A stretch of 64,000 nucleotides of DNA, from contig OZ253457.1 of NCBI GenBank assembly GCA_965261285.1, forward strand, positions 2,857,396 to 2,921,395, read 5' to 3'. This document shows, piece after piece, positions 1 to 64,000 of this stretch (positions within the stretch are counted from its first letter, which is position 1; each line of letters opens with the position of its first letter). The notes under the pieces were generated by a model. That model saw only the letters and a list, made by a program, of their open reading frames with translations, was not told where the DNA came from and made no database searches. The stretch is from Vicinamibacterales bacterium. Its GTDB lineage: Bacteria > Acidobacteriota > Vicinamibacteria > Vicinamibacterales > UBA8438. Both the position numbers and the translations under genes were made by a program.

Positions 1-129
1 CGGGACGGCCGCGACGTCGTCCGGGGCCGCTATCGTCAACTGGGCCCCGGCCCCGGCGGCGAAAGCGAGCGAGCAGGTTCCGGCCGCGAGCGCGGCCATC
101 AACGTCCTGGGGGTCATGAGTTTCATCAT
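1..129 (-). CDS. 5' fragment of an exported protein running off the left edge
   Basis: Minus-strand ATG at 129 (alternatives 126, 117) opens MMKLMTPRTLMAALAAGTCSLAFAAGAGAQ, which looks like a signal peptide. Only about 43 codons are visible and it is not in the ORF track. Confidence 0.3.
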   Translation of the reverse strand, partial: MMKLMTPRTLMAALAAGTCSLAFAAGAGAQLTIAAPDDVAAVP

Positions 130-178
130 GGCGCAGATCCTACCCTCTGGGCGCCCGCGGCAAAAGCCCCGCGAGGGT

Positions 179-931
179 CTACCGGCGATGCGCATCCCCG
201 GGCCGCGGCCCGGTTCGCGGCGGTTCTTCGGAGGTAGTAGCCCAGCCGCGCCCTCGGCCGGTCCGCCCCACCACGACGGCGATGGTGGCCTCGTGCCAGA
301 TGCACTCCGCCTCGAAGCCCGCCTCCCGCATCGCCGCCAGCTCCTCGTCGAGGGGAAAGTAGGTGTCCTCCTCCGCCCACTCCTCGAGGTGCTCGAAGGC
401 GCGCGCCTCGTCGATGCCGCACGCCGTCATGTGGTCGACCCAGAGGCGGCGGGCCGCCTCCCGCCCCGCCGGGTCGGCCGGCATCGTCGCATCGGCGTTC
501 ACGAAGATGCCGCCGGGCCGGATCGCGGCGCGGATTCGCCCGTACAGGGCCCGCTTCTCCGCCATCTTCGGGATGTGGTGCAGGGCCAGCGACGCCGCCG
601 CCCCGTCGCACCGCGGCAGCGGGTCGAGGAACGACATCTCGCGAACCCGGACGCGCCCCCCGAAGCGCGCGAGCCGCCTGCGGGCCTGCGCGAGCATCTC
701 GGGATCCACGTCGATCAGCTCCACCGTCCGCGCGGCGCCGTGCGCGAGGATCGCCTCGGACAGCGCGCCGGTGCCGGCCCCAAGATCGATGACGCGGTCC
801 GGACCGCTGGCGGCAAGGGTCCCGGCGACCACCTCAAGCATCGCCTCGTAGCCCGGAATGAACCGGCGGATGGTCTCGTCGTAGGCCGCCGTCTCGATGC
901 GCAGGTGACGCCTGACCGAGTGGGTGGACAT
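179..931 (-). CDS. class I SAM-dependent methyltransferase
   Basis: SAM-binding motif VIDLGAGTGALS, acidic loop IDVDPEM and later PGGIFVNAD. The internal Met (MSTHSVRR) at 931 is preferred over the ORF start at 988. Confidence 0.85.
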   Translation of the reverse strand: MSTHSVRRHLRIETAAYDETIRRFIPGYEAMLEVVAGTLAASGPDRVIDLGAGTGALSEAILAHGAARTVELIDVDPEMLAQARRRLARFGGRVRVREMSFLDPLPRCDGAAASLALHHIPKMAEKRALYGRIRAAIRPGGIFVNADATMPADPAGREAARRLWVDHMTACGIDEARAFEHLEEWAEEDTYFPLDEELAAMREAGFEAECIWHEATIAVVVGRTGRGRGWATTSEEPPRTGPRPGDAHRR

Positions 932-1107
932 CGAACGGGCTCGGGCAACGGGGCGCCTGACCGCCCCACCTCGCCGACAGGTTACCACTCCGAAGCGGCG
1001 TCATGGCCTCGCCCACGGCCGGGTGCTGCCGGCGCGGGCGGGGTCGACGGCGGAAGGTGCGTCCTTCGGACCGGGGAGACGGCCGACGGCGACGGCGCGT
1101 GGCGAGG

Positions 1108-1347
1108 CATGAGGCCACCGGGCAGCGGGTCGGGACGCCGCCTGCTCCAAAGCGGGCCACAGGTCCTCGATGGCGCGTCGCGGGCAGCATGAAGCCGCCG
1201 GTCGGCGGGTCAGGACGCCCCCTGCTCCAAGGCGGGCCACAGGTCGTCGATGGCGCGTCGCGGGCGGCATGAAGCCGCCGGTCGGCGGGTCAGGACGCTG
1301 CCTGCTCGGGGGCCGGGAACAGATCCTCGATGGAGCAGCCGAAGTAG
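1108..1347. repeat. 3 x 80-bp tandem echo of the 3' end of the XRE gene
   Basis: The anchor string catgaagccgccgg / catgaggccaccgg recurs at 1108, 1188 and 1268. The functional stop (tca, 1290) is echoed at 1210, and at 1130 it has decayed to tcg. Confidence 0.9.
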
Positions 1348-1562
1348 TTCGCGAACTTCCTCGCGTTGTCGACGGTGATGGTCTGATACCGGCAGCGCGC
1401 CACGTCGCTGACGTAGGGCTGCGGGAACCCCAGCGCCGCCGCCACGGCCCCCTGGGTCACGCCGGCGAGGGCAATCGCCTTGGCCACGCGGTTGCGGCCC
1501 GGCTCCTCGCGCAGGGCGGCGAGCTGTTGCGGCGTCAACATCGTGTCGAAAATATACGCCAT
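1290..1562 (-). CDS. XRE/Cro-like helix-turn-helix transcriptional regulator
   Basis: HTH core AKAIALAGVTQGAVAAALGFPQPYVSDVARCR. Start taken at Met15 of the 104-aa ORF. It is divergent to the CI-like gene. Confidence 0.8.
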   Translation of the reverse strand: MAYIFDTMLTPQQLAALREEPGRNRVAKAIALAGVTQGAVAAALGFPQPYVSDVARCRYQTITVDNARKFANYFGCSIEDLFPAPEQAAS

Positions 1563-1662
1563 GGGCCGTATCCGTGCAATCGTTATTCGCTCACGCGATA
1601 ACATGCTGACTCCATTGAACTACGTGTTTACACGTGTCGCGTCCATACGGTACCCTGACACC
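1563..1662. promoter_or_regulatory. divergent promoter/operator region of the Cro/CI-like pair
   Basis: Locally AT-richer spacer. It holds the near-palindrome gttattcgc-tcac-gcgataac (1582-1602), the palindrome acacgtgt (1630-1637) and the direct repeat acgtgt (1622, 1632). Confidence 0.4.
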
Positions 1663-2343
1663 GTGTCGCTGGGAGAGAACATCAAGCAGTTGCGCATGGC
1701 GGCGGGGATCTCGACCCAGAGGGCCCTGGCGGACCGGCTGCACGTCCCGCAGCCCCAGGTGTCCGACTGGGAGAACGACCGCTACGGGACCCTCGAGACG
1801 CAGACGCTGATGAAGCTGGCGAAGGTCCTCCGATGCACCATCGACCAGTTGCTGGACGGCGTCGACCCCGACTACGACCGGGTCCGCGAGGCGCGGGAGG
1901 CCGCCGACTTCCGGCCCGAACGCATCGACTACGGGACCGACGCGGCCGGCAGCATTCCGCTGGTGGCGGAAGGCTCGGCCGCGCCGGCGGGGATGCCCTG
2001 GACGGGCGCGGCCCCGCCGCCGGGCGAGATCGAGCGGTGGATACCGCGCCCCCGCGACGTGGAGGACCCGGGCGCCTACGGGGTCCACGTTCGCGGCGAC
2101 GCCATGGCGCCCGCGTACCCGCCGCACACCATCGCCATCGTCACCCCCGGCCGCCGCGTGCAGGACGGCGACGAGGCCTACGTGCAGCTCGCGCCGGACG
2201 AGCGGCTGATTCGGCTGGTGCGGAAGACGCGGGGCGGCTACCTGCTCGAATCGTACAACCACGCCTACCCGGCCCGCGTCGTGGCGCGCAGGGACGTGCT
2301 GTCGATGCACGTCATCCTCTACTCCCGCCGACGGGACTTCTGA
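1603..2343 (+). CDS. LexA/CI-like repressor (XRE HTH plus S24 peptidase-like domain with Ser-to-Ala in the catalytic motif)
   Basis: N-terminal HTH LGENIKQLRMAAGISTQRALADRLHVPQPQVSDWE. C-terminal S24-like VHVRGDAMAPAY ... ERLIRLVRK. Start is ATG 1603 or the in-frame GTG 1663. Confidence 0.85.
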   Translation: MLTPLNYVFTRVASIRYPDTVSLGENIKQLRMAAGISTQRALADRLHVPQPQVSDWENDRYGTLETQTLMKLAKVLRCTIDQLLDGVDPDYDRVREAREAADFRPERIDYGTDAAGSIPLVAEGSAAPAGMPWTGAAPPPGEIERWIPRPRDVEDPGAYGVHVRGDAMAPAYPPHTIAIVTPGRRVQDGDEAYVQLAPDERLIRLVRKTRGGYLLESYNHAYPARVVARRDVLSMHVILYSRRRDF

Positions 2344-2735
2344 CCGGCGCCGCCCGCGCTCCGCCGGCCGCACCCCTCGTCCGGCCGGGTGCACCTCGGA
2401 TTCCCGAGACGACGTACCTGCACGGTCGGGCCGGCGATTCCGGCGTAGTGTCCGGCGGTCTCGCTGCCTGGTCGTCCACCCCTGACGGCGGGTGCGCGAC
2501 AGGAAATGAGACCCCGCCGAGAACGACGTCGGAATCCCCGGCCCGACCGGTGCCGGACGGTCATCTCACGATGGTGCCGAGCACCCTGACGGCGCTCCGA
2601 TTTCGCTCGCCCCGCCAAGCCGATCTACGATTATCGGATCGACCCGCGAGGCGCGCAGGCTCCCGGAGGGCGGGAATGCGGCGGCCGCGGCAAGGGGCTC
2701 GATGGACTCGGCCGCCCCGAAGGAGAAACCGCGTG

Positions 2736-3731
2736 ATGAGTGAACGAGAGCCGCAGGCCAGCCCCGCGAGCGATTGGGTGTCGTACCGCCCCGAGATCAA
2801 GGTGCTCGACTGCACCATTCGGGACGGCGGCCTGATGAACGACCACCAGTTCGGCGACGAGACGGTGCGGGCGGTGTATCAGGCGTGCGTCGAGAGCGGC
2901 ATCGACTACATGGAGATCGGCTACATCAACTCGCGCCGGCAGTTTCCCTCGGGGCAGTTCGGCCCGTGGAAGCACTGCGTCGAGAGCGACGTCCGCCGCA
3001 TCGTCGGCGACAACGACACCGGCCTGAAGCTGTCGGCGATGGCCGACGCCGAGAAGAGCGACTACCGCGAGGACATCCTGCCGAAGTCCGAGAGCGTCCT
3101 CGACATGATTCGGGTCGCCACCTACATCCACCAGATCCCCCTCGCCCTCGACATGATCAAGCACGCCCACGACCAAGGCTACGAGACGAGCCTCAACCTG
3201 ATGGCGTTGTCGACGGTGCCCGACCGCGAGCTCAACGAGGCGCTGGCCCTGGTGGCGAAGTCGGAGGCCGACACGATCTGCATCGTCGACAGCTTCGGGG
3301 CGCTGTACGCCGAGCAGATCGACAGCTACATGGACACGTTCCTGGGCTACGCGGCCCCGGCCGGGAAGGCGGTGGGGATGCACGCCCACAACAACCGCCA
3401 GCTCGCGTTCGCCAACACCATCCAGGCGACCATCAAGGGCGCCAACCGGCTCGACGGGAGCATGGCGGGGCTGGGCCGCGGCGCCGGCAACTGCCCGATG
3501 GAGCTGCTGCTCAGCTTCCTGCACAACCCCAAGTTCCGCCTGCGCCCGGTGCTGCACTGCATCCAGCACCACATCGAGCCGATGCGCGAAGCGCTGAAGT
3601 GGGGCTTCGACTATCCCTACATGATGACCGGGGTGCTCAACCAGCACCCGCGGGCGGGGATGGCCTTCAACGAGTCGGAGGACCGCGGCGACATCATCAA
3701 GTTCTACGACTCGCTGGAAGACCCGGACTGA
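2736..3731 (+). CDS. HMGL-like / pyruvate carboxyltransferase-fold (DRE-TIM) aldolase family protein
   Basis: RBS aaggag lies upstream of ATG 2736. Motifs CTIRDGG, MHAHNN and GAGNCPME are present. The upstream 300 codons of the 632-aa ORF are Arg/Pro-rich GC artefact. Confidence 0.85.
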   Translation: MSEREPQASPASDWVSYRPEIKVLDCTIRDGGLMNDHQFGDETVRAVYQACVESGIDYMEIGYINSRRQFPSGQFGPWKHCVESDVRRIVGDNDTGLKLSAMADAEKSDYREDILPKSESVLDMIRVATYIHQIPLALDMIKHAHDQGYETSLNLMALSTVPDRELNEALALVAKSEADTICIVDSFGALYAEQIDSYMDTFLGYAAPAGKAVGMHAHNNRQLAFANTIQATIKGANRLDGSMAGLGRGAGNCPMELLLSFLHNPKFRLRPVLHCIQHHIEPMREALKWGFDYPYMMTGVLNQHPRAGMAFNESEDRGDIIKFYDSLEDPD

Positions 3732-3839
3732 TTCCGCCGGCAAGACCCCGCGACGGCCGGCCCGGACTCCCCGAAGGCCGGTCGCCGCGCGGATCCGTGC
3801 TCCACGGGGCGTAGCCGTCCGCCGACAGGCGCCGGCGGC

Positions 3840-3881
3840 GGCGGTACGGCATCGGGACTCGGCGCCCGATGCCGTACCGCC
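3840..3881. terminator. perfect 17-bp-stem hairpin between convergent genes
   Basis: ggcggtacggcatcggg (3840-3856), 8-nt loop, cccgatgccgtaccgcc (3865-3881). No U-tract, so it may act as a bidirectional terminator or RNA stabiliser. Confidence 0.55.
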
Positions 3882-3883
3882 GC

Positions 3884-4109
3884 GAAGGCCGCCGGCGGCG
3901 CCGCAACATCAAGGCTTGTCGGCGAGCAGGCCCCAGTGCCGCCCCGCCCGGTCGAGAATGGCCGGCAGGTCGTCGGGCCGGCAGGTAGCGGCCGGCGAAG
4001 GCCGCCGGCGGCGGCGCAGCATCAAGGCTTGTCGGCGAGCAGGTCCCAGTGCCGCCCCGCCCGGTCGAGGATGGCAGCCAAGTCGTCGGCCAGCAGGTAG
4101 CGGCCGGCG
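3884..4109. repeat. 2 x 113-bp tandem echo of the 3' end of the secreted hydrolase gene
   Basis: The unit gaaggccgccggcggcg...tcaaggcttgtcggcgagcagg starts at 3884 and 3997. Stop codons sit at 3909 (echo) and 4022 (functional). The echo still encodes DDLPAILDRAGRHWGLLADKP versus DDLAAILDRAGRHWDLLADKP. Confidence 0.9.
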
Positions 4110-5683
4110 ACCAGCGCGTGCCCGACCGCCTCGACCTTCTCCATGAACTCGCCGCGCGACGCGTAGCGCTCCTCGATGGACGGCCGCGGGTCGCCCGCCG
4201 CCTCGCGCTCGGCGCGGGTGGCCGCGAACGGCACGTAGGACCCGGCGAGGGCCACCAGCGTGTCGGGGTCGCCGGCGTCCGGGTGGGTGAAGTTCCACCC
4301 GGTGTAGGTGGCCAGGGGCACCGCCACCTCCGGGTGCACGATGCCGGAGGTTTCGTTGCCGTCGGCGTCGACGGCGGGCACGAGCATCGGCAGCGGCACC
4401 CCGGCGTCGTCGGCCCCGGCCAGCCACGGGTTCCTCACGCGCACGCCGCCGGTGCGGTCCTCGGGCGACCGCACGCCGGGGATGGCCGGAAACCCGAGGT
4501 CGCCCGGCGGCACGAGGTTGCCGTCGGCGAACCGGGGATGGCGGCTGGCGGGCGGCTCGACCCCGTCGACGACCCAGTCCTTCAGCGAGGTCAGCAGCGC
4601 CCGCATGTTCCACCAGTAGTCGGTGGGGTTGCCCATCTCCTGCCGGTTGCCCGGCTCGGGCGGCGGGAACGGGCCGGGACCGTGCTGGGTGCCGGCGAGC
4701 AGGTAGAAGCGCACGTTGTCCTGCAGGTCGATGTCGGCCTCGCCGTCCGGCGTGGCGTGCACGAGGGCGGTCACCCGGCCGCCGCCCCAGTACTCAACGC
4801 CGGTGTTGGTGTAGAGGATGCGGGGCTGGTTGTCCCGGCTGCGCTCGTTCCCGAGGGTGCCGTCGACGGCCCCCGTCACCGGGTCGCGGAGGGCGGCGTC
4901 GGCGAAGGGGAACGACGTGGCGTCGAACATGCCGAGCGAGATGGGGTTCGCGCCGGGCTGGTTGAGGTCGAGCCGCGACGCCCCCGCGATGTGCGGGATC
5001 ATGCCGTCGAAGACCCGCCGCCCCTCGGTGTCGGTGTTGAAGCCGAGGTAGAGGAACGTGCGCAGGAAGCGGCCGCTCTGCGACGAGCCGAACGACAGCG
5101 CGTGCCCGGCCGAGACGACGGCGTCGGGGTCGTGCTTGATCCACGATGCGGTGTCGCGCACGGCGGCGAAGCCGAGCCCGCCGACCGGGTCCCCGTCCAC
5201 CGAGGGCACGGCGAAGCGGATGGGACGGCCCTCGGGCACGTCGAACTCCCAGCCGACCCACACCACGGTGTAGCCCGCCTTCATGAGGAACCCGTCGCCG
5301 TACGGTCCGCTGCCGCCGCGGTTGAACCCGAGCGCGGTCAGGCGGCCGCGGTTGGCGATGTCCACCAGCACCACGCCGTTCCCGCGCTCGGGGTCGGCGG
5401 GGGCGAGGATGCGCAGGTCGCCGGTGGCCTCGACCAGGCCGTCCGCGTTGACGGGCGCGCGGTCGAGGTTGGCGATGACCTGGTTCCGCGGATCGGCGGG
5501 GTCGACGGCGAAGGTGATGCGGCCCGCGATCAGCTCGTAGGGGCCGGCGTCGCCGAACGCGCGGCCGTCCTCGATGAGGGCGCGTTCGGTGATCTCGACC
5601 GACGAGACGTCGGCCCGCGCCGCCGCCGGCGCGAGCAGAGCGAGGGTCAGAACGGTTGCAAGAAAACGGTACGTCGACTTCAT
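4022..5683 (-). CDS. secreted alpha/beta-hydrolase-domain protein (uncharacterised family)
   Basis: Signal peptide MKSTYRFLATVLTLALLAPAAARA. The N-terminus VSSVEITERA..FGDAGPYELIAGRITFAVDP resembles the secreted alpha/beta hydrolase domain family as I recall it. The ORF is coherent over 553 aa. Confidence 0.7.
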   Translation of the reverse strand: MKSTYRFLATVLTLALLAPAAARADVSSVEITERALIEDGRAFGDAGPYELIAGRITFAVDPADPRNQVIANLDRAPVNADGLVEATGDLRILAPADPERGNGVVLVDIANRGRLTALGFNRGGSGPYGDGFLMKAGYTVVWVGWEFDVPEGRPIRFAVPSVDGDPVGGLGFAAVRDTASWIKHDPDAVVSAGHALSFGSSQSGRFLRTFLYLGFNTDTEGRRVFDGMIPHIAGASRLDLNQPGANPISLGMFDATSFPFADAALRDPVTGAVDGTLGNERSRDNQPRILYTNTGVEYWGGGRVTALVHATPDGEADIDLQDNVRFYLLAGTQHGPGPFPPPEPGNRQEMGNPTDYWWNMRALLTSLKDWVVDGVEPPASRHPRFADGNLVPPGDLGFPAIPGVRSPEDRTGGVRVRNPWLAGADDAGVPLPMLVPAVDADGNETSGIVHPEVAVPLATYTGWNFTHPDAGDPDTLVALAGSYVPFAATRAEREAAGDPRPSIEERYASRGEFMEKVEAVGHALVAGRYLLADDLAAILDRAGRHWDLLADKP

Positions 5684-5726
5684 GGCGATGGGTTCCCTTC
5701 GATGCGTTGAACGTTCCTCTACCGCG

Positions 5727-6734
5727 CTACTGCTGCTGCGCGTCCGCGAGCTCCTCGGCGCGCGACCCCGCGAGGATGTTCGTCAGGCCGTAGTTCCCCT
5801 CGTGGCAGGCGTACTCGTACATCTGCCCGTCGAGGCGCGACATGGGCAGCGACCCGCTCCACGGCCGCGTCCACGTGTTGGGGTCGGTCACCGTGAACTC
5901 GTAGCCGAGGGTGTCGGGGCCGAGCCGCGTGAAGCGCTCGACGACGTGGAGGTCGGTGCTGAGGTTGCCGTTGAAGTTGCGGATGAACGCGTGCCGGTTG
6001 AAGTTGGTGGTCTCGACCACGAGGGTGTCCCCCTCCCAGCGGCCCCGCGAGTCGCCGGCGAACTGGCGGATCTTCCCCGGCACGTGGGGTCGCCCGTCGA
6101 GGGGGATGAAGCGGGTGTCGTGGATGTGCTCCTGCAGGATCGCCACCATGTCCGGCGTCTGCACGATGTGGTAGTTGTTGTTGTAGCCGGTGGGGAACGA
6201 CGGGATGCCGCGGTACCAGAGGCAGCGGTCCCCCAGGTCGAGCTGCTCGTACGTCTCGACCGGCTCCTGGCCGCCGCGCATCCGCGCGATGCGCCGCGCC
6301 TCGGCCGAGCTCATCCGGGCCTCCATCTCCGGGGTCAGCGGCGGCAGCCGGCCGTCCTCCGGATCGACGATGATCGAGGTTCGCCGGTCGGGCACCACCG
6401 ACGTGCCCCGCTCCATCCAGAAGTTGTTGTAGGCCCCCACGTTGCCGCCCGCCTCGGTGCGCCGGGCCGGCGCGGTCAGCAGGTCCGCGTTCCGTTGGAC
6501 CGTGCTCTGCGCGAGGCCGGCCGCCTCCTCCTCGGTCAGGAACGCCCGGTCCGCGAGGTCCGCGGGACGCTGCAGCGGGGTCAGGGTGGCGTTGTTCCAG
6601 ATGCCCCCCAGGTCGGGGTCGCCCCATGCCGTTCGAAGCGACGGCGGCTCCCCGGACGTCTGCCCCGGGGCGGCGGGCGGAGCCAGCATCGCCGCGAGCG
6701 CGACGGTCACGACGGCGAGAGATAGACGACTCAT
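5727..6734 (-). CDS. secreted protein, paralog family A (function unknown), copy 1
   Basis: Signal peptide MSRLSLAVVTVALAAMLAPPAAPG. Shares the blocks RTSIIVDPEDGRLP, YNNNYHIVQTPDMVAILQEHIHDTRFIPLDGRPH, GDSRGRWEGDTLVVETTNF, VVERFTR and YEYACHEGNY with 47077-48069 and 51019-52122. Confidence 0.8.
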   Translation of the reverse strand: MSRLSLAVVTVALAAMLAPPAAPGQTSGEPPSLRTAWGDPDLGGIWNNATLTPLQRPADLADRAFLTEEEAAGLAQSTVQRNADLLTAPARRTEAGGNVGAYNNFWMERGTSVVPDRRTSIIVDPEDGRLPPLTPEMEARMSSAEARRIARMRGGQEPVETYEQLDLGDRCLWYRGIPSFPTGYNNNYHIVQTPDMVAILQEHIHDTRFIPLDGRPHVPGKIRQFAGDSRGRWEGDTLVVETTNFNRHAFIRNFNGNLSTDLHVVERFTRLGPDTLGYEFTVTDPNTWTRPWSGSLPMSRLDGQMYEYACHEGNYGLTNILAGSRAEELADAQQQ

Positions 6735-6848
6735 GTCACCCTCCTGTCGATACGGATCTTCCCGACACTTCTCGACGCGTCAATGATGGCCCCGAACCGG
6801 ATCTCGCGCAAGCGGCGCCCGGCGCCCGACGCGGGCGGGAGCACAGGG

Positions 6849-7385
6849 TCACAAGATGATGCTCAGCGCGCCGTGGTCGGACAGGGCCTCGTGGTCCAGA
6901 ACCGCGCGCTTGCGGCTCAGGCGCAGGCGCCCGTCGACCCGGCGCAGGCGCACGTCGTAGCGGCCGACGAAGGGAGCGGACTCGCCGGCGCGGAAACGCC
7001 AGATGGCCGCAGTGGCGGTGGCCTCGACCTCATCGCCGTCCACCCCGGTCACCATGACGTTGGAGATTGAGCGGCGGGTGCGCGACCAGGGGTATTCGCG
7101 GTGCGCGTGGCGGCTCTTCAGCCGGACGACCCGGGCCGCCATCCGGTCACGGTCGTCGTCGATGAACACCAGGTCCGTCAGCGGGTCTCCCTCGGGCAGG
7201 TCGGTCGTGGGCACCACGTAGCGGGCGTCCGGCGTGTACAGCGCCAGCCACGCGTCCAGGTTCCAATCGTCGAGCAGCCGCGCCTCGAGATAGAGCAACT
7301 GCTCGACCTCGTGCTGCAGCAGCAGCGAAGCGGCGTCGGCCGAGAGCCCGGCCGCGGACGGGGCGGGAGCCGGTCTGGTCGCCAT
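6849..7385 (-). CDS. aromatic-ring-hydroxylating dioxygenase beta subunit (NTF2/SnoaL-like)
   Basis: QHEVEQLLYLEARLLDDWNLDAWLALYTPDARYVVP ... RMAARVVRL is typical of small subunits. It lies directly downstream of the Rieske alpha gene. Start at Met27 (7385). Confidence 0.85.
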   Translation of the reverse strand: MATRPAPAPSAAGLSADAASLLLQHEVEQLLYLEARLLDDWNLDAWLALYTPDARYVVPTTDLPEGDPLTDLVFIDDDRDRMAARVVRLKSRHAHREYPWSRTRRSISNVMVTGVDGDEVEATATAAIWRFRAGESAPFVGRYDVRLRRVDGRLRLSRKRAVLDHEALSDHGALSIIL

Positions 7386-7470
7386 GCTCGGTGGGCTTCC
7401 CTCGCTCGTCGGGACTGGCCTGCCAATTCGTCGCCCGGGGGCTCCGCTAGGCACCCCATCCAATCCTACC

Positions 7471-7501
7471 GGAGTCCGCGCCGTTCTACCGCGCAGACTC
7501 C
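7471..7501. repeat. REP-like hairpin element (GGAGTCCGCGCC...GCGCAGAC family) containing the stop codon of the Rieske alpha gene
   Basis: ggagtccgcgccgttCTAccgcgcagactcc. The same motif occurs at 52377, 53461 and 53564, with a partial copy at 18461. Confidence 0.7.
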
Positions 7502-8835
7502 CGGTCGGCGGCCGCGGTCGGCTCCGGGGACGGGGCGGCTTCCGGGACCGCGCCGGGCGGCAGCCCCCGTTCGTACCGCTCGACGTGCGGTCTGCCCGTG
7601 ATGAGCGAGTGCCAGCGCCGCCAGAAGCTGCGCATCTGCAGCTCGTCGCTGCCCCGCGGCTCGCGGTGCATTCCCCGGGAGAGATCCGACCACTCGACGC
7701 CGCCCGAGCGGAATCCCTGCTGGCACGACTCGATGGCTTCGATGTCGTCCGGCGTGGCGAACCCGCCCGGCCCCAGGAAGGTCAGGAAGGAATCGAGGCG
7801 GCGGCGCAGCCTGACGCCGGCTTCTCCGGCGGGCGCCAGCTCCCACGCCGTCACGTCCATGCCGGCGGGGCCGGTGGGATGGAACGTCCGGATGGTGACG
7901 GCCATGATGTCGTTGACGACCAGATTGGGGAATATCACCAGGTTGCGGGTCTTCTCGCACATCCGCAGGGCCTTCTCGAGCCCGTGGCGGGCGACGATCT
8001 CCTCCTTGCTTCTCTCCATCTCGGCCTTGGCCTCCTCGCCGTAACTCGGATGCCACATGGCGATGGGCCGCCCGTAGACCGCGTCGTTCTCCATGACGCC
8101 GTGTCCGTTGCCGAGCGAACGGCCGACCCCCCGGCGGTTGCCGGCGGCCGTCGCGTCATCCCTGGCCGTGCCGGCCATGTAGTCGAAGAAGGTGCGGTGG
8201 GTGAACGGCGTATGGTAGCCGTCGACGCTGTTCTCGACCATCAGCTTCCAGTTGGCCTTGATGCTGTAGCGGTTCGAGCCGGGGATGACCCGCATGCCGC
8301 CGGGGTCCTGGTCGGCGACGAGGTCGAGGTACTCGGCGGCCCCGGCCAGGTACTCGCGCAGGGGTCCGGTCTCGCGGTCGAAGCAGACGAAGATGAAGCC
8401 GCGAAAGCTGTCGAAGCGCGGCGAACGCAGCCCCATCTCGCCGCGGTCGAAGTCCGGGCCGTAGCCCTCGACGTCGGGGACACCGATCAGCGCGCCCGAC
8501 GTGTCGAAGGTCCAGGCGTGGTAGAAGCACCGGAACGCCTCGGCGTTGCCGCGGTCCGTGCGGCAGACGAGGGCGCCCCGGTGGGGGCACGTGTTGTGGA
8601 ACACCGCCAGCTCGCCGTCCCGGGTGCGGGCGAAGAAAAGCGGGCGCTCGGCCACCACGCGCCGCGCGTAATCGCCGGGGTTCGGCACCTCCGATTCGTG
8701 CCCCAGGTAGAGCCAGCAGCGGTCGAAGATGCGCTGCCGCTCCAGCTCGTGGATCGCCGGCGACACCATGGCGGAGCGATGCACCCTGAACCTGCCCAGG
8801 TCGAGACGGTCGTAGACCAGACTGCCGACGTCCAT
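7486..8835 (-). CDS. Rieske [2Fe-2S] aromatic-ring-hydroxylating oxygenase alpha subunit
   Basis: Rieske motif CPHRG...CFYHAW, and a catalytic domain with NWKLMVENSVDGYH. Start MDVGSLVY at 8835. The N-terminal 580 codons of the 1034-aa ORF are artefact. Confidence 0.9.
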   Translation of the reverse strand: MDVGSLVYDRLDLGRFRVHRSAMVSPAIHELERQRIFDRCWLYLGHESEVPNPGDYARRVVAERPLFFARTRDGELAVFHNTCPHRGALVCRTDRGNAEAFRCFYHAWTFDTSGALIGVPDVEGYGPDFDRGEMGLRSPRFDSFRGFIFVCFDRETGPLREYLAGAAEYLDLVADQDPGGMRVIPGSNRYSIKANWKLMVENSVDGYHTPFTHRTFFDYMAGTARDDATAAGNRRGVGRSLGNGHGVMENDAVYGRPIAMWHPSYGEEAKAEMERSKEEIVARHGLEKALRMCEKTRNLVIFPNLVVNDIMAVTIRTFHPTGPAGMDVTAWELAPAGEAGVRLRRRLDSFLTFLGPGGFATPDDIEAIESCQQGFRSGGVEWSDLSRGMHREPRGSDELQMRSFWRRWHSLITGRPHVERYERGLPPGAVPEAAPSPEPTAAADRESAR

Positions 8836-8892
8836 GGCGCCTCCCTCTCCACCGGACCTCTTCACGCGTTCGCCTATGATAGGGCAGTCCAG

Positions 8893-10650
8893 ATGTCGGC
8901 GTTGCAGCGCGGCCCCGGCGTTCGCTACGAGCCCGACGAGAACCCGCCGCCGGGCATCGCCCTCGGCTGCGGCGTACAGCTCGTGGTGCTTGGCCTCGCC
9001 AGCATCGTCCTCATCCCGACGATCGTCATCCGGGCCGCCGGCGGGACCGACGAGTACCTGTCGTGGGCGGTGTTCTGCGCAGTCGCCGTCAGCGGTGTCT
9101 GCACGGCGCTGCAGGCGGTGAGGCTCGGCCGGGTCGGCGCGGGGCACGTGCTCATGATGGGCCCCGCCGGGGCCTTCATCGGGGTTTCGGTCAGCGCCCT
9201 CTCGGAAGGCGGCCCCGCCCTGCTCGCCACCCTCGTCGTCGCGTCGTCGCTCGTCCCCATCGTCATCTCCCTGCGCCTCGCCCTGTTCAGGCGCCTGCTG
9301 ACCCCGACCATCGTCGGCACCGTGAACATGCTGGTGCCGGCCACCGTGCTCCCGGTCGTCTTCGGCCGCCTGACCGAAGTGCCGCCCGGGGCGGCGGCGC
9401 TGAGCGCGCCGCTCACCGCGGTGGCGACGTTCGTCGTCATCAGCGCCGTCTCCCTGAAGGGGGGCGCGACGCTGCGCCTGTGGGCGCCCCTCGTGGGGGT
9501 CGTCGCCGGGTCGGCGGTCGCCGGACTGCTGGGCCTCTACGATCCCGGCCGCGTGGCCGGGGCGCCGTGGATCGGCCTGCCCCCGGCCGCCTGGCCGGGC
9601 GTCGGACTCGACCCGGGCCCGGCGTTCGCGGCGCTGCTTCCCGCCTTCGTGTTCGTGGCCGTCATCGGCGCCATCCAGACCATCACCGGGGCCGTCGCCG
9701 TCCAGCGGGTGTCGTGGCGGCGGCCCCGGGCGGTGGACTACCGGGCGGTGGAGGGAGCGGTGGCCGCCGACGGCATCGGCAAGCTGCTGTCCGGGGTCGC
9801 CGGCATCATGCCCACCCAGACCGTCGGGTTCAGCGTCCCCACCGTCGAGCTCACGGGGGTCGCGGCCCGCGCCGCGGGCATCGCGGCCGGGGGCCTGCTG
9901 ATTGTGTTGGGATTCCTGCCCAAGCTGGTCGCCATCGTCCTCGCGATACCCAGCCCGGTCGCCGTCGCCTACCTGACCGTGGTGCTGGCCATGACCTTCG
10001 TGCGCGGCATGACGGAGGTCGTGCAGGGCGGCATCGACCACCGCAAGGGGCTCATCGCGGGCGTGGCGTTCTGGGTCGGCGTCGGCTGCCAGAACGGCCT
10101 GATCTTCCCCGAGCTGCTGGCCGACCTCGCGGGCGGCCTGCTGCAGAACGGCATCACCGCGGGCGGCCTCGTGGCCATCCTCATGACCCTGTTCCTCGAG
10201 CTGACGGCGCCCCGCCGCCACCGCATCGAGGCGGCCCTCGACCTCGCCGCGCTGCCGAAGATCAGGGACTTCCTCGGGACGTTCGCGGCCCGCAGCGGCT
10301 GGGGCGACAAGATGGTCCACCGCCTGGACGCGGCGAGCGAGGAGACGCTGCTGACGCTGCTCGGGCAGGACGAGGGCCGGGAGAAGCGCGAGCAGCGCCG
10401 CCTGATGCTGCAGGCCCGCAGGGAGGCCGGCGGCGCCGTCCTCGAGTTCATCGCCGCCGCCGGCGAGGAGAACCTGCAGGACCGGATGGGGCTGCTCGCC
10501 GACCGGCCCGACGACGTGCTCATGGAGCGGGAGGTCTCGCTGCGCCTGCTGCGCCACATCGCGTCGTCGGTCCGCCACCAGCAGTTCCACGACTCGGACG
10601 TCGTGACCGTGCGCGTGGAGGTCCCGGAGGCGGAACGTGGGCGCCGGTGA
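8893..10650 (+). CDS. NCS2 (xanthine/uracil/vitamin C) family permease with a ~150-aa C-terminal soluble extension
   Basis: Starts MSALQRGPGVRYEPDENPP and is polytopic and hydrophobic to about residue 430. It then continues with the charged domain RHRIEAALDLAALPKIRDFLGTFAARSGW...VTVRVEV. Confidence 0.8.
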   Translation: MSALQRGPGVRYEPDENPPPGIALGCGVQLVVLGLASIVLIPTIVIRAAGGTDEYLSWAVFCAVAVSGVCTALQAVRLGRVGAGHVLMMGPAGAFIGVSVSALSEGGPALLATLVVASSLVPIVISLRLALFRRLLTPTIVGTVNMLVPATVLPVVFGRLTEVPPGAAALSAPLTAVATFVVISAVSLKGGATLRLWAPLVGVVAGSAVAGLLGLYDPGRVAGAPWIGLPPAAWPGVGLDPGPAFAALLPAFVFVAVIGAIQTITGAVAVQRVSWRRPRAVDYRAVEGAVAADGIGKLLSGVAGIMPTQTVGFSVPTVELTGVAARAAGIAAGGLLIVLGFLPKLVAIVLAIPSPVAVAYLTVVLAMTFVRGMTEVVQGGIDHRKGLIAGVAFWVGVGCQNGLIFPELLADLAGGLLQNGITAGGLVAILMTLFLELTAPRRHRIEAALDLAALPKIRDFLGTFAARSGWGDKMVHRLDAASEETLLTLLGQDEGREKREQRRLMLQARREAGGAVLEFIAAAGEENLQDRMGLLADRPDDVLMEREVSLRLLRHIASSVRHQQFHDSDVVTVRVEVPEAERGRR

Positions 10651-12070
10651 AGGCTCGAACGGCGGGCGGGCGTTCGCGCTGCGCCTGCTGGCGGGGCCGG
10701 CCGCGTTCGCCGCCGTCCGCGCGGCGCCGCTGGCCGGCCTCGCGCCCGAGGCGCACTTCGTCCTCGCCGCCTACGCCTGGGTCGTCGCGTGGTGGGTGGC
10801 CACGCCGGTGCCCTGGACGGTCACCAGCTTCCTGCCGTTCGTGCTCCTGCCCCTCGGCGGGGCGATGCCTGTCGCCGACGTCGCCGCCCGCTACGGCCAC
10901 ACCATCCTGCCCTACCTGATGGGCGTCATGCTCTTCGGGCACGCGTTCCGCAAGCACGGCCTCGCCCGGCGCATCGCCCTCGCCGCGCTGTGCCTGCCGG
11001 GGGTGGCGCGTTCCGGCGGCGGTCTCCTGCTCGCGATCATGACCGTGTCGGCGTTGATGTCCGCGGTCGTCAGCGACCTCGCGGTCATCGTGATGACGAC
11101 GCCGATCGCGCTGTCGATAGCACGCTCGGTGGCGCCCGGCGCGGGGCGCATGGCCGCGGCGGCGAGCCTCGCCGTCCTCTACGGCGCCACCGCGGGGGGG
11201 ATGGCGACGCCCGCGGGCATCGTCTACAACCCGTTGACCCTCGGGCTGCTGGAACGGCTGACCGGCTACAGCGTCACCTTCGCGCAGTGGATGTCGACCG
11301 GCGTCGTCCTGACCGCGGCCCACCTCCCGCTGTGCTATCTGGTCCTGAAGCTCATGCTGCCGCCGGAGGTGCGGGCCGTCCCCGACGCCGCCCGCTTTCG
11401 CGGGGAGCTGGCGCGGCTGGGTCCGATGAGCCGGGGCGAGAAGAACGTCCTGTTCGTCCTGGCCCTGATGCTGGTCCTGTGGAATCTGCCCACGTTCGTC
11501 ACCCTCTCGTTCCTCGACTTCTGGTACGTGCCCCCGGTGGCCATGGTGCTGCTCTTCGCGCTGCCGGTGGACGCGAAGCGCGGCGAGGCGACCCTCGAGG
11601 CCGGGGACGTGCAGGCGGGAGTCGAATGGAACGTGCTGTTCCTGGTGCTCGGCGGGATGGCCCTGGCCGACTTGCTGGCCGGAACGGGCGTGACCGACTG
11701 GATCGCCGCCCTGCTCACGGGCAACGTCACCGCGGAGGCGCTGCCGTGGCTGGCGGGCCTGGTCACGCCGCTGCTGACGCAGTTCGCCAACGGGCCGTCC
11801 GCGGCGGTGGTGGTTTCCACGACGCTCTTTCCCATCGCCGACGCCCTCGGCTACAACGCCGCGATTCTCGCCCGCATCATCCCCGGCACCGCCGACGCGG
11901 TGACGCTGCCCTGGGCCAGCGCGGCGGTGGCGGCGACGTTCTCGTTCGGCGCGGTCGGACTGGGGACGATGTTCAGGGTCGGCGCCGTCGTCACCGTCCT
12001 GACGTCGATCGTCGTGGTCGTGCTGAGCGTGGTCCTGGTGCCGGCGCTGCAGGCGTTCACCCTGCCGTGA
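10637..12070 (+). CDS. SLC13/DASS (ArsB/NhaD superfamily) anion permease
   Basis: Polytopic 477-aa ORF. VAWWVATPVPWTVTSFLPFVLLPLGG and later GGMALADLL motifs are typical of DASS transporters. The GTG start overlaps the end of the upstream gene. Confidence 0.75.
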   Translation: MGAGEGSNGGRAFALRLLAGPAAFAAVRAAPLAGLAPEAHFVLAAYAWVVAWWVATPVPWTVTSFLPFVLLPLGGAMPVADVAARYGHTILPYLMGVMLFGHAFRKHGLARRIALAALCLPGVARSGGGLLLAIMTVSALMSAVVSDLAVIVMTTPIALSIARSVAPGAGRMAAAASLAVLYGATAGGMATPAGIVYNPLTLGLLERLTGYSVTFAQWMSTGVVLTAAHLPLCYLVLKLMLPPEVRAVPDAARFRGELARLGPMSRGEKNVLFVLALMLVLWNLPTFVTLSFLDFWYVPPVAMVLLFALPVDAKRGEATLEAGDVQAGVEWNVLFLVLGGMALADLLAGTGVTDWIAALLTGNVTAEALPWLAGLVTPLLTQFANGPSAAVVVSTTLFPIADALGYNAAILARIIPGTADAVTLPWASAAVAATFSFGAVGLGTMFRVGAVVTVLTSIVVVVLSVVLVPALQAFTLP

Positions 12071-12290
12071 CGGCACGGCCCGCCGTGCCCGTGCGTCCCG
12101 TTCCGAGTGGTGCCGGAAAATCGGGCCGGGCCGGTTGTGGTTCTCACCGGGCGTTCGGGGGTCTCGCGCTGCCTGGAGGCCGCCGGCTCTCGCAGCGTCG
12201 GCGACGCCCGTCCTGAGGCTCGACCACGGTGCGGACGAGGCCGGCCGGTTCGTGTACCATCGCCATGCGCGCAGTTCCGCGAGACCGTCC

Positions 12291-13415
12291 ATGGCGCTCG
12301 AGCTCACCCCCCGGCAGGCGAACACCATCGCGGCCGCCATCACCACCGTCTCGGCCCTCGTCATCCTGCTCGCCGTCGGCCTCCTGGGGTGGCTGGCCGC
12401 GCTCTTCCTCCGGACGTTCTCGGGGGTGTTCCTGCCGCTGGCGGTGGGCGGCGTGGCGGCCCTCGTGTTCCGCCCCTTCTACGACTGGCTGCGCGGCCCG
12501 GGCCGGCTGCCGGTGCCGGCGGCGGTCGCCGCCGTGTTCCTGTCCGCCCTCGTGCCGCTGGGCGTCTTCGTCGCGTTCTTCGGGAACCTCGCCGTCGACC
12601 AGCTCGTCGGCCTCGCCGCGCAGGTGCCGGCGTGGTGGGCGGACGCCCGCGCGCTGCTCGAGGAACGACTTCCGCAGGCCTTCGAGATGCTCGAGTCGTC
12701 GGGCCTCGGCGACCGGCTCAGCGAGATCGCGGTCGCGCAGCAGGCCGCGATCTTCGAGTGGCTCCAGACGATGGGGGTGCAGGCGGTCACCGTCGGCTTC
12801 GGCGTCGCGCGCGGGCTCGCCGCCCTGCTGTCGTGGATCATCACCCCCGTCTACTTCGCGTACTTCCTCACCGCCGGCTTCCGGCTCGACACCGACCGCG
12901 TGCTGCCGTTCCTGAAGCCCGAGACCCGCGCCGACGCGACCTACCTGCTGCACGAGTTCGTCGACATCACGGTGGCGTTCTTCCGGGGCCAGCTCGTCAT
13001 CGCCCTCCTGCAGGGCCTGCTGTTCGCGGCGGGCTTCAGCCTCGTGGGCCTGCGCTACGGGTTCGTCATCGGCCTCGCCCTCGGGCTCCTCAACGTCATC
13101 CCCTACCTGGGCAACATGATCGGCCTTGCCGTCGCCATCCCCATCGCCTTCTTCCAGGCCGACGGCGGGTGGCTGACGTGCCTGCTGGTGCTCGCGGTGG
13201 TCCTGGTGGTGCAGCAGGTCGAGGGCTGGTTCCTCACGCCGAAGATCATGGGCGAGCGCACCGGGCTGCACTTCATGGCGATCATCGTCGCCGTCTTCTT
13301 CTGGGGCACGGCGCTCGGCGGCATCCTCGGGCTGATCGTGGCCATCCCCCTGACCGCGTTCCTCGCCTCGCTCTGGCACCTCGCGCGCGAGAAGTACATC
13401 CCGGAAATCGTGTGA
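12291..13415 (+). CDS. AI-2E family transporter (PerM/UPF0118)
   Basis: NVIPYLGNMIGLAVAIPIAFFQ and FLTPKIMGERTGLHFMAIIVAVFFWG are signatures of the family. Start at Met53 (MALELTPRQ). Confidence 0.85.
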   Translation: MALELTPRQANTIAAAITTVSALVILLAVGLLGWLAALFLRTFSGVFLPLAVGGVAALVFRPFYDWLRGPGRLPVPAAVAAVFLSALVPLGVFVAFFGNLAVDQLVGLAAQVPAWWADARALLEERLPQAFEMLESSGLGDRLSEIAVAQQAAIFEWLQTMGVQAVTVGFGVARGLAALLSWIITPVYFAYFLTAGFRLDTDRVLPFLKPETRADATYLLHEFVDITVAFFRGQLVIALLQGLLFAAGFSLVGLRYGFVIGLALGLLNVIPYLGNMIGLAVAIPIAFFQADGGWLTCLLVLAVVLVVQQVEGWFLTPKIMGERTGLHFMAIIVAVFFWGTALGGILGLIVAIPLTAFLASLWHLAREKYIPEIV

Positions 13416-13503
13416 GGCCCAGCGCGCGCGGGGGCGACGGAACCATCCCCGCCCAGGACGCGCCGCCGCGGTTGCCGCAACGCCCGGCGGGCCGGTTCGA
13501 GCC

Positions 13504-13800
13504 GGACTCCTGACGACCATCACCATCGAGTTGCCGGACGAGTTGGCCGAAGAGGCGAGGCCCCAGGACTGCTGGCCGCCCGCGCGGTCAAGGCCATGAT
13601 TGGCGATGCGCTTCGTCGGCACGCGCGGGAGGGGAGCTTCCGGATGCCGCCAACGAGTTGGCTGCGAGCCTCCCCCGATGACCATGGCGGACATTCAGGG
13701 GGAAGTGGATGCCGTCCGGGCGGGAGGCACCGCCGTGCGGCTGGTGCTTGATATACGTGGGCTGGACCGTGATACGGTTACGCGGACGCAAACCAACTGA
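13504..13800 (+). pseudogene. frameshifted type II antitoxin-like remnant plus first codons of a PIN-like toxin
   Basis: Across three frames it reads TTITIELPDELAEEAR / GLLAARAVKAMIGDALRRHAREGS / LPDAANELAASLPPMTMADIQGEVDAVRAGG, then VRLVLDI (a PIN toxin start-like motif) and a stop. At least two frameshifts are needed to join them. Confidence 0.35.
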
Positions 13801-13811
13801 GGAGGGACGAC

Positions 13812-14240
13812 ATGGCGGGACGGATTCGTTTCGGTCTGATGCTGGCCCTGGTGCTCGTGGCGGCCGGTGCGTGGATGGTGGGTCAGGGCTCGGCGATCAC
13901 CGCGGCCCAGAGCAACTTCGTCGGCGGCGACCCGTCGCGGCCCGACGCCTCGGACATCCGGGCCCTGCGGCTGCGGTTCGAGGCGGGCGCGCGGTCGAAC
14001 TGGCACAGCCACGGCGGGTTCCAGGTGATCATGGCCGAGGAGGGGCGCGGGCGCACCCAGGTGCAGGGCGAGCCCCTGCAGGAGATGGAGCCGGGCGTGC
14101 CCTACTACGCGGGCCCCGGGGTCGTGCACTGGCACGGCGCCGCCCCCGACTCGTACATGGTGCAGCTCACCGTCGTCGGCGGCGAGGGCCCGACGGACTG
14201 GCTCGGGCCGGTGAGCGACGAGGACTACCTGGGCCAGTAG
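13812..14240 (+). CDS. cupin domain protein with N-terminal signal/anchor
   Basis: RBS gaggaggg precedes the ATG. N-terminus is MAGRIRFGLMLALVLVAAGAWM. Cupin motifs are SNWHSHGGFQVIM and GVVHWHG. Confidence 0.75.
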   Translation: MAGRIRFGLMLALVLVAAGAWMVGQGSAITAAQSNFVGGDPSRPDASDIRALRLRFEAGARSNWHSHGGFQVIMAEEGRGRTQVQGEPLQEMEPGVPYYAGPGVVHWHGAAPDSYMVQLTVVGGEGPTDWLGPVSDEDYLGQ

Positions 14241-14387
14241 CGGGTGTCGGCCGCCCCGGGCCGCGGCGCACGCCGCGGCCCGGAAGCGGACCAGCCAAGA
14301 CCCCGTGACCGGGAAGCCCGCGCCGACCCTCCGTCGGCGCGCGGGCGCGGCCCCGCCGCGGGCTCCTTCCTCGAGGAGGCGTCTCAC

Positions 14388-15830
14388 ATGCAGCCATCCA
14401 CCTTCCGCAGCGGCTTCGATCGGCGTCGCGCGCATGCCCGCGCGCTCTGCGTTTCCCTCCTCGCCGGTGCCCTCGCCCTGAGCGCGGCGGCCGGCCTGTC
14501 GGCCAAGGACTGGCCGCAGTGGCGCGGCGAGGAGCGGCGGGGCGTCTGGACCGAGACCGGCATTCTCGAGGCGTTCCCCGACGCCGGGCTCACCGTGAAG
14601 TGGCGGGCCCCCGTCAACGGCGGCTACGCCGGCCCCGCCGTCGCGGACGGCCGCGTCTTCGTGCTCGACTACGTCGAGACCGAGCCGCGGACGATGGACG
14701 GCACCGAGCGGCTGCTCGCGCTCGACGAGGAGACCGGCGAGGTGCTCTGGTCGCACGAGTGGACCACCACCTACCGGATGCTCATGTTCACCTACGCCAC
14801 CGGCCCCCGCGCCACCCCCACCGTCGACGGCGACCGGGTCTACGTGACCGGGTCGACCGGGCGCATCCTGTGCCTGGAGGCGGCGACCGGGGCGGTGGTC
14901 TGGGAGAAGGACACCGTCGCCGAGTACGACACGAGCATCCCCATCTGGGGCACGTCGAGCGCGCCGCTCGTGGACGGCGACCGCGTCATCTTCCTGGTCG
15001 GCGGCGAGCCCGACGCCCTCGTGATGGCGTTCGACAAGCACACCGGCGACGAGGTGTGGCGCGCCCTCGAGACGCGGACGGAGATGGGCTACAACCAGCC
15101 CCTGATCATCGAGGCGGGCGGGGCCCGGCAGCTCATCGTCTGGCACCCGCGCGGCCTCTCCTCGCTCGACCCCGAGACCGGCGAGATCTACTGGGAGGAG
15201 CCGTTCGAGGGGCGGGCCAACATGACGGTGGCCGACGCCGTCCACGCCGGCAACCGCCTGTTCATCTCGGGCTTCTACAGCGGCTCGATGATGATGCGGC
15301 TCGACCTCGACCGGCCCGACGCCACCGCCGTGTGGAAGGACCGCAGCAGCCGCGTGCTCGACAACGGCATCGAGGTCGCGGAGGAGACCGGACTGCACTC
15401 GGTGATGACCACGCCGCTCGTGGTCGGGGACTACATCTACGGCATCGGCAGCCACGGGCAGGTGCGGGGCCTGCTCGCCGCCACCGGCGAGCGGGTGTGG
15501 GAGGCCGAGGGGCTGACCAACCGCAACCGCTGGGGCTCGGCCTACTTCGTCCGGCACGAGGACCGCTACTTCGTCTACAACGAGAACGGCGACCTCGTCA
15601 TCGCCACGTTCAGCCCCGAGGGCTACGTCGAGCTCGACCGTACGCACCTCATCAACCCCACGTCGCGGTCGGGCTACGGCGGCAGCCGCGCGGGGTCGGC
15701 GTCCCGCTTCCGCCACGGTCAGAGCGACCGCCTCGTGGTGTGGGCGCACCCGGCGTTCGCCAACCGGCACGTCCTGGTGCGCAACGACGAGGAGATCATC
15801 CGCGTGTCGCTCGACGCGAGCGACTACTGA
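14388..15830 (+). CDS. secreted PQQ-like (BamB-type) beta-propeller repeat protein
   Basis: RBS gaggagg with ATG 14388. It has a signal peptide. DWPQWRGEERRGVW and repeated ...G.V.W motifs (ETGEVLWSHEW, ATGAVVWEKD, TGDEVWRA, TGERVWEAE) are present. Confidence 0.8.
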   Translation: MQPSTFRSGFDRRRAHARALCVSLLAGALALSAAAGLSAKDWPQWRGEERRGVWTETGILEAFPDAGLTVKWRAPVNGGYAGPAVADGRVFVLDYVETEPRTMDGTERLLALDEETGEVLWSHEWTTTYRMLMFTYATGPRATPTVDGDRVYVTGSTGRILCLEAATGAVVWEKDTVAEYDTSIPIWGTSSAPLVDGDRVIFLVGGEPDALVMAFDKHTGDEVWRALETRTEMGYNQPLIIEAGGARQLIVWHPRGLSSLDPETGEIYWEEPFEGRANMTVADAVHAGNRLFISGFYSGSMMMRLDLDRPDATAVWKDRSSRVLDNGIEVAEETGLHSVMTTPLVVGDYIYGIGSHGQVRGLLAATGERVWEAEGLTNRNRWGSAYFVRHEDRYFVYNENGDLVIATFSPEGYVELDRTHLINPTSRSGYGGSRAGSASRFRHGQSDRLVVWAHPAFANRHVLVRNDEEIIRVSLDASDY

Positions 15831-15935
15831 CGTCCCCCGGGCGTCCGCGCCACGCGCCGTCTCCGTTCGGTTCCGCGACTCCCCGCGAGGAGGCGCCGAC
15901 CCGCGGTCGGGCGCCCGGGTGGGGCCGTCGGCCTG

Positions 15936-16871
15936 ATGACCGCGGCCGGCCTCACCACCGTGCACGACGCGGGGGCGGGCCGCGGCCGGCTCGTCGCCTA
16001 CCAGGACGCGCGCGAGGCGGGCGAGCTGCGCCACCGCGTCTACGCCATGGTCCGCGGGCCCTACCGGGACCTGCGCGACGCCGGCGTCTACACCGGCCTC
16101 GGCGACGAGTGGGTGCGCATCGGCGGCGTGAAGTACAGCGCCGACGGCTCCGCCTCGGAGCGCACCATGCACATGAGCACGCCGTTCGAGGGACGGCCTG
16201 ACGACTACGGCATCCTGACGATGTCGCAGGACGACATTCACGAGGCAGTCGAGGACGCGCACCGCCACAACTGGCAGGTCGGCATCCACGCCAACGGCGA
16301 CGTCACCATCGACATGGTGCTGAACGCCTACGAGCGGGTCCTCGCCCGCTGGCCGCACCCCGACCGCCGCCACCGCATCGAGCACTGCTCGCTCGTCAAC
16401 CCCGACCTGCTGCGACGCATCCGCGACACCGGCTCGATCCCCACCCCGTTCTGGACCTACGTCCACTTCCACGGCGAGAAGTGGCGGAACTACGGCGCCG
16501 CGAAGATGGAGTGGATGTTCGCGCACCGCTCCTTCCTCGACTACGACATCCCCGTGGCGGGGGCGTCCGACTACACGCCGGGGCCGTTCTCGCCGCTCAT
16601 GGCCATCCAGAGCATGGTGACCCGCCGCGACTTCGACGGCCGGGTGTGGGGGGCCAACCAGCGGGTGACGGTGGACGAGGCCCTGCGCATCGGCACCCTG
16701 AACGGGGCGCGGGCGTCCTACGAGGAGCGCGACAAGGGCTCCATCACCGCCGGCAAGCTCGCCGACTTCGTCGTCCTCGAGCGCGACCCGCACGACGCGG
16801 ACCCCGACGACATCAAGAACATCCGCGTCGTGCGCACGGTGGTCGGCGGGCGGACGGTGCACGCGGCATAG
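15936..16871 (+). pseudogene. 5'-truncated amidohydrolase (Amidohydro_3 / YtcJ-like), C-terminal ~310 aa only
   Basis: Begins at GLTTVHDAG, which lies mid-protein in this family. It retains IHANGD, HRIEHC and the C-terminal GKLADFVVL. No N-terminal part appears in any frame of 15831-15935. Confidence 0.55.
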
Positions 16872-17124
16872 GCGTCCGGGCCGGGGAACAACGCGAACGC
16901 CTGCGCAGGCGCAGACTCCCGGCCCGGAAATCGTCGCCCGCGGCTCCGATCGCGGCCCAACCGGCGGCGCTGATGTGGCCAGCTCCTGCTCCGGGCTTGG
17001 ACTCGTTCGGTGTTGCCGATCCCCGCGCCCTCCACCGGCCGATCCCGGAAGCGCGCCCAAGCCACGCCGTTGGCCAGCGCCGGAAGCGACTTGACTGCTC
17101 GGCACGTCGCAGTATGATGAATCG

Positions 17125-17448
17125 ATGGGTGTGGTCTACCTGTTCGACTCACGAGGCAGTTGGATCGCCTTTCGGAACGGGAAGTACGTCTACGACTGCG
17201 ACGGAAACTGGATTGGCTGGCTTCCCTGGAACGACGAGGACGTCGTGGACCGGGATGGCGCGTACCTGGGCACCATCGTCAAGAAGAAGCGCTTGTACCG
17301 TCTCGCGGCTCGTCCATACCGTGGCTACCCCGGCTACCCCGGCTACCCCGACTACCCCGGTCACCCCGGCTACCCCTGCTATGCCGGTGACGATTCCCCC
17401 CCCTTCGACGCCGAGGACGTCAATCTGCACGAGATTCCCGGATCGTGA
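17125..17448 (+). CDS. small protein with a 4-fold-beta-flower-like N-terminus and a Y-P-G-rich tail
   Basis: VYLFDSRGSWIAFRNGKYVYDCDGNWIGWLPWNDEDVVDRDGAYLGTIV is followed by YRGYPGYPGYPDYPGHPGYP. Local GC is lower. Confidence 0.55.
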   Translation: MGVVYLFDSRGSWIAFRNGKYVYDCDGNWIGWLPWNDEDVVDRDGAYLGTIVKKKRLYRLAARPYRGYPGYPGYPDYPGHPGYPCYAGDDSPPFDAEDVNLHEIPGS

Positions 17449-17642
17449 GTAGATTTCCCCCACTATCCGAACCCGCCGGCTGTGGATGCCGTTCGGAACG
17501 CGTACACGATCCTTTGCAAGCAGAGAAGTGCGGGTCGACGCGTTCCCGTGATGGCGTTGTCGACGCCGCGTGGTGATCGCGGTCTTGGACTCAGAGCGTG
17601 GGCCAGGCGGGGAAAGGCTGGCGGGCAGTCGCCCCGCGGCGA

Positions 17643-18080
17643 CTATGTGACGCTGCGTGCCGCCTCCTCGACGACATGCAGCTCGATCCGCTTGCCTACG
17701 GCAGCGAGCGCCTGCTCCAACTGATCCAGGCGCGAAGCATGGCGCATGTCGAGCACCCGGTCGACCTGCGGCAGGTGCCAGTGGAGGCGCCGCCCGAGCT
17801 CGGCCTTGTTGACCTGCTGCGCCAGCATCGCGTTGTACAGCTCGACCTTCGCGACCAGCAGCGGAGGCAGCGCCACGGTCGACCCGCCGTGCGTGGGCAC
17901 GGACGGTGGCGGAATCGGTTGCCGGTGCCGCATGTACGCCCCGATCATGCTGGTCAGCGCGTCGACCGCACGCGCGAGGGCTTCACCCGCGTCGTCGCCG
18001 TAGGTATGCGCCGGCAGATCGACGAAGTCGACCAGCACTTGGCCGTCCTCCGCGTTCAGCGATACGGGGTAGCGCCACAT
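17643..18080 (-). CDS. hicB: HicB family antitoxin
   Basis: MWRYPVSLNAEDGQVLVDFVDLPAHTYGDDAGEALARAVDAL is a HicB-like fold. It has a C-terminal HTH-like segment and lies 12 nt downstream of hicA. Confidence 0.85.
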   Translation of the reverse strand: MWRYPVSLNAEDGQVLVDFVDLPAHTYGDDAGEALARAVDALTSMIGAYMRHRQPIPPPSVPTHGGSTVALPPLLVAKVELYNAMLAQQVNKAELGRRLHWHLPQVDRVLDMRHASRLDQLEQALAAVGKRIELHVVEEAARSVT

Positions 18081-18092
18081 CGAAACACCCTC

Positions 18093-18281
18093 CTATGTGC
18101 GCCCCTTCAGGCCGAGGTCCTTCTTGATTGCTTCCATCGTACCCACCGGCATGTCCCGCTTCCCGTGCATGGGCAACGTGGACTTTCTGTCGCCACGCAG
18201 GACGACCAGGTGGCCGCCGTCACCCGGCTCGAACGTGCATCCGTGCCGACTCAACCACCGCTTGAACTGGCGAGGTGTCAT
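18093..18281 (-). CDS. hicA: HicA family mRNA-interferase toxin
   Basis: MTPRQFKRWLSRHGCTFEPGDGGHLVVLRGDRKSTLPMHGKRDMPVGTMEAIKKDLGL. This is only the 3' end of a spurious 639-aa ORF. Confidence 0.9.
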   Translation of the reverse strand: MTPRQFKRWLSRHGCTFEPGDGGHLVVLRGDRKSTLPMHGKRDMPVGTMEAIKKDLGLKGRT

Positions 18282-18296
18282 TGGCACGAGACCCAC

Positions 18297-18325
18297 AAAA
18301 TAGCAACATCTGTGATTCCATACAA
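18297..18325 (-). promoter_or_regulatory. candidate sigma70-type promoter of hicAB
   Basis: On the minus strand, TTGTAT-N17-TATTTT sits in an AT-rich patch 15 nt upstream of the hicA ATG. Confidence 0.35.
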
Positions 18326-18481
18326 CAATTATGATGCGGCGGTCGCAGCTTGACCTCGACCCGAACCGCCGCCAGGGTCCGCATCTCTCCGAGGCAGTCC
18401 TGCTGCCCCGTCTCGACCGCACGAGACGAGTCCCGGCGCGCTTCTGCTTGCGAGGGAAGAGGAGTCCGCGCCACGGGGCCG

Positions 18482-18513
18482 CCATGCCGGCCCGTCGTCG
18501 CGGGCCGGCATGG
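18482..18513 (-). terminator. perfect 12-bp-stem hairpin downstream of the ABC operon
   Basis: ccatgccggccc-gtcgtcgc-gggccggcatgg, 14 nt after the permease stop at 18527. Confidence 0.55.
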
Positions 18514-18526
18514 CTTGGTGGCAGGG

Positions 18527-19957
18527 TCAGTCGGCGCCCCGCACCCGCCCCAGCCGGGCCGCGGCGCCGGCGCTCACCAGCACCACCAGTCCGCCCAGGA
18601 CGAGGAGAGGAACGACCGCACGACGGGCGACGTCGGCCGGGCTCTCGTCGACGAAGCTGAAGACCGGCACGTCGGGAAGGACGCCGGCGTCCATCCGCTC
18701 GCTGGCGAGGATCGCCGGCACGAAGAACTGCCGCCACTCGTCGGCGAACGCGCGCACCTGCGACTGGAAGCGCGCGAAGCGCGCGTCGCCCGTGCCCGCC
18801 GCGTCGACGAGCACCTCCTGGGCCAGGAGGGCCGGCGAGAGGAAGCGGTAGCGGCGCACCAGGGCGAGCTGGTCGGCGCGGCGCGCGTCGTGCACCGCCG
18901 TCACCTCCTCGAGGCGGCTGTTCACGGCGTCGGTGGCGGCCCAGGCGAGGGCGCCGAGGCCGGGCTCTTCGGCCACCACCCCGCCCGCCATCTCCGGATG
19001 GTCCTCCAGGTACCGCGCGAGCAGCTCGCTGCGCTGGTTGACGGCGTCGTTCGAGGCCTCGCGCTGGGCGGTGATCATCTCCACCCGGGACGGCAGGGGG
19101 TGCAGCAGCCCCGCCGCGATGTTGACGGCGGCCGGCAGCACCACCACGAGGACGAGCCATGCCCCCACGAGGGCGGTGGCGTTCCAGGCCGAGGACCGCC
19201 GCAGGCCGTTCACCCACGCCGCGAGCGCGAACCAGAACAGCGCGTACACGGTCACCGTCCCGCACCACAGGAGCACCCGGCCGGGCGAGCCGAAGCCTCC
19301 GGTGGCGAGGATGCCGAGCAGGGAGACCGCCGCCGCCAGCCCCACCACGAGGACCGCCCGGAACGCGAGCTTCGCGAGCACCACGTCGCGCGCCGACACC
19401 GGCTGCGACAGCGTCAGGGCCAGCGTCCCCTGCTCGCGCTCCTCCGAGAGGACGTTGTAGCTGAGGGCGAGGACGAGCAGGGGCAACAGATAGACGGTCA
19501 CGAAGGCGAGGTCGAAGCGCCCGACCATCAGGTTGAGGGGGTTCTCGACCTCCCCGTTCTGCTGGAAGGTCGCCTCGTTGGTGTAGATGCTGACGTCGTA
19601 GTAGTAGGGCAGGAGGTCGCTCTGCCCCACCGCGAGGGCGGTCAGGGGCCCCGGCTCGAGCACCGCGGTGCGGGCGCCCCGGGCCCCGCCGAGGACGTTG
19701 GGGGCGCGGGGGTCGCGGAAGGGCGACGAGGGCCGCCCCCCGTTGGCGATGTCGGCCAGCTCCTGCTCCAGGGCTTCGACGCGTTCCGCGTTGCCGGTCA
19801 GCGCCGCCTCCACCGTCCGCTCCTGGAAGCCCGCCCAGGCCATGCCGTTGGCCAGCGCGTAGACGAAGAGGACGGCGAAGACGCCGAGCACGACGCGTAG
19901 CGCCGGGTCGGCCGCGAGGAGGCGCCACTCGTTCCGGAGGACGGTGCGCTGGGTCAT
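18527..19957 (-). CDS. ABC-2 type permease, DUF3526-like (distal copy)
   Basis: Starts MTQRTVLRNEWRLLAADP. Contains SEEREQGTLALTLSQPVS (ABC-2 permease motif), a long periplasmic/cytoplasmic insert and a terminal TM segment. Confidence 0.8.
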   Translation of the reverse strand: MTQRTVLRNEWRLLAADPALRVVLGVFAVLFVYALANGMAWAGFQERTVEAALTGNAERVEALEQELADIANGGRPSSPFRDPRAPNVLGGARGARTAVLEPGPLTALAVGQSDLLPYYYDVSIYTNEATFQQNGEVENPLNLMVGRFDLAFVTVYLLPLLVLALSYNVLSEEREQGTLALTLSQPVSARDVVLAKLAFRAVLVVGLAAAVSLLGILATGGFGSPGRVLLWCGTVTVYALFWFALAAWVNGLRRSSAWNATALVGAWLVLVVVLPAAVNIAAGLLHPLPSRVEMITAQREASNDAVNQRSELLARYLEDHPEMAGGVVAEEPGLGALAWAATDAVNSRLEEVTAVHDARRADQLALVRRYRFLSPALLAQEVLVDAAGTGDARFARFQSQVRAFADEWRQFFVPAILASERMDAGVLPDVPVFSFVDESPADVARRAVVPLLVLGGLVVLVSAGAAARLGRVRGAD

Positions 19958-19959
19958 GG

Positions 19960-21369
19960 CTACGCCACCTCCGCGCGTTGCACGCGCCTCGCGGCGAGCA
20001 GCCCCGCGCCAACCAGCCAGAGCCCCAGCACGAGGAGCGACAGGACCCGGTTGCCGAGGACCCAGCCCAGCGTCGGCGCGTCGTACTGCAGGGGCGGCAC
20101 CGCCGCCCAGAGCTCGGGCCCCGCCGTGTACAGCTCGCCGGTGCGGGAGTTCTCGGCGAGGTCGAGGTTCATCTGCCGCATCATGTCGCGGCGGTACGCC
20201 TCGGCCGCGGTCGCGAAGTGCCGGTGCTGCTCGACGTCGGTGCCGGCCAGCCCCATCGAGAGCGTGCGCACCGCGAGCAGCGGCGCCGCCACCGCGAGGG
20301 CCTCGTGCACGACGCCCTGGCGCTCGAAGGTGTCCCACAGCGCGCCGTAGTTGCGGTCGAAGATGCGGTTCCCGAACTCCTCGCTCTCCTGCAGGTAGAG
20401 CCCGACCTCGTTGACCGGCAGGTCCTCGGCCCGCTCCACGCCGTACTCCGCGAGGAGGCGCTCGCCGAAGGCGGCCCGGTCCGGGCGCTGGATGTCGTCG
20501 ACGCCGGCGGCCATCTCCTGCTCGAGGGTGTGGGCGAACTCGACCGCGGACGGCGTGGGATGGATCCACTTCGACAGGTCCACGGCGGCCCGCGGCGCCA
20601 CCAGCCCGTTCACCACCCAGACCCCCAGCAGGACCACCAGCGCGGTGCGCGCCGAGCGGGCCCAGGCCGACACCGCCAGCCCCAGCCCCACGAACGCGCC
20701 GAAGTAGGCCAGGTAGACGCCGGCCAGGACCGCGCCCCGGGCCAGGGGCGAAGCCGCCGGACCGGTGCTGCCGACCACGAGCGCGGCCGCGCCGACCACC
20801 GCCGCCGGCACCAGCAGCAGCGCGAGCGCACCGGCCACGCCCAGGGCCTTGCCCACGGCCAGCTCGCGCCGGCCGATGCCGGTGGCCAGCAACTGGCGCA
20901 GCGTGCCCTGCTCCCGCTCGCCGGCGAGGGCGCCGAACGTCAGCAGGATGACGAGCAGCGGCACGAGGTTCTGCAGGACCTGCGCCGCGGTCAGGGCCCC
21001 GACGCGCTGGGCGGCCGTCGCGTCCTGGGCCGGGCGCATGAGGAAGTCGTTCTGCCGGTGGGCCTCCAGCCACACCGACGTGCCCGTGTAGGGGTCGACC
21101 CCCTCGTCGACGAACGACAGGGCGAGGCGGGGCTTGAACGCGTAGATGCCGTAGTGGGCGGCCGAATGGGGGTTCTTCTCGCCCTGCGACTCCCAGTGGT
21201 CGCGGGCGGTGGCCTGCGCGGCCGCGAGCTCCTCCTCCGCCTGGCGCGCCTGGACCCAGCCATGTCCCAGCGAGACCAGGAGCAACGCCCCCACCAGGGC
21301 CGCGCACCAGCGGAAGCGGCCGTCCCGGACCACGTCGGTGAACTCCTTCCGGGCGATGTGCTTGATCAT
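19960..21369 (-). CDS. ABC-2 type permease, DUF3526-like (proximal copy)
   Basis: RBS aaggag precedes Met8 (MIKHIARKEFTDVVRDGRF). Contains GEREQGTLRQLLATG. Its stop is 2 nt from the next start. Confidence 0.8.
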   Translation of the reverse strand: MIKHIARKEFTDVVRDGRFRWCAALVGALLLVSLGHGWVQARQAEEELAAAQATARDHWESQGEKNPHSAAHYGIYAFKPRLALSFVDEGVDPYTGTSVWLEAHRQNDFLMRPAQDATAAQRVGALTAAQVLQNLVPLLVILLTFGALAGEREQGTLRQLLATGIGRRELAVGKALGVAGALALLLVPAAVVGAAALVVGSTGPAASPLARGAVLAGVYLAYFGAFVGLGLAVSAWARSARTALVVLLGVWVVNGLVAPRAAVDLSKWIHPTPSAVEFAHTLEQEMAAGVDDIQRPDRAAFGERLLAEYGVERAEDLPVNEVGLYLQESEEFGNRIFDRNYGALWDTFERQGVVHEALAVAAPLLAVRTLSMGLAGTDVEQHRHFATAAEAYRRDMMRQMNLDLAENSRTGELYTAGPELWAAVPPLQYDAPTLGWVLGNRVLSLLVLGLWLVGAGLLAARRVQRAEVA

Positions 21370-21422
21370 CGGTGACTCCTTCTCCGGCAACCGCAGCGAT
21401 GACCGCCGGGGTCATGCGACGG

Positions 21423-21700
21423 GCGCCGATCGCCGCCTTGGGGTAGTGATCGATGTGGATTCGCCGAACGCACGCGGACGCAGCCCGATCCGGGCTGTCT
21501 TCCGGGCTTGGCGCTTGGCAGGTCAGCTCTCGTCACCGGCCCCTACTCGTGCATGTGCTCCAGATGGATGCGCTCGAGAACCGACTCCTGACCCGGCAAC
21601 CGGGCCGAGCGACCGCGAACGTCCCGCCGCGGCCCCCGATTGCCGCCTTGTCCGCTACTCGTGCATGTGCTCCAGGTAGATGCGCTCGAGATCGGCGTGT
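21423..21700. repeat. tandem echo (about 112-bp period, 2 clear copies plus 1 decayed) of the 3' end of the ABC ATPase gene
   Basis: ctactcgtgcatgtgctccag occurs at 21543 (echo) and 21655 (functional stop). A decayed copy, tagtgatcgatgtgg, lies near 21444. gat(c/t)gccgccttg also recurs. Confidence 0.85.
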
Positions 21701-22428
21701 CCAATCTCGTCCGTGCTCATCTCGTTGACCAGGCGCCCGTGCCGCATGATGCCGACGCGGGTGCCGGTCTCCTTCGCGCGAAACAGATCGTGGGTCGCCA
21801 TGAGGACGGCGACGCCGCGGTCCCGGAGCCGCTCGAGCAGCTCGGAGAACTCGTTCGAGGCCTTCGGGTCGAGGCCCGACGTGGGCTCGTCGAGCAGCAG
21901 CGCGCCCGCCTCCTTGGCGATGGCGATGGCGATGCCGACCTTCTGCCGCATGCCCTTGGAGTACTCGGACACGCGCTGACCGACCGCGTCGGGGGGCAGG
22001 CCGGCGCCGACGAGGATGTCGGTCAGCCGGTCCGGGGCCAGCGCCCCCCCGCCGCCCAGGGCGGCGAAGTACTCCAGGTTCTCGAGGCCGGTGAGGTTGC
22101 GGTAGAGCATGACCTGCTCGGGGACGTAGGCCAGGCGCCGCTTCGACTCCAGAGGCTCGGCCGCGACGTCGAGGCCCATCACCCGCACGCTCCCCGCCGT
22201 CGGCTCGAGAAACCCCAGGAACAGGTGGATGGTGGTCGTCTTGCCGGCGCCGTTCGGGCCCAGCAGGCAGTAGATCTCGGACGGCCCGACGCGGAGATCG
22301 AGGCCGGTGACGGCCTCCGTGCTTCCGTATCGCTTGGACAGCCCGCGCGCTTCGAGCGCGGGCGCCGACGCGACCGCCGCAGGCGCAGCGGGCGCCGCCG
22401 GCGCCTCCATCGTCACAGCTTCGCTCAT
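21655..22428 (-). CDS. ABC transporter ATP-binding protein
   Basis: Walker A GPNGAGKTTT, signature-like YSKGMRQKV and Walker B ALLLDEPTSGLD. Confidence 0.9.
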   Translation of the reverse strand: MSEAVTMEAPAAPAAPAAVASAPALEARGLSKRYGSTEAVTGLDLRVGPSEIYCLLGPNGAGKTTTIHLFLGFLEPTAGSVRVMGLDVAAEPLESKRRLAYVPEQVMLYRNLTGLENLEYFAALGGGGALAPDRLTDILVGAGLPPDAVGQRVSEYSKGMRQKVGIAIAIAKEAGALLLDEPTSGLDPKASNEFSELLERLRDRGVAVLMATHDLFRAKETGTRVGIMRHGRLVNEMSTDEIGHADLERIYLEHMHE

Positions 22429-22644
22429 GGATCTCGCTCAGGAGCCCGGGATCACCGGGACTCCCCCCCTCCAAATGAAAGAAGAGCGGAACCGCCGACG
22501 CGCAAATCGGCGCGTCGACGCAGCCAGGGAACCAGGGAGCTGGCCGGAAGTCGTCACTGCGGCTCAGATCGCCGCCCGACCGAGAACCCTGCCAGGAGTC
22601 GGCACCGCTCCGCGGCGCAGACCCCGGGATGCCGGAGAGCGTCG

Positions 22645-22914
22645 TCAGGCGGGAGGCGCCCGGGAGGCGTGCCCCTCGATCTCGGCGGCGCGGGCGTGCC
22701 CCTGCTCGAGCGAGCAGGCGCCGCCCCCGGCCGTCCGATCGGGGCTCTCGTGGACGATGGAAGCGATGAGGGGCGAACCCTGGACGTGGCACAGCACGCA
22801 CGTGTCGCCGCGCCCCTCGGCCTCGTCGTGGAAGTGAGGCGTCGTGGCGACGGCCAGCAGCGCGAGCGCGCCCACCGCGCCCCACCGCAACAGCGTCGAC
22901 CGGGTTCGCCGCAT
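22645..22914 (-). CDS. small exported Cys/His protein, R-A-P-P-A C-terminus (family B, copy 1; DUF2946-like?)
   Basis: N-terminal hydrophobic helix WGAVGALALLAVA, then HFHDE...CVLCH, ending SRAPPA. It lies directly downstream of TBDR 1. Confidence 0.6.
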   Translation of the reverse strand: MRRTRSTLLRWGAVGALALLAVATTPHFHDEAEGRGDTCVLCHVQGSPLIASIVHESPDRTAGGGACSLEQGHARAAEIEGHASRAPPA

Positions 22915-23065
22915 GGTGTCTTGTAGCGCGTTCGCGCGAGTCCGTCAAGGGGCGCGGCCACCGCGATGGCGACGCCGTCGCGCGGAGAGCCTGCCTCGGC
23001 TCCCCGCCGGCGCCCTCCCGGGGCGGTGCAACCCGGGGGCGGAGCCGAAGGCGACGATGAGCGGG

Positions 23066-25441
23066 CTAGTGGAACCGCACCGCGTAGCCCAACCGGACCC
23101 CGCGGCCCATCTCGGGGGCTCGATCCTTGATGTACGACGTGTGGTTGCGATAGAGCGTGTTCGTCAGGTTGTAGCCCGTGAACGACAGGATGTGCGACAT
23201 GTCCTGCAGCGGCCAGACGTACGACGCGCGCAGGTTGACCACGGAATAGCCTTCGGTCTCGGTCTCGCCCCGGAACACGTCGGCCTGTCGCCCCGCGAGC
23301 TCCACTTGCGGGCTCAGCGTGAACCCGCCGTAGGGGATGTCGAGGTCCAGCGTGCCTCGCAGCGGCGGAATCCGCGGCAGCGCCTCGTTGGTCGTCGTCA
23401 GCCGCGCGTCGACGTACCCGAGGCCGAGCGTCAGCCAGGTCCGCCCCAGCCGGGTGCTGCCCCGGGCGTCGAAACCGGAGAAGCGGCTGTCGCCCTGCAG
23501 GATGTTGAACACCGGCAGGTTGTCGGCCACCGCCCCGCTGCGGTTGCCGAAGATGAAGTTGTCGATGTCGTACATGAAGAAGTTCAGCTCGCCCCGGACG
23601 CGGTCGCCGCGGTGCCGCAGGCTCACGTCCAGTCCGAGGGTGGACTCGGCGTCGAGGTCCGGGTTGCCGACGTCGAAGGAGAGCGTGCCGACGTGAGGAC
23701 CGAAGTTGTACAGCTCCTCGATGGCCGGCGCGCGGTAGGAGCGGGTCACGTTGGCGACCAGGGCGTTGCCGGCCCCGAGATCCGCGTGGAGTCCGACCGA
23801 CGCGGATGCGCCCTCGAAGCCGCGGTCGCGCGCGTGGGGCGCCTCGGGGTGCCCCCCGTGATCGTCGTGCCCGTCATCGTGATCGTCGTGCCCGTCATCG
23901 TGATCGTCGTGCCCGTCATCGTGATCGTCGTGCCCGCCGTGATCGTCGTGCGCGCCGCCGCCGCTGCGTTCCGCCACCTGGTAGTCGTCGCGGTCGACCC
24001 GACCGCCGAACTGCACGCGAAAGCGCCCCAGGCTCAGCTCTTCGTAGGCGAAGGCCGCGAAGGACGACAGGTCGGTCCGCGGCGCCAGCGCCTCGACTCC
24101 CGCGGCCTCGAAGTCCCGTATCTGCGTCCAGACGCCGAACTTCCCGGCCAGACGGGCCGTCTGGCGCTGGTCCAGGTCGGCGCGAACGATGTAGGTGCGG
24201 TTGTTGTAGCGGGTACCGACGCGCTGCTGCCCGCCCTCGCTCTCCAGCTCGTCATGGTGCCAATCCACGACGTTCAGGCTCAGGCGCGCTCCCTCGACGA
24301 AGCGGTTGTCGAGGTCCTGGAGACCGATGTCGAACCGCCCGGCGCGGCGCTGCCAGTCGAGCGAGATCGCCGTCTCGCCATGGTCGTCCTCGTGCCCGCC
24401 GGGCTCGCCGTGGTGTCCGTGGAACTCGCCCGCGAACGGCACCCCGTAGCGGCCGCCGTTCGACGTCACCCCGGCGCTCGCGAAGAGCCGGTCGCCCGAC
24501 CAGCCCACCCCGGCCCGCACGGTGCTCGACTCGGTGGCGGAGTTCTCCACGGTCCCCTCGGGCGTGGCGTAGTCGTCCGTCCGCCGCGTGCCGCCGCCGG
24601 CCCAGTAGTGCACGCCGTTCCGCGCGTGTTGCAGGCCGAAGTTGCTGCCGGCCTGCGCGTTCGCGCTCCCCAGGTCGGCGCTGAACTGCGCCCGCGTGCC
24701 GTCGAGCAGCGACTCGCGGTAGCTCTCGTGGGGCGTGATCACGTTCACGACCCCGCCGACCGCGTTCGGGCCGTACAACAGCGTCGCCGGCCCGCGCACG
24801 ATCTCGATGCGTTCCGCGCTGTCGGGGTCGACCGCGACGCCATGGTCGCCGGACTCGCTCGACAGGTCTCCGGTGCGGACGCCGTCCTCCAGGACCAGCA
24901 CCCGGTCGCCGTCGAAGCCGCGGATGATCGGCCGGCTCGCGCCGGGGCCGAAGCCGCGGATCGCAATGCCCGGCTCGTTCCGAAGAACGTCTTCGAGGCC
25001 GGCGGCCGACTCTCTCGCGATGTCGAACGCGTCCACGGTGGTGACCGCGTTGAACGCCTCGAACGTCGTCTCGGTTCCGCCCGCCGAGGCGGTCACGGTC
25101 ACGTCCTCGCGAACGGGCGAGAGTCCGAGCACGAAGTCCACCGCCGCGTCCCCGCCTGGATCGACCTCCACCCTCTGCCGCCCCGCGGTCACGTGCTCGC
25201 GTTGCGCGAGGACCTCGTAGGAGCCGGCCGGCACGCCGTCGATGACGAACCGTCCCAGCTCGTCGCTCAACGTGTACCTGCCCGTGCCCACGACGAGGAC
25301 CACCGCGCCTTGAACGACGGCGTCTTCCTGCAGTGTCACCGTGCCGTGCACCCTGCCGGTCTCCTGGGCAAGGACCGGCGCCGCGGCGAGAACGACCATC
25401 GACGCCGCTGCACGAACACCTGTTGCTGTCAATCGGTACAT
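23066..25441 (-). CDS. TonB-dependent outer-membrane receptor with N-terminal carboxypeptidase-regulatory-like domain and His/Asp-rich loop
   Basis: Signal peptide. CarbopepD_reg-like GRVHGTVTLQ...GRFVIDGVPAGSYEV. Plug with IEIVRGPATLLYGPNAVGGVVNVIT. Barrel ending GYAVRFH. Internal HDDHGGHDDHDDGHDDHDDGHDDHDDGHDDHGGH. Confidence 0.9.
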   Translation of the reverse strand: MYRLTATGVRAAASMVVLAAAPVLAQETGRVHGTVTLQEDAVVQGAVVLVVGTGRYTLSDELGRFVIDGVPAGSYEVLAQREHVTAGRQRVEVDPGGDAAVDFVLGLSPVREDVTVTASAGGTETTFEAFNAVTTVDAFDIARESAAGLEDVLRNEPGIAIRGFGPGASRPIIRGFDGDRVLVLEDGVRTGDLSSESGDHGVAVDPDSAERIEIVRGPATLLYGPNAVGGVVNVITPHESYRESLLDGTRAQFSADLGSANAQAGSNFGLQHARNGVHYWAGGGTRRTDDYATPEGTVENSATESSTVRAGVGWSGDRLFASAGVTSNGGRYGVPFAGEFHGHHGEPGGHEDDHGETAISLDWQRRAGRFDIGLQDLDNRFVEGARLSLNVVDWHHDELESEGGQQRVGTRYNNRTYIVRADLDQRQTARLAGKFGVWTQIRDFEAAGVEALAPRTDLSSFAAFAYEELSLGRFRVQFGGRVDRDDYQVAERSGGGAHDDHGGHDDHDDGHDDHDDGHDDHDDGHDDHGGHPEAPHARDRGFEGASASVGLHADLGAGNALVANVTRSYRAPAIEELYNFGPHVGTLSFDVGNPDLDAESTLGLDVSLRHRGDRVRGELNFFMYDIDNFIFGNRSGAVADNLPVFNILQGDSRFSGFDARGSTRLGRTWLTLGLGYVDARLTTTNEALPRIPPLRGTLDLDIPYGGFTLSPQVELAGRQADVFRGETETEGYSVVNLRASYVWPLQDMSHILSFTGYNLTNTLYRNHTSYIKDRAPEMGRGVRLGYAVRFH
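23859..23955. repeat. about 4.5 x 21-bp in-frame tandem repeat encoding the (G)HDDHDD loop of TBDR 1
   Basis: The unit gtgatcgtcgtgcccgtcatc starts at 23859, 23880, 23901 and 23922, with a partial copy at 23940. Confidence 0.9.
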
Positions 25442-25708
25442 CGGATTCCCTTCCCGGGTTCCACTCCTCGCGACCCTTTCCCGTGTCCATCGCGCAGGGC
25501 GGCCGGGAATGCGCCAGACACCGCGTCAGGGACATGCACCCCGGACGGGCGAGGGTCCGACACCACCGAGCGGTGTCGGGAGACGCCATCCTGTAGACCG
25601 CAGTCGGCTGCGGACAGGCGCTCTCACCGTGGCGCGCATGCTCATGCGCGCGCGGCGGTAGAGCGTCCCGTCGACGAACGATGGACGAAACGAAGCGCGT
25701 GACGGGAA

Positions 25709-26014
25709 CTAGGCAGGCGGGCCGCGGGCGGGCAGACGGCGGAAACAACCGGACGTGATCGACTCGCCGTCGTCAGCCGGTTCGATCGACTCCGGAACGT
25801 CCGCGAATCCGATCCGAGGGCATCCGGACAGCTCGGCGGCGGGCTGGTGACGGTGCTGGCAGGCCGTGCAGTCCTGGCCGACCTCGTGCTCTTCGTGGCA
25901 GATGACCTCGGCGGCCATGACGCCGGCCAGCGCCATCGCCAGTACGACGAGCCAGGCGCGCCGGCCGGTGCCGGCTCGTGGGAGCCCCGCGTGCGCGGGT
26001 TTTCTGTCGACCAT
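25709..26014 (-). CDS. small exported Cys/His protein, R-G-P-P-A C-terminus (family B, copy 2)
   Basis: Hydrophobic helix AWLVVLAMALAGVMAA, then CHEEHEVGQDCTACQHRH, ending ARGPPA. It lies upstream of TBDR 1. Confidence 0.55.
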   Translation of the reverse strand: MVDRKPAHAGLPRAGTGRRAWLVVLAMALAGVMAAEVICHEEHEVGQDCTACQHRHQPAAELSGCPRIGFADVPESIEPADDGESITSGCFRRLPARGPPA

Positions 26015-26140
26015 CCGCTTTCGACCCTAGCAGAGACCGCCCCGATGTGGCAAGGAGCGCGGGAGCCCGACCTCCGGGGGGGTCGCCCGGGGCGGGCGCG
26101 CTTGACTTGGAATCGCCTTTGCATCTTCAATAGGTGGGTG

Positions 26141-26419
26141 ATGCAGTCGAAGCGGGGCACCGCAGTGCTCATCGTGCTCGCGATGGTCGCGCTCGCGACG
26201 CTGGGCATCGCGCTCCACCAGCACGACGCCACCGCACAGACCGCCGCCCACGCCGACTGCGACGCCTGTCACTTCCGGCACCTGTCGGGAATTGCACCGG
26301 ACGGCACGCCCGCGCCGTCCGCGCCGGATCTCGTCGCCCACGCCGTCGCGACCGCCCGCCCCGGCGGCGAACGCGCCACGGCTCTGGGCATCCGTCCCAC
26401 GCGCGGCCCGCCCGCGTAG
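26141..26419 (+). CDS. small exported Cys/His protein, R-G-P-P-A C-terminus (family B, copy 3)
   Basis: MQSKRGTAVLIVLAMVALATLGIALHQHD...HADCDACHFRH...TRGPPA. It is divergent to copy 2. A TTGACT hexamer at 26102 may be the -35 element. Confidence 0.6.
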   Translation: MQSKRGTAVLIVLAMVALATLGIALHQHDATAQTAAHADCDACHFRHLSGIAPDGTPAPSAPDLVAHAVATARPGGERATALGIRPTRGPPA

Positions 26420-26563
26420 CCGCCTCGTCGCGCTCCTGCGACACCCCACGCACTCACGTATCGCTCGTTGCCCGGACCGCCATCCGTGTACGTGCAGGCG
26501 CCAGAGCCTGCCGGCGCGCCGGGTTCCACGTCAGGAATCGTTCCAACAACGGAGGAGAAGCTC

Positions 26564-27514
26564 ATGTCGCGTCTTCGCGGAGAACCGCTCGTCTCTCGAT
26601 GCATGGCCGCCAGCGCGCTGCTGGCCGGATTCATGGCCGGCGCAACGGCCACCCGCGCGCAGGCCCAGGAAGCGGCCGATCAGCCCTTCATGGCGGGCGC
26701 GCCGCTCGACCTGTCGTCGAACGCCAGGACCTTCGGCGGCTTTCGCTTCGCCGAGAGCATGGCCTACGACGAGGCGCGCGACCTGTACGTCGCGGTCAAC
26801 GCCGGAATCGCCCAGGACGTCATCCCGAACGACGGCTACATCTCGCTGATCAACCCCGACGGCTCGGCCCACACGCTGAAGTGGATCGGCGTCGACCGGA
26901 ACGGCCTGACCCTGAACCACCCCCTCGGCAGCGACATCGTCAACGGCCTGCTGTACGTGGCCGACATCAACGTCGTGCGCTGGTTCGACATGGAGAGCGG
27001 CGAGCCGCGGGGCAGCGTCGTCGTCGAGGACGCGCAGCGGTTCAACGACATCGAGGTCGCCGAGGACGGGACCATCTGGGCCACCCAGACCGGGACCGAG
27101 GAGAGCGCCACCTGGCGCGTGTACCGCATCGGGCCCGACGGCGACTCGTCGGTCGTGGTCGAGGGCGCGCCCCTCGCCCGGCCCAACGGCGTCGCCTTCG
27201 ACCCCGACGGCAACATCGTCGTCGTGAACATCAACGACAACGCGGTGCTCACGTTCTCGCCCGACGGCGAGCTCGTCGCGACCGAGCACGCGGTGGACGG
27301 CGGCAACGACGGGCTGGTGATTCTGGACGACGGCACGAAGTACGTCTCCAGCGTCCGGATCGGCACCGTCTCGCGCATCCGTCCGGGGGAGGAAGCGGAG
27401 GTCGTGGCGTCCGGCATCCCGAGCGCCGCCTCGATGGCCTACGACTCGAAGCGGAACCGGCTGCTCATCCCGATGAACAACTGGAACGCCATCACCATCG
27501 TCGAGCTCGACTGA
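26564..27514 (+). CDS. secreted SMP-30/gluconolactonase/NHL-like six-bladed beta-propeller protein
   Basis: RBS ggaggag with ATG 26564. It has a signal peptide. Contains PNGVAFDPDGNIVVVN and repeated blade-like segments. The stop is 30 nt before CobN-like 1. Confidence 0.7.
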   Translation: MSRLRGEPLVSRCMAASALLAGFMAGATATRAQAQEAADQPFMAGAPLDLSSNARTFGGFRFAESMAYDEARDLYVAVNAGIAQDVIPNDGYISLINPDGSAHTLKWIGVDRNGLTLNHPLGSDIVNGLLYVADINVVRWFDMESGEPRGSVVVEDAQRFNDIEVAEDGTIWATQTGTEESATWRVYRIGPDGDSSVVVEGAPLARPNGVAFDPDGNIVVVNINDNAVLTFSPDGELVATEHAVDGGNDGLVILDDGTKYVSSVRIGTVSRIRPGEEAEVVASGIPSAASMAYDSKRNRLLIPMNNWNAITIVELD

Positions 27515-27544
27515 CCCGGCCGCCGCAACAGACGAGGTGACCCG

Positions 27545-30500
27545 ATGACTGCCACGACAAGACCGACACGAGTGCGGACGGTGCGGACGCGACTGGCCGA
27601 CCTGTGGTCCTATCGCAGGCGCATCCTGGCCGCGGCGCTCGCGGCGGCGGTGCTCTGGGGCGGGTTCGCCGCCTACCAGCGCCATCTCGCGGTGACCCGG
27701 GTCGCCTTCGTCAACTTCCCCGGATTCCAGCTCGCCCGCATCGAGCGCGCGCGCCCGCACGGCGCGGTGCGCATCGAGCCGCTGGACATGGCGGCGCTGG
27801 ATCGCGCCGCCGACTATCCCGTCGTCTACGTCTTCGGGCGCGGCCTGCAGCTCGACGAGACGCAGCTCGAGCACCTGCGCGAGGCCGGCCGCCGCGGGAC
27901 GCGCCTGTTCGTGCAGGGGGCCACGAACCCGGCCCTCGACGTCACCAACCTGCGCGGCACGCAGCTCGACGCGGCCAACGGCTACCTCGAGTTCGGGGGG
28001 GCCGAGAACTACGCCCGGCTGCTCAACTTCTCGCGCGTGGAGCTCGACGGCAAGCCGTTCCGGTCGGACGCGGTCGAGCCTCCCGTCGAGCGGTCCATGG
28101 ACGTGCTGTTCCACCTCGACGACGACCTGACGTTCGAGACCGTCGACGCGTTCGACGCCTACTACGACGCGCAGGGGCTCGCCAAGCCGGACGCCCCGAA
28201 GATCGCCCTCATCACGAGCGTGCCCGGCCCCTTCAACGCCAACCGGGACCACGTCGACGCGTTCATCCGCGCCCTCGAGGGCCGCGCGTGGAACGTCTAC
28301 CCGATGGCCAGCGCCGAGAAGCGCCTCGACTTCCTCAAGCGCATCGACCCCGACCTCGTGGTGCTGATGCCGCACGGGCGGCTCACTCTCGGCCGCGCCG
28401 ACGAGGCCATCGCGTGGCTGCGCGAGCGCGACATCCCGATGCTGACGCCGGTGTCGGTGTTCCAGAACCACGACGACTGGGTGACCGACCAGCAGGGCAT
28501 GGCGGGGGCCATGCTCACGATGAGCGTCGTCCTGCCCGAGCTCGACGGCGGGGTGGCCCCCTACGCGGTGGCGGCGCAGTTCACCGACGCGGACGGCTAC
28601 GAGATCTTCGACGCGCTGCCCGAGCGCCTCGAGACCTTCTGCGACCTCGTCGAGGGCTGGCTGACATTGAAGGCGAAGCCCAACCGCGACAAGCGGGTGG
28701 CCATCTACTACTACAAGGGACCGGGCAAGAACGCCATGAACGCCGGCAGCCTGGAGGTGGCGCCGAGCCTGCTCAACCTGCTGCGCTCGCTGCGCGACGC
28801 CGGCTACACGGTCGAGGGGCTGCCGGAGACCGACGACGAGTTCTGGGAGATGGTCCAGGCGAAGGGGCCGGTGCTCGGACCCTACGCGCGCGGAGCGTTC
28901 GAGGAGTACGTGGCCACCGGCGATCCGGCCCTGGTGCCGGCCGGCGACTACGCCGCGTGGGTGGAGGCGGACCTCGAGCCGGGCATGCGCGACGCCGTCG
29001 TCGAGCAGTACGGCCCCGCCCCCGGCGAGTACATGACGGTCGGCGAGGGCGAGGAGACGGCGCTGGCCGTCGCCCGCGTGCAGTTCGGCAACGTCGTCAT
29101 CCTGCCGCAGCCCCTGCCGGGGGCCGGCGACGACACGTTCCGGCTCGTGCACGGCGCGCGGAAGGCGCCGCCGCACCCCTACGTCGCCTCGTACCTGTGG
29201 ACCCGCAACGCCTTCGGGGCCGACGCGGTGATGCACTTCGGCACCCACGGCAGCCTGGAGTTCACGCCGTGGAAGCAGATTGCCCTGTCGGCCTTCGACT
29301 GGGCGGACGCCCTCGTCGGCGGGCTCCCGCACGTCTACGTCTACGTCATGAGCAACGTCGGCGAGGGCATCATCGCCAAGCGCCGCTCCTACGCGGCCAC
29401 GGTGACCCACCTGACGCCGCCGTTCATGGAGGGCGGGCTGTACGACGGGCTGCGCCCGCTGCGGGACCGGCTCGACAGCTTTCGCAACGCGGCCGACGGC
29501 CCGGTGCGGGCCGAGCACGCGCGCACGGTCCGGCGCCTCGCGACGGAGATGAACCTGCACGTGGACCTCGGCCTCGACCCCGACGCGGCGTGGTCGGCGG
29601 ACGAGATGTTCCGCCTGAGCAACCACGTCGAGACCATCGACGGGGAGAAGGTCACGCAGGGGCTCTACACCCTCGGCAGCGCCTTCACGCCGGACGAGGT
29701 CGACTCGACGGCGGAGCTGATGGCCATCGACCCCATCGCCTACGCCCTCGCCCGCATCGACACCGTCAAGGGCGCGGTCGAGGCCGCCGACCTCGAGGAC
29801 GAGGCGTACTTCGAGCGCCGCTACCGCCGGCGCGCCCGCGACGCCTACGCGCGGCGGATCGCGGGCGCGAACGCCGGGGCGGTGCTCGCCGACCTCGTGG
29901 CGGACGCGGACGTGCAGCACGCCCACGCCTGGCGCGAGGCGTCGCGGCGGCCGTCGGACGACGACATCATCCGCGGCTTCATCTCGATGGGGGCGGGCGG
30001 ACGGAGCCGGCCGGACGCCGCGGTGGCGGAAGCCCGCGCGGGCGAGCTCGAGGACCTCGTGGCGCGCGTCCTGCCGCACCCGCGGAAGGTGGAGTTCGTC
30101 GAGCGGCTGCAGTCGGAGCAGGAGTTCGCGCGGACGTCGCAACTGCTCGATCCGGTGCAGCGCGAGCGCGCCAGGACCATCGCCGCGGTCATCCCGCCGA
30201 TGGCCGAGGCGCTCGAGATCGCCGACGACCCGGACGTGTTCGCGCTGCTCGAGGCCATGCAGGACGAGGCCCTCCGCGAGCGGACGTTCGCGCTGCTGGA
30301 CGACCCGGGGCTCGTCGACCGCGTCGAGGAGGAGAAGCGCCGGCTGGCGTCGGAGCGGCTGGCGTTCGCCCTCGAGGCGCCGCAGGTCGACGCCCTCGGG
30401 CTGGCCTGGGGCCACGAGTCGGCCGGCGAGCTGGAGAGCGTTCCCAGCAAGGACATCGAGGGGGCGCTCTCGGCGGTGGCCTTCTACCGGGAGCACCGCG

Positions 30501-32332
30501 CGACGCTCCGCGACCAGCTTCACGACGTCGACGCGCCGGCCGCGGATCGCCTGCGGAAGATCCTGGACGACCCGGCGTTCGACCCGCGCCTCGCCGCCGC
30601 CGCCGACGCCGCCGGCGTCGAGCTGGAGGCGCGCGCGGCCCGCGACGCCGAGCTGGCCCGGGCGGTGCTGACGCTGGAGACGAGCGTGGGCGGCATCGAC
30701 CGGCACCGAAAGGGCCTGCGCGACAGCTCGGACCTCGAGCTCGAGAGCGTGGCGCGGGGCCTCGCCGGCGGCTACGTCGAGCCCACGCCGGGGGGCGACC
30801 CCATCGTCAACCCCGATGCCGTCCCCACCGGGCGCAACCTCTTCTCCATCGACGCCGAGAAGACGCCGTCGCCGGAGGCGTGGACGGTGGGGCGCGGCCT
30901 GGCGGAAGCGCTCCTCGACGAGCACCGGCGGCGCCACGACGCGTATCCCCGGAAGGTCGCGTTCACCCTCTGGCCCAGCGACTTCATCGGCACGGAGGGC
31001 GCCACCATCGGCCAGATCTTCTACCTGCTCGGGGTCGAGCCGGTGTGGGACCCGTTCGGGCGGGTCGCCGACCTGCGGCTGATGCCCGCCGCCGACCTCG
31101 GAAGGGCCCGCATCGACGTCGTGGTCCAGACCGCCGGCCAGCTCCGCGACCTCGCCGCCTCGCGCCTCGCCCTCATCAACCGCGCCGTCGCCATGGCGGC
31201 CGAGGCGCGCGACGCCGAGGCCAACTTCGTGCAGGAGGGGCGGGTGCGCGCCGAGGAGGTGATGATGGCCAGGGGCCTCTCCCCCGCCGACGCGCGGCGC
31301 TACTCGACCCTGCGCGTCTTCGGCGGCGTGAACGGCAACTACGGCACCGCCATCATGGGAATGGTCGAGAGCGGCGACCGCTGGGAGGACGACGCCGAGG
31401 TCGCCGACCAGTACCTCCGGAACATGGGCGCCGTCTACGACGAGGGCGAGCTGTGGAGCTTCTACGCCGACGGCATCTTCGAGGCGGCCCTCGCCGGCAC
31501 CGAGATCGTCGTGCAGCCTCGGGAGAGCCACACCTGGGGCGCGTTGAGCCTCGACCACGTCTACGAGTTCATGGGCGGGCTGAGCATGGCCGTCCGCCAC
31601 GTCACCGGCCGCGACGCCGACGCCTACTTCAACGACTTCCGCAACGCCCAGCGGCCGCGGGTGACGGACCTCACCGAGACCGTCTGGACCGAGGCGCGGT
31701 CGACGCTGCTGAATCCCGCCTACATCGGCGAGATGCAGGAGGGCGGCGCCTCGTCGGCCGAGCAGTTCGCCGAGACGTTCCGCAACACCTACGGCTGGAA
31801 CGTGATGAAGCCGGCCGCGATCGACGACGCGCTCTGGAACGAGCTGTACGAGGTGTACGTCGACGACCGCCACGACCTCGGGGTCCACGACTTCTTCCGG
31901 CGGGAGAACCCGTACGCCCTGCAGGAGATGACGGCGGTGATGCTGGAGACGGTGCGCAAGGGCCTGTGGGAGGCCACCGCGCAGCAGGTGGCGGTGCTCG
32001 CGGAGCTGCACACCCGGCTGGTGGAGGAGTTCGAGGCGGGCTGCAGCGGGTTCGTCTGCGACAACGCGGCCCTCGCGTCGTTCATCGCCGAGCAGGCCCC
32101 GGCGGAGCTGGCGGCCGCCTACCGCAGCGAGCTGCAGCGCAACCTGACCACGAGCGTCGAGCTGACCGAGGCGAGCGTGGTCCTGGCCGCGCAGGACGCG
32201 GAGCCGCGGCCGGCCGACGCGCCGGCGAGCCGGCCGGGCCCGGCGCGCCTCGCCTGGCTGGGCGCGATCGTCGTGGCGGGTCTGTTCGCGACGGCGCTGC
32301 TCGTCCTGCGGCGGCGGCGGAGCACGAGCTGA
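27545..32332 (+). CDS. CobN/Mg-chelatase-H-like giant protein 1 (1595 aa) with N- and C-terminal transmembrane anchors
   Basis: CobN family blocks VAIYYYKGPGKNAMNAG, VMHFGTHGSLEFTPWKQ and GGYVEPTPGGDPIVNPDAVPTGRNLFSIDAEKTPSPEAW. N-terminus RRRILAAALAAAVLWGGFAAY. C-terminus LGAIVVAGLFATALLVLRRRRSTS. Confidence 0.9.
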   Translation: MTATTRPTRVRTVRTRLADLWSYRRRILAAALAAAVLWGGFAAYQRHLAVTRVAFVNFPGFQLARIERARPHGAVRIEPLDMAALDRAADYPVVYVFGRGLQLDETQLEHLREAGRRGTRLFVQGATNPALDVTNLRGTQLDAANGYLEFGGAENYARLLNFSRVELDGKPFRSDAVEPPVERSMDVLFHLDDDLTFETVDAFDAYYDAQGLAKPDAPKIALITSVPGPFNANRDHVDAFIRALEGRAWNVYPMASAEKRLDFLKRIDPDLVVLMPHGRLTLGRADEAIAWLRERDIPMLTPVSVFQNHDDWVTDQQGMAGAMLTMSVVLPELDGGVAPYAVAAQFTDADGYEIFDALPERLETFCDLVEGWLTLKAKPNRDKRVAIYYYKGPGKNAMNAGSLEVAPSLLNLLRSLRDAGYTVEGLPETDDEFWEMVQAKGPVLGPYARGAFEEYVATGDPALVPAGDYAAWVEADLEPGMRDAVVEQYGPAPGEYMTVGEGEETALAVARVQFGNVVILPQPLPGAGDDTFRLVHGARKAPPHPYVASYLWTRNAFGADAVMHFGTHGSLEFTPWKQIALSAFDWADALVGGLPHVYVYVMSNVGEGIIAKRRSYAATVTHLTPPFMEGGLYDGLRPLRDRLDSFRNAADGPVRAEHARTVRRLATEMNLHVDLGLDPDAAWSADEMFRLSNHVETIDGEKVTQGLYTLGSAFTPDEVDSTAELMAIDPIAYALARIDTVKGAVEAADLEDEAYFERRYRRRARDAYARRIAGANAGAVLADLVADADVQHAHAWREASRRPSDDDIIRGFISMGAGGRSRPDAAVAEARAGELEDLVARVLPHPRKVEFVERLQSEQEFARTSQLLDPVQRERARTIAAVIPPMAEALEIADDPDVFALLEAMQDEALRERTFALLDDPGLVDRVEEEKRRLASERLAFALEAPQVDALGLAWGHESAGELESVPSKDIEGALSAVAFYREHRATLRDQLHDVDAPAADRLRKILDDPAFDPRLAAAADAAGVELEARAARDAELARAVLTLETSVGGIDRHRKGLRDSSDLELESVARGLAGGYVEPTPGGDPIVNPDAVPTGRNLFSIDAEKTPSPEAWTVGRGLAEALLDEHRRRHDAYPRKVAFTLWPSDFIGTEGATIGQIFYLLGVEPVWDPFGRVADLRLMPAADLGRARIDVVVQTAGQLRDLAASRLALINRAVAMAAEARDAEANFVQEGRVRAEEVMMARGLSPADARRYSTLRVFGGVNGNYGTAIMGMVESGDRWEDDAEVADQYLRNMGAVYDEGELWSFYADGIFEAALAGTEIVVQPRESHTWGALSLDHVYEFMGGLSMAVRHVTGRDADAYFNDFRNAQRPRVTDLTETVWTEARSTLLNPAYIGEMQEGGASSAEQFAETFRNTYGWNVMKPAAIDDALWNELYEVYVDDRHDLGVHDFFRRENPYALQEMTAVMLETVRKGLWEATAQQVAVLAELHTRLVEEFEAGCSGFVCDNAALASFIAEQAPAELAAAYRSELQRNLTTSVELTEASVVLAAQDAEPRPADAPASRPGPARLAWLGAIVVAGLFATALLVLRRRRSTS
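30696..32332. repeat. 1.64-kb dispersed repeat (copy 1): near-identical 3' portions of the two CobN-like genes
   Basis: Colinear with 40541-42177 at a constant offset of 9845 nt, checked at 30696/40541 and 31791/41636. Long runs are identical by eye, whereas the upstream gene parts are clearly more diverged. Confidence 0.85.
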
Positions 32333-32575
32333 CGCGGGCGCGCCGACCGTCGGCGCATCCCGCGATGAACGGTTCGGAATTCGCGACGGTGCTGCTCGTC
32401 CTGCGGAGACGGCCGAGCACACCGGACGCGGGCGCGCGCCGACCGTCGGCGCATCCCGCCATGAACGGTTCGGGACTCGCGACGGCGCTGCTCGTCCTGC
32501 CGGAGACGGCCGAGCACACCCTAACCGGGCGCGCGCCGTTGGTGCACCCCGCGACGAACGGTTCGGGATCTGGAG
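32296..32575. repeat. 3 x ~95-bp tandem echo of the CobN-like 1 3' end and the downstream spacer
   Basis: gctgctcgtcctgc starts at 32296, 32391 and 32487. gatgaacggttcgg also recurs. The last unit runs into the RBS of the next gene. Confidence 0.9.
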
Positions 32576-32581
32576 AACATC

Positions 32582-34867
32582 ATGCGACGCATCTCTACCA
32601 CGGCCGCCGTCCTGGCGGTCATCCTCGCCGCCGGACCGGACGACGGCGGCGTGTCCACGCACGCACAGTCCCCCCTGTCGCCGGGCCCGCCGCCCGAGAC
32701 CGCACCTCCCCTTCCGCACGCGTCGTCGGACACGTCCGGGGCATGGGTCGGCGACGTCCTCTACGTACATGCCGGAGAGCAGCCGCCCGCCTCCGGCACC
32801 CCCGAAGGCACAGGAAGGGCGGCTCTCTACGCGCTTTCCCCGGGCGACGCGTCCTGGGAGACGGTCTGGACCGGCGACCCGCTACGCGGGGCCGTGCTCG
32901 TCGGCGACGGCGAGCACCTCTACCGCGTGGGCGGGGCCGAGGTCGCCGGCGCGCGGCGCGCCCGCCCCGACCTCGAGCGCTGGGACCGGGGTGACCGGCG
33001 GTGGGTCGGCCTGACGCCGATGCCGTCGGGCCGGACGGACCACGCGGCGGTGGTCGTCGGACGCGAGCTCTGGGTGATCGGCGGGTGGGCGCCCTCGACC
33101 GTGGCCGAGGGCCGCGCTGCGCGTCGTCGTCCGCCCCCCGTGCCGGCCGAGGACTGGCGCGGCGACGTGCTCGTCGCGGACCTCGACGCGGATCCCGTGG
33201 CCTGGACCGTGGTCGAGACGGCGTCCCTGCGCATGCACTCCCTCGTCGCGACGGTCCACGGCGACGCCATCTGGGTGACCGGGGGCATGACGCCCCGCGG
33301 GCCGGGGCTCGAGGCGCACCGGCTCGACCTGCAGACCCGGACCCTGGCGCCGGCGCCGACGCCGCCCGTGTCCGGCCGCGGCCGGGGCGCCGGACTGGGC
33401 ATCGCCTCGGCCGGGGGGAGTCTGTTCGCGAGCGACGCGAACCAGTTGTTCCGCCTCGACGAGGACGCCGGGGCCTGGCAGGTGCTCGCCTACGACATCC
33501 GGCCGGATCGCGCGTACCACGCCCTGGTCGGCGGGCCGGGCGTGCTGCACATCGTGGGGGGAGCCTCGCACGGCCGGATCCATGCGGTCGTCGACCGGGT
33601 CGCGACGGCTTCGCTCCGGCCGAGCGACGTCGCCGACGCGCCGCGGCGCGCGGCGGGCGCGGCCGGCGACCGGCCTCCCCTGGCCGGCGCCCGGCGCTGG
33701 GCCGGCTTCCGGGGGCCGGCGTTCGGTCACAGCCAGGCCCGCAACCTCCCGCTGACGTGGTCGGACGAGGAAGGCGTCGCGTGGCGGCACGCGGTCGGGG
33801 GCTACGGCCAGTCGAGCCCCGTCGTCTGGGACGGCGTCGTGTTCGTCACCGCCATCGACGGCCCGCTTCGCGAGACGCAGATCGTCGAGGCGGTCGACGC
33901 CGAGACCGGCGCGCTGTGGTGGCGCCACACCCTGGCGTCGAGCCAGCCCGTCGAGGTCACGAACATCGTGGCGAAGGGCGCGCCGACGCCCCGCGTCGAC
34001 GCCGAGCGCGTCTACTACCTGTTCGAGAGCGGCGATCTGGGTGCCCTGGGCCACGACGGCGAGCCCGTCTGGTCCCGGTCGCTGAAGGCGGACTACGGCG
34101 CCCTCGAGGGCTACGGGCTGGGCAGCTCGCTCGCCGGCAACGGCGAGGCGCTGTTCGTCCTCGCCGCCCACGACGGGCCGTCGTACCTGCTGGCCGTCGA
34201 CCCCGCCACCGGCGAGACGCGGTGGAAGGCGGACCGCCCCCCGACGTCGTCCTGGACGACGCCGATCGTCGTGCCCGGCAGCGGCGGCGACCTCGTCGTG
34301 GTCAGCGTCGACGGCGCGGTCGAGGCGTACGACGGGCGGACCGGCGAGCGGGTCTGGTGGATCGACGGCCTCTCGGGCAACCGGCTCCCGTCGCCGGTCG
34401 TCGCGGGGCCGCGCATCGTCGTCCCCTCGATGGACTCGCGGTCCGTTCTCGCCCTGCCGATCGAGCACCGCGGGCGCGTGGCGGACGAGCACGTGCTCTG
34501 GCGCGGCCAGAGCGCGACGGCGGGGATGTCGTCGCCGGTCGTGACCGGCGAGGCGATCTGCTTCACCAACTCGCTGGGCGTCCTCCGCTGCCTCGAGACG
34601 AGGTCGGGCCGGTCGCGGTGGGCGGTCCGCCTGGGGTCGCCCGCGTGGGCCACGCCGATCGTCAACGGAGACCGCGTCTACCTGTTCGGGAACGACGGCG
34701 TGACCTCGGTCTTCGCCGCCGACGCGGCCGAGCCCATCGAGCTGGCCAGGAACCCGCTGACCGTCTCGGAGCGGCTGTACGGGGTCGCCGCCGTCGACGG
34801 CGCGTTCTTCGTCAGGACCGGCCGGGAGCTCATCCGCATCGGGCGCAGCGGGGCAACCCGGGACTGA
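32582..34867 (+). CDS. secreted double beta-propeller protein (Kelch-like N-terminal half, PQQ/BamB-like C-terminal half)
   Basis: Signal peptide. Kelch-like LYRVGG...RTDHAAVVVGRELWVIGGW. The second half has SSPVVWDGVVFVTA, ETGALWWRH, TGETRWKAD, TGERVWWID and SGRSRWAV. Confidence 0.8.
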   Translation: MRRISTTAAVLAVILAAGPDDGGVSTHAQSPLSPGPPPETAPPLPHASSDTSGAWVGDVLYVHAGEQPPASGTPEGTGRAALYALSPGDASWETVWTGDPLRGAVLVGDGEHLYRVGGAEVAGARRARPDLERWDRGDRRWVGLTPMPSGRTDHAAVVVGRELWVIGGWAPSTVAEGRAARRRPPPVPAEDWRGDVLVADLDADPVAWTVVETASLRMHSLVATVHGDAIWVTGGMTPRGPGLEAHRLDLQTRTLAPAPTPPVSGRGRGAGLGIASAGGSLFASDANQLFRLDEDAGAWQVLAYDIRPDRAYHALVGGPGVLHIVGGASHGRIHAVVDRVATASLRPSDVADAPRRAAGAAGDRPPLAGARRWAGFRGPAFGHSQARNLPLTWSDEEGVAWRHAVGGYGQSSPVVWDGVVFVTAIDGPLRETQIVEAVDAETGALWWRHTLASSQPVEVTNIVAKGAPTPRVDAERVYYLFESGDLGALGHDGEPVWSRSLKADYGALEGYGLGSSLAGNGEALFVLAAHDGPSYLLAVDPATGETRWKADRPPTSSWTTPIVVPGSGGDLVVVSVDGAVEAYDGRTGERVWWIDGLSGNRLPSPVVAGPRIVVPSMDSRSVLALPIEHRGRVADEHVLWRGQSATAGMSSPVVTGEAICFTNSLGVLRCLETRSGRSRWAVRLGSPAWATPIVNGDRVYLFGNDGVTSVFAADAAEPIELARNPLTVSERLYGVAAVDGAFFVRTGRELIRIGRSGATRD

Positions 34868-35100
34868 GCCGGGCGTATCCGTCCCGTCAGGACGGGAGCT
34901 CATCCGCATCGAGCGCGGCGGGGCAACGGGGGGCTGAGGCGGGCGAACCCGTCCCGTCGGGACGGCCCGAGAGCCGCTTCGCATCGGGCGCGGCGGCGAC
35001 CGAGCCGGGCGAGCCCGTCCCGTCGGGACCGGCCGGGCGCCGATCCGCATCGGGCGCGGCGGCGACCGAGCCGGGCGAATCCGTCGCCGCGCAAGCAGGA
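34815..35100. repeat. 4-unit tandem echo (66-75 bp) of the double-propeller gene 3' end, each unit with a hairpin
   Basis: gcatcg anchors lie at 34836, 34906, 34981 and 35047. The functional TGA at 34865 is echoed at 34935. Palindromes of the ccgtcccgtcgggacgg type occur in each unit. Confidence 0.9.
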
Positions 35101-35119
35101 GCCATCGCAAGCACGAGCC

Positions 35120-35401
35120 ATGACGAAGCCGAGCCGGCCCATCGCATCCGCGGCCTTGGTGCTGGCGTGCGTCCTGCTGCCGGCCGGCTTCCTCTCGCAC
35201 GGACACGACGACCGCGATCTCGACGGCCACGATCACGACTGCATCGTCTGCTGTCTCCTCGACCATCCCACCCTGGCGACGGCGGCCGAGCCCGCGCCGG
35301 CGGCGCCGGCCGCGCTGGCGCCTGGCGCCGCTTCGGCCCGCCGCGGGCGCGTCTTGCGGACCGCGCTCGACCCGCACCTCCCCCGCGGGCCGCCCGCCTG
35401 A
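35120..35401 (+). CDS. small exported Cys/His protein, R-G-P-P-A C-terminus (family B, copy 4)
   Basis: MTKPSRPIASAALVLACVLLPAGFLSHGHDDRDLDGHDHDCIVCC...LPRGPPA. It lies immediately upstream of TBDR 2. Confidence 0.6.
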   Translation: MTKPSRPIASAALVLACVLLPAGFLSHGHDDRDLDGHDHDCIVCCLLDHPTLATAAEPAPAAPAALAPGAASARRGRVLRTALDPHLPRGPPA

Positions 35402-35529
35402 CACCTCCCGTCGCCGCGTCGACCCGGACGCCCTCACGAGAGCGCCCGCGTGTCGGCCATCGAACCGTGGGAAACGGCGGAAGCTCGCCGGCCGAGGAGC
35501 CGCGTGCGCGACCGCCGCGGAGGTGTGAA

Positions 35530-37959
35530 GTGAGAGTGCATGTTCGTCGTCGTGAGGCCCTTCGTTTCGCTTCGGCCGCGCTCGTCGCGGCCGGATTGTT
35601 CGCAGCAAGTCCCGCAACCGCGCTCGGCCAGGCCGGCTCCATTCAGGGAACCGTCGTCGCCGAGGACGGCGGCGCGCCCCTGCCCGCCGCCCTCGTGGTC
35701 CTGGACGGCACGGGAATGTCGGCCACCTCGGGACCGGACGGCGCGTTCGTCATCGACGGCGTCGCCTCCGGCACCTACCAGTTGACCGTCACGCGGGAGG
35801 CCTTCGCGACGCTCACGTCGCCGGTGACGGTGGCGGCGGGGCAGCTCGTGCGGGTCGACCTCGAGCTCCCGGTGCTGGAGTTCGAGGACAGCGTGGTGGT
35901 GACCGCGACCCAGACCGAACGCGCGCTCACCGAGGTCGCGGCCAGCGTCACCGTCCTCGACGCGGAGACCATCGAGGCGTCGCCGGCCCGCAACCTGCAG
36001 GACCTCCTGCGCCGGACGCCGGGCATCGACTTCGTCGAGCGGTCGGGGATGGCGGCCCGGGCCAACTCGATGCTCGTCGTACGGGGCGTCCCGGGCACCA
36101 AGCGGGCGCTCTTCCTCGTCGACGGGCTCCCCGCCAACGACCTCGGCACCGGCACCCTGGCCGAGCTGAACCTGGTGCAGGTGCAGTCGGTCGAGCAGGT
36201 CGAGGTCGTTCGCGGCCCCTTCTCCAGCCTCTACGGGGCGAACGCCTTCGCCGGCGCCATCAACGCCATCACCCGGCAGGGGGCGGGGCCGCCGACCGCC
36301 GACTTCTTCGCGAGCGGGGGAAACTCGGGCTACTACCAGTTCGGCGGGTCGACCCGCGGAGAATCGGGGCCCGTCGGCTACTCGTTCACGGCCGACCGCC
36401 GACGCATCGACAACGTCTACAACCGCGACACGCGCATCAGCGGCTCGCGCGAGCTCCCGCTGCAGAACGTCGGCTACGAGGACGTGCGCCTGAGCGGCCG
36501 GCTCGACTTCGCCCCCGCCGACGGGTGGACGGCGACGCTGCTGCCGCGCATCTCGCGCTACACGTCCGGGCTCGACGTCACGGGGCGCCTGCCGGTGGCC
36601 GTCGACGAGAACAGGACCGGCACGTCGGTGAACTTCGGCGCCGTCCTTCGCCACCGGGGCGCCGGCCCGCTGGCGGCGCAGCTCAAGGTCAGCCAGCGCG
36701 ACCTGCGCTCACACATCTTCCAGGAGAACTACACGCGCACGCCGACGCGGCAGACGACCATCGTCGGGCTCCCCGGATCGGGCCTCAGCGAGTCGGTCGA
36801 GCGCGGCTCCCACCCCTTCGCGGCCCTCACCGACCGGGACACGGCAATCCAGAGCACGCTCATCGAGCCGCAGCTCACCTGGACGCCGAGCCTGAGCCAC
36901 TCCGTCGTCTTCGGGGCCACCTACGTCCACGACCGCGGCAACTTCGGCGACAGCCTCATCGTCGACCGCACCAACCTGCTCGGCTCGGACGCCGACCTCG
37001 CGGCGGAGGCCATGGGCCTGCAGGCCGAGCTTCTCGCCGCCGGCGCCGTCAATCCGTTCGTCAGCATCGTCCGCGACCCGCCGCTCGGCGACGTCTTTCC
37101 CCTGTCGGACGGGTCCCGGGAGCTGTTCCACGTCGCGGCGGCCTACGTGCAGGACGAGTGGGACGTGGCGGACAGGGTGCGGCTCGTCCCCGGCCTGCGG
37201 TTCGACTATCACTCCCGGTTCGGCACCGTCGCCTCGCCGAAGGTCGCGCTGCTGTACTCCATCACGCCGTCGACGCGCGTCCGCACGTCGGCCGGCCGCG
37301 CGTTCCGGGCGCCGAGCCTGTCGGAGCTCTTCGGAAACGTCGTCTTCCACGGGACCACGCCCGGCTTCCCCAACCCCGACCTCAGGCCCGAGTACATCAT
37401 CTCGTTCGACGGGGGCATCCAGCACGAGGTGAGCCGCGCGTTCCGGACCGAGATGAACGTCTTCCACAACGACATGACGGACCTCGTCCAGCTCATCGCC
37501 TCGGCCGACCGCAGCTACTTCGACTGGGTCAACGTCGCCGAGGCCCGCTCGACCGGCGTCGAGCTGGTGGCGAACGGGCAGGCCGCCGACTGGCTCGAGT
37601 ACTACGGCAACTACACGTACACGGACAGCGAGGACCTGGCCACCGGGAACCTGCTGGCCCGCGTGCCGCGGCACAAGGTCAACCTGGGCCTCCAGGTCGG
37701 CGCCCGGCTGGGCTCGTGGCGGCTGACCGGATCCCTCGATCAGCGGTGGGTCGACGAGCGCTTCCAGACGTCGCGGGGCAGGCCGGTGTGGCTCGAGGAG
37801 TACGTCCGCACCGATTTCGGGCTCTACGTCCATCCGAACGACGACCTGCGCGTGGGCGTTCAGGTGCTGAACCTGATGGACGCCTACTACGACGAGTCGC
37901 TGGGGAGCCCGACGGCGGCCCGGATGTACTCGGTGAGCATGTCGGTGACGCCGTTCTAG
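35530..37959 (+). CDS. TonB-dependent outer-membrane receptor 2 with carboxypeptidase-regulatory-like N-domain
   Basis: RBS ggagg 7 nt before GTG 35530. Signal peptide. GSIQGTVVAEDGG...GAFVIDGVASGTYQL. Plug with VEVVRGPFSSLYGANAFAGAINAIT. Terminal ...SVSMSVTPF. Confidence 0.9.
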   Translation: MRVHVRRREALRFASAALVAAGLFAASPATALGQAGSIQGTVVAEDGGAPLPAALVVLDGTGMSATSGPDGAFVIDGVASGTYQLTVTREAFATLTSPVTVAAGQLVRVDLELPVLEFEDSVVVTATQTERALTEVAASVTVLDAETIEASPARNLQDLLRRTPGIDFVERSGMAARANSMLVVRGVPGTKRALFLVDGLPANDLGTGTLAELNLVQVQSVEQVEVVRGPFSSLYGANAFAGAINAITRQGAGPPTADFFASGGNSGYYQFGGSTRGESGPVGYSFTADRRRIDNVYNRDTRISGSRELPLQNVGYEDVRLSGRLDFAPADGWTATLLPRISRYTSGLDVTGRLPVAVDENRTGTSVNFGAVLRHRGAGPLAAQLKVSQRDLRSHIFQENYTRTPTRQTTIVGLPGSGLSESVERGSHPFAALTDRDTAIQSTLIEPQLTWTPSLSHSVVFGATYVHDRGNFGDSLIVDRTNLLGSDADLAAEAMGLQAELLAAGAVNPFVSIVRDPPLGDVFPLSDGSRELFHVAAAYVQDEWDVADRVRLVPGLRFDYHSRFGTVASPKVALLYSITPSTRVRTSAGRAFRAPSLSELFGNVVFHGTTPGFPNPDLRPEYIISFDGGIQHEVSRAFRTEMNVFHNDMTDLVQLIASADRSYFDWVNVAEARSTGVELVANGQAADWLEYYGNYTYTDSEDLATGNLLARVPRHKVNLGLQVGARLGSWRLTGSLDQRWVDERFQTSRGRPVWLEEYVRTDFGLYVHPNDDLRVGVQVLNLMDAYYDESLGSPTAARMYSVSMSVTPF

Positions 37960-38112
37960 GGAGCCCGGGCGAGGAACGACGCGGGCTTCCGGGCAGCGGC
38001 GTTCCTCGCGCCGGGACTTGCGGACCGGCGAACGTCACGACGCGACTGCAAGGACGTGCGGCAACCATTGGCGGACCAGGTGGACGGGGCGGAACGGCAG
38101 AGGAGCAGGGTG

Positions 38113-41100
38113 ATGACGGAAGCGACGAGACGGACGGGCACGCTATTGCGTCTCTTCGGGCCCGCGGCGCGCCGGAGGACGATTCTGCTGGCCGTCCTCG
38201 CGCTGGCCGCGATCGGAACCGCGGCCGGGATCTACCGGCACTTCCTCGCGCCGACCCGGATCGCGTTCGTCAACTTCCGGGGCGTCCAGCTCGCCCGGCT
38301 CGAGAGGGCCCGCGGAGACCAGGCGGTCCGCATCGAGCCGCTCGCCCTCGACGCCCTCCATCGCGCGGCGTCCTACCCGGTCGTGTTCGTGCACGGGCGC
38401 GGGCTGGAGCTGCAGGAGACGCACATCGAGCAGCTTCGCGAGGCGGGGCGGCGCGGCTCACGGCTGTTCGTTCGCGGCGTATCGAACCCCGAGCACGACG
38501 TCACCAACCTGGGGGGGCGGCAGCTCGAGCACGTCGGCGGGTACTTCCGGTTCGGGGGCACGGAAAACTACGCCCGGCTGCTCAACTTCTCCCGCGCCGA
38601 GCTCGACGGCAAGGCGTTCCGGTCGGATCCGGTGCAGCCTCCCGCCGAGCGGGCGATGGACGTGCTCTTCCACCTCGACGACCGCCTGACGTTCGAGACC
38701 GTCGACGCCTTCCGCGCCCACTACGAGGAGCAGGGACTGGCCAAGCCGGGGGCCCCGACCATCGCGCTTCTCACCAGCGTGCCCGGCCCCTTCAACGCGA
38801 ACCGGGACCACGTCGATGCGATCATCGAGGCCCTCGAGGCACGCCAGTGGAACGTCTTCCCGATCGCGAGCAACGACAAGCGGCTCGATTTCCTGCAGGC
38901 GATCGAGCCGGATCTCGTGGTCCTGATGCCCCACGGCCGCCTCTCCCGGGGACGCTCGCGCGAGGCGATCGCGTGGCTCCAGGAGCGGAACATCCCGATG
39001 CTGACGGCCCTGTCCGTCTTCCAGAACCACGACGAGTGGGTCGCCGACCAGCAGGGCATGGCCGGCGGCCTGCTGACCCTCAGCGTGGTGCTGCCCGAGC
39101 TCGACGGCGGGGTCGCGCCCTACGCGGTGGCGGCGGAGTTCGAGGACGAGTACGGCTACGAGATCTTCGACGTGATACCCGAGCGGCTCGAGGTCTTCTG
39201 CGACCTCGTCGAACGGTGGCTGGCCCTGAAGGCCACGCCCAACCGCGACAAGCGCGTGGCCATCTACTACTACAAGGGCCCCGGCAAGAACGCGATGGTC
39301 GCGAGCAACATGGAGGTCGCGCCGAGCCTCCTGAACCTGCTGCGCACGCTGCGCGACGCCGGCTACACGGTCGAGGGGCTGCCGGAGACCGAGGACGAGT
39401 TCTGGGAGATCATCCAGGCGCAGGGGCCGGTGCTCGGGCCGTACGCGCGCGGGGCGTTCGAGGAGTACGTGGCCGAAGGGGACCCCGCCCTCGTGTCCGC
39501 CGCCCAGTACGCGGAATGGACCGAGGAGCACCTCGAGCCGGCGATGCGCGAGGCGGTGGCCGCGGCGTACGGGCCCGCCCCCGGGGAGTACATGACGGTC
39601 GGCAGCGGCGACGACGACGCCATCGCGGTCGCCCGCGCGCAGTTCGGCAACGTGGTCGTCCTCCCGCAGCCGATGCCGGGGGTGGGCGACGACACGTTCC
39701 GCCTCGTGCACGGGACGCTCGAGGCGCCGCCGCATCCCTACGTGGCGTCGTACCTGTGGACCCGGCGCGCGTTCGAGGCCGACGCGGTGATGCACTTCGG
39801 CACCCACGGGAGCCTGGAGTTCCGGCCCTGGAAGCAGATTGCCCTGTCGTCGTTCGACTGGTCGGACGCCCTCATCGGCGGGATCCCGCACGTCTACCTC
39901 TACATCATGAGCAACGTCGGCGAGGGCATCATCGCCAAGCGGCGTTCCTACGCGGCCACCGTCACCCACCTCACCCCGCCCTTCATGGAGGGCGGCCTCT
40001 ACGAGGGGCTGCGCCCGCTGCGCGACCGGCTCGACCGCTACCGCAACACGGCGGACGGCCCGGTGAGGGCGGAGCACGCCAGGACCATCCGGCGCCTCGC
40101 CGCGGACATGGACCTGCACGTGGACCTCGGCCTCGACCCCGAGGGCGCCTGGTCCGACGACGACTACTTCCGCCTGAGCAACCACGTCGAGACGATCGAC
40201 GGGGCGAAGGTCGTGCAGGGCTTCTACACGCTGGGCGAGGCGTTCAACGACGACGAGATCCACGGGACGGCGGAGCTGATGGCGATCGACCCGATCGCCT
40301 ACGGCCTCGCCCGCATCGACATCGCCAAGGGCGTGGCCAAGAGCGACATCCTCGACGACGCGGCGCTCTTCGAACGCCGCTACCGGCAGACCGCGCGGCG
40401 GGCCTACGCGCGGCGGGCGGGCGGAGAGAGCGTCGAGGCGGTGCTGTCGGACCTCGTCTCCCCGGCCGACCTCGAGCAGGCCCACGGGGAATCGAAGCTC
40501 GCGGATCCGCTTCTCGTGCTGAAGGCGGGCGTCGCCGGCGTCGACCGTCACCGGAAGGGCCTGCGCGACAGCTCGGACCTCGAGCTCGAGAGCGTGGCGC
40601 GGGGCCTCGCCGGCGGCTACGTCGAGCCCACGCCCGGGGGCGACCCCATCGTCAACCCCGACGCCGTCCCCACCGGGCGCAACCTCTTCTCCATCGACGC
40701 CGAGCAGACGCCGTCCCGGGAGGCGTGGACGGTGGGGCGCAGGCTGGCCGAGTCTCTCCTCGACGAGCACCGGCGGCGCCACGACGCCTGGCCCCGGAAG
40801 GTCGCGTTCACCCTCTGGCCGACCGACTTCATCGGCACCGAGGGCGCCACCATCGGCCAGATCTTCTACCTGCTCGGGGTCGAGCCGGTCTGGGACCCGC
40901 GCGGGCGGGTCGGCGACCTCCGCCTGATTCCCTCGGCCGACCTCGGCCGGCCCCGCATCGACGTCGTGGTCCAGACCGCCGGCCAGCTCCGCGACCTCGC
41001 CGCCTCGCGCCTCGCCCTCATCAACCGCGCCGTCGCCATGGCGGCCGAGGCGCGCGACGCCGAGACCAACTTCGTGCAGGAGGGACGGCTGCGCGCCGAG

Positions 41101-42177
41101 GAGGTGATGATGGCCAGGGGCCTCTCGCCCGCCGACGCCCGGCGCTACTCGACCCTGCGCGTCTTCGGCGGCGTGAACGGCAACTACGGCACCGCCATCA
41201 TGGGAATGGTCGAGAGCGGCGACCGCTGGGAGGAGGACTCGGAGGTGGCCGACCAGTACCTCCGCAACATGGGCGCCGTCTACGACGAGGGCGAGCTGTG
41301 GAGCTTCTACGCCGAGGGCATGTTCGAGGCGGCCCTCGCCGGCACCGAGATCGTCGTGCAGCCGCGGCAGAGCCACACCTGGGGGGCGCTGAGCCTCGAC
41401 CACGTCTACGAGTTCATGGGCGGGCTGAGCGCGGCCGTCCGCCACGTGACCGGCCGCGACGCCGACGCCTACTTCAACGACTTCCGCAACATGAACCGGC
41501 CGCGGGTGACGGACCTCGAGGAGACGATCTGGACCGAGGCGCGGTCGACGCTGCTGAACCCCGCCTACATCGGGGAGATGCAGGAGGGCGGCGCCTCGTC
41601 GGCCGAGCACTTCGCCGAGACGTTCCGCAACACCTACGGCTGGAACGTCATGAAGCCGGCCGCCATCGACGACGCGCTCTGGAACGAGCTGTACGAGGTG
41701 TACGTCGACGACCGCCACGACCTCGGGGTCCACGACTTCTTCCGGCGGGAGAACCCGTATGCCCTGCAGGAGATGACGGCGGTGATGCTGGAGACGGTGC
41801 GCAAGGGCCTGTGGGAGGCCACCGCGCAACAGGTGGCGGTGCTGGCGGAGCTGCACACCCGGCTGGTGGAGGAGTTCGAGGCGGGCTGCAGCGGCTTCGT
41901 CTGCGACAATGCGGCCCTGGCGTCGTTCATCGCCGAGCAGGCGCCGGCGGACCTCGCGGCGAGCTATCGGAGCGAGCTGCGGCAGGCGCTGACGACGAGC
42001 GTGGAGCTGGCCGAGGCGAGCGTGGTCCTGGCCGAGCAGGACGCGGAGCCGCGGCCGGCCGACGCGGCGGCGGCCCCGCCGACCCCGGCGCGCCTCGCGT
42101 GGCTGGGGGCGGCCCTCGCCGCGGGCCTCTTCGTGCTCGCGCTGCTCGTCCTGCGCCGGCGGCGGAGCACGACCTGA
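38113..42177 (+). CDS. CobN/Mg-chelatase-H-like giant protein 2 (about 1354 aa) with N- and C-terminal transmembrane anchors
   Basis: RBS gaggag with ATG 38113. It has the same CobN blocks as copy 1. N-terminus RRRTILLAVLALAAIGTAAGIY. C-terminus LGAALAAGLFVLALLVLRRRRSTT. It lacks about 220 aa of Ala/Asp/Arg-rich insert present in copy 1. Confidence 0.9.
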   Translation: MTEATRRTGTLLRLFGPAARRRTILLAVLALAAIGTAAGIYRHFLAPTRIAFVNFRGVQLARLERARGDQAVRIEPLALDALHRAASYPVVFVHGRGLELQETHIEQLREAGRRGSRLFVRGVSNPEHDVTNLGGRQLEHVGGYFRFGGTENYARLLNFSRAELDGKAFRSDPVQPPAERAMDVLFHLDDRLTFETVDAFRAHYEEQGLAKPGAPTIALLTSVPGPFNANRDHVDAIIEALEARQWNVFPIASNDKRLDFLQAIEPDLVVLMPHGRLSRGRSREAIAWLQERNIPMLTALSVFQNHDEWVADQQGMAGGLLTLSVVLPELDGGVAPYAVAAEFEDEYGYEIFDVIPERLEVFCDLVERWLALKATPNRDKRVAIYYYKGPGKNAMVASNMEVAPSLLNLLRTLRDAGYTVEGLPETEDEFWEIIQAQGPVLGPYARGAFEEYVAEGDPALVSAAQYAEWTEEHLEPAMREAVAAAYGPAPGEYMTVGSGDDDAIAVARAQFGNVVVLPQPMPGVGDDTFRLVHGTLEAPPHPYVASYLWTRRAFEADAVMHFGTHGSLEFRPWKQIALSSFDWSDALIGGIPHVYLYIMSNVGEGIIAKRRSYAATVTHLTPPFMEGGLYEGLRPLRDRLDRYRNTADGPVRAEHARTIRRLAADMDLHVDLGLDPEGAWSDDDYFRLSNHVETIDGAKVVQGFYTLGEAFNDDEIHGTAELMAIDPIAYGLARIDIAKGVAKSDILDDAALFERRYRQTARRAYARRAGGESVEAVLSDLVSPADLEQAHGESKLADPLLVLKAGVAGVDRHRKGLRDSSDLELESVARGLAGGYVEPTPGGDPIVNPDAVPTGRNLFSIDAEQTPSREAWTVGRRLAESLLDEHRRRHDAWPRKVAFTLWPTDFIGTEGATIGQIFYLLGVEPVWDPRGRVGDLRLIPSADLGRPRIDVVVQTAGQLRDLAASRLALINRAVAMAAEARDAETNFVQEGRLRAEEVMMARGLSPADARRYSTLRVFGGVNGNYGTAIMGMVESGDRWEEDSEVADQYLRNMGAVYDEGELWSFYAEGMFEAALAGTEIVVQPRQSHTWGALSLDHVYEFMGGLSAAVRHVTGRDADAYFNDFRNMNRPRVTDLEETIWTEARSTLLNPAYIGEMQEGGASSAEHFAETFRNTYGWNVMKPAAIDDALWNELYEVYVDDRHDLGVHDFFRRENPYALQEMTAVMLETVRKGLWEATAQQVAVLAELHTRLVEEFEAGCSGFVCDNAALASFIAEQAPADLAASYRSELRQALTTSVELAEASVVLAEQDAEPRPADAAAAPPTPARLAWLGAALAAGLFVLALLVLRRRRSTT
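40541..42177. repeat. 1.64-kb dispersed repeat (copy 2), partner of 30696-32332
   Basis: See copy 1. The offset is a constant 9845 nt. Confidence 0.85.
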
Positions 42178-42440
42178 CGCCCGGAAGCCATGGAGGCGGT
42201 ACTCGACGTCGTCGCCGGAACCGGCGTGGTCCTGCTCCCGTTGCTCGCGCTGCTCGTCCTGCGCCGACGGCAGAGCACGACCTGACGCGTGGAAGCCATG
42301 GAGGCGGTACTCGACGTCGTCGCGGGAACCGGCGTGGTGCTGCTCGCGCAGCTCGTCCTGCGAAGGCGGCGGAGCACGACCTGACGCGTGGAAGCCATGG
42401 AGGCGGTACTCGACGTCGTCGCCGGAACCGGCGTGGTCCT
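42140..42440. repeat. 3-unit tandem echo (108 and 99 bp) spanning the CobN-like 2 stop and the start of the next gene
   Basis: TGA occurs at 42175, 42283 and 42382. ATGGAGGCGGTACTCGAC occurs at 42190, 42298 and 42397. The two upstream copies form in-frame chimeric mini-ORFs of 31 and 28 aa. Confidence 0.9.
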
Positions 42441-43089
42441 GCTCCTGCTGGCGGCGGCGTCCGTCGACCGGCGGTGGGCGCGGGGGCTGGCCGTGGCCGC
42501 GGTCGCCGCCGCCGTCTACGCCCTGCACCCGCTCGCGGTGCGTCAGAGCCTGACCGCGTTCGTCGGCGGGCTCGACGGCGCCGGCGTCCAGACGCTGGCC
42601 GCCCTGCTCGCGTTCGACGGCGTGCTCGGCTGCGGCGGAGTCGCCCTCCTGCTCGGGGCCCGGCACGGCCGGCGGCTGCGCTGGTTCGAGCGGCTGGCGG
42701 CGCGCCACGTCGGGATCATCCCCGCGCCGGCCCTGTTCTACGTGGAGGTGAAGGCGTTCCACGCGGCGTCGGGGTGGACCTTCTCGACCACCGCGCTCGC
42801 GCTGTGCCTCGCCGTCGTCGTCGCGGGCATGGGCGGCAGCGAGGCGATTCGGCGGCTGCTGCCGGACCGGGACCTCCGGGCCGAGCTGCGCCTGCTCGTG
42901 CACGTCGGGCAGGTGGTGCTCGCGGCCGGACTGACCGCGTTCGCGCTGCAGGGGGGAGTTCGGAGCCCCGGGGCCGCGGTCGAGGCCGGGCCCCTCGCCG
43001 TCGTCGCCGCCGCCGCGGCCCTCGGCATCCTCGCCGGCTACTGGAGCCATCGCCGGCGCCTGCGCCGCCTCGCGGACCTGGGACGATGA
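42397..43089 (+). CDS. polytopic inner-membrane protein, unknown family
   Basis: MEAVLDVVAGTGVVLLLLAAA... It has several hydrophobic helices and ends WSHRRRLRRLADLGR. I recognised no motif. Confidence 0.6.
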   Translation: MEAVLDVVAGTGVVLLLLAAASVDRRWARGLAVAAVAAAVYALHPLAVRQSLTAFVGGLDGAGVQTLAALLAFDGVLGCGGVALLLGARHGRRLRWFERLAARHVGIIPAPALFYVEVKAFHAASGWTFSTTALALCLAVVVAGMGGSEAIRRLLPDRDLRAELRLLVHVGQVVLAAGLTAFALQGGVRSPGAAVEAGPLAVVAAAAALGILAGYWSHRRRLRRLADLGR

Positions 43090-43313
43090 TCGAAACAAGG
43101 CTGCCGACTTCGCCCACCCGCGGCCCGTATTCTGAGATTCCCCGCGCTTGGCGTGGGCGGGTAGCTTCCGTCAAGCGTCCTGGGACAGTGCCCGATACAG
43201 GATTGCCGACCTCAACCGAACGCAGCCTGTTGGCGTGGGCGGGTAGCTTCCGTCAAGCGTCCTGGGACAGTGCCCGATACAGGATTGCCGACCTCAACCG
43301 AACGCAGCCTGTT
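43068..43313. repeat. tandem echo of the membrane-protein gene 3' end; the last two 82-bp units are identical
   Basis: Units 43150-43231 and 43232-43313 are identical on reading. They align with decay to the functional end (gcggacctgggacgatgatcgaaacaaggctgccgac versus gcgtcctgggacagtgcccgatacaggattgccgac). Confidence 0.85.
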
Positions 43314-43330
43314 CCCTGCGGGCTGCTGCA

Positions 43331-43482
43331 CCTGGCGCCCGGCAAATGATCTCCGTCGACATCCCTGAACCATGGAGCCGCTGACTCGCGCCCTGTACCT
43401 GCTCTACCTGGCGCCCGGCCAGATGCTCTCCGTCGACATCCCTGAACCATGGAGCTGCTGACACGCGCCCTGTACCTGCTGT
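43331..43482. repeat. 2 x 76-bp tandem duplication of the 5' end of the exbB-like gene
   Basis: cctggcgcccggc...ccctgaaccATGGAG occurs at 43331 and 43407. The upstream ATG (43373) opens a 29-codon uORF that stops 9 nt past the real ATG 43449. Confidence 0.85.
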
Positions 43483-44099
43483 CGACCGGCCTGCTCGTGC
43501 CGGTCATCGTCGTGCTGCTGATTCTCTTCGGCCGGTCGCTGCTGCTCGTCGGGCGCACCTACGGTGCCTGGTTGTCGCGGCTTCGCTTCCGGGCCGCGCT
43601 GCGGCCGCTGCTCGACCGGCTCGACCGCGGCAACGTGGAGGCGGTGCTGCGGGACGCCGACCTCCCCCCCGAGCCGCGGTGGGCGCCGGCCATCGGGCGC
43701 CTGCTCGACCACGGCGCCTCGGCGGCGCAACGCGAGAAGGTGCTCGCCGACTTCGAGGCCGGCTGCGAGACCGATCTCGCGCCGGCGCGGACCATGGCGC
43801 GGCTGGGCCCGATGCTCGGCCTGATGGGCACCCTCATCCCGATGGGCCCCGCCCTCGTCGGACTGGCCGCCGGCGACATCGTGGCGATGGCCGAGAACCT
43901 GCAGGTCGCCTTCTCGACCACCGTCGTGGGGCTCTTCGTCGGGGGCATCGGCTTCGCCGTCCAGCAGGCGAAGCAGCGTTGGCACACCGAGGCGCTCAAC
44001 GATCTCGAGTTCGTGAGCGGCCTCGTCGGCGAGCGGGCGGGCGCGCCCGAAGAGGGGGCGGTTGCCCCCCCGGCCATGCGGCGTTCCGCGCGGGCGTGA
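43449..44099 (+). CDS. MotA/TolQ/ExbB proton-channel family protein
   Basis: LARLGPMLGLMGTLIPMGPALVGLAAGD...LQVAFSTTVVGLFVGGIGFAVQ is the conserved channel core. Confidence 0.85.
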   Translation: MELLTRALYLLSTGLLVPVIVVLLILFGRSLLLVGRTYGAWLSRLRFRAALRPLLDRLDRGNVEAVLRDADLPPEPRWAPAIGRLLDHGASAAQREKVLADFEAGCETDLAPARTMARLGPMLGLMGTLIPMGPALVGLAAGDIVAMAENLQVAFSTTVVGLFVGGIGFAVQQAKQRWHTEALNDLEFVSGLVGERAGAPEEGAVAPPAMRRSARA

Positions 44100-44149
44100 C
44101 TCGTTGGCGAACGCGGGCAGGCGGGGCATGCCCGGAGAAGGAGGATCGA

Positions 44150-44497
44150 ATGGCTGGCAGAAGACGGCGGCGCAGAATCGGCGCCTCGCTCCACGACGAC
44201 AGCGACCCCCTCGGCGCCATCGCGAACCTGTTCGACGTCGCGATGGTCTTCGCGGTGGCCCTCATGGTCGCGATGGTCAGCCGCTGGCAGTTGACGGAGT
44301 TCCTCACGCAGGAGGACTTCACGATGGTCAAGAACCCCGGCACGGCCGAGATGGAGATCATCACGCAGGAGGCGGGCGAGATCACCCGCTACCGGGCCGA
44401 GGACGTGGACGACGCGGCGGGGCGCCGCGGCCGGCGGGTCGGCATCGCCTACCAGCTCGAGAGCGGAGAGATCATCTACGTGCCGGAAGCGCCGTGA
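44150..44497 (+). CDS. DUF2149-like single-pass membrane protein (ExbD-position partner)
   Basis: RBS ggagaaggagga. MAGRRRRRRIG...DPLGAIANLFDVAMVFAVALMVAMV is followed by a soluble tail. This matches my recollection of DUF2149, which usually follows MotA/ExbB-like genes next to CobN-like genes. Confidence 0.7.
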   Translation: MAGRRRRRRIGASLHDDSDPLGAIANLFDVAMVFAVALMVAMVSRWQLTEFLTQEDFTMVKNPGTAEMEIITQEAGEITRYRAEDVDDAAGRRGRRVGIAYQLESGEIIYVPEAP

Positions 44498-44574
44498 CCG
44501 CGGCCCGCGTCGGGCGGGCGGCTATAATCGGCGACATCGAAAGACGGAACGCCAATGGACCCGGGAGGTTTCAG

Positions 44575-45294
44575 ATGAAGATGATGCGATTGAGATCGGT
44601 GGCGGCGGCGGCCCTCCTCGTGGCGGGCGTGGCGACGATGGCGGCGGCGCAGGCCCTGCCCATCGACCCGTCCCGCTACGAGGGCGCGATTCAGGCGTTC
44701 GAGGCGGCGGACCGCGAGAACATGCCCCCGCCGGGCGCGATAGTCGTCACCGGCAGCTCCAGCATCGCCCGATGGAACGACGCGATGCCCGCCGCCCTCG
44801 CTCCCCTCTCGGTCATCCCCCGCGGGTTCGGGGGCAGCGCCATGGCCGACGTGCTGCACTTCGTCGACCGCGTCGTCATCGCGTACCAGCCGCGGGCGGT
44901 CGTCATCTACGAGGGCGACAACGACACCGGGCGGTTCATGGTGCCGCCGGCCACGATCGCGTCCGAGCTCGAGCAGATCATCGCCGCGGTCCACGCCGAG
45001 CTGCCCGACACCCGCGTCTACGTCATGTCGGTGAAGCCGAGCCTCGCCCGCGTGGCGGTGTGGGACAAGGCGCAGGAGACCAACGCGCTGTACCGCGAGG
45101 TCGCGGCGGCCGACGAGCGCGTGCACTACATCGACGTCGCCACCCCGTTCCTCCAGGCGGACGGGACGGTGATGGACGACATCTTCATCGACGACGGCCT
45201 GCACCTCAACGAGAAGGGCAACCGTATCTGGGCCTCGACCATCAAGGCGGCCCTGATGGCCAACGAGGCGCAGTTCGAGTCGACCAACGACTGA
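44575..45294 (+). CDS. secreted SGNH/GDSL-type hydrolase
   Basis: RBS gggagg. Signal peptide MKMMRLRSVAAAALLVAGVATMAAAQA. Block I VVTGSSSI, GG block RGFGGS, block V DDGLHLN. Confidence 0.85.
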   Translation: MKMMRLRSVAAAALLVAGVATMAAAQALPIDPSRYEGAIQAFEAADRENMPPPGAIVVTGSSSIARWNDAMPAALAPLSVIPRGFGGSAMADVLHFVDRVVIAYQPRAVVIYEGDNDTGRFMVPPATIASELEQIIAAVHAELPDTRVYVMSVKPSLARVAVWDKAQETNALYREVAAADERVHYIDVATPFLQADGTVMDDIFIDDGLHLNEKGNRIWASTIKAALMANEAQFESTND

Positions 45295-45303
45295 GCTTCT
45301 TTC

Positions 45304-45339
45304 GGGGCGGGGCGCCCGCATCGGATGGGGCCCCGCCAC
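45304..45339 (+). terminator. GC-rich hairpin after the SGNH gene (end of the plus-strand supercluster)
   Basis: ggcgggg (45306-45312) pairs with ccccgcc (45331-45337). There is no clear U-tract. Confidence 0.35.
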
Positions 45340-45577
45340 ACCTCCCCCGCCTCGACGGAACCGCTTGTTCACCACCCGGAGACCCAAGGTCGCGCCCGGC
45401 GGCGAGACACCGCCGCCTTCGCACGGGTGTCGACACGGCCGCCCGCGACACCGCCCGCTCGGACGGCAAGCACATCCGCGAGAACCAGGAACGCATCGGC
45501 AGGAAGTCGCCGGCCGCCGCAGACGCAACCCTTGCTCCAACCCGGCACACGGCAGGGCCGTGCCGTCAGGGTGCGGG

Positions 45578-46744
45578 TTACGGACTCGTCCCCCACAACA
45601 GCTCGGCCAGGAACCCGGCGGGAATCCCCACCGCCAGGAGGGCCATGCTGATCAGCAGGAACCGGGCGTAGATGGGCACCCGGATGGCGCGGTGGGCGAG
45701 CTCGACGGGCACCGTCTCGGCGTTGTCGATGGCCTCGTAGGCGCGGGCGAGGCCGTCGGCGTCGGCCACGTCGAAGTAGTCGCCGCCGAAGGCCCGGATC
45801 ATGTCGATGAGCCCCTGGGTGTTGTTGGCCGGCTGGCGTGCGGCGCCCCGGCCGGCGCGGGCGGGGCGGGCGTCGGCGGCGTTGATGAAGATCATGTAGG
45901 GGACGATGTTCCGCTGCGCGAGCTGCACGAACTCGGCCTCGGGAATCTCGTCGACGTCGGCGTCGGTGACGATGAGCACCGCCCGGTTCGGCGTGGCGCC
46001 GCGCCCGAGGAGGGCGACGTCGCGGTCGAAGTGGCGCACCACCGACTGCAGGGCGCGCACGATGTTGGTGTTGCCCTCGCGCTCGACGATGCGCACCTTG
46101 TCCGGCGGCACGAACATCTTGTCGATGGGGGTCCCCGACTGGGCGGCGAGGATGCGCACGATGGCGTGGGGCGCGTCCATCACCTGGAAGTAGTAGAGCT
46201 CGTCGTCGATGACGAAGTCGTCGACCATGTAGGGGAACGACGAGAAGAGCCACAGCGCGACGCGGTCGTTCTTGGCGCGGCGCATCTCCAGGAACTCGAG
46301 GTGCGCCTCGCGCGCGACCTCGGCCCGCGACCTTCCGGTCCCCGGCAGCTCCCACGACATCGAGAGCGACGTGTCGACGAGATCGACGCGGATGCGCGAC
46401 TCCATCTCGCCCGCGACCTCCTCGGTCGAGGCGAGGTAGGGGTCGGCCATCGCGACGAGCATGATCGCGAGGGCGAGGCCCAGCAGGGCCTTGGGCAGGT
46501 GGTACAGGGCGCGGCCCAGCGCCCCGCGCCGGAAGCGCGGCTCGATGCGATGTCCGGAGTGCTGCCGGTGGTGGATGCGGGCGAGCCCCCACAGGCGCGC
46601 CAAGGTCGCGAGGCCGATCAGGAGCACGACCGCCGACAGCGTATAGGTGAGGCCGATGTCGGTGAACCGGACCTGGGCGAGGTCGGTCCCCAGCAACTCC
46701 TGCGCGCGGATGCGGAGAATGCCCGAGAGCGAGGTCCAGTCCAT
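45578..46744 (-). CDS. membrane-anchored von Willebrand factor A (BatA/BatB-like) protein
   Basis: N-terminal TM segments. MIDAS-like VDTSLSMS. VWA core ...NRAVLIVTDADV... and a C-terminal TM segment. Confidence 0.75.
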   Translation of the reverse strand: MDWTSLSGILRIRAQELLGTDLAQVRFTDIGLTYTLSAVVLLIGLATLARLWGLARIHHRQHSGHRIEPRFRRGALGRALYHLPKALLGLALAIMLVAMADPYLASTEEVAGEMESRIRVDLVDTSLSMSWELPGTGRSRAEVAREAHLEFLEMRRAKNDRVALWLFSSFPYMVDDFVIDDELYYFQVMDAPHAIVRILAAQSGTPIDKMFVPPDKVRIVEREGNTNIVRALQSVVRHFDRDVALLGRGATPNRAVLIVTDADVDEIPEAEFVQLAQRNIVPYMIFINAADARPARAGRGAARQPANNTQGLIDMIRAFGGDYFDVADADGLARAYEAIDNAETVPVELAHRAIRVPIYARFLLISMALLAVGIPAGFLAELLWGTSP

Positions 46745-47076
46745 GGCTTACCGGACTGCCTGGCCGCCGGCGATCCGCCGACCAGGCAATCCGTCCTGCT
46801 CTCGGTGTCCCGCGTCCGGGGTGGCCCCGTCCCGTGTCCAGGCGTCCCGGCCGGGCACGGGACGACACGCATCCCTCCAGTGTCCCGGCACCGAGGTTCG
46901 TGAACCTCTCGAATCGCGGCAAATGCCTGCAAAAGCTGCAGTAATGCCGTTCGGAGTCGTTCGACGAACCAACAGTCTCGGAACACCAGGATCAGGCCGG
47001 AGGCCCGTGGCGAACCCGCCGCCTCGAAACGCGAGCCGAGGGGGAGATCGCCACGCGCCGCCCGATCCCGATGCCG

Positions 47077-48069
47077 CTAGCGGGTCCCCTCGACCGGCTG
47101 CGTGTCGAGCTCGCGGGCCCCGGCCATGATGCCGTGCATGCCGATGTTGCCCTCGTGACAGGCGTACTCGAACAGGGGCTCGTCGGTCCGGCGGAACGGG
47201 ATGGCCGCGGTCCACGGACGCGTGAAGTGGTTCTCGTCGGTGAACGTGAACTCGTACATCAGCGTGTCGGGATCGATCCTGGTGAACCGCTCGACGAGAT
47301 GCGTGTCCCGGCTCGACCCGCGGGCCGCGGTCTCTCCCCGGAAGTTGGTGGTCTCGATCACCAGGGTGGCGCCGTCCCAGTGTCCGCGCGAGTCGCCGAC
47401 CCACTGGCGGATCTCGCCGTGGGGGCTTCCGTCGAGGGGGATGATGCGGGCGTTGTGCACCATCTCGTTCTGGATCACGACGTAGCCGGGGGTCTGCAGG
47501 ATGAGCACGTTGTTGTTGTACGAGGCCGAGGTCATCGGCGGCCCCGCGTTGAAGCCCAGGATGCAGCGGTCCGACAGGCTGCGGTCGGTGTAGTGGTCGG
47601 CGAAGCCGTTGCGCAGGTTCAGCCGGTTGATGGCTCGGGCCTGCCGGCTCTCCTCGCGCCATGGCAGCCGGCCGTCCGGCGGGTCGACGATCAGCGACGT
47701 CCGCTTGTCGGCGGTCAGCTCGACCCCGCGCTCGTACCAGAACTCGTTGTAGGACAGCACCCCGCCTTCCGCCCGCGACTGGTAGCCGGCGTCCGGCGCG
47801 CCGGCCTCGGGGTCGAACAGGTCGCGGTTCTGCCGCGTGCGCTCGGAGGCCTCGAACGCGGCGGCCTCCTCGGCGCTCAGGGTCGCCCTGTCGGCCAGCG
47901 CCGCCGGCCGCTCGAGGGGGGTGATGGTGCGAAACGTGAAGACACCCGAGATGTCCGGATCGCCGTGCGGCGTCCGCTGTATCGAATCGGTTTGCGCCGC
48001 GACCGGCGCGGCGATGAGCGCCACCGTCAAGCCGGCGATGCCGGCCGTCACGCGACTGCGACTGAGCAT
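47077..48069 (-). CDS. secreted protein, paralog family A, copy 2
   Basis: Start at Met46 (MLSRSRVTAGIAGLTVALIAAPVAAQ). Contains RTSLIVDPPDGRLP, YNNNVLILQTPGYVVIQNEMVHNARIIPLDGSPH, GDSRGHWDGATLVIETTNF and FEYACHEGN. Confidence 0.8.
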   Translation of the reverse strand: MLSRSRVTAGIAGLTVALIAAPVAAQTDSIQRTPHGDPDISGVFTFRTITPLERPAALADRATLSAEEAAAFEASERTRQNRDLFDPEAGAPDAGYQSRAEGGVLSYNEFWYERGVELTADKRTSLIVDPPDGRLPWREESRQARAINRLNLRNGFADHYTDRSLSDRCILGFNAGPPMTSASYNNNVLILQTPGYVVIQNEMVHNARIIPLDGSPHGEIRQWVGDSRGHWDGATLVIETTNFRGETAARGSSRDTHLVERFTRIDPDTLMYEFTFTDENHFTRPWTAAIPFRRTDEPLFEYACHEGNIGMHGIMAGARELDTQPVEGTR

Positions 48070-48465
48070 GTCCGTCCCCCGTCTGCTGAACCCGTCCCGG
48101 CGCCCCGCGCGCCCGGGACCGCGGGGCCTGATTGCCCCGCGCGATCCGTGTATCCTACCCTGCAGAGGCTCCCGATTCAACGATGAGGCGCGGATGCGGT
48201 GCATGTCAGATTCGTGAGATGGCGCCCCCCTGGGCTGTCAGGCTCCCGATTCTTGGCGTTCTCGGCTGCGAAACCCCTCGGGAACGCGCCGTCCCGGCCT
48301 CAGCGGTACGGTTGCAGGCCGCGTCTCGTTTTCTTGGACGTGCGCCCGCGCGGAGGCGTGTGCGGGGGATTTCCGCGGCGCCTCGAGCCGAGGCCATGAG
48401 GGCCCGGGGCGCGGAGGCGCGCGCGGGGAACGCGCGCGGGATTTGCTCCCCCGGATGCCACGACA

Positions 48466-48494
48466 GGAACTTTTTTCGCCCGACGGCATCCAAT
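48466..48494 (+). promoter_or_regulatory. candidate ECF (sigma-E-type) autoregulated promoter
   Basis: GGAACTT-N16-TCCAA lies 157 nt upstream of the ECF sigma ATG. The classical sigma-E consensus is GGAACTT-N16-TCAAA. Confidence 0.45.
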
Positions 48495-48650
48495 TATGGG
48501 GAGATATCGTCGGAGAGTCCGCGCTCCGCGGTGGTCGGCCGGTGCCGAACCGTCCACGAGACGCGGCAGCCCCGGGTGACGTGGCTCCGGCGCGTGGCCA
48601 CGTCGCGGCGGGCTGACGGTTCCGATCCAGGAGACTCCAGCACGGGAGGC

Positions 48651-49247
48651 ATGGTGAAACCGGTTCGAGCCATCGACTGGGCGGAGACGACGACCTCCGA
48701 GAGCGAGCTGGCGGAGCGGTGCGCAGCCGGCGATGCACAGGCCTGCCGCGAGCTCGTCCAGGGCCATCAGCGGATGGTGTACCACCTGGCGCTGAACCTG
48801 CTCGGCAATTCCGAGGACGCCCGCGACCTGTCGCAGGACGTGTTCCTCACGGTGTTCCGCTCGATTCACCGGTTCCGCGGCGACTCCGCCCTGCAGACCT
48901 GGATCTACCGCATCGTGGTCAACCAGGCCCGCAACCAGCAGCGCTGGTGGCGCCGCCGCAAGCGGGCCGACCAGGTGTCGCTGGAGGCGGTGTTCGTGGA
49001 CCCGCCGGCGCCGGCGGCGACGACGTCGCCCGAGCGCGCCCTCGACCGGAAGGAGCTGCGCCGGCGGCTGTGGGGCGCCCTCGAGCGCCTGCCGTTCGAG
49101 CAGCGGTCGGCCGTCGTGCTGCGCGAGCTGCACGGCATGCGGTACGCGGAGATCGCCTTCTCGCTCGGCGTCTCGACCGCCGCGGTGAAGTCACGACTGG
49201 CGCGCGCACGTCAGACCCTGCGCGCAGAACTGAGGCACATCCGATGA
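48651..49247 (+). CDS. ECF (sigma-70 family, group 4) RNA polymerase sigma factor
   Basis: RBS gggagg. Region 2 is DLSQDVFLTVFRSIHRFRGDSALQTWIYRIVVNQARN. Region 4 is LRELHGMRYAEIAFSLGVSTAAVKSRLARAR. Confidence 0.9.
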   Translation: MVKPVRAIDWAETTTSESELAERCAAGDAQACRELVQGHQRMVYHLALNLLGNSEDARDLSQDVFLTVFRSIHRFRGDSALQTWIYRIVVNQARNQQRWWRRRKRADQVSLEAVFVDPPAPAATTSPERALDRKELRRRLWGALERLPFEQRSAVVLRELHGMRYAEIAFSLGVSTAAVKSRLARARQTLRAELRHIR

Positions 49248-50152
49248 CTGGTTCGAGATCGCTCCGTTGCCGCACCGCGCGTCAATGGCTGACCGCGTCC
49301 CACGACGGCGAGCTCCCGGTGGCGCGGCAGGTGACGCTGGACGCGCACCTGGACGACTGCGCCGACTGCCGCCGCCTCCGGCACGACCTGACCGCCATCA
49401 GCGACGCCCTGCGCGAGCACGCCACCGAGCACCGCCCCGACGAGCTGGCGTGCGCCGGACTGGCGTCGAGCGTGCTCGAGTCCCTGCCCGCCGGGTCCTG
49501 CCGGCCCCTGCCCCGCCGGCTCGGCGAGGTCGTCGCGGACGGACAGCGCCTGTGCGTGATGGGCGGCGTGATCGCCTCGATGCTCGTGGCGGGCCTGTTC
49601 GCGGCCATGGCCCTGAGCTTCTCGCCCCCCGTCCATCCGCACTCCCTGTCCGGGTTCCTGCAGGGGGCGAACCGACTCGGGTCGAACGCCAACCCGCTGC
49701 GCGGGTTCGAGACCGGCGTCAGCCTGCCCCACGTGTCGGCGGACACCCAGGCCGCGGCCATGCTGATTCGGCCGCTTCCGCCGCTCGTGCTGGAGAACCT
49801 GGCGCTGGCCGCGGTGGTGACCCGCGAGGGGGAGCTCGCGTCGGTCGAGGTGCTCGGCCAGCGGTCGGCCGGCGCCCGGAACGTCGGCGGCAGAAACGCC
49901 GCGCAGGCGACGGAGGACCGCGATGCCGCCGGCGCCGCCGGGCCGGACGCGGAACTCCGGCGGGCGCTGTCGCGCCTCGCGTCGGACGTGCGCTTCGTGC
50001 CTGCCCGCGCCGGAGGCGCCCCGGTGGCCGTCAACGTCGTCTGGCTGCTCGAGCGCACGACGGTGCTGCCCGGCGCCCCTCGGACCCAGAGCCAATCGGG
50101 CGCTCCCGACGCCGGGCATCCGATCCGCCTGCCGGCCAGCCGTACCGCATGA
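49244..50152 (+). CDS. anti-sigma factor (zf-HC2 type), single-pass
   Basis: ATGA overlap with the sigma gene. HLDDCADCRRL zinc-finger motif. TM segment VMGGVIASMLVAGLFAAMAL. Confidence 0.75.
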   Translation: MTGSRSLRCRTARQWLTASHDGELPVARQVTLDAHLDDCADCRRLRHDLTAISDALREHATEHRPDELACAGLASSVLESLPAGSCRPLPRRLGEVVADGQRLCVMGGVIASMLVAGLFAAMALSFSPPVHPHSLSGFLQGANRLGSNANPLRGFETGVSLPHVSADTQAAAMLIRPLPPLVLENLALAAVVTREGELASVEVLGQRSAGARNVGGRNAAQATEDRDAAGAAGPDAELRRALSRLASDVRFVPARAGGAPVAVNVVWLLERTTVLPGAPRTQSQSGAPDAGHPIRLPASRTA

Positions 50153-50320
50153 GGTCCGCGCGGCGCCACAGACCCCACCCCTGCCGCCCGGCGGGCTGCC
50201 GGCCAGCCATCCCGCGTGAGGGTCCGCGCCGCGCCACAGCCCCCAACGCCTCCTCCCGGGCGGCCTGCCGGCAGCCATCCGCGTGAGGTCCGCTTCGCGC
50301 CGCATACCCCAACGGCTCTC
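50120..50320. repeat. 3 x 67-bp tandem echo of the anti-sigma gene 3' end
   Basis: TGA occurs at 50150 (functional), 50217 and 50284. Each is preceded by ctgccggc(c)agcc and followed by ggtccgcg... Confidence 0.9.
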
Positions 50321-50423
50321 CAAGCGGACCCGCCCGGGACGGCTGCCCGACCGAGGGCTCGCGCCCGCGGAGTCTCGGCGTCTCGCGCCCGCGCGACTCG
50401 CGGACCGCGCGTCGCGCTGGACG

Positions 50424-50882
50424 TCAGCGCCGCTGCTCGGTCGGGTCGCGGCCGTCGAGGGGCGCGCCGGTGCCGGACGAGCCCATGAAGAACTTGCTGC
50501 CGTCCTCGAACGTCACGTCGCGGCCGTTGGCGCGGGCGCTGCGGTCCTTGCTCTGGTAGCCGTCGACCACGATCATCGTGCCGGGGAGAATGGAGTCACG
50601 GGTCAGCCCGCGCCGCAGCAGCGTGTTGGGCGTGCCCCCCTCGACCATCCAGACCTGCGTGCCGCCGCCGTCGGTCGTCACCTCCATGTGAATCCACGTG
50701 TGCGGGTTCACCCACTCCACGCGGACCACCGGCCCCCTCAGCACGACGGGACGGTTGGGGTCGAACTCGGCGCCGAAAGCGTGATGGGCCTGCGCCGGCA
50801 CGCCGCCGGTCACCGCCAACACCCCCAGGACGAGAGTGGTGGCCGCTCCGATTCCGAGCCAAATACGGGTCTGCTCGCGCAT
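50424..50882 (-). CDS. DUF6152 family secreted protein
   Basis: AHHAFGAEFDPNRPVVLRGPVVRVEWVNPHTWIHMEV...GGTPNTLLRRGLTRDS...ANGRDVTFEDGSKFFMGSSGTGAP matches my recollection of DUF6152. Confidence 0.7.
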   Translation of the reverse strand: MREQTRIWLGIGAATTLVLGVLAVTGGVPAQAHHAFGAEFDPNRPVVLRGPVVRVEWVNPHTWIHMEVTTDGGGTQVWMVEGGTPNTLLRRGLTRDSILPGTMIVVDGYQSKDRSARANGRDVTFEDGSKFFMGSSGTGAPLDGRDPTEQRR

Positions 50883-51018
50883 CGTCCTTCTCCTGACTGT
50901 CGAATCCGGCCGCCGGGTCCCGCGCTGCCGTTCGCCCGGGAATCGTCGCCGGCGGCGCCCAATCGCCGTCCTGCCGGTCGTGCCGCCAGTCGTCCGCGCC
51001 GTTCGACGGCGCGGGCGG

Positions 51019-52122
51019 CTAGCGAGTGGGATTGGCCACGCCCTCGGGGTCCTCCCCGCGGAACTCCGCCTCGAGCAGGCGGGCGCCCTTCATGATGCCC
51101 TCGAGGGCATAGTTGGCCTCGTGGCAGGCGTACTCGAACACCCTGTTGTCGCTCCGCGGCCAGGCGTACTCGCCGGTGAAGGGCGCCGTCCACACCGTCG
51201 GGTCCTCGACCGTGAAGGTGTAGACGAGGGTGTCGGCGTCCTCCATGCGGAAGCGCTCGGTCACCTTCATGTTGCCGGTCCCCTGGCGGAACGCGGGCCG
51301 GTCGACGAAGTTGGTGGTCTCGACGACGAGGGTGTCGCCCTCCCACCAGCCGATCGAATCGCCCAGCCACTTCCTGATCTCGGGCGGATCGTGCTCGGCG
51401 TTCATCCGCACGATGCGGGCGTCGTGCACCATCTCGATCAGGATGACGATGGTGTCCTCGCCCTGCACGATCCGCTTGTGGTTGTTGTAGAGGGCGGGCA
51501 GCATCGGCGGCCCCGACGTCGAGCCGAAGCTGAGGATGCACCGCTCGGCATAGGGCCGCTGCTCCATGTTGTCGTAGGGGCCGGGAGCGTCGAGGCCCGC
51601 TTCGAGCCAGTACGCGGTCCCGTCGTTCTGAGCGCGCCGCGGGGGACCGGCCTCGAAGGCCGCCCGCATGGCCGCCTGACGCTCCTCGGTCACCGGCGGG
51701 AAGCGGCCGTTCGGGGGGTCGACGAGAATCGACGTCCGCCACTCGCCGTCGATCCGGTAGGCGCCGGTGCCGCGGTCGATCCAGAACGAGTTGTAGCCGC
51801 CGACGTTGCCGGCGGCGCCCCGCGACCCGTCCCCGCCCTCGGGCGGCGCCCCGCGGTTGGGGTCGCTGGGGGCGTTGCGCTCGGCCATCCGCTGCGCTTC
51901 CGCCGCCGCGATGGCCGCCGCCTCCTCGTCGGTCAGCGACATCGTCTCCCCGAACTCGACGGGCCGCTGCATGGGCGTCAGCGTCGACACGTCGTAGGTG
52001 CCCGACAGGTCCGGACGGCCGCTCGGGGTCCGGGGAATGTCGCCGCCCTGCGCCGCCGCCGGCAGGGACGTCAGGCCGACCAGCGCGAGCACGCCGAGAC
52101 CGACTGCGATTCGAGTAACCAT
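51019..52122 (-). CDS. secreted protein, paralog family A, copy 3
   Basis: RBS gggagg with start at Met23 (MVTRIAVGLGVLALVGLTSLPAAAQ). Contains RTSILVDPPNGRFP, YNNHKRIVQGEDTIVILIEMVHDARIVRM, GDSIGWWEGDTLVVETTNF and FEYACHEANY. Confidence 0.8.
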   Translation of the reverse strand: MVTRIAVGLGVLALVGLTSLPAAAQGGDIPRTPSGRPDLSGTYDVSTLTPMQRPVEFGETMSLTDEEAAAIAAAEAQRMAERNAPSDPNRGAPPEGGDGSRGAAGNVGGYNSFWIDRGTGAYRIDGEWRTSILVDPPNGRFPPVTEERQAAMRAAFEAGPPRRAQNDGTAYWLEAGLDAPGPYDNMEQRPYAERCILSFGSTSGPPMLPALYNNHKRIVQGEDTIVILIEMVHDARIVRMNAEHDPPEIRKWLGDSIGWWEGDTLVVETTNFVDRPAFRQGTGNMKVTERFRMEDADTLVYTFTVEDPTVWTAPFTGEYAWPRSDNRVFEYACHEANYALEGIMKGARLLEAEFRGEDPEGVANPTR

Positions 52123-52376
52123 CTTCTCAACCTCCCGATAATCGTCACCGCAGAAGCTACAGGTCCAGAGACTCCCGAACGCGACCACGAGATGGCCCCG
52201 CGGCCTTCGGCGTCGGCCCGATCGATCCTCCGGCCGTCTCCGCCGCTACGTGCATTCACCGTACAGGAACTCACGCCCAGGAGCTCGCGCCGGCGAACTC
52301 TCGGCGCGACCACGGGCCGCCGGCTCGCCCGCCAATCGTCGCCTGCGACTCCGCTTGGCGCCCAACCAACCCTCCA

Positions 52377-52406
52377 GGAGTCCGCGCCGTTCCATACGGC
52401 GCAGAC
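52377..52406. repeat. REP-like hairpin element abutting the stop codon of 52409-53251
   Basis: In ggagtccgcgccgttccatacggcgcagac, the stem gtccgcgccgt/acggcgcagac has one G-U position. Confidence 0.7.
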
Positions 52407-52408
52407 GC

Positions 52409-53251
52409 CTAGCGCGGCAGCGGCTCGCGGCGCCACTCGCCGAACATCAGCTCCTCGACGAACTCCACGCAGCGGAAGTCCATCAGCCGGGCGTTCTCCT
52501 CGATGCGGCGGTAGATCGGCATCTTGATGGTGAACGGCTCGGTCAGCACCGCCGGGTCCTCGATCGTCGCCTCGTAGTCGATGTGGTTCGGCCCCAGCAT
52601 GGTGTAGCGCTCCACCACGCGGAGCTGGTTGCTGTGGTGGCTGCCCGCCCGGTCGAACCAGGTACCGTCGTGGAGCCCGGTCACCTCGACGACCAGCGTG
52701 TCCCCCTCCCAGCTTCCGACCGACCATCCCATCCACGAGTCGATCTGCGAGGGCCCGGGGTCGTCCAGGTAGATGTCGCGCACGGCCCCCGCGAACTGGT
52801 AGGCGATGAAGAAGTCCTCCTCGCTCTGGACGATCTGGAACGGCATGGGGAGGTAGGTGGCGCGCGGGACCCCCGGCAGGTAGCACTTGACCTCGGGGTC
52901 GCGGTCGATCCAGTTGGCGCGGTTCTCCTCCTTGAGGGCGCGCGCCTCCTCGGTGTAGGGAATCCGGCCGCCGCCGACGATGACCCCGAGGCTCCCCGGC
53001 ACCGCGCCGACCGCCCCGAGGCGCAGCGTCGGAATCGCCGGCACCGGGTTCACGGGTCCCGGGCGCATCTGCATCGAGTGCCGGGCCATGTGCGGCTCGA
53101 GGTCGTAGTTGGCCTCGTTCAGCACCTGCCAGATGCCGCTCATGTCGGGAAGGCCGTTCGAGAGCCGCGGTATGCCGTCCTGCGCCTGAACCGGCGCCGC
53201 CGCGCCGAACAGTCCCAGGGCCACCGTCAGTGCAACGGACGTCGTCTTCAT
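52409..53251 (-). CDS. secreted protein distantly related to paralog family A (copy 4, divergent)
   Basis: Signal peptide MKTTSVALTVALGLFGAAAPVQAQ. Shares PDMSGIW, GSWEGDTLVVEVTG and VVERYTM..., but lacks the ACHEGN block. Confidence 0.7.
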   Translation of the reverse strand: MKTTSVALTVALGLFGAAAPVQAQDGIPRLSNGLPDMSGIWQVLNEANYDLEPHMARHSMQMRPGPVNPVPAIPTLRLGAVGAVPGSLGVIVGGGRIPYTEEARALKEENRANWIDRDPEVKCYLPGVPRATYLPMPFQIVQSEEDFFIAYQFAGAVRDIYLDDPGPSQIDSWMGWSVGSWEGDTLVVEVTGLHDGTWFDRAGSHHSNQLRVVERYTMLGPNHIDYEATIEDPAVLTEPFTIKMPIYRRIEENARLMDFRCVEFVEELMFGEWRREPLPR

Positions 53252-53388
53252 CTAGTCACCACTCCAGGAATCGCCGCGGCCCGCCGGGCACGGCGAGAGT
53301 CATGCGGCACGCACTATTCTAACCGGCTCCCGCGGCAACGACACAGCGTCGTCTCGCGCGGTCCGGGACCGATGGGGGGGAATCGACC

Positions 53389-53594
53389 GGCCCGCCCCGC
53401 GTCGCCGAACGCGACCGCAGGTCGCGCCGCGGCCTCCGCCGGGCGCCAACCCATCCTACAGGAGTCCGCGCCGTTCCCGGCGCAGACCCTGGCCCGCCCC
53501 GCGTAGCCGAACGCGACCGCAGGTCGCGCTGCGGCCTCTGCCGGGCGCCCAACCGACCCTGCAGGAGCCCGCGCCCTTACGCGGCGCATACCCC
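53389..53594. repeat. 2 x 102-bp tandem intergenic unit ending at the LysM gene stop; each carries two hairpins
   Basis: ggcccgccccgcgt occurs at 53389 and 53491. Each unit has a gcgacc-gca-ggtcgc hairpin and a REP-like ggag(t/c)ccgcgcc...gcgca(g/t)ac element (53461, 53564). Confidence 0.85.
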
Positions 53595-55175
53595 CTAACG
53601 CATCAGGGGAATCCGGAGCGACTGGCCGGGATGGATGAGGGACGACCGGAGGCCGTTCGCGCGGCGCAGGGCGGCTATGGTCGCCCCGTAGAGGCGGGCG
53701 ATGCGGTCGAGGGTGTCGCCGCGGCGCACCACGTGCAGGGTGACCGCGTCCGCGACCGCGGGGCGCGCTCCGGGGACCCGGAGCGACTGACCCGGATGGA
53801 TGAGAGACGACCGGAGGCCGTTCGCACGGCGCAGCCCCTCGACCGTCGCCCCGTAGCGGCGGGCGATGAGATCCAGGCTGTCGCCGCGACGAACCACGTG
53901 GACGGCCGCCGCCCCGGCCGCCGGGGCCTCGCCGCTCCCGTCGGAGGTCCGCCCCGCCGGCCGCTCCGCCCCGGGGACCCGGAGCGACTGGCCCGGATGG
54001 ATGAGAGACGACCGGAGGCCGTTCGCACGGCGCAGCCCCTCGACCGTCGCCCCGTAGCGGCGGGCGATGAGATCCAGGCTGTCGCCGCGACGAACCACGT
54101 GGACGGCCGCCGCGGCCGTCGCCGGCGTCCCGGCGCTCGCGCCGGAGGCCCGGCCCGCCGGCCGCTCCGCCCCGGGGACCCGGAGCGACTGGCCCGGATG
54201 GATGAGAGACGACCGGAGGCCGTTCGCACGGCGCAGCCCCTCGGCCGTCGCCCCGTAGCGGCGGGCGATGAGATCCAGGCTGTCGCCGCGACGAACCACG
54301 TGGACGGCCGCCGCCTCCGCCGCCGGGACCTCGCCGCTCCCGCTGGCGGCCCGTGCCCTCTCTCCGCTCCCGCCGGGGGTCCGGGCCACCTCCCGGCTCC
54401 CGCCGGCGGCCCGAGCCGTCGCCGCGCTCCCGCTCGCGGCCCGTGCTGCCTCTCCGCTCTCACCGGCGGTCCGCGCCGCCAACCCGCTCCCGCCGGCGGC
54501 CCGCTCCGTCTCCGAGCCTCCGCCGGCGCCCTCCGCCGTCAACGCTCTCACGTAGGCCGCGTAGGGCTTCGGGTACACCGCCACGTGATAGTGCGGCGGG
54601 CGGCGCTCGCGAGTCGCCTCGATCACACCCCGGGCCTCCAGCGACAGCAGCACCGCCTCCAGCCAGCCGCGGCAGCGCCCGGCGGGGAGGCGGAGGTCGA
54701 CGGCCATGCCGGTGGGATGGACCGACCGGTCGGAGGCGTTGCGGGGCTGATGGGACAGCGGCCGGGTCAGGCTCGTGACCACCAGCCGCTCCCCGCAGGC
54801 CCGGCGGTACTGCGACGACAGCCGCTCGACGAAGAGCCGGACCTCGGGGCGGGCGAACGGGAACGACACGTCGACGAGGGTGTAGTCCCGGTTCCCCGCG
54901 AGGTGCACGAGCAGGCCGGCGTCGACGAACCGGCGCAACTGCGCGGCGCCCGTCAAGTGCGTGAAGTCGTGCCCCCGGGCCTGGGCGACCTGACGGTCGA
55001 GCGACGCGCTGCTGCCCCGCAGGCTCTGGGCCGACGCTCCCTGGACGCACAGCAGCAGACCCGCCGCCAGGAGCGGAGCCACGGACCGGCGCCGGCGAGA
55101 CCCCCGCGCGGTCGCCTCGCCGGGCGACGGCGCGGGAAGGCGGGACGTTCGGACCAGGAACGATACCAAGCCCAT
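53595..55175 (-). CDS. secreted peptidase-M15-like (DUF5715-like) protein with four C-terminal LysM domains
   Basis: N-domain LVVTSLTRP...SVHPTGMAVDLR...PPHYHVAV. It then has a Gly/Ser/Ala-rich linker and 4 x VHVVRRGDSLDLIARRYGAT..GLRRANGLRSSLIHPGQSLRVP. The start is uncertain: Met92 of the ORF, or Met48 at 55307. Confidence 0.75.
   Translation of the reverse strand: MGLVSFLVRTSRLPAPSPGEATARGSRRRRSVAPLLAAGLLLCVQGASAQSLRGSSASLDRQVAQARGHDFTHLTGAAQLRRFVDAGLLVHLAGNRDYTLVDVSFPFARPEVRLFVERLSSQYRRACGERLVVTSLTRPLSHQPRNASDRSVHPTGMAVDLRLPAGRCRGWLEAVLLSLEARGVIEATRERRPPHYHVAVYPKPYAAYVRALTAEGAGGGSETERAAGGSGLAARTAGESGEAARAASGSAATARAAGGSREVARTPGGSGERARAASGSGEVPAAEAAAVHVVRRGDSLDLIARRYGATAEGLRRANGLRSSLIHPGQSLRVPGAERPAGRASGASAGTPATAAAAVHVVRRGDSLDLIARRYGATVEGLRRANGLRSSLIHPGQSLRVPGAERPAGRTSDGSGEAPAAGAAAVHVVRRGDSLDLIARRYGATVEGLRRANGLRSSLIHPGQSLRVPGARPAVADAVTLHVVRRGDTLDRIARLYGATIAALRRANGLRSSLIHPGQSLRIPLMR
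53771..54315. repeat. 3 x 201-bp in-frame tandem repeat (LysM modules) with near-identical cores
   Basis: The spurious plus-strand ORFs at 53866, 54067 and 54268 share an identical first 15 residues, which gives a 201-bp period. A fourth, diverged LysM lies at 53600-53760. Confidence 0.9.
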
Positions 55176-55454
55176 ACCCGCGATTTCGGCCGACCGGTCG
55201 ACGGACTTTAGCCGGTCGCGAAGCAGCCATCGCGTGCGCGTCGCCGCCTTCGGAGCGTCCGGACCACGACGCACGTCAGCGGCCCGTGGCGAAAGCCCCC
55301 GCTGCATTGGAGCGGCAAAGCAACCCGCCCGACTGCGGGGTTCGTCGCTTGCACATGGCCGGTATGCGCCCTCCTCACGCCTTGTCAGGCTGGCGCCTCG
55401 GCCGTCTGCCGGCGCGTTCCGGCGCCATGCAACGCGGGGCTTCACCATGGGCTG

Positions 55455-56177
55455 TCAGGGCGCGACGAACGAGCGCATGACCACGATGACGCCTGCCGTC
55501 GCGGCCACCGCGAGGACCGCGGGCCGGGTGTAGCCCCGGTCCAGCCGGCTCGCGAGGCGGCGCGACACCAGGAAGCCGAACACCGCGCCCGGCAGCATGA
55601 ACAGGGTGAGGCGCAGCTCCGGCCCCCCGAAACGCCCCGCCGGCACCAGCGCCGCGATCGAGACGATGGTGCCGACGAAGAAGAGGCTCGACAGCGTGCC
55701 CCGGAACTTCTCGCCGGAGGCGTGCTGATAGAGCAGCGCGAGGGGCGGCCCGCCGATGGCGGCCACCGTGCCCATCAACCCCGACAGCACCCCCCCGGCC
55801 ACGAGCGTCGACGGGCGGGGACGGACGTGCACGCCCGAGACGCTGATCGCCACCGCCAGGATCACCATCAGCCCGAACACGCGGCTCAACTGGTCCGGCG
55901 GCAGCACCGCCAGCACCGCCGCGGCCGGAAGGGTCCCCGCGACGCGGCCGGCCAGGGCCCAGCCGACTCCCCCGAGATCGATGCCGCGGCGCTCGCGCAC
56001 CGTCACCATCAGCGTGAACACCATGGTCGACGCGAGCACGGGTCCGGGGACGAGCCGCGGATCGATCAGGATGAGGATCGGGGTGCCCAGAATGCCCATG
56101 CCGTAGCCGACGGCCCCCTGCAGGGTGAATCCGGCCACGCTGCACAGCACGACGACGGCGAGATCGAGGGGGGACAT
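55455..56177 (-). CDS. TauE/SafE family sulfite/anion exporter
   Basis: A 240-aa polytopic protein. FTLQGAVGYGMGILGTPILIL and GLMGTVAAIGGPPLALL are typical of the TauE/SafE family. Confidence 0.8.
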   Translation of the reverse strand: MSPLDLAVVVLCSVAGFTLQGAVGYGMGILGTPILILIDPRLVPGPVLASTMVFTLMVTVRERRGIDLGGVGWALAGRVAGTLPAAAVLAVLPPDQLSRVFGLMVILAVAISVSGVHVRPRPSTLVAGGVLSGLMGTVAAIGGPPLALLYQHASGEKFRGTLSSLFFVGTIVSIAALVPAGRFGGPELRLTLFMLPGAVFGFLVSRRLASRLDRGYTRPAVLAVAATAGVIVVMRSFVAP

Positions 56178-56491
56178 GTCGCGTCACGGCCACTGCGCGC
56201 CGGTACTGGCCGCTTTCGCGACGAGAAGGATCGGCAACCGGGTGCGGGCAACCCCGGAGCGTACCACGGACGCGAGGCGAGCGTCGCCGCGGCGCGGCCG
56301 GGCAAGCCCCCGCGCCGACGCCCGGTCTCCACCGCCGGGAGGTCTGGGACGACGCGGGATCCCAATCCAGCCTGCCCGGGCCATTCGCGGCCCCCGGCGC
56401 GGCACCAGGCCGACGTTCAAGCCCGACGCGGGCGTGTTCCGGCCCGGCGGCGCCGCCCGGGCGCTTCCATCGGGCGGGTACACTAGAGGGC

Positions 56492-57181
56492 GTGGAACGC
56501 CAGCCCCGATCCGTCGCGACGCCGCGGCCCGCCGCCTCGGTGGTGCTCCTGCGAGACACTCCCGCGGGGCCGGAGATCCTCTATCTGCGCCGCAGCCCCG
56601 ACCTCAAGTTCATGGGCGGCTACTGGGTGTTCCCCGGCGGGCGCATCGACCCCGGCGACCACCCCCGGGACGGCGGGAGCGACGAGCTGGCCCCGGCACG
56701 GCAGGCGGCGGCGCGCGAGGCGCTCGAGGAGGCAGGGGTCAGCGTCGATCCGGCGGTCCTGCATCCGATATGCCAGTGGACGACGCCGGCGACGAGCCCC
56801 ATCCGGTTCGCCACCTGGTTCTTCGCCGCCGCGGCCGACCCCGCCGCCGTGCGCGTCGACGGCGTCGAGATACACGACCACCGCTGGTGGAGGCCGCCCG
56901 ACGCCCTCCAGGCGCACCGCGAACAGCGCATCCTGTTCGCGAACCCGACCTTCGCCCTGAGCACGCGCCTGGCCGGCCACGCCACGGTCGCCGAAGCGCT
57001 CGCGGCCGTCGACACATGGCCCCGGGAGCGCTTCCTGGGCCGCCTGCACCCTGCCGACGGCGGGCGGGTCGCCCTCTACGCCGAGGACTGCGGCTACCAG
57101 ACCGGCGACCTCGACTGCGCCGGACCCCGGCACCGCATCTGGATGATCGACGGCGACTGGCGCTACGAGCGGGACTTCTGA
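56492..57181 (+). CDS. NUDIX hydrolase
   Basis: Nudix box-like FPGGRIDPGD...ARQAAAREALEEAGV. GTG start. Confidence 0.8.
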   Translation: MERQPRSVATPRPAASVVLLRDTPAGPEILYLRRSPDLKFMGGYWVFPGGRIDPGDHPRDGGSDELAPARQAAAREALEEAGVSVDPAVLHPICQWTTPATSPIRFATWFFAAAADPAAVRVDGVEIHDHRWWRPPDALQAHREQRILFANPTFALSTRLAGHATVAEALAAVDTWPRERFLGRLHPADGGRVALYAEDCGYQTGDLDCAGPRHRIWMIDGDWRYERDF

Positions 57182-57264
57182 CCCCGGCAATCTCCCAGCC
57201 GCGCCAGCGCCCCGGGCTGTCAATCACAAGCCATCGCGATACATCATGACTCCCCGTAGCGGCA

Positions 57265-57414
57265 CTACATGCCCCACACGTGAACATCGGCGGCGCCCAC
57301 GGACTCGCGACGGTGGAACACCCTGTCCTCCCACGCCTGATCGCGACGGTCGAAGATGATGCAGTAACGGTTCGCCGCGACGACGGGCCCGGTGGTGTTG
57401 AAGACGCGGGACAT
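57265..57414 (-). pseudogene. 49-codon collapsed remnant of an ATP-binding (AAA-like) protein: N-terminal tip fused to C-terminal tail
   Basis: In MSRVFNTTGPVVAANRYCI/IFDRRDQAWEDRVFHRRESVGAADVHVWGM, both halves resemble the conserved N-terminus (FNT.GP....HY) and C-terminus (..FD.R...W.E.....VWGM) of a ~400-aa family I recall. It is not in the ORF track. Confidence 0.3.
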
Positions 57415-57494
57415 GGAGAAACCGTCGAGGCGCGACGGATGGCCGCGCCCGCGCCGGGGTGGGGGCCGAACCGATCCCGGCCTCGGACCGACCG

Positions 57495-59555
57495 CTACTC
57501 AGGCGCCCGAAAGGCGATCAGCTCGCCCGAGCGCCCTCCCCCGCTCACCGTGACCACCAGGTACTGCACGCCGTCCAGCGCGTAGGTCATCGGCGAGCCG
57601 GTCTGCGGCGCGGGCATGTACCGGGTGCCCACCTCGCCCCCCGTCGCCTTGTCGTAGGCCCGCAGCATGGCGCCGCGCTCGCCCGAGGCGTCGGTGGTGG
57701 CCTGGGGGTCGCCGGCGATGAGCAGGGTCTTCGTCACCAGGGTGCCGACGCTGCCGGGCTGGCCGGTGCGGGGGATGTCGAGGCCCCGCAGCGCCTCGTG
57801 GTTGCGGATGTGGTCGGGCGTCTCGCCGTGGGGAACCTGCCAGAGAATCTCGCCCCGGGTCATGTCGATGGCGCTGATGGTGCCGTAGGGCGGCTTCAGC
57901 ATCGGCAGGCCCCGGATGGTGAGCTGGGCGCGCTGCCGCTGCTCCGCCGTCAGGAGCGGCCGGGGCGGCACCGTGAAGCTCGTCCGCCCCCCGCCCGCCG
58001 CCGACCCCGCGCCCCCGGAGGTGCGGGGCCCGGTCACCGCGTTCCCCTGGATGTAGGCCATGTCGGACTGCCCCGGGTACGGGGGCACGATGCCCAGCGA
58101 CCCCAGCGAGCTGTTCGACGACACGTAGAGGACGCCGGTCTCCGGATCGAAGGACCCGCCCGGCCAGTTGGTGCCGCCCCCCTGGGCCGGCGCCATCAGC
58201 GTGCCGAGGGGCCCGTCGAGCTCGCTGACCACCGGCGGGGTGAACATGGGACCCAGCTTGTAGAACGACGCCCGCTCCACCGCCTCGGCCCGCAGCTCGG
58301 GCGTGAAGTCGATGAGGTCGTCGACGGTGACGCCCTGCCGGTCGTAGGCGGGGGGACGGGTGGGGATGGGCTGCGTCGGCGAGTACCACTCGCCGGGGAC
58401 GTCGCCGGCCGGCACCGGCTGCTCCTCGATGGGCCAGATCGGCTCGCCCGTCTCGCGGTCGAAGACGTACAGGAACACCTGCTTCGTGGGCTGGGCCACC
58501 GCCTTGATGGTCTCCCCGTCGATGACGACGTCGAGCAGGATCGGGGCGCAGGGGATGTCGTGGTCCCAGATGCCGTGGTGCACGAGCTGGTAGTGCCAGC
58601 GGCGCTCGCCCGTGTACAGGTCGACCGCGACGAGGCTCTCCGCGAACAGGTTGTCGCCGGGACGGTTGGCCCCGAAGTAGTCGCCGGTCGCCGCCTCCAC
58701 CGGCAGGTAGACGAGCCCCAGCTCGACGTCGACCGAGATCTGCCCCCACACCCCGGTGTTGCCGGTGTAGACGGCCGAATCGGCGAGCCACGTCTCGCGC
58801 CCGACCTGGCCGGGGCGCGGAATGGTGTGGAAGATCCACAGCCGCTCGCCGGTGCGCACGTCGTAGCCGCGGACGTAGCCCTTCACGTTGGCCCGGCTGC
58901 GGGGGTTGCCGCCGGTGCGGTGGGCGGCGCCGACGATGACCACGTCGCCGGCGACGATGGGCGTGGCGTGCAGCCCGACCTCGCCGGTGACCGGGTCGAT
59001 CTGCTGGTCGTTGTCGCGCTTCAGGTCGACCAGGCCGTCCCGCCCGAAGCCGGCAACGCGGCGGCCGGTGGCCGCATCGAGGGCGACCAGCCGGTAGCCC
59101 GGGGTGACGTAGACCACCCGCGGCGGCTCGCCCCCCTCGCCCCCGTCCCAGTAGGCGAGCCCGCGCCCCGACAACTGCCGCGGGGCGGCCGCGCCCCGAG
59201 GCCCCTCGTCGAGGCGGTGCACCCACAGCAGCTCGCCCGTCGCGGCGTCGAGGGCGACCACCGCCCGGCGCGACCCCGCCGTGGAGTAGAGCACCCCGTC
59301 GACCACGAGCGGCGTCGACTGGAACCGGAACTCCGGCACCGGCCCGAGGTTGTCGGTGCGGAACCGCCACGCGATCTCGAGGTCCGCGAAGTTGTCCGCG
59401 GTGATCTGCTCGAGGGGGGCGTACCGGGTGTGGCCGAGGTCGCCGCCGTAGGTCGGCCACTCGCCGCCCACGGCGCCGGTCTGGGCCGACGCCGGCGCCG
59501 CGCCCGACAGAAAGATGGCTGCAAGAAGACCCGCGATATCCTTACGCTTGAACAT
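57495..59555 (-). CDS. PQQ-dependent dehydrogenase (quinoprotein glucose/quinate dehydrogenase-like), secreted
   Basis: Starts MFKRKDIAGLLAAIFLSGAAPASAQ, then GEWPTYGGDLGHTRYAPL. W-motif propeller blades are present, along with NLFAESLVAVDLYTGERRWHYQLVHHGIWDHD. Confidence 0.9.
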   Translation of the reverse strand: MFKRKDIAGLLAAIFLSGAAPASAQTGAVGGEWPTYGGDLGHTRYAPLEQITADNFADLEIAWRFRTDNLGPVPEFRFQSTPLVVDGVLYSTAGSRRAVVALDAATGELLWVHRLDEGPRGAAAPRQLSGRGLAYWDGGEGGEPPRVVYVTPGYRLVALDAATGRRVAGFGRDGLVDLKRDNDQQIDPVTGEVGLHATPIVAGDVVIVGAAHRTGGNPRSRANVKGYVRGYDVRTGERLWIFHTIPRPGQVGRETWLADSAVYTGNTGVWGQISVDVELGLVYLPVEAATGDYFGANRPGDNLFAESLVAVDLYTGERRWHYQLVHHGIWDHDIPCAPILLDVVIDGETIKAVAQPTKQVFLYVFDRETGEPIWPIEEQPVPAGDVPGEWYSPTQPIPTRPPAYDRQGVTVDDLIDFTPELRAEAVERASFYKLGPMFTPPVVSELDGPLGTLMAPAQGGGTNWPGGSFDPETGVLYVSSNSSLGSLGIVPPYPGQSDMAYIQGNAVTGPRTSGGAGSAAGGGRTSFTVPPRPLLTAEQRQRAQLTIRGLPMLKPPYGTISAIDMTRGEILWQVPHGETPDHIRNHEALRGLDIPRTGQPGSVGTLVTKTLLIAGDPQATTDASGERGAMLRAYDKATGGEVGTRYMPAPQTGSPMTYALDGVQYLVVTVSGGGRSGELIAFRAPE

Positions 59556-59750
59556 GGCGTCAGTATACGTCCGTCTCCGGCCGCCCGTGGCGAGACGCCG
59601 CGTCGCACCGCGCCCGGCGGGCGCCGGCAGACCGGCGAGCCGCCCCGGCGGGGTGCATCGCCGCCCGACCGCCGCCGGGGCCGTCGCCACCGGGGTGCCA
59701 GGGGCCGGGCGCGCCACCGTCACGAGCCGCCCGCCACCACGGAGCCCAGC

Positions 59751-60536
59751 ATGCCCTCTGATTCCCCGGAAGTGCGCACCGACATCGAGCCCCTCGGCGA
59801 CACCGGCCGGCTGGCCCGCGTCACCGTCCACAACCCCGCGCGCCTCAACGTGCTCGACAGCACGCTCACCCGCGAGCTGATCACGACGTTCCGCAATCTC
59901 GGCGGGGAGAAGGACCTGCGGTGCGCCGTGCTGACCGGGTCGGGCCCGCGCGCCTTCATCGGGGGGGCCGACATCCGGGAGATGGCCGGCCTGACCCCCG
60001 AGACGACCCACCCGTTCATCAGCCGGCTGCACCTCGCGTGCACCGCGATCCGGCGACTGCAGGTGCCGGTCATCGCGCGGATCAACGGGTACTGCCTCGG
60101 CGCCGGGGTCGAGATCGCGGCCTCGTGCGACCTCCGCGTCGCCGGCGAGAGCGCCACCTTCGGCATGCCCGAGGTCAAGGTGGGAATCCCCTCGGTCATC
60201 GAGGCGGCCCTGCTGCCGCGGCTCATCGGCGCCGGCCGGGCGCGCGAGCTCGTCTACACCGGCGAGCCCATCACCGCGGCCAAGGCCGAGCGGTGGGGCC
60301 TCGTCGAGCGGGTCGTGCCCGACGACGAGCTCGACGCGGCGACCCGCCGGTGGGTCGACGCCATCGCCGCCGCCGGTCCCCACGCCATCCGGTCGCAGAA
60401 GGCACTCGTGCAGCGGTGGGAGACCCTGCCCCTCGATCACGCCATCCAGGTCGGCATCCGGTCGTTCACCAGCGCCTACCACACCGACGAGCCGCAACGT
60501 TACATGCAGGCGTTCCTCGACCGGAAGCGCGGGTAG
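59751..60536 (+). CDS. enoyl-CoA hydratase/isomerase (crotonase) family protein
   Basis: VLTGSGPRAFIGGADIREM, INGYCLGAGVEIAASCDLRVA and FGMPEVKVGIPS. Confidence 0.9.
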   Translation: MPSDSPEVRTDIEPLGDTGRLARVTVHNPARLNVLDSTLTRELITTFRNLGGEKDLRCAVLTGSGPRAFIGGADIREMAGLTPETTHPFISRLHLACTAIRRLQVPVIARINGYCLGAGVEIAASCDLRVAGESATFGMPEVKVGIPSVIEAALLPRLIGAGRARELVYTGEPITAAKAERWGLVERVVPDDELDAATRRWVDAIAAAGPHAIRSQKALVQRWETLPLDHAIQVGIRSFTSAYHTDEPQRYMQAFLDRKRG

Positions 60537-60613
60537 CGTCGGCATTTCGCGGCGATCCGGCATCGGCTATACTCTGGCTACACATCGCGATGAACGCAGA
60601 GGGGCTGTGAGGG

Positions 60614-60862
60614 ATGGTCACTACCGTTCAGAAGTGGGGGAACAGCCAGGGACTTCGAGTCGCGAAGTCGGTCCTGGCGGAAGCCCGGATCGGCGTCGGC
60701 GATCAGGTACGCGTGTCTGTCCAGGACGGACGCATCATCGTCGAGCCCGTATCCCGCGTGCGCGGCAGCCACGACCTGCGTGCGCTGGTAGCCCGAATGC
60801 CGAAAGACTACCAGGTCGAGGAAACGGATTGGGGCCCCCCGGTCGGTCGGGAAGCCTGGTAG
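60614..60862 (+). CDS. mazE: MazE/AbrB-fold antitoxin
   Basis: MVTTVQKWGNSQGLRVAKSVLAEARIGVGDQVRVSVQDGRIIVEP. A candidate TATACT -10 element is at 60568. Confidence 0.9.
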   Translation: MVTTVQKWGNSQGLRVAKSVLAEARIGVGDQVRVSVQDGRIIVEPVSRVRGSHDLRALVARMPKDYQVEETDWGPPVGREAW

Positions 60863-61207
60863 ATGTCGAAGTACGTTCCCGAGAAGGGGGACTTCGTGAT
60901 CCTCACCTTCGATCCACAGGTGGGGCGCGAACAGAGGGGCCGGCGCCCGGCCCTGGTGGTCAGCAGCACGCTATTCAACCGCCACACGGGACTCGCCATG
61001 GTGTGCCCCATGACCAACACCTGCCGACACGTCCCGTTCCACGTCGAAGCGCCGGCCGACTCATCGCTGACCGGCTACATCATGGTCGATCAGATCAAGT
61101 CGATCGACTACCGCCTCCGGCACGTGCGGTTCGTTGAGAAGGCGCCCGCGTCCGTGCTCGACGAGGCGCTCGGCATCCTCGACGCGTGTCTCTATGGCCC
61201 CCACTGA
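60863..61207 (+). CDS. mazF: MazF/PemK endoribonuclease toxin
   Basis: YVPEKGDFVILTFDPQVGREQRGRRPALVVSS...MVCPMTN...DQIKSIDYR. The start abuts the mazE stop. Confidence 0.9.
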   Translation: MSKYVPEKGDFVILTFDPQVGREQRGRRPALVVSSTLFNRHTGLAMVCPMTNTCRHVPFHVEAPADSSLTGYIMVDQIKSIDYRLRHVRFVEKAPASVLDEALGILDACLYGPH

Positions 61208-61287
61208 CGTCCAGCCGCCGGCATCCAGCGCGGAACTTGCGCCCCCGTTCCCGTCCGGACCGGCGCAGAGCGGAAGATAAGCAACCG

Positions 61288-64000
61288 GTTGACAGCGGCG
61301 GCCGAACACTACTTCGCCGACCTGCAGCGGATTCGCGCGTCCGGTGGTGCGACCGGCGAACGGTCGGTCTACACGCCGATCGCCAACCTGCTCAACGCCG
61401 TCGGCGGCGCGCTCAAGCCCAGAGTGTTCTGCGTCGGGGAACTCGCCGAACAGGGCGCCGGCCATCCTGACTTCGGCCTCTACGCGGCGCGGCAAGTCCA
61501 GAAGGGCCGCCCTCGGGACGGGCAGACGCCGGAGTGCGGCGTCGTCGAGGTGAAGTCGGCTGGCGCCGACGCCGGACTGACGGCCGAGAGCCCGCAAGTG
61601 AGCCGCTACCGGGCTCGCTACCGCGTGGTGCTGGTCACCAATACGCGCGAGTTCGTGCTCGTCGGTGAAGCCCCCGCGGACCGTTCCGTCAAGCTGGAAG
61701 CCTTCCGGCTGGCGGCAGACGAGACCGAGTTCGACCGCCGCCTCGAAACCCCGCGCGCCTTCGCCCATCAGACCGGCACGAGCCTCGGCGAGTACCTCTG
61801 CCGGGCGCTCTCGCACCGCGCCGCGATCGCCGAGCCGAAAGACCTCGCCCGGCTGCTCGCCTCGTATGCGCGGGACGGGCTGTCGCGCGTGGAGGCCGCG
61901 GGCAACGCGCCGGCGCTGGCGACCGTCCGCAACGCCCTGGAACAGTCGCTCGGTGTCCGTTTCGAGGGCGACCGCGGCGCCCGGTTCTTCCGGTCGACCC
62001 TGGTCCAGACGCTGTTCTACGGCGTCTTCTCCGCCTGGGTGCTCTGGGCACGACAGACACCTCCGCCGTCAGATCGATTCAACTGGCGCGAAGCCGTATG
62101 GCACCTGCGCGCGCCGGTACTGCGGGCGCTGTTCCAGCAACTCTCCGATCCCGGCCGCATGAAGCCACTCGGGCTCGTCGAGGTGATTGACTGGACCGCC
62201 GCAGCCCTCGACCGGGTCGACCGGCCTGCGTTCTTCGCCAAGTTCAGCGAGGGCGAGGCCGTCCCCTACTTCTACGAGCCGTTCCTCGAGGCCTTCGATC
62301 CCGACCTGCGCAAGCAGTTGGGGGTCTGGTACACGCCGGCTGAGGTGGTCCGCTACATGGTCGCCCGAGTCGACAAGGCGCTGCAGGAAGACCTCGGCGT
62401 CGCCGGCGGGCTCGCCGCCGACAACGTCTACGTGCTCGACCCGTGCTGCGGCACCGGCGCCTACCTCGCGGAAGTGCTGCGCCGCATCGCCACCAATCTC
62501 GAGCGCGAGGGCCAAGGCGCGCTGACCGGCGCGCGGGTGAAGCAGGCGGCGACGAAGCGGGTTTTCGGCTTCGAGATCATGCCCGCGCCGTTCGTCGTCG
62601 CCCACCTGCAGGTCGGGTTGACCATGCGTGTGCTGGGCGCCCCGCTCACCGAAGAGGGCGACGAACGCGCCGGCATCTACCTGACGAACGCCCTGACCGG
62701 TTGGGAGCCGCATACGACCAAGCCCCTGCCCTTCCCCGAGCTGGAGGACGAACGCGACCGCGCCGCCCAGGTCAAGCAGGCGACGCCCATCCTCGTGATC
62801 CTGGGCAATCCCCCCTACAACGGCTTCGCCGGCATGGCGGTGCACGAGGAACGCGAGCTGTCGGACGCCTACCGGGTCACGAAGCGCGTCCGGCCCCCGG
62901 AGGGCCGGGGGCTCAACGATCTCTACGTCCGCTTCTTCCGCATGGCTGAACGACGCATCGTCGAGAAGACCGGCTGCGGCGTGATCTGCTTCATCTCGAA
63001 TTATTCGTGGCTCGACGGCTTGTCCTACACCGGCATGCGCGAACGCTATCTGGAGGCCTTCGACGCGATCCGCGTCGACTGCCTGAACGGCGACAAGTAC
63101 AAGACCGGCAAGACCACGCCCGACGGCAGCCCCGATCCCAGCATCTTCTCCACACCCGAGGACCCGGTCGGCATCCAGGTCGGCACCGCGATCGCCACGA
63201 TGATCCGCAAGTCCGACCACACGTCAGCCAGCGAGATCGGCTTCCGCCACCTTTGGGGTTCAGACAAGCCCAAGGCGCTGCTCGATACAGCCCATTCCGC
63301 TCCCCCGACGCTCTACGATCCCGTCACACCGGTGCTCGGCCTCGGTTTGCCGTTCAGCCCCAGCGCGGTCAGTCCGAACTGGTTCGCCTGGCCCGCGTTG
63401 CCAGATCTGTTCCCGGCTCGTTTTCACGGCGTGCTGACCAACCGCGACTCTCTTCTCGTCGATACCGACCTTGACCGACTCAAGTCGCGAATCACCAGCT
63501 ACTTCGACGCCGACCTGAGCCACGAAGGACTCGCAAAGCGCTACCCGAACGCCATGCAGGACACCGCGCAAGGCAACGCCCGGACCACGCGTGACGTCCT
63601 GCGAGCGCGTGGTCACGCCGACGAAAGTGGCTTTATTCGCTTCACCTACCGCCCGTTCGACAACCGCTGGCTCTATTGGCAGCCCGACGGGTTGCTGGAC
63701 CGACCACGCACCGAATACCGCCCCCACGTGTTCGAAGGCAACCTGTGGCTCTCCGCCGCCCAACACCTGCGGCAAGGAGCCGCCGAACCTCAGGTCTGCT
63801 TCACCGAACACCTCGGCTCGCATCACCTGATCGAGCGAGGCGCCAACCTGTTTCCCGCGTGGCTGCTCGCTGACGGCCTCGCGGCGGCCGAGAACGGCCC
63901 GGAACGCCGCGCCAACCTGTCGGGGCCGGCCCGCCGCTACCTCGAACGTCTGGGCGCTACCGTCGAGGACCTGTTCTACCACGTGCTTGCCGTGCTCCAC
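61288..64000 (+). CDS. type IIG / type ISP-like restriction-modification fusion (PD-(D/E)XK-like N-domain plus N6-adenine methyltransferase plus specificity region), partial at 3' end
   Basis: My own translation gives a frame open from 61208 to the window end, absent from the track. The likely start is TTG 61288 (TAAAEHYFADLQRIRASGGATGERSVYTPIANLL). Motifs are HPDFG...VVEVK, VLDPCCGTGAY (motif I), ILGNPPY (motif IV) and FTYRPFDNRWLYW (type ISP C-terminal-like). Confidence 0.8.

Follow-up and report, generated by a model that had tools for sequence, protein, structure and literature searches.

Why do gene boundaries in a soil bacterium of the Vicinamibacterales (Acidobacteriota) carry tandem copies of the end of the preceding gene? 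The question was raised by a sequence-only reading of one 64-kb stretch of the genome (hereafter, the window), which placed such arrays at ten sites. We compared the window with close relatives, about 185 kb in total, whose loci are designated below by L numbers. The gene-tail arrays look like the outcome of ordinary duplication and selection proceeding at an unusually high rate, and not like a new genetic system. Since 64 kb of the genome and about 185 kb of relatives are covered, a genome-wide claim is an extrapolation; extrapolated in this way, about one gene boundary in five would be stretched by recent tandem duplications of gene tails, 60-125 bp in size.

Genes were called from codon usage with Pfam support, and the start codons are approximate. 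Tandem arrays were called by TRF, supplemented by an ungapped echo scan and a junction self-alignment test. The size scan for local arrays spanned 30-320 bp, the array counts for the window and the control loci refer to arrays with a period of at least 40, and the scan for intrinsic terminators covered 31-51 kb of the window.

The arrays and their units

All ten arrays are present, with periods of 66-113 bp and 2-4 copies; neighbouring copies within an array are 81-100% identical. Seven of them (A1-A6 and A8) are echoes of gene 3' ends, which contain the last 10-26 codons, the stop codon and the downstream spacer; the description of all ten as gene-end echoes applies to these and fails for A7a, A7b and A9. 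The unit translations correspond to the C-terminus of the adjoining gene, and units of different arrays are mutually unrelated, the two CobN paralogues excepted. The derivation of each array from its own local gene stands for the seven and for A7b, and has to be dropped for A9 and A7a.

Three of the echoes lie on the minus strand. A1 (1107..1346) consists of three 80-bp units (TRF 1107-1333, 80 bp x 2.8). The HTH/XRE gene 1290..1604 contributes its final ~19 codons and TGA to the gene-attached unit (1267-1346), in which the hairpin CCGCCGACCGGCGG comes next; beyond this unit lie two echoes, the first of which retains the TGA. A2 (3882..4110), at a convergent junction, has two 113-bp units (TRF 113 x 2.0), each composed of the 3' end of the alpha/beta-hydrolase gene 4022..5683 (26 codons and the TGA) and a hairpin. 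A3 (21423..21699) has two units of ~112 bp at the 3' end of the ABC ATPase gene 21655..22410, from which they take ~12 C-terminal codons and the TAG; they continue through the entire spacer as far as the ribosome-binding site of the next gene. It falls under the TRF threshold and was detected by the ungapped echo scan, by junction self-alignment (z = 31) and by eye; its second unit is split by an insert of ~105 nt (21456-21565).

The other four are on the plus strand. A4 (32285..32569; TRF 32285-32566, 96 x 3.0) has three units of 96, 96 and 93 bp, each made up of 15 C-terminal codons and the TGA of the CobN-like gene 27545..32332, the hairpin GCGCGCCGACCGTCGGCGC and the next gene's leader. 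That gene, a Kelch/PQQ beta-propeller gene (32582..34867), is itself followed by A5 (34810..35090; TRF 34823-35085, 70/66 x 4), where four units of 66-75 bp contain its last 15-19 codons and TGA and a spacer of ~22 nt. A6 (42134..42459; TRF 42134-42453, 99/108 x 3.1) lies between the second CobN-like gene (38056..42177) and gene X (42388..43089). Its three units, of 108, 99 and 108 bp, join ~14 C-terminal codons and the TGA of the former, across a spacer of 13 nt, to 16 N-terminal codons of the latter; the internal units each form an intact mini-ORF of 28-31 codons. A8 (50127..50330; TRF 50127-50318, 68 x 2.9), at a convergent junction, echoes the end of gene 49244..50152, which has an ECF sigma factor gene upstream of it. 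The three ~68-bp units of the array run from the final ~8 codons through the TGA into the spacer, and the TGA is retained in both echoes.

The two arrays between gene X and exbB, also on the plus strand, had been taken for copies of gene ends. The one placed at 43068 actually starts at 43148 and copies no gene end: A7a (43148..43313) is wholly intergenic, 82 bp x 2.0 with 100% identity (TRF), and sits in an insert (43090..43330) whose source was not found by BLAST against all loci. The one placed at 43331, A7b (43323..43480; two 77-bp units, TRF 77 x 2.1), copies the 5' leader, the ATG and the first 9 codons of the downstream exbB (43449..44099), and is the sole array with a start codon and without a stop codon.

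The first echo often keeps its stop codon, as had been noticed (A1, A2, A3, A5, A6 and A8); neither the echoes nor their stop codons are in the reading frame of the parent gene. The statement that the gene-attached copy is intact and the distal ones decayed holds roughly. The exception is A2, in which the distal echo has the ancestral DDLPAILD (as in L087-L089) and the gene copy has DDLAAILD.

Arrays were also said to fill most spacers between co-directional genes, which overstates their number: they occupy 9 of the 44 gene junctions, namely, 7 of 33 co-directional, 2 of 5 convergent and none of 6 divergent ones. Self-similarity reaches z = 17-80 at nine of the 44, is weak at one (z = 6), and remains at the null level at the others. 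The window contains 10 arrays against 2 in four GC-matched control regions (200 kb, 69-71% GC), i.e., about 14 times the control density; a further 1.15 Mb of unrelated loci contains 6. Within the window the arrays are enriched at stop codons, with 8 of the 10 covering or abutting one compared to 1.6 expected for random placement (P < 5e-5).

Comparison with relatives

Relatives that are 84-97% identical to the window have compact single-copy junctions at its array sites and arrays of their own at other junctions, which indicates that the duplication process is recent, ongoing and enriched in the clade. The arrays arose locally and recently, from junctions that were ancestrally compact, and they turn over.

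In alignment, the orthologues of A1 are single-copy in L087, L088, L089 and L091. The same is true of the A2 site in L087, L088, L089 and L090 (the L087 spacer is 67 nt), of the A4 junction between CobN1 and the propeller gene in L003 (about 75 nt), of the A5 site in L003 and L004 (45 nt in L004), and of the A6 site in L004 and L005, the spacer from CobN2 to gene X being 13 nt in L004. The A3 echo is absent in L104 and L105, and the L105 spacer is 112 nt. The insert carrying A7a occurs only in the window and in the strain-level contig L001, where A7a is single-copy; A7b is found in L001 and absent in L002 and L005, in which the stop of gene X and the start of exbB are 3-6 nt apart. The 108/99 structure of A6 is common to the window and the independent assemblies L001 and L002. 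A8 has three copies in the window and two at the same place in L002.

Independent events in the relatives include 79 bp x 3.4 at the exbB end in L002 (compared to ~1.2 copies in the window), 82 bp x 2 across the overlapping permease and symporter genes in L088, and 106 bp x 1.9 in L105; gene-end echoes also occur in L089, L003, L005 and L006. The copy number of a 94-bp array appears to differ between the strains L093 and L094, and the array sets differ between genomes 93-97% identical.

The number of local arrays per 10 kb is 1.4 in the window, ~0.5 in the relatives 84-97% identical, and ~0.1 in distant relatives (60-65% GC) and controls. The conjectured lineage-specific quirk is thus supported in the sense of lineage enrichment. 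Even genomes 91-97% identical vary in density, with no such arrays in L087 and L104 (21 kb each).

For A6, the identity between the window and L002 is 94% in the gene-end copy, 91% in the non-functional middle copy and 99% in the gene-start copy, and the array mismatches are unbiased. Judging from such sequence comparisons, the echoes decay roughly like neutral DNA.

A dispersed element of about 95 nt

The arrays were described as neither CRISPR-like nor a dispersed mobile element. They are indeed not CRISPR-like, and 8-9 of the 10 are not dispersed; A9 is the exception. It comprises two 102-bp units (53389..53593, minus strand; TRF 102 x 2.0), whose start lies immediately past the TAG of the LysM gene 53595..55448. 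We considered A9 as a local gene-end echo and rejected this, as no codons are copied in it; it consists of two tandem copies of a dispersed ~95-nt element, which recurs in the window and nine other loci at sites that are not orthologous. A9 is also present in L002, and tandem pairs of the same family occur in L002, L088 and L104.

Three further copies are on the minus strand of the window. A single copy (52322..52411; nhmmer E = 2.6e-20) starts at the TAG of gene 52409..53251. Another (7412..7503) has in its hairpin loop the TAG of the Rieske-oxygenase alpha subunit gene 7486..8865, and an orthologous copy is found in L087 at 8165-8250. A diverged copy (22539..22626; E = 9e-12) lies between genes 22645..22914 and 21655..22410.

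The element is located directly 3' of genes, in the orientation of the genes, singly or in tandem clusters. Its GC-rich hairpin is preceded by GTAG in 3 of 17 aligned copies (L002a, L105 and L002d) and by CTAG or TTAG in 3 more. A second helix is conserved with compensatory changes, and the G-U wobble pairs in the aligned sequences point to a structure at the RNA level. We presume a resemblance to REP/BIME elements, with which it would share the GC-rich hairpin, the GTAG-like lead, the position 3' of genes and the single or clustered occurrence. It differs from REP in its greater length and the conserved second helix, and no RAYT gene was seen.

Origin of the arrays

We believe that the arrays probably result from recurrent illegitimate or microhomology-mediated tandem duplication followed by slippage, with survival only across gene boundaries. 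Segments of ~60-125 bp would be tandemly duplicated unusually often in this genus-level clade, the end of the segment being joined to its own start with 0-6 nt of microhomology. Likely routes would be template switching or flap mis-annealing in replication, or else fill-in and end-joining at a break. A duplication within a gene would break it; one spanning a boundary would leave an intact copy of each flanking gene and could persist. Since the latter persist, the survivors look like echoes of the last codons, stop codon and downstream spacer, and where the ancestral spacer is only a few bases, the echo extends into the 5' codons of the next gene. Once two copies are in place, slippage or unequal exchange adds and removes copies as in a VNTR, and non-functional copies decay more or less neutrally until they are deleted or unrecognisable. 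The net effect is new intergenic DNA, with packed or overlapping operon genes pulled apart; the comparison of genomes shows these last three steps, whereas we infer the chemistry of duplication and that selection helps to decide where arrays lie. The periods of repeats inside genes are divisible by three (201 bp and 30/90 bp in the LysM gene; 21, 24 and 27 bp elsewhere), i.e., in-gene duplications survive only in frame.

Microhomology at the new joints, which had been anticipated, amounts to 0-6 nt: 6 nt in A6 (CTGCTC), 4 nt in A5 (CGTC), about 4 nt in A2 (TCGC), 2 nt in A7a (TT) and about 0 in the L088 event. The last two joints are the youngest, and their 0-2 nt is below the working definition of microhomology-mediated tandem duplication (MTD), at least 4 bp.

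Duplication leaves the inserts 43090-43330 and 21456-21565 unaccounted for. The best reading also leaves unexplained the 62-123 bp range, the 3'-end bias and the uneven density among close relatives.

If mutation were uniform and filtered by selection, start-only and stop-only arrays should be about equally frequent and no characteristic size would be expected; the counts of 1 and 12 (binomial p about 0.003) and the sizes of all 18 local arrays (62-123 bp, with control repeats reaching 288 bp) speak against this. It is tempting to propose a mutational hotspot at gene 3' ends: as transcription terminates there, replication could be stalled by RNA polymerase pausing, R-loops or GC-rich hairpins, with template switching or breaks as the result, and position would reflect the mechanism and not survival. 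Such a hotspot can coexist with the duplication proposed above, and we regard it as possible though rather doubtful. It agrees with the stop-only excess, with the presence of arrays at convergent and their absence at divergent junctions, and with the size range, which suggests a physical length scale. GC-rich hairpins are found in A1, A2, A4, A5 and A9, in the first four just past the stop; however, no clear one was found in A6, A7a, A7b or A8, the scan of 31-51 kb listed no array hairpin as an intrinsic terminator, and the junctions in which A6 and the L088 event originated had a 13-nt spacer or overlapping genes, all of which leaves the proposed nucleation at terminator hairpins unsupported. 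Moreover, the breakpoints are unanchored relative to the stop codon (the left one is 30-80 nt before it, the right one 19-60 nt after), A7b is a 5'-end duplication, A7a is purely intergenic, and in-frame duplications do occur within the LysM gene. The same bias could also arise if duplicated promoters, ribosome-binding sites and starts were selected against.

The retention of arrays as useful, whether as stacked terminators or back-up stops (an explanation offered earlier), as translation-uncoupling spacers or as sources of small membrane peptides, appears improbable to us. The stop codon in many first echoes, the strong hairpins in some units and the A6 mini-ORFs, intact in both the window and L002, would favour it; yet these mini-ORFs stay open without selection because the A6 periods are multiples of three, among the A6 copies it is the non-functional one that differs most between genomes, and the echo stop codons are out of frame. 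Compact junctions suffice for close relatives at every examined site, and genomes as close as 93-97% vary in their arrays. We attach very little weight to mobile or dispersed repeats (REP/BIME-, MITE- or MIRU-like) or template repeats of a diversity-generating retroelement as the general source: the ~95-nt family with A9 is of this kind, and the unit sizes are near those of MIRUs (40-100 bp; PMC3184786), but by BLAST the A1-A8 units match only their own gene end and orthologous gene ends. An adenine-specific mismatch pattern is absent, the Pfam matches of the 30 window proteins scanned include no reverse transcriptase or transposase, and Rfam gave zero matches. An assembly artefact is hardly credible. 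The perfect duplication A7a occurs only in the window, and A1, A2 and A3 are without a confirming independent assembly; however, copies differ by 7-19%, beyond what mis-assembly yields, and independent assemblies reproduce A6 (L001 and L002), A7b (L001), and A8 and A9 (L002).

The duplication proposed here is close to MTD, which has been put forward as a general origin of tandem repeats, bacteria included, and linked to Okazaki-flap processing (bioRxiv 10.64898/2026.02.28.708716). In both cases a single-copy segment (10-500 bp in MTD) is duplicated and can expand to a multi-copy array, and the duplications can revert and arise repeatedly at many loci. In the window, three older joints have 4-6 nt of microhomology. 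Unlike MTD, the youngest two joints have less, the sizes are limited to 62-123 bp, and the fixed events concentrate at gene 3' ends at the density given above. The youngest events, A7a and L088, are similar to primase/polymerase fill-in duplications at double-strand breaks in eukaryotes, which span tens of bp with little or no microhomology (PMC8355091), and bacterial NHEJ polymerases act on 3' overhangs (PMC3898472); we would take this likeness as an analogy of mechanism only. A published survey found repeats to be commoner just downstream of stops and upstream of starts than in genes, which agrees with our data; it is a broad statistical trend, and gene-tail echoes, their recent origin and the clade-specific excess are not described there. 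MIRUs of the Mycobacterium tuberculosis complex (PMC3184786, PMC2734929) form a single dispersed family whose ~40-50 related members may owe their spread to transposition, unlike A1-A8, each of which comes from a local gene end and shares no sequence with the others; only A9 and its relatives are dispersed-like. As MIRU-VNTR loci, the MIRUs nevertheless share much with the window: tandem units of 40-100 bp between co-directional operon genes, spacers of hundreds of bp in one lineage and 1-6 bp in relatives, polymorphic copy number, and small ORFs in the units that overlap the ends of neighbouring genes.

Tandem arrays at gene boundaries

The array feature at gene boundaries is real and statistically strong. 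All ten tandem arrays claimed by the sequence-only reading were recovered: nine by Tandem Repeats Finder (TRF) and the tenth, at 21423, by an ungapped echo scan and a junction self-alignment test (an "echo" is a tandem re-copy of the last codons of a gene, its stop codon and the downstream spacer). The units are head-to-tail according to TRF, the repeat families and the echo scan. Self-alignment of the 44 junctions gave z = 17-80 for nine and z = 6 for one, with all others at shuffle level; the scores are bimodal, and no decayed older arrays were found by self-similarity in the remaining 34 spacers. The 64-kb window (72% G+C) has 10 arrays with a period of at least 40 bp; GC-matched controls (69-71% G+C) have 2 over 200 kb, and unrelated loci 6 over 1.15 Mb. 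In more distant relatives (60-65% G+C) the density is ~0.1 arrays per 10 kb. For local arrays the comparison of 9 in 64 kb with 2 in 200 kb gives p ~1e-4 (conditional binomial, by hand). The suggested enrichment at stop codons was borne out in the window, where a stop codon lies inside or next to eight of the ten arrays and random placement predicts 1.6. The arrays do not, as had been claimed, occupy most spacers between co-directional genes: they are found at 7/33 co-directional, 2/5 convergent and 0/6 divergent junctions.

Seven arrays are gene-tail echoes: A1 (HTH/XRE gene), A2 (alpha/beta-hydrolase), A3 (ABC ATPase), A4 (CobN1), A5 (propeller), A6 (CobN2-gene X) and A8 (50127..50330, gene 49244..50152). 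Translation of their units gives the C-terminus, the stop codon and then the downstream spacer. The units of A6 also hold the first 16 codons of gene X, because the ancestral spacer was just 13 nt; they combine a gene end with a gene start, and the internal units are therefore small in-frame ORFs in which an N-terminus from gene X is joined to a C-terminus from CobN. The claim that every array copies a gene end thus holds for A1-A6 and A8 and fails for the others: A7b (43323-43480) repeats the exbB leader and its first 9 codons, A7a (43148-43313) is a perfect 82-bp duplication within an insert, and A9 (53389..53593) starts just past the stop codon of its neighbour and copies no codons.

The insert containing A7a (43090-43330, ~240 bp, of lower G+C) lies between gene X and exbB and is confined to the window and the strain-level contig L001; at the same site L002 and L005 have a gap of 3-6 nt. 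It moved the gene X stop codon by 4 codons, and BLAST against all loci gave no source sequence. Another insert, of ~105 nt (21456-21565), splits the second unit of A3.

It had been proposed that the copy attached to the gene stays intact and the distal copies decay. In A2 the reverse is observed, since the ancestral codons are kept in the distal echo and the gene's own copy has changed. Between A6 of the window and of L002, the copy with the real start of gene X is 99% identical, the copy with the real CobN end 94%, and the purely non-functional middle copy 91%.

Age and turnover of the arrays among relatives

With ExbB as the query, a scan of species-representative genomes assigned the window to Vicinamibacterales (phylum Acidobacteriota) and gave its first relatives (protein identity is 95% for L002 and 88-90% for L003-L006); others were gathered by searching with proteins and looking up contigs. 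At the nucleotide level, the identity with the window is 95-99% for L001, 93-97% for L104, 93% for L002, 91% for L087, 90% for L088, 87-94% for L105, 87% for L003, 86% for L089 and 84% for L004.

The proposed comparison of orthologous loci shows a compact single-copy state in relatives for every junction with an outgroup. A single-copy progenitor of each of A1-A7 exists among L002-L005, L087-L091, L104 and L105; for A8 and A9 the sole comparison is L002. In L004 the junction of CobN2 and gene X is 13 nt and that of the propeller gene and the next gene 45 nt; gene X and exbB are 3-6 nt apart in both L002 and L005, and CobN1 and the propeller gene ~75 nt apart in L003. The hydrolase 3' end is followed by 67 nt in L087, the HTH gene end is single copy in L087-L091, and so is the ABC ATPase end in L104 and L105. 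Because relatives keep single-copy junctions, A1, A2, A3 and A7 must postdate the divergence from genomes that are 91-97% identical. The window, L001 and L002 have A6 in common, and the identical 108/99-bp structure in all three excludes an assembly artefact for this array.

Copy number also varies: A7a has 2 copies in the window and 1 in L001; A8 has 3 and L002 has 2; the array at the exbB end has 1.2 copies in the window and is 79 bp x 3.4 in L002; and two strains, L093 and L094, apparently differ in the copy number of a 94-bp array. Relatives have arrays of their own: 106 bp x 1.9 in L105, and 82 bp x 2 in L088, which spans an overlapping permease/symporter junction. Shorter gene-end echoes occur in L003, L005, L006 and L089; no arrays were found in L087 and L104 (21 kb each). 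Should the feature prove genome-wide, the arrays are ready VNTR markers for strain typing in abundant uncultured soil bacteria. They can also mislead gene callers, which have already annotated 30-codon ORFs inside them (5457..5549 in the L088 array).

A tandem duplication of ~19 bp (TGAGCCCATGGAGCT twice) crosses the gene X-exbB junction in L004 (9960-10010), where there are no large arrays. Small duplications at junctions may thus arise as well and slip past the scans.

Possible origin of the arrays

The arrays appear to work like minisatellites derived from microhomology-mediated tandem duplication (MTD). They match a duplication-derived minisatellite or VNTR in the head-to-tail units, in the single-copy progenitor of relatives and in the variable copy number. 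They resemble MIRU-VNTR in size, in location at operon junctions and in lineage-specific growth of spacers (PMC2734929, PMC3184786), but differ in that each derives from its own gene end. For A1-A8 a MIRU-like dispersed repeat is rejected: apart from one another, the units match nothing but orthologous gene ends, and dispersal holds for A9 only. The view that each array is non-dispersed and comes from its own local gene is retained for the tails A1-A6 and A8 and for A7b, and abandoned for A9, which is dispersed, and for A7a, which lies within an insert. That the arrays are not CRISPR-like is confirmed, as the units are contiguous without spacers and the copies 81-100% identical. A diversity-generating retroelement is also discarded, considering that the 129 mismatches between neighbouring copies span most substitution types and show no adenine bias; no reverse transcriptase domain is among the Pfam matches of the 30 window proteins scanned. 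Structured RNA is rejected for the units: folding z-scores are mostly within +/-1.8 (the exceptions, one A4 unit at -2.9 and one A9 unit at -3.7, have strong hairpins). Rfam gave no match at the gathering threshold over the whole window. Stacked terminators were another suggestion; a scan of 31001-51000 for intrinsic terminators (a GC-rich hairpin with a T run) found 3 terminator-like sites against 3.8 expected from shuffles, none of them within an array, and lists no array hairpin, which gives this explanation no support. We found no literature on tandem repeats in Vicinamibacteria or on gene-tail echoes; prokaryotic tandem repeats are generally enriched in intergenic DNA (PMC12418385).

The proposed inspection of the joints gave a microhomology of 0-6 nt. 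Exact measurement is limited to A7a (2 nt) and L088 (~0), since later substitutions have obscured the older joints; A4 is within 0-2 nt, and A2, A5 and A6 have 4-6 nt. The arm that defines MTD is at least 4 bp long, and these values fall on both sides of it. Nucleation at hairpins, which had also been proposed, is not supported: the breakpoints are not anchored to hairpins, and several events arose at sites without any.

The most economical account would consist of three steps: frequent illegitimate or microhomology-mediated tandem duplication, then VNTR-like expansion and contraction, with survival of only those duplications that span a gene boundary. MTD was recently proposed as the general origin of tandem repeats (bioRxiv 10.64898/2026.02.28.708716). 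The three-step account is in keeping with duplications inside genes persisting only when in frame; TRF gives in-gene periods of 201 bp and 30/90 bp in the LysM gene and of 21, 24 and 27 bp elsewhere. The LysM-gene repeats arose by recent duplication inside the gene and persisted because they keep the reading frame.

For the most part the mechanism is an ordinary one; three oddities in the numbers (size, end bias and density) are left unexplained by the three-step account. All 18 local arrays of the clade have a period of 62-123 bp, though the scan covers 30-320 bp; control repeat periods spread to 288 bp (p ~2e-4, hypergeometric, by hand). These arrays include a stop codon without a start in 12 cases, both in 4, a start only in 1 and neither in 1. 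The size range, the end bias and the uneven density leave room for a clade-specific mutational process or a transcription-termination hotspot. A further reading, which we consider rather unlikely, is a process peculiar to the clade by which stretches of fixed length (~60-125 bp) are duplicated in tandem, using hardly any microhomology or none and favouring gene 3' ends. Behind it could lie altered Okazaki-flap processing, fill-in by a primase/polymerase at breaks, or replication stalling tied to transcription termination. At the observed rate such a process would continually supply new intergenic DNA, pull overlapping genes apart and give rise to mini-ORFs.

If the feature proves genome-wide, intergenic spacers are seen being born in a bacterial lineage, with junctions of 3-13 nt or overlapping ones turned into spacers of 200-360 bp while the genomes remain 93-97% identical. 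The lineage would then offer a natural test of what tandem duplication, deletion and selection at gene boundaries do to operon architecture and to translational coupling. A comparison of array-rich with array-poor sister genomes could expose a repair or replication gene that sets the rate of short duplication.

Several repeats were noted within coding regions. Within the LysM-domain gene (53595..55448), an in-frame 201-bp unit is repeated 3-4 times at 53766-54368 (90-93% identical), and a linker repeat of 30 bp x 6.7 (90 bp x 2) lies at 54329-54528. The TonB-dependent receptor gene (23066..25441) has a 21-bp x 4.7 repeat at 23857-23951, 96% identical, and its orthologue in L104 a 42-nt-offset repeat at 7293-7415. 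A 9-bp x 6.6 repeat (GGCTACCCC) is found at 17323-17381 within the small ORF 17125..17448.

A dispersed element and the neighbouring genes

A unit similar to A9 sits at a different junction in the closest relative, L104. A profile search gave five copies of this ~95-nt element in the window, all on the minus strand: 53595-53506 and 53489-53405 (both part of A9), 52411-52322, 7503-7412 and 22626-22539; a weak match is at 50931-51014. The element also occurs, singly or as tandem pairs, in L002, L005, L006, L087-L090, L104 and L105, and is missing from more distant relatives and controls, so that it is seen only in close Vicinamibacterales relatives. A9 is therefore a cluster of the dispersed element and not a local echo, and this applies equally to the L002 and L088 tandem pairs.

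The window copies have the orientation of the flanking genes and begin at or just past the stop codon upstream of them, which is often TAG; one copy has this codon in its hairpin loop. Conservation of the 12-bp hairpin is seen in 93.6% of cells being paired and in several G-U wobble substitutions, the second helix has compensatory changes at 4/6 pairs, and overall 89.5% of cells are paired against ~41% in slid controls. In a check for the conserved tetranucleotide of REP type, YTAG or GTAG was found 5' of the hairpin in 6/17 copies. Rfam gave no match, with only chance-level matches at a permissive threshold over 52.2-53.7 kb. The element may be REP/BIME-like or a new cis-acting RNA motif.

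Three paralogous genes without a Pfam match, 5727-6734, 47077-48204 and 51019-52188 (all on the minus strand), have blocks of 61-82% nucleotide identity (families D6, D9, D12, D14 and D17), and gene 52409..53251 has one weaker block in common with them. At least two of these genes adjoin copies of the element.

According to Pfam, the window genes include a TonB-dependent receptor, ExbB/ExbD, two CobN-like chelatases, ABC transporters and PQQ-type propellers. The gene calls come from a codon-usage model for which ORFs with Pfam support were the training set, and the start codons are approximate; an exact look-up of proteins 52409..53251 and 1290..1604 gave no record, probably because their start codons differ from the deposited calls. 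Gene X had a single distant match in a metagenome scan. The two CobN/Mg-chelatase-like paralogues (27545-32332 and 38056-42177) each have a hydrophobic stretch and then RRRRS(T) at the end, have segments up to 93% identical near the 3' end (30673-30972 vs 40518-40817), and are clustered with the TonB-dependent receptor and exbB/exbD. Gene order around CobN varies: in L003 the propeller gene directly precedes gene X, and L004 has one CobN-like gene within the stretch examined.

A divergent pair at 1290-2343 consists of a small HTH/XRE gene and an HTH + peptidase S24 (LexA/CI-like) gene, possibly a prophage remnant's regulatory module. The corresponding L087 stretches are 13058-14113 and 17756-18913, and a phage-type integrase gene is found there at a distance of ~4 kb.

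Follow-up and report, generated by a model that had tools for sequence, protein, structure and literature searches.

A putative variant of the Bacteroides hmu operon in a Vicinamibacterales acidobacterium, with two HmuS-like proteins and candidate metal-sensing leader ORFs

INTRODUCTION

The hmuYRSTUV operon serves heme utilization in Bacteroidota and is represented in Porphyromonas gingivalis by PG1551-1556, where HmuV is annotated as DUF2149 (PMC11681262). HmuS of Bacteroides thetaiotaomicron, a heme dechelatase characterized both biochemically and structurally (PMC12583661; PDB 9d26), is the only characterized relative of the two giant proteins described below, and it works on heme iron, anaerobically and with NADH (PMC12583661). 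Class I chelatases have head and neck domains that look like periplasmic binding proteins (PMC12583661).

In Pseudomonas aeruginosa, a functionally uncharacterized cluster, PA1922-PA1925, is under Zur control (PMC4542158, PMC9431628, PMC11761036), and in Caulobacter crescentus the Zur-repressed znuK/znuGHI genes, encoding a TonB-dependent receptor (TBDR) and an ABC-2 transporter, are required in zinc starvation (PMC4176598). The two experimentally studied DUF2946 leaders, CruR (Bp2923) of Bordetella pertussis (PMC9426467) and CutF of Rhodobacter capsulatus (bioRxiv 10.1101/2025.02.05.636593), are described as copper-sensing arrest peptides, responding to copper and not to zinc.

RESULTS

The window analyzed is a 64-kb stretch of DNA from a Vicinamibacterales acidobacterium. 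GC3 frame analysis traced unbroken plus-strand coding from ~26.1 to 45.3 kb and gave no credible minus-strand gene within that interval. The cluster consists of eleven plus-strand genes, g1 to g11, the content given by the original prediction, with the stated families confirmed by Pfam:

26141..26419, plus strand: g1, CruR/DUF2946-like leader ORF (signal/TM segment, CDAC, 44 aa, RGPPA-stop; regex scan)
26564..27514, plus strand: g2, exported SGL/NHL six-bladed-propeller-type protein (Pfam SGL, E 1e-12)
27545..32332, plus strand: g3, HmuS1, long-form HmuS-like dechelatase homologue, 1595 aa (Pfam CobN-Mg_chel, E 1e-291)
32582..34867, plus strand: g4, exported double propeller, Kelch N-terminal and PQQ_2/BamB-like C-terminal (Pfam)
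35120..35401, plus strand: g5, DUF2946/CruR leader ORF (His-rich stretch, CIVC, 44 aa, RGPPA-stop; Pfam DUF2946, 24.3 bits versus cut-off 23.7)
35530..37959, plus strand: g6, TonB-dependent receptor 2 (TBDR2), HmuR position (Pfam CarboxypepD_reg, Plug and TonB barrel)
38113..42177, plus strand: g7, HmuS2, short-form HmuS-like dechelatase homologue, 1354 aa (Pfam CobN-Mg_chel, E 3e-299)
42397..43089, plus strand: g8, six-TM inner-membrane protein, HmuT position (six hydrophobic segments)
43449..44099, plus strand: g9, MotA/ExbB-family proton-channel protein, HmuU position (Pfam MotA_ExbB)
44150..44497, plus strand: g10, DUF2149 single-TM protein, HmuV position (Pfam DUF2149, E 3e-30)
44575..45294, plus strand: g11, exported GDSL/SGNH hydrolase, last gene (Pfam Lipase_GDSL_2)

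The intergenic gaps, which had been called short, span 30 to 359 nt, and several are tandem duplicates of the 3' end of the preceding gene. The junction between g7 and g8 is also repeated:

42134..42453, plus strand: tandem triplication, period about 100-108 nt, at the HmuS2 stop/hmuT start junction (TRF)

Translation of this triplication yields two extra mini-ORFs, and the same junction is repeated in three related loci (L024, L045 and L055).

By order and family, g6 to g10 correspond to hmuR-S-T-U-V, sharing with hmu the sequence of TBDR, CobN-like HmuS, HmuT membrane protein, MotA/ExbB-like HmuU, and DUF2149 HmuV. The g8 product matched neither Pfam nor NCBIfam; tblastn located g8-like sequences, 24-29% identical, immediately 3' of hmuS in Bacteroidales loci. 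Of 78 related loci, 62, from six phyla, have ExbB-like and DUF2149 genes adjoining an HmuS-like gene, the g9 homologues among them being 38-51% identical; the TBDR/CobN-like/ExbB-like/DUF2149 neighborhood named in the original prediction does recur widely. The top NCBIfam match of TBDR2 is the TonB-hemin subfamily, at 205 bits and under the cut-off of 317. No TonB gene was found in the cluster.

For both giants, the top PDB match by far is 9d26, "HmuS heme dechelatase"; HmuS2 matched it with E = 0 and 1225 bits, compared to 368 for ChlH and 355 for CobN. By tblastn, identity is about 44% to the HmuS homologue that a Bacteroides sp. encodes at locus L035. Judged by these matches, both giants are homologues of B. 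thetaiotaomicron HmuS. The view that no mechanism is established for any protein of this kind no longer applies: the HmuS homology and the synteny of g6 to g10 place the locus in a known kind, whose prototype, the HmuS of hmuYRSTUV, is a characterized heme dechelatase (PMC12583661; PDB 9d26). As read from its sequence, the locus departs from a canonical hmu operon and is a variant of the heme-uptake operon of Bacteroides.

The giants match the CobN/ChlH profile, as the E values above attest, and share with CobN and ChlH/BchH a superfamily, a six-domain body (PF02514), His-538, and the HFG(T/A)HG motif. Unlike CobN/ChlH, however, they are membrane anchored and periplasm facing, presumably run the reaction in reverse, and stay far short of all NCBIfam equivalog cut-offs for CobN/BchH (666 versus 1248 bits in one case). 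In agreement with what had been predicted, the profile scan found no CobS/CobT/ChlI/ChlD-type AAA+ gene among the scanned ORFs of the window and no corrin or chlorophyll pathway gene in the 64 kb; the sole nearby VWA protein has no AAA+ match, and no counterpart of it was found downstream in L001. With scores below the cut-offs and no AAA+ partner found, the giants are not canonical cobaltochelatase subunits, as proposed, nor are they magnesium chelatase subunits. Each has a TM anchor at its N and at its C terminus, next to clusters of Arg; HmuS likewise has two TM anchors. From this topology we predict that the bulk of HmuS1 and HmuS2 is periplasmic. Aligned with each other, the two are 75% identical in the N-terminal and 91% in the C-terminal part, and the C-terminal catalytic half is 90-98% identical. 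What had been described as a duplicated module is a doubling of the CobN-like hmuS alone: hmuT, hmuU, and hmuV are single copy, and the two TBDRs are only about 35% identical, over a stretch of ~230 residues.

The catalytic motifs are kept in both giants: HFGTHG (His-538), Glu-577, and LSLDHVYEFMGG (Asp-1208, His-1209, Glu-1212). Like Bacteroidota HmuS, they conserve HFGTHG and LSLDHxxEFMGG, together with His-538, Glu-577, His-1209, Glu-1212, and His-254, and across a deep alignment His-538, Glu-577, Asp-1208, His-1209, and LSLDHVYEFMGG, which holds Glu-1212, are invariant. Heme-specific features are lost. The axial heme ligand Met-79 is replaced by Arg, and two of five porphyrin-cleft residues are changed (Ser-1014 to Pro and Ser-1067 to Ala); most central-cleft residues checked are retained, the exceptions being these two and Gln-1198, which is Glu in HmuS1. 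Unlike Bacteroides HmuS, HmuS2 has no methionine-rich insertion and no domain-IV insertion, and HmuS1 carries a different one at that site:

29930..30634, plus strand: ~235-aa domain-IV insertion of HmuS1 (g3/g7 alignment gap)

Motifs within this insertion are conserved across phyla, and AlphaFold2 modeling (pLDDT 83) predicts a folded all-helical domain, for which no PDB fold match was found at E <= 0.001. The locus further differs from hmu in its pair of HmuS paralogues, in the addition of a GDSL hydrolase and two propeller proteins, and in the DUF2946 leader ORFs at its head, and no HmuY hemophore gene was found at it.

A divergent arm lies on the minus strand:

25709..26014, minus strand: u0, CruR/DUF2946-like leader ORF, heads TBDR1 (CTAC, 44 aa, RGPPA-stop; regex scan)
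23066..25441, minus strand: u1, TonB-dependent receptor 1 (TBDR1; Pfam CarboxypepD_reg, Plug, barrel)
22645..22914, minus strand: u2, CruR/DUF2946-like leader ORF, heads the ABC-2 genes (CVLC, 42 aa, RAPPA-stop; regex scan)
21655..22428, minus strand: u3, ABC transporter ATPase (Pfam ABC_tran)
19960..21390, minus strand: u4, ABC-2 permease with DUF3526 domain (Pfam ABC2_membrane_2, DUF3526)
18093..20012, minus strand: u5, second ABC-2-type permease (tblastn, 68% identity over 486 aa, syntenic place in L038)

The u5 ORF continues in frame into a HicA-like tail, Pfam HicA_toxin covering residues 581-635 only. In two gammaproteobacterial loci, L030 and L056, u4 homologues adjoin HmuS-like clusters, and u3 homologues (54-57% identical) are encoded there too. 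The top NCBIfam match of TBDR1 is the zinc-piracy receptor ZnuD, at 203 bits and far under the cut-off of 950. Like znuK/znuGHI, the arm pairs a TBDR with an ABC-2 transporter of one ATPase and two permeases, without a solute-binding protein, a likeness of architecture and Pfam families alone; unlike in znuK/znuGHI, a DUF2946-like leader ORF and not a Zur box precedes each part.

The small Cys/His proteins, originally counted as two and treated as accessory envelope proteins, are four, the additional pair being u0 and u2 on the minus strand, and their features are those of DUF2946/CruR leader (arrest) peptides, a class that senses metals (PMC9426467). When the whole 64 kb was scanned in six frames, the pattern C..C.{38,50}R[AG]PP.{0,4}-stop matched exactly four times, each time at the head of a unit in this cluster. 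One of the four, g5, passes the Pfam DUF2946 gathering score; g1 falls under it (9.6 bits) yet has all family motifs, and u0, whose sequence reads as hydrophobic at the N terminus, and u2 gave no Pfam match. Leader ORFs occupy syntenic positions in 12 Vicinamibacteria loci, with CXXC, spacing, and RGPPA kept while the remainder diverges: g5, which heads TBDR2, HmuS2, and HmuTUV, is conserved in 11 Vicinamibacteria loci, g1 in L004, L024, and L038, and u2 at the same place in L038.

Like CruR and CutF, these are small exported first-position ORFs upstream of a TonB-dependent transporter, with CXXC, a fixed ~45-residue spacing, a C-terminal R-A/G-P-P by the stop, and then a long spacer (128-267 nt here). 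Unlike in CruR and CutF, three of the four have RGPP rather than RAPP, the CXXC flanks are His rich (HxHD...CxxCH), and a single locus has four copies. The families downstream here include HmuS-like and ABC-2 proteins, neither of which is named in the CruR synteny section, and that source reports the CruR family mostly from Proteobacteria, compared to Acidobacteriota here (PMC9426467). Because of their match to the arrest-peptide class, the leader ORFs most likely supply the cluster's regulation, and they may work as CruR does.

Two noncoding features bear on control:

26015..26140, no strand: divergent control region between u0 and g1 (sequence reading, palindrome and consensus scans)
22473..22519, minus strand: candidate attenuator, GC-rich hairpin then U-rich tract between u2 and u3 (RNA fold)

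The control region has TTGAC(17)TAnnnT-like hexamers pointing in both directions. Zur, Fur, or CsoR boxes had been suggested; scans for them came back empty, and no Fur/Zur-like palindrome or box was found in 26015..26140. The u2/ABC ATPase spacer folds with z = -2.1 versus shuffles, and we infer that its hairpin could act as an attenuator. The 144-nt spacer after g1 folds no better than shuffles. By eye, and uncounted, the first ~70 nt of the g1 spacer are C-rich and G-poor.

DISCUSSION

Our confidence is evenly balanced on the explanation we prefer, in which this acidobacterium has an Hmu-type envelope system for import and dechelation that is induced by scarcity of a thiophilic metal. TBDR2 would import a metal-loaded macrocycle, most likely a metalloporphyrin or related tetrapyrrole, through the outer membrane, energized by the dedicated HmuU (MotA/ExbB-like)/HmuV (DUF2149) proton-channel pair with six-TM HmuT. 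Membrane-anchored, periplasm-facing HmuS1 (long) and HmuS2 (short) would then strip the metal from the ring, the reaction running toward dechelation. The system would be made only when a thiophilic trace metal, zinc or copper, is scarce: each of four units would open with a leader comprising an export signal, a His-rich CXXC, 42-44 residues, and R(G/A)PP-A-stop, whose nascent chain would sense metal and gate expression of the genes downstream, and the divergent TBDR1 and ABC-2 arm would belong to the same regulatory set. In general terms, the original idea of an envelope machine that is coupled to the proton-motive force and captures a metal or metallo-cofactor describes this fairly.

As to the metal, zinc is a tentative choice, copper is possible though less so, and iron is unlikely. 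Scavenging of zinc or copper is more likely than that of iron, given the missing heme hallmarks and the four leader ORFs of metal-sensing type. Arguing in the same direction are the absence of HmuY, a methionine-rich insertion, and a Fur box, the presence of Arg-79, the ZnuD likeness of TBDR1, the znuK/znuGHI-type arm, Zur control of PA1922-25, and Zur-box-like palindromes in Betaproteobacteria. In three betaproteobacterial loci, long-form orthologues lie downstream of ATGTTATAACAT-type Zur-box-like palindromes, and two of these loci (Comamonas and Pollutimonas) are within zinc-starvation islands, amid FUR-family, COG0523, FolE2, ZnuABC, and NicO genes. The P. aeruginosa cluster that the original prediction tied to zinc limitation is PA1922-25, induced 45- to 147-fold on Zn depletion (PMC4542158, PMC9431628). 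Like the present locus, it has a TBDR, CobN-like, ExbB/ExbD-family, and DUF2149 genes in one operon, a likeness by architecture only, and it is tied to trace-metal starvation, not to B12 synthesis; it lies under a Zur box, whereas here none was found and leader ORFs stand instead. Proteobacterial neighborhoods and architecture thus suggest the link to zinc. Counting against the preferred reading, both studied DUF2946 leaders respond to copper, one of the four ORFs here passes the Pfam threshold, and the cluster contains no TonB gene.

One alternative is conventional heme-iron uptake of the Bacteroides/Porphyromonas type, in which TBDR2 imports heme, HmuS1 and HmuS2 free Fe(II) and protoporphyrin IX, and the leaders are a secondary control, for example switching off a redox-active pathway at high copper. 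The nearest characterized homologue being a heme dechelatase, the identical hmuRSTUV order, the conserved catalytic residues and His-254, and the subthreshold TonB-hemin match of TBDR2 all speak for it. Arg at 79 also occurs in a relative from Sphingobacterium whose full operon includes an HmuY hemophore-like gene, so Arg-79 alone does not exclude heme. We nevertheless consider it improbable: HmuY and the family-defining methionine-rich insertion are missing, Met-79, Ser-1014, and Ser-1067 are replaced, palindrome and consensus scans found no Fur-like box, CXXC leader peptides have no known iron link, and long-form orthologues sit in zinc-starvation islands or downstream of Zur-box-like palindromes. 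Moreover, the host is a high-GC soil acidobacterium from a lineage of aerobic soil bacteria, whereas hmu hosts are anaerobic heme auxotrophs and HmuS chemistry was demonstrated anaerobically. Somewhat less probable again is that the CobN-like proteins are nonenzymatic, serving as periplasmic metal-binding or gating parts of free-ion (Zn2+/Co2+/Cu) import via the TBDR. The literature views PA1922-25 as a possible Zn/Co ion importer, ZnuD, which TBDR1 resembles, is a zinc-ion uptake receptor, and the head and neck domains recall binding proteins (PMC12583661), but the motifs at His-538, Glu-577, Asp-1208, His-1209, and LSLDHVYEFMGG are invariant and the catalytic half is 90-98% identical between paralogues, which points to selection on an active site and not to simple ion binding.

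That the units are unrelated and adjacent by chance seems very doubtful. Gaps reach 359 nt, the scan assigned no consensus promoters or terminators, and some relatives lack g4 and g11; yet the TBDR, HmuS, HmuT, HmuU, and HmuV core is syntenic across phyla, the g1-g2 pair, g5 leader, and ABC-2 arm recur alongside that core in Vicinamibacteria (L038), as the ABC-2 genes do in Gammaproteobacteria (L030, L056), one rare leader-ORF type is common to all four units, and recent tandem duplication accounts for most of the long gaps. Least credible of all are forward chelatases inserting metal into a tetrapyrrole (cobalamin, chlorophyll, or another cofactor) with AAA+ partners elsewhere. The strong CobN-Mg_chel match and the database name "cobaltochelatase subunit CobN" for relatives would fit, against which stand the missed equivalog cut-offs, a two-anchor topology in a periplasm with neither ATP nor an AAA+ motor, a VWA protein with no AAA+ match that was not found downstream in L001, the CobS/T, ChlI/D, and pathway genes not found in 64 kb, and obligate neighbors that are a TBDR and an ExbB-like/DUF2149 pair.

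The genes added to the hmu core recur in related loci. The g2 product matches the NCBIfam ScyD/ScyE family under the cut-off. Its gene follows g1 in L004, L024, and L038; on L023, a truncated contig, it lies upstream of the gene for long-form HmuS. Among the tblastn loci, g4 is confined to relatives with the HmuS duplication, every time after the long form. Downstream of DUF2149, g11 is found also in L001, L021, L024, L045, and L055, and a weak terminator-like hairpin (terminator scan) lies at its end here, at 45278-45292.

Gene content of the envelope cluster

Each of the families that the original prediction had named from the sequence was borne out by Pfam, and the envelope cluster as a whole was confirmed. 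By third-position GC analysis, plus-strand coding runs unbroken from about 26.1 to 45.3 kb in a window with a G+C content of 72%. The nearest genomes are metagenome-assembled Vicinamibacterales (Acidobacteriota), with identities of up to 97%.

Genes of the cluster (26141-45294), with Pfam assignments; transmembrane segments are from hydropathy
g2, plus strand: SGL/NHL propeller
g3, plus strand: CobN-Mg_chel, 1595 aa (long form, HmuS1)
g4, plus strand: Kelch + PQQ_2 double propeller
g5, plus strand: DUF2946
g6, plus strand: TonB-dependent receptor with a CarboxypepD_reg domain (TBDR2)
g7, plus strand: CobN-Mg_chel, 1354 aa (short form, HmuS2)
g8, plus strand: six transmembrane segments, no family match
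g9, plus strand: MotA_ExbB, three transmembrane segments
g10, plus strand: DUF2149, one transmembrane segment
g11, plus strand: GDSL/SGNH hydrolase

A divergent arm upstream of the cluster encodes a second TonB-dependent receptor (TBDR1), an ABC ATPase, and a pair of ABC-2 permeases, of which one matches DUF3526 in Pfam. The proposal that these genes form an energized envelope system held, and the interpretation built on it proved partly right.

The giant proteins are homologues of HmuS

When searched against the PDB, g7 matched 9d26_A, the HmuS heme dechelatase of Bacteroides thetaiotaomicron, at E = 0 and 1225.7 bits, compared to 368 bits for ChlH and 355 bits for CobN. Both g3 and g7 fell far under all NCBIfam CobN/BchH equivalog cut-offs, the best CobN-type score being 666 bits against a cut-off of 1248 (NF004644) and the BchH score 611 against 829. 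No CobS/CobT or ChlI/ChlD AAA+ partner and no corrin or chlorophyll pathway gene was present among the window ORFs scanned, and together with the equivalog scores this sustains the earlier judgment that the proteins are not canonical cobaltochelatases. That such proteins have no established mechanism, as had also been stated, did not stand: the kind is already known, and the mechanism of its prototype, HmuS, is established. HmuS, encoded in the hmuYRSTUV operon, is membrane bound and NADH dependent and releases Fe(II) from heme, leaving protoporphyrin IX; it was established as a heme dechelatase only in 2025, by authors who noted many unexplained homologues outside Bacteroidota (PMC12583661).

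Using the family criteria of that study, we mapped the published defining residues onto pairwise alignments and then across all loci, numbering them as in B. thetaiotaomicron HmuS. Both proteins contain HFGTHGSLEF, with the essential His-538, and NVGEG, with Glu-577, and both motifs are invariant in relatives. The LSLDHxxEFMGG-type motif is present in both as LSLDHVYEFMGG, keeping Asp-1208, His-1209, and Glu-1212, and His-254 is also kept (HGR). Each copy has one N-terminal and one C-terminal transmembrane segment by hydropathy; from the flanking Arg clusters and the positive-inside rule, we infer that the bulk of the protein would lie in the periplasm. A convergent gene with a VWA domain (45578-46744, minus strand) was considered as a ChlD-like partner and rejected, having no AAA+ match, looking membrane anchored, and giving tblastn matches in close relatives only, with none in L001, a locus 97% identical to the window.

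Gene order matches the hmu operon

Genes g6 to g10 have the same order, families, and shared direction as the hmu operon of Porphyromonas gingivalis (PG1552-1556), annotated as HmuR, a TonB-dependent receptor; HmuS, CobN; HmuT, hypothetical; HmuU, MotA/TolQ/ExbB; and HmuV, DUF2149 (PMC11681262). We compared the window with 78 loci encoding relatives, which span Bacteroidota, Lentisphaerota, Verrucomicrobiota, Planctomycetota, Proteobacteria, and Vicinamibacteria. Of these, 62 have ExbB-like and DUF2149 genes beside the HmuS-like gene, and the other 16 are mostly truncated contigs. The g8 protein has weak matches (24 to 29%) directly 3' of hmuS in Bacteroidales, which fits the expectation for HmuT. 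In two gammaproteobacterial loci, ABC-2 genes are likewise neighbors of the HmuS-like cluster.

Several further links were tried and set aside. Orthology of TBDR2 to Bacteroides HmuR or to Zur-linked betaproteobacterial receptors was rejected, the similarity being at plug level only (23 to 39%), and informative relatives of TBDR2 are lacking outside the class. Its FRAP...H...NPDL "heme receptor" motif does not discriminate, occurring also in TBDR1 and many unrelated receptors, and in canonical HmuR homologues of Bacteroides the His is often replaced by Met. An SGL gene adjoining the Sphingobacterium operon had no detectable similarity to g2.

Departures from canonical HmuS

The axial heme ligand Met-79 is replaced by Arg in g3 and g7. 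Arg-79 is common to all Vicinamibacteria, Sphingobacterium, Cytophagales, and most proteobacterial relatives, and Met-79 occurs in most gut-type Bacteroidales loci; one Bacteroidales/Prevotellaceae subgroup pairs Arg-79 with Met at position 254. Of the strictly conserved cleft residues predicted to bind propionates, Ser-1014, Ser-1067, Gln-1198, Ser-1199, and Trp-1202 (PMC12583661), g7 has P, A, Q, S, and W at the corresponding positions and g3 has P, A, E, S, and W. Identity to Bacteroidales loci is 38 to 47% by tblastn, compared to the identity of at least 50% to B. thetaiotaomicron HmuS, within a complete operon of six genes, that the family definition requires. "IMGMVE" at the Na2/metal-exit site was discarded as an indicator of a soft metal because Met-1142 is also found in many Bacteroidota HmuS proteins.

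According to its authors, a methionine-rich disordered insertion in domain IV sets HmuS apart from chelatases (PMC12583661). This insertion is missing from g7, where the 9d26 alignment passes from residue 745 straight to residue 897 across about 15 query residues. At the same site g3 has about 235 aa that are acidic, helical, and, counting Met by eye, Met poor; this stretch is conserved across phyla and confidently predicted to be a folded all-helical domain (pLDDT 83), and a fold search with it against the PDB returned nothing at an E value of ≤0.001. At the operon level, a DUF2946 leader ORF takes the first position instead of the HmuY hemophore, and no Pfam match to HmuY (PF14064) was found anywhere in the cluster; the Arg-79 relative in Sphingobacterium carries HmuY. 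Judged by these residues, g3 and g7 appear to represent an environmental HmuS branch that has kept the catalytic center and dropped heme-specific features.

The two HmuS copies

The g3 and g7 proteins are 75% identical over the N-terminal 795 residues and 91% identical over the C-terminal 520, and at the nucleotide level the identities are 72 to 91% and 90 to 98%, respectively. The higher C-terminal identity indicates that the catalytic half has undergone gene conversion or is under strong joint constraint. Loci with a single HmuS (L038, L010, L015, and L024) read g1-g2-g5-TBDR-HmuS(long)-T-U-V as far as they extend; the layout of the window recurs in L001, L002, L003, L016, L021, and L055, and L004 has two HmuS copies that both lie between the receptor gene and hmuT. 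By these layouts, the long form is ancestral; the short form is derived from it, is specific to a lineage, and has lost the insertion.

Among the related loci compared, the Kelch/PQQ gene g4 is confined to those with the HmuS duplication. The window holds two more PQQ-type propeller genes, one (14241-15830) encoding a PQQ_2 protein and adjoining cupin and amidohydrolase genes and the other (57495-60566, minus strand) encoding a full-length PQQ dehydrogenase of about 1,000 aa. As propeller proteins are common in this genome, any inference from the mere presence of g4 is weakened.

Putative leader peptides head each unit

The small Cys/His proteins had been read as structural parts of the system. 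Scanning the full window in all six frames with the pattern C..C.{38,50}R[AG]PP.{0,4}-stop returned exactly four ORFs, each the first in its unit and each with the features of DUF2946/CruR leaders, so that the structural reading appears mistaken.

Leader ORFs (CXXC variant, distance from CXXC to arrest motif, C-terminal end, genes headed, spacer)
g1, plus strand: CDAC, 44 aa, RGPPA-stop; heads SGL propeller and HmuS1; 144-nt spacer
g5, plus strand: CIVC, 44 aa, RGPPA-stop; heads TBDR2, HmuS2, and HmuTUV; 128-nt spacer to TBDR2
u0, 25709-26014, minus strand: CTAC, 44 aa, RGPPA-stop; heads TBDR1; 267-nt spacer
u2, 22645-22914, minus strand: CVLC, 42 aa, RAPPA-stop; heads ABC-2 genes; 216-nt spacer

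As described in PMC9426467, the nascent CruR peptide of Bordetella pertussis senses copper via a CXXC motif and uses a RAPP arrest motif, located 45 residues away at the C terminus, to control Rho-dependent termination upstream of a TonB-dependent transporter gene. For CutF, a Rhodobacter homologue, the reported mode of action is copper-induced stalling (bioRxiv 10.1101/2025.02.05.636593). The window leaders share with this family the N-terminal export signal or transmembrane segment, the CXXC, the spacing (44, 44, 44, and 42 residues, compared to 45 +/- 1-2), the R(G/A)PP end, the first position, and the long spacer. The RGPPA of u0, g1, and g5 is a variant of RAPP and resembles the SecM RAGP motif that PMC9426467 cites.

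All four leaders have His residues around the CXXC and a hydrophobic N terminus, with hydropathy peaks at residues 7-25 of g1 and 8-26 of g5; the N termini of u0 and u2 are Ala/Leu rich behind Arg residues, u2 staying under the 1.6 hydropathy threshold. Against Pfam PF11162 (gathering threshold, 23.7), g5 passes with 24.3 bits, g1 scores 9.6 bits, and u0 and u2 have no match. Leader ORFs occupy syntenic sites in 12 Vicinamibacteria loci, where motifs and spacing are fixed while the remaining sequence drifts. These features match those expected of DUF2946/CruR-type leader peptides, an assignment that would extend arrest-peptide regulation to Acidobacteriota and to target genes of a new class, with four leaders in one locus being an unusual arrangement. 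Among the 78 loci, the sole DUF2946-pattern ORF outside Vicinamibacteria (L019 4298-4465; Isosphaeraceae, Planctomycetota) lies just 3' of an HmuS-like gene and ends in RAPPRSGV, and the pairing of such ORFs with HmuS-like clusters may be wider than Acidobacteriota.

Zur or Fur boxes had been proposed as a search target, and a scan of 17-46.5 kb for Fur, Zur (three consensus types), and AT-rich palindromes found none in the cluster. A sigma-70 consensus scan gave no promoters, and a terminator scan gave no excess over shuffles. Elements resembling TTGAC-17-TAnnnT lie 5' of g1, u0, and u2 but not of g5. When the four post-leader spacers were folded as RNA, only that between u2 and u3, the ABC ATPase gene, beat shuffles (z = -2.1). 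In betaproteobacterial loci of Comamonas, Pollutimonas, and Cupriavidus (L079, L082, and L044), ATGTTATAACAT-like palindromes lie in the promoter common to the receptor and HmuS-like genes, and we take these to resemble Zur boxes, judging by the Escherichia coli consensus.

Candidate metals

Evidence for zinc comes largely from relatives. Long-form orthologues in Comamonas and Pollutimonas sit among genes for FUR-family regulators, COG0523, FolE2, ZnuABC, and ZnuA/DUF1007/NicO. The parallel with a P. aeruginosa cluster holds: PA1922-25 shares the architecture of the window cluster and ranks with the genes showing the strongest induction under zinc starvation (PMC4542158, PMC9431628). A search for PA1923 seeded with a Pseudomonadales relative gave no P. 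aeruginosa-named match among the matches listed, most of which were nameless. PA1922-25-type clusters have a Zur box in the promoter, whereas the window cluster has none within 17-46.5 kb. On the divergent arm, TBDR1 is most like ZnuD (NCBIfam), and the receptor and ABC-2 genes have the same layout, again at the architecture level, as the Zur-repressed znuK/znuGHI genes of Caulobacter (PMC4176598). We regard zinc as a serious but still doubtful candidate. In favor of copper, the two DUF2946 leaders that have been studied by experiment, CruR (PMC9426467) and CutF, sense that metal; the family is not strictly copper tied, since the czr zinc-efflux operon of Caulobacter begins with a DUF2946 gene, and copper seems possible but rather unlikely. 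Iron has on its side a characterized homologue that acts on heme, the HmuY of the Arg-79 Sphingobacterium relative, and a sub-threshold best match of TBDR2 to the TonB-hemin subfamily (NCBIfam); we consider it unlikely, and any other metal very unlikely.

We tentatively propose, as a possibility rather than an expectation, that the Arg-79, insertion-bearing HmuS branch comprises periplasmic dechelatases that would strip imported metallo-tetrapyrroles, or comparable macrocyclic chelates, of zinc or copper rather than iron; that this route would also account for the CobN-like clusters under Zur control in Pseudomonas, Comamonas, and Cupriavidus; and that in Vicinamibacteria DUF2946 arrest peptides replaced the Zur box. 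If so, these peptides would either include zinc-sensing members or rewire the system to copper. The branch appears to be wired by lineage, through Zur boxes to zinc or through thiol-based metal-sensing leader peptides. Zur-regulated "CobN-like" operons have been in zinc starvation regulons for a decade without an assigned function, and the present locus links them to HmuS-type dechelation and DUF2946 arrest-peptide control; the resulting hypothesis is that enzymes of the branch are dechelatases acting on Zn-, Cu-, and Co-porphyrins. In Thalassotalea psychrophila, a gene whose product matches the Pfam Chlorophyllase domain (L080 5206-6231), accompanied by other alpha/beta hydrolases, lies about 4 kb 5' of a long-form HmuS-like/HmuT/U/V cluster without an adjacent TonB-dependent receptor. 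This gene and the GDSL esterase g11 hint at ester-bearing tetrapyrroles (chlorophyll derivatives) as substrates, perhaps by coincidence.

Tandem duplications and other features of the window

Tandem duplications occur within intergenic regions or along their borders at 1107-1333, 3882-4110, 32285-32566, 34823-35085, 42134-42453, 43148-43313, 43323-43480, 50127-50318, and 53389-53593. Those inside the cluster (32285-43480) fall on gene junctions. They have periods of 66 to 113 nt, 2 or 3 copies (5 in L055), and 84 to 100% identity. The repeated unit takes in the final codons of a gene with its stop codon, the spacer, and in some cases the start codon of the gene that follows. Much of the "intergenic" DNA of the cluster consists of these duplications, which also produce decoy mini-ORFs, such as two extra MEAVLDVVAGTGVVLL...LVLRRRRSTT-stop ORFs 5' of hmuT. 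Similar duplications are found in L055, L045, L024, and L023. Copy number varies among close relatives, and L001 has none at those junctions. Vicinamibacteria loci carry 0.61 of them per 10 kb, compared to 0.04 elsewhere.

Within the TBDR1 coding region, a 21-nt tandem repeat (23857-23951; 4.7 copies, 96% identical) is in frame and gives a 7-residue protein repeat. On the divergent arm, the second ABC-2 permease ORF (18093-20012, minus strand) reads without a stop into a C-terminal HicA_toxin match of 55 residues (residues 581-635) and is followed by a possible HicB-like ORF (17643-18092); it may be a fusion, have lost a stop codon, or contain a nested start. A protein with four LysM domains and DUF5715 is encoded at 53595-55454 (minus strand), and its LysM units correspond to a 201-nt tandem repeat of 2.9 copies (53766-54358). 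At 60863-64000, a MazF/PemK toxin gene is directly followed by a gene for a Type ISP restriction-modification enzyme (N6_Mtase, Type_ISP_C), which extends past the end of the window; G+C is lower around there (0.67 to 0.70), so this stretch may be a mobile or defense islet.

Follow-up and report, generated by a model that had tools for sequence, protein, structure and literature searches.

This locus raises the question of whether a protein of the CobN chelatase fold can be anchored in the membrane at both ends, with its body outside the cytoplasm and away from ATP, and, if so, what such a protein might do there. The window, a stretch of 64,000 nucleotides from a Vicinamibacterales bacterium, encodes two large CobN-like proteins for which the earlier note had predicted this layout. 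The coordinates and the peptides quoted for both reading frames proved exact on retranslation. As argued below, both proteins probably belong to the HmuS type of 'reverse chelatases', doubly inserted in the inner membrane with a periplasmic body, and are encoded in a heme-uptake-like cluster; they are referred to here as HmuS1 and HmuS2. The features of the region are as follows.

23066-25441, minus strand: second TonB-dependent receptor, TBDR1 (Pfam; NCBIfam ZnuD and heme-receptor families)
26564-27514, plus strand: exported SGL/NHL (ScyE-like) beta-propeller (Pfam SGL; NCBIfam ScyD/ScyE; signal-peptide-like N-terminus)
27545-32332, plus strand: HmuS1, HmuS-like paralog 1, long form, 1595 aa (Pfam CobN-Mg_chel, E=1e-291)
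27623-27679, plus strand: N-terminal membrane helix of HmuS1, residues 27-45 (hydropathy; 8 Arg ahead of the helix)
29930-30631, plus strand: 234-aa insertion in domain IV of HmuS1, residues 796-1029 (boundaries from the alignment to HmuS2)
32249-32305, plus strand: C-terminal membrane helix of HmuS1, residues 1569-1587 (hydropathy; followed by LRRRRSTS)
32285-32566, plus strand: tandem array, period 96 bp, 3 copies, repeating the HmuS1 tail codons and downstream sequence
32582-34867, plus strand: exported Kelch and PQQ-like double beta-propeller (Pfam PQQ_2 and Kelch)
35530-37959, plus strand: HmuR-like TonB-dependent receptor, TBDR2 (GC3 frame plot and translation; Pfam Plug and barrel)
38113-42177, plus strand: HmuS2, HmuS-like paralog 2, short form, 1354 aa (Pfam CobN-Mg_chel, E=3e-299)
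38179-38235, plus strand: N-terminal membrane helix of HmuS2, residues 23-41 (hydropathy)
42094-42150, plus strand: C-terminal membrane helix of HmuS2, residues 1328-1346 (hydropathy; followed by LRRRRSTT)
42134-42453, plus strand: tandem array, period about 105 bp, 3.1 copies, repeating the HmuS2 tail codons, the stop codon and the HmuT start
42397-43089, plus strand: HmuT-like integral membrane protein, 230 aa (about 6 hydrophobic segments)
43449-44099, plus strand: HmuU-like proton-channel protein of the MotA/TolQ/ExbB family (Pfam MotA_ExbB, E=1e-9)
44150-44497, plus strand: HmuV-like DUF2149 protein, 115 aa (Pfam DUF2149, E=3.4e-30; one N-terminal membrane helix)
45578-46744, minus strand: VWA-domain gene encoding a multi-TM, weakly BatA-like protein

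Hydropathy analysis (Kyte-Doolittle, 19-residue window, threshold >=1.4) gave exactly two hydrophobic segments in each of the two proteins, all of them terminal, which bears out the helix at each end and the common layout seen by the earlier note. Residues of HmuS2 are numbered from ATG 38113, a start backed by homolog N-termini and by a GAGGAG ribosome-binding site. Between the helices, HmuS1 has a body of 1523 aa and HmuS2 one of 1286 aa, and Pfam PF02514 (CobN-Mg_chel) covers this body in full in both. Eight Lys and Arg residues precede the first helix in HmuS1 and six in HmuS2, against two in the next 15 residues past it in either protein, and the tail after the second helix, LRRRRST(S/T), holds four, against three (HmuS1) or two (HmuS2) in the preceding 15 residues. 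Both array copy numbers at the HmuS tails differ among relatives.

The homologs are far from lacking the helices: among 118 sequences of at least 1300 aa an N-terminal hydrophobic segment was found in 115, a C-terminal one in 116 and an internal one in none, and the two-ended layout is common to about 97% of them. Lys plus Arg were more numerous on the terminal sides in 73 of the 78 scorable homologs, and net charge was greater there in 77 of 78; the same terminal segments recur in loci of Bacteroidota, Proteobacteria, Planctomycetota, Verrucomicrobiota and Lentisphaeria. The positive charges reported on the outer flanks of both helices are Arg clusters, and since the anchor and charge pattern recurs across homologs and phyla it was judged not to be due to chance. 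The sequence of the membrane helices is poorly conserved across the family, which is what simple anchors would show. The arginine pairs ahead of the first helix (RRRIL in HmuS1, RRTIL in HmuS2) look like a twin-arginine motif, but Tat export was rejected as a family feature, because the pair is not conserved: HRKR or RHRK stands there in close homologs, and the heads of the Bacteroidota proteins are rich in Lys.

When HmuS2 was compared with solved structures, the best match was 9D26, the heme de-chelatase HmuS of Bacteroides thetaiotaomicron, with 1225.7 bits, 3.3-fold stronger than the matches to the structures of ChlH (368 bits) and CobN (340-355 bits). The alignment spans residues 11 to 1460 of the 1463 of HmuS and therefore covers both terminal helices, the C-terminal helix of HmuS2 being aligned with that of 9D26 and its KRRK tail. 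In HmuS, helices at the two termini serve as anchors, and heme is de-chelated without ATP (PMC12583661); HmuS was also located in the inner membrane, with a periplasmic part accessible to proteinase K in E. coli, and CobN and ChlH have no such helices (PMC13227078). The extracytoplasmic chelatase fold that the earlier note had put forward is supported by these reports, and the doubly anchored, periplasm-facing, ATP-independent layout is already published for HmuS (2025-2026), and is therefore no discovery here.

The residues of the catalytic cleft point the same way. The motif HFGTHG occurs in both proteins and corresponds to residues 534-539 of B. thetaiotaomicron HmuS; its His538 equivalent (His568 in HmuS1, His565 in HmuS2) is invariant in 70+ sequences. 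Both proteins also contain LSLDHVYEFMGG, which matches the LSLDHxxEFMGG motif with the equivalents of His1209 and Glu1212 (His1338 and Glu1341 in HmuS1, His1097 and Glu1100 in HmuS2), two columns that are again invariant in 70+ sequences. Glu577 of B. thetaiotaomicron HmuS is conserved in the window proteins, and the site-1 motif His254-Gly-Arg is kept as PHGRL in both (His277 in HmuS1; H274-G275-R276 in HmuS2, invariant in the homolog alignment). HmuS of B. thetaiotaomicron converts heme into protoporphyrin IX (PPIX) plus Fe(II) in an NADH-dependent reaction, and its H538A variant is inactive (PMC12583661).

The features taken to define the HmuS family include Met79, the axial ligand of the non-substrate heme at site 1, a Met-rich disordered insertion (MRI) in domain IV and a six-gene hmuYRSTUV operon (Nath et al. 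2025, PMC12583661). The position of Met79 is occupied by Arg in both window proteins (R99 in HmuS1, R96 in HmuS2) and throughout a clade of Vicinamibacterales and mostly environmental taxa (Sphingobacterium, Cytophagales, Cupriavidus, Pseudomonadales), and by Met in gut Bacteroidales. The Gln299 position holds Leu in HmuS2 and Met in HmuS1, and over the N-terminal 735 aligned residues the window protein is only 39% identical to B. thetaiotaomicron HmuS. The 234-aa insertion of HmuS1, absent from HmuS2, sits where B. thetaiotaomicron HmuS has the Met-rich insertion and contains 3 Met; HmuS2 has 71 residues between the same anchor columns, with 0 Met. An AF2 model of the HmuS1 insertion is confident and all-helical (mean pLDDT 89). 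With Foldseek, no PDB entry matched this fold at E<0.1, and in a phmmer search of 1.84 billion representatives its sequence was found only within long-form homologs or fragments.

The surrounding genes form a cluster of the hmuR-S-T-U-V type, with equivalents of R, S, T, U and V in this order and an additional HmuS paralog. TBDR2, directly upstream of HmuS2, starts at a GTG with a GGAGG site and carries the FRAP-His-NPDL boxes; (F/Y)RAP-His-NPDL boxes have been described for heme receptors and HmuR (PMC3832793). The HmuT-like protein has no Pfam or NCBIfam match, although weak syntenic tblastn matches were found in Bacteroidota loci (e.g. L008 and L026). The HmuU-like protein shares 38-58% identity with its positional counterparts beside HmuS homologs across phyla; for the HmuV-like protein, likewise in conserved synteny, the identity is 50-66%. 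The order of receptor, HmuS, a HmuT of about 0.7 kb, MotA/ExbB and DUF2149 held, with few exceptions, across 78 loci of six or more phyla, gut Bacteroidales hmu operons included, the receptor being traced by a one-query tblastn of low sensitivity. The SGL/NHL beta-propeller lies immediately upstream of HmuS1 and also stands beside HmuS in four relatives (L004, L024, L025, L040); the Kelch and PQQ-like propeller lies between the two HmuS units and is conserved in Vicinamibacterales loci. TBDR1, divergently placed and carrying YRAP-His-NPDL boxes, is an uncertain member of the cluster. No cluster ORF scanned against Pfam and NCBIfam matched the HmuY family, no AAA+ gene, of the CobS/CobT or ChlI/ChlD type or any other, was found between 23 and 47 kb, the cluster has no TonB gene, and no cluster protein contains a CxxCH motif that might mark a periplasmic electron donor. 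Regulation of the cluster by cobalamin was considered and rejected, an Rfam gathering scan of the whole window having returned neither a cobalamin riboswitch nor any other element.

These neighbours bear on the topology. Positive-inside statistics, in the window proteins and in the family, and the operon context, in which the genes adjoin TonB-dependent receptors, a MotA/ExbB-type protein and beta-propellers with signal peptides, support the predicted orientation of HmuS1 and HmuS2 with both termini in the cytoplasm and the body in the periplasm. The proposal that such a body would have no access to an ATP-driven partner agrees with the lack of AAA+ chelatase partner genes in the cluster.

Under the HmuS-type reading, the helices at the N- and C-end would insert the protein in the membrane, leaving short Arg-rich termini in the cytoplasm and a catalytic body of 1300-1500 aa in the periplasm. 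A metallotetrapyrrole, heme being the likeliest, may enter the periplasm by way of a TonB-dependent receptor with heme-receptor boxes; there HmuS would hold it in the central cleft between two invariant histidines and remove the metal reductively, without ATP or an AAA+ motor, to give PPIX and Fe(II); uptake of Fe(II) would follow. The 6-TM HmuT and the MotA/ExbB-DUF2149 pair (HmuU and HmuV) would be obligate genomic partners of HmuS. Sequence architecture and homology are seen directly in HmuS1 and HmuS2, as are conserved motifs of the active site and synteny; the membrane orientation is inferred, heme as the substrate and the de-chelation chemistry would be carried over from the HmuS of B. 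thetaiotaomicron and Porphyromonas gingivalis, and the conserved site-2 residues suggest that both proteins may convert heme to PPIX and Fe(II) independently of ATP. Counted against this reading were Arg in place of Met79, the missing MRI and HmuY, the replaced Gln299 and the N-terminal identity of 39%. NADH, the in-vitro reductant of HmuS, is cytoplasmic, which counts against periplasmic de-chelation. Vicinamibacterales are aerobic soil bacteria, whereas HmuS has been characterised as an anaerobic strategy, and the window showed no Fe(II) importer, Feo or otherwise; both points were also counted against the HmuS-type reading.

The most serious rival, although an unlikely one, keeps the anchored periplasmic architecture and assigns it a function other than heme de-chelation: the substrate might be another imported metallotetrapyrrole (a corrinoid or a Mg-, Zn- or Ni-porphyrinoid), the reaction might be metal exchange or insertion, or the protein might be a periplasmic heme chaperone feeding HmuTUV. 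The change of the site-1 ligand to Arg throughout a mostly environmental clade would fit such a role, as would the loss of both MRI and HmuY, and TBDR2 scores 186 bits on the B12-receptor model of NCBIfam against 206 on its best model, TonB-hemin, both below cut-off. Moreover, most non-anchor clusters of the chelatase superfamily allow no reliable annotation according to Nath et al. (PMC12583661), and a chaperone role was left open for P. gingivalis HmuS (PMC13227078). What speaks for heme is that neither the cleft motifs nor the site-2 residues equivalent to His538, His1209, Glu1212 and Glu577 vary, that both TonB-dependent receptors carry heme-receptor boxes, that the Rfam scan of the window was empty and that the T-U-V partners match those of proven heme systems. 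Less probable is the idea that the N-terminal segment is a cleaved signal peptide and the C-terminal tail anchor alone holds the periplasmic body; small residues do lie close to the helix end (GFA|A in HmuS1, GTA|A in HmuS2), but an AxA site is not clear, the helix continues without a break into a conserved domain I strand, Y-x(4)-APTRIAFVN, and the segment was modelled as an anchor in both HmuS papers (PMC12583661, PMC13227078).

Somewhat more doubtful still is a proton-motive-force motor in place of the AAA+ ATP motor, in which HmuU, HmuV and HmuT would have HmuS, tethered at both ends, as their target instead of, or besides, the outer-membrane receptor in the MRI-less Arg79 clade, and might drive conformational cycling or the delivery of electrons and protons for periplasmic metal removal or exchange, with substrates possibly other than heme. 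The linkage of S, T, U and V in at least six phyla, the 50-66% identity of HmuV and the lack of a TonB gene in the cluster favour it; the poorly conserved membrane helices of HmuS tell against it, as does the fact that truncated soluble B. thetaiotaomicron HmuS turns over heme with NADH alone (PMC12583661). An ordinary cytoplasmic CobN with an AAA+ motor, in which the terminal hydrophobic stretches are incidental or the topology is inverted, is hardly credible and may be regarded as largely refuted. Homologs of the window proteins do bear the label 'cobaltochelatase subunit CobN' in public databases, the Pfam family is common to CobN, and the VWA-domain gene lies nearby; however, the NCBIfam equivalog scores are under cut-off (CobN 666 against 1248, BchH 611 against 829), HmuS is by far the stronger structural match, AAA+ partner genes are missing from the cluster, and the VWA protein, the only one between 23 and 47 kb, is multi-TM, weakly BatA-like and encoded on the opposite strand. 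The charge bias favours termini in the cytoplasm, and the operon context is one of outer-membrane uptake.

HmuS1 and HmuS2, read as HmuS-type proteins, are a soil-acidobacterial variant clade of HmuS. HmuS, a recently characterised enzyme that extracts iron from heme without oxygen, is distinguished by just this placement of a chelatase fold beyond the cytoplasm, where ATP is out of reach, and the HmuS system reaches beyond gut and oral Bacteroidota, as a complete R-S-T-U-V cluster with two paralogs is present in soil Acidobacteria. Relatives in several other phyla carry the misleading label "cobaltochelatase CobN", and many annotations need correcting. Two proposed family hallmarks, Met79 as a heme ligand and the Met-rich insertion, are absent from the clade; therefore the terminal anchors, the bis-His cleft and the T-U-V partners can be set apart as essential, whereas the Met-rich insertion, HmuY and a site 1 of cytochrome-like kind would be lineage-specific.

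Compared with the Bacteroidota HmuS proteins (B. thetaiotaomicron 9D26/9P4S, P. gingivalis, and BtuS1 and BtuS2 of B. fragilis), the window proteins share the chelatase fold, with the best match among solved structures, the basic-tailed membrane helices at both termini, the HFG(T/A)HG, LSLDHxxEFMGG and His254-Gly-Arg motifs, and the HmuR, HmuT, HmuU (MotA/ExbB) and HmuV (DUF2149) neighbours in the same order. Two HmuS paralogs per genome are also known from B. fragilis, in which both of these CobN-like proteins are needed for the use of heme iron (PMC6460266). The window proteins differ in having Arg for Met79 and Leu or Met for Gln299, in a folded helical domain of 234 aa (HmuS1) or no insertion (HmuS2) instead of the Met-rich disordered one, in two beta-propeller genes and no HmuY found in the cluster, and in their host, an acidobacterium of 72% GC and not a gut or oral anaerobe. 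With CobN, ChlH and BchH they have in common the Pfam family, the six-domain fold and the His of HFGxHG, which is conserved superfamily-wide; but metal insertion by the canonical enzymes, which are soluble proteins of the cytoplasm, uses ATP and an AAA+ motor (CobS/T, ChlI/D), whereas the window proteins have two membrane anchors, no motor genes in the cluster, equivalog scores under the cut-offs and the HmuS-specific LSLDHxxEFMGG. The closest resemblance of HmuS1 is to long-form 'CobN' homologs of about 1570-1600 aa from Cytophagia, Gamma- and Betaproteobacteria and Planctomycetota, known from sequence: they match it in length, have Arg in place of Met79, and possess the conserved helical insertion as well as an anchor at each terminus. 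HmuS2, a shortened derivative, is without the insertion and was found mainly in one Vicinamibacterales sub-lineage.

The two CobN-like proteins of the window, HmuS1 and HmuS2, are paralogs encoded in a plus-strand cluster extending from 26.5 to 44.5 kb, next to a divergent receptor gene:

23066-25441, minus strand: second TonB-dependent receptor (TBDR1), divergent, with YRAP-His-NPDL heme boxes and its best score against ZnuD
26564-27514, plus strand: exported SGL/NHL beta-propeller protein, ScyE-like
27545-32332, plus strand: HmuS1, 1595 aa, matching Pfam CobN-Mg_chel across the whole body (E=1e-291)
32582-34867, plus strand: exported Kelch and PQQ-like propeller protein
35120-35401, plus strand: small DUF2946 ORF, 93 aa, just upstream of the HmuR-like receptor TBDR2
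~35530-37959, plus strand: TonB-dependent receptor (TBDR2), revealed by frame plots, directly upstream of HmuS2
38113-42177, plus strand: HmuS2, 1354 aa, matching Pfam CobN-Mg_chel across the whole body (E=3e-299)
42397-43089, plus strand: HmuT-like 6-TM protein with no Pfam match
43449-44099, plus strand: HmuU-like MotA/ExbB-family protein
44150-44497, plus strand: HmuV-like DUF2149 protein (E=3.4e-30)

Both HmuS ORFs are real genes, as follows from their GC3 of 0.97-0.98 (codon-position GC); HmuS2 starts at 38113, an in-frame GTG further upstream at 38056 being an unlikely start. Hydropathy analysis (Kyte-Doolittle, 19-residue window, threshold 1.4) found only two hydrophobic segments in each protein, at residues 27-45 and 1569-1587 of HmuS1 and 23-41 and 1328-1346 of HmuS2. 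Eight (HmuS1) and six (HmuS2) arginines precede TM1, LRRRRST(S/T) directly follows TM2 in both proteins, and on the sides facing the body there are 2-3 basic residues. Hydropathy and charge counts thus bear out, for both ORFs, the claim of the earlier note that each end carries a hydrophobic segment with an Arg-rich outer flank, and the translations match exactly the peptides quoted there.

This layout is neither due to chance nor specific to one genome. Across 118 homologs with a length of 1300 aa or more, drawn from a collection of 5.8 billion proteins, the hydrophobic segment is present at the N-terminus of 115 and at the C-terminus of 116, and none has an internal one, so that the end segments proved both TM-like and general in the family. 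The terminal sides of the helices carry more K+R in 73, and a greater net charge in 77, of the 78 scorable homologs. Like ends were seen when the proteins encoded at 78 genomic loci were translated, these loci coming from Acidobacteriota, Bacteroidota, Proteobacteria, Planctomycetota, Verrucomicrobiota and Lentisphaeria. The sequence of the helices is weakly conserved in the alignment consensus, as expected of plain anchors.

Homologs are publicly labelled "cobaltochelatase subunit CobN", a name that is not supported: both proteins reach about half of the curated NCBIfam equivalog cut-offs (CobN, 666 vs 1248; BchH, 611 vs 829), and among all PDB sequences HmuS2 matches best the HmuS heme dechelatase of Bacteroides thetaiotaomicron (9D26/9P4S; 1225.7 bits), far ahead of ChlH (368 bits) and CobN (340-355 bits). 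Identity to B. theta HmuS is 39% over residues 11-745. The alignment with 9D26 spans HmuS residues 11 to 1460 of 1463 and therefore covers both the helices at the ends and the tail of basic residues (VGIAVIIVILALILFVRKRRKS vs LGAALAAGLFVLALLVLRRRRS). CobN and ChlH have no such terminal helices (PMC13227078). A true cytoplasmic CobN is a most improbable identity for these proteins.

According to Nath et al. (EMBO J 2025, PMC12583661), HmuS removes iron from heme anaerobically, and the products are Fe(II) and protoporphyrin IX; the reaction requires NADH in vitro and, in contrast to CobN and ChlH, no ATP. Its anchoring by N- and C-terminal helices is a prediction, the helices having been deleted from the cryo-EM construct (PMC12583661). 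For the P. gingivalis enzyme, a membrane electron chain was suggested as the in vivo reductant (PMC13227078). The proposal of the earlier note, a chelatase-fold body that lies in the periplasm and cannot reach ATP, is supported and agrees with these descriptions (PMC12583661, PMC13227078); the positive-inside rule and the context argue for an N-in/C-in orientation. The doubly anchored, ATP-independent layout as such was already described for HmuS in 2025-2026 and is not new.

HmuS1 and HmuS2 have the chelatase fold, a helix at each end, basic termini and the conserved bis-His/Glu cleft motifs. They probably perform doubly anchored, ATP-independent heme de-chelation in the periplasm. The Sec system would insert the protein by an N-terminal signal-anchor and a C-terminal stop-transfer helix, so that the body ends up on the periplasmic side; heme brought in by the receptor would bind in the central cleft, where its iron may be reduced and released as Fe(II) and the porphyrin protonated with no ATP spent, followed by import of Fe(II) and perhaps also of the porphyrin. 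The same architecture might serve another metallotetrapyrrole or a chaperone/exchange role, which is possible but considerably less likely. Cleavage of the N-terminal helix, still more doubtful, would be compatible with heme de-chelation.

Linkage of the HmuS-like gene to those of a TonB-dependent receptor, HmuT, HmuU and HmuV is obligatory. Where the flank is long enough, nearly all of the 78 loci have, after the HmuS homolog, a gap of ~0.7-0.9 kb, a MotA/ExbB gene and a DUF2149 gene, the order also of gut Bacteroidales hmu operons; in a few loci the latter two genes lie directly ahead of the HmuS homolog. HmuV is 50-66% identical between phyla. TBDR2 has the pattern FRAP-(x14)-His-(x8)-NPDL, similar to known heme receptors, where His is flanked by FRAP and NPNL boxes (NPDL in HmuR; PMC3832793); its top NCBIfam model is TonB-hemin, with a score under the cut-off. 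An Rfam scan of the window found no cobalamin riboswitch or any other Rfam element. The cluster yielded no HmuY-like gene. The two propeller genes flank HmuS1 and are kept beside HmuS genes in Vicinamibacterales; their products might stand in for the absent HmuY hemophore. The DUF2946 ORF has a His/Cys-rich stretch (HGHDDRDLDGHDHDCIVCC).

Nearby, an ABC-2/DUF3526 permease and an ABC ATPase (19960-22428, minus strand) adjoin TBDR1. Shortly after the downstream end of the cluster, a VWA-domain gene on the other strand (45578-46744, minus strand) is kept at that place in close relatives; its multi-TM, weakly BatA-like product is not a ChlD-type partner. A PQQ-dependent dehydrogenase (1022 aa; 57495-60563, minus strand) and a MazF/PemK toxin (60863-61207, plus strand) are unrelated to the HmuS finding.

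The nearest genomes are Vicinamibacterales MAGs of the Acidobacteriota (locus L001, OZ242003.1, at 97%). The window arrangement is common to loci L001, L002, L003, L017, L022 and L059; since relatives such as L011, L025 and L040 have one long-form HmuS immediately before the HmuT-U-V genes, it represents a lineage-specific duplication. Identity between the paralogs is 75% over the N-terminal half and 91% over the C-terminal half (30632-32332 vs 40477-42177), with nucleotide identity up to 99% near codons 1430-1480 of HmuS1, which suggests that the 3' halves recently underwent gene conversion. Both genes end in three-copy tandem arrays (32285-32566, period 96 bp; 42134-42453, ~105 bp) with 84-87% matches, their unit comprising the final ~10 codons (..LLVLRRRRST*), the stop codon and ~55 bp beyond. 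The second array takes in the HmuT start, thus creating two chimeric mini-ORFs (MEAVLDVVAGTGVVLL..LVLRRRQSTT*). In related genomes of Vicinamibacterales, these gene ends carry 1-3 occurrences of a motif common to the units.

New here are an Acidobacteriota cluster with two HmuS-like paralogs, a predicted folded helical insertion in HmuS1, and a widespread clade, mislabelled CobN, without Met79, the Met-rich insertion (MRI) and HmuY. A specialist would not be surprised; these points help to define the essential core of the HmuS family and are of use for re-annotation.

Mapping to B. theta numbering and a 70-sequence alignment show that, like B. theta HmuS, the window proteins keep the site-2 catalytic cleft (HFGTHG with His538, Glu577, and LSLDHxxEFMGG with His1209 and Glu1212) and the His254-Gly-Arg motif of site 1, the non-substrate heme site. 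Unlike B. theta HmuS, they have Arg (R99 in HmuS1, R96 in HmuS2) instead of Met79, which is the second axial ligand to the non-substrate heme and counts as family-defining for Nath et al. (PMC12583661), and Met (HmuS1) or Leu (HmuS2) instead of Gln299. Arg at this Met79 position marks a clade of Vicinamibacterales, Sphingobacterium, Cytophagales, Cupriavidus, Pseudomonadales and others, and reaches at least 90% when 14 diverse homologs, mostly of this clade, are aligned; gut Bacteroidales and Victivallales have Met, and Alistipes, Opitutales and Algisphaera have His. Loci L070, L071, L073 and L075-L077 (Bacteroides cellulosilyticus and other Bacteroidales), with Arg in the Met79 column, Met in the His254 column and a very short insertion (32-47 aa), may represent a second, BtuS-like paralog type or an alignment shift. 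The disordered MRI of B. theta HmuS (residues 780-898) is absent from HmuS2; in the same place HmuS1 has a 234-aa insertion (residues 796-1029) with only 3 Met, which is conserved among long-form homologs, was found solely inside long-form HmuS-like proteins, and is modelled with confidence (mean pLDDT 89) as an all-helical domain with no fold match in the PDB. By the published definition HmuS1 and HmuS2 are not bona fide HmuS; they belong to a sister, variant clade that has in common with HmuS its architecture, its catalytic cleft and its partners HmuT, HmuU and HmuV.
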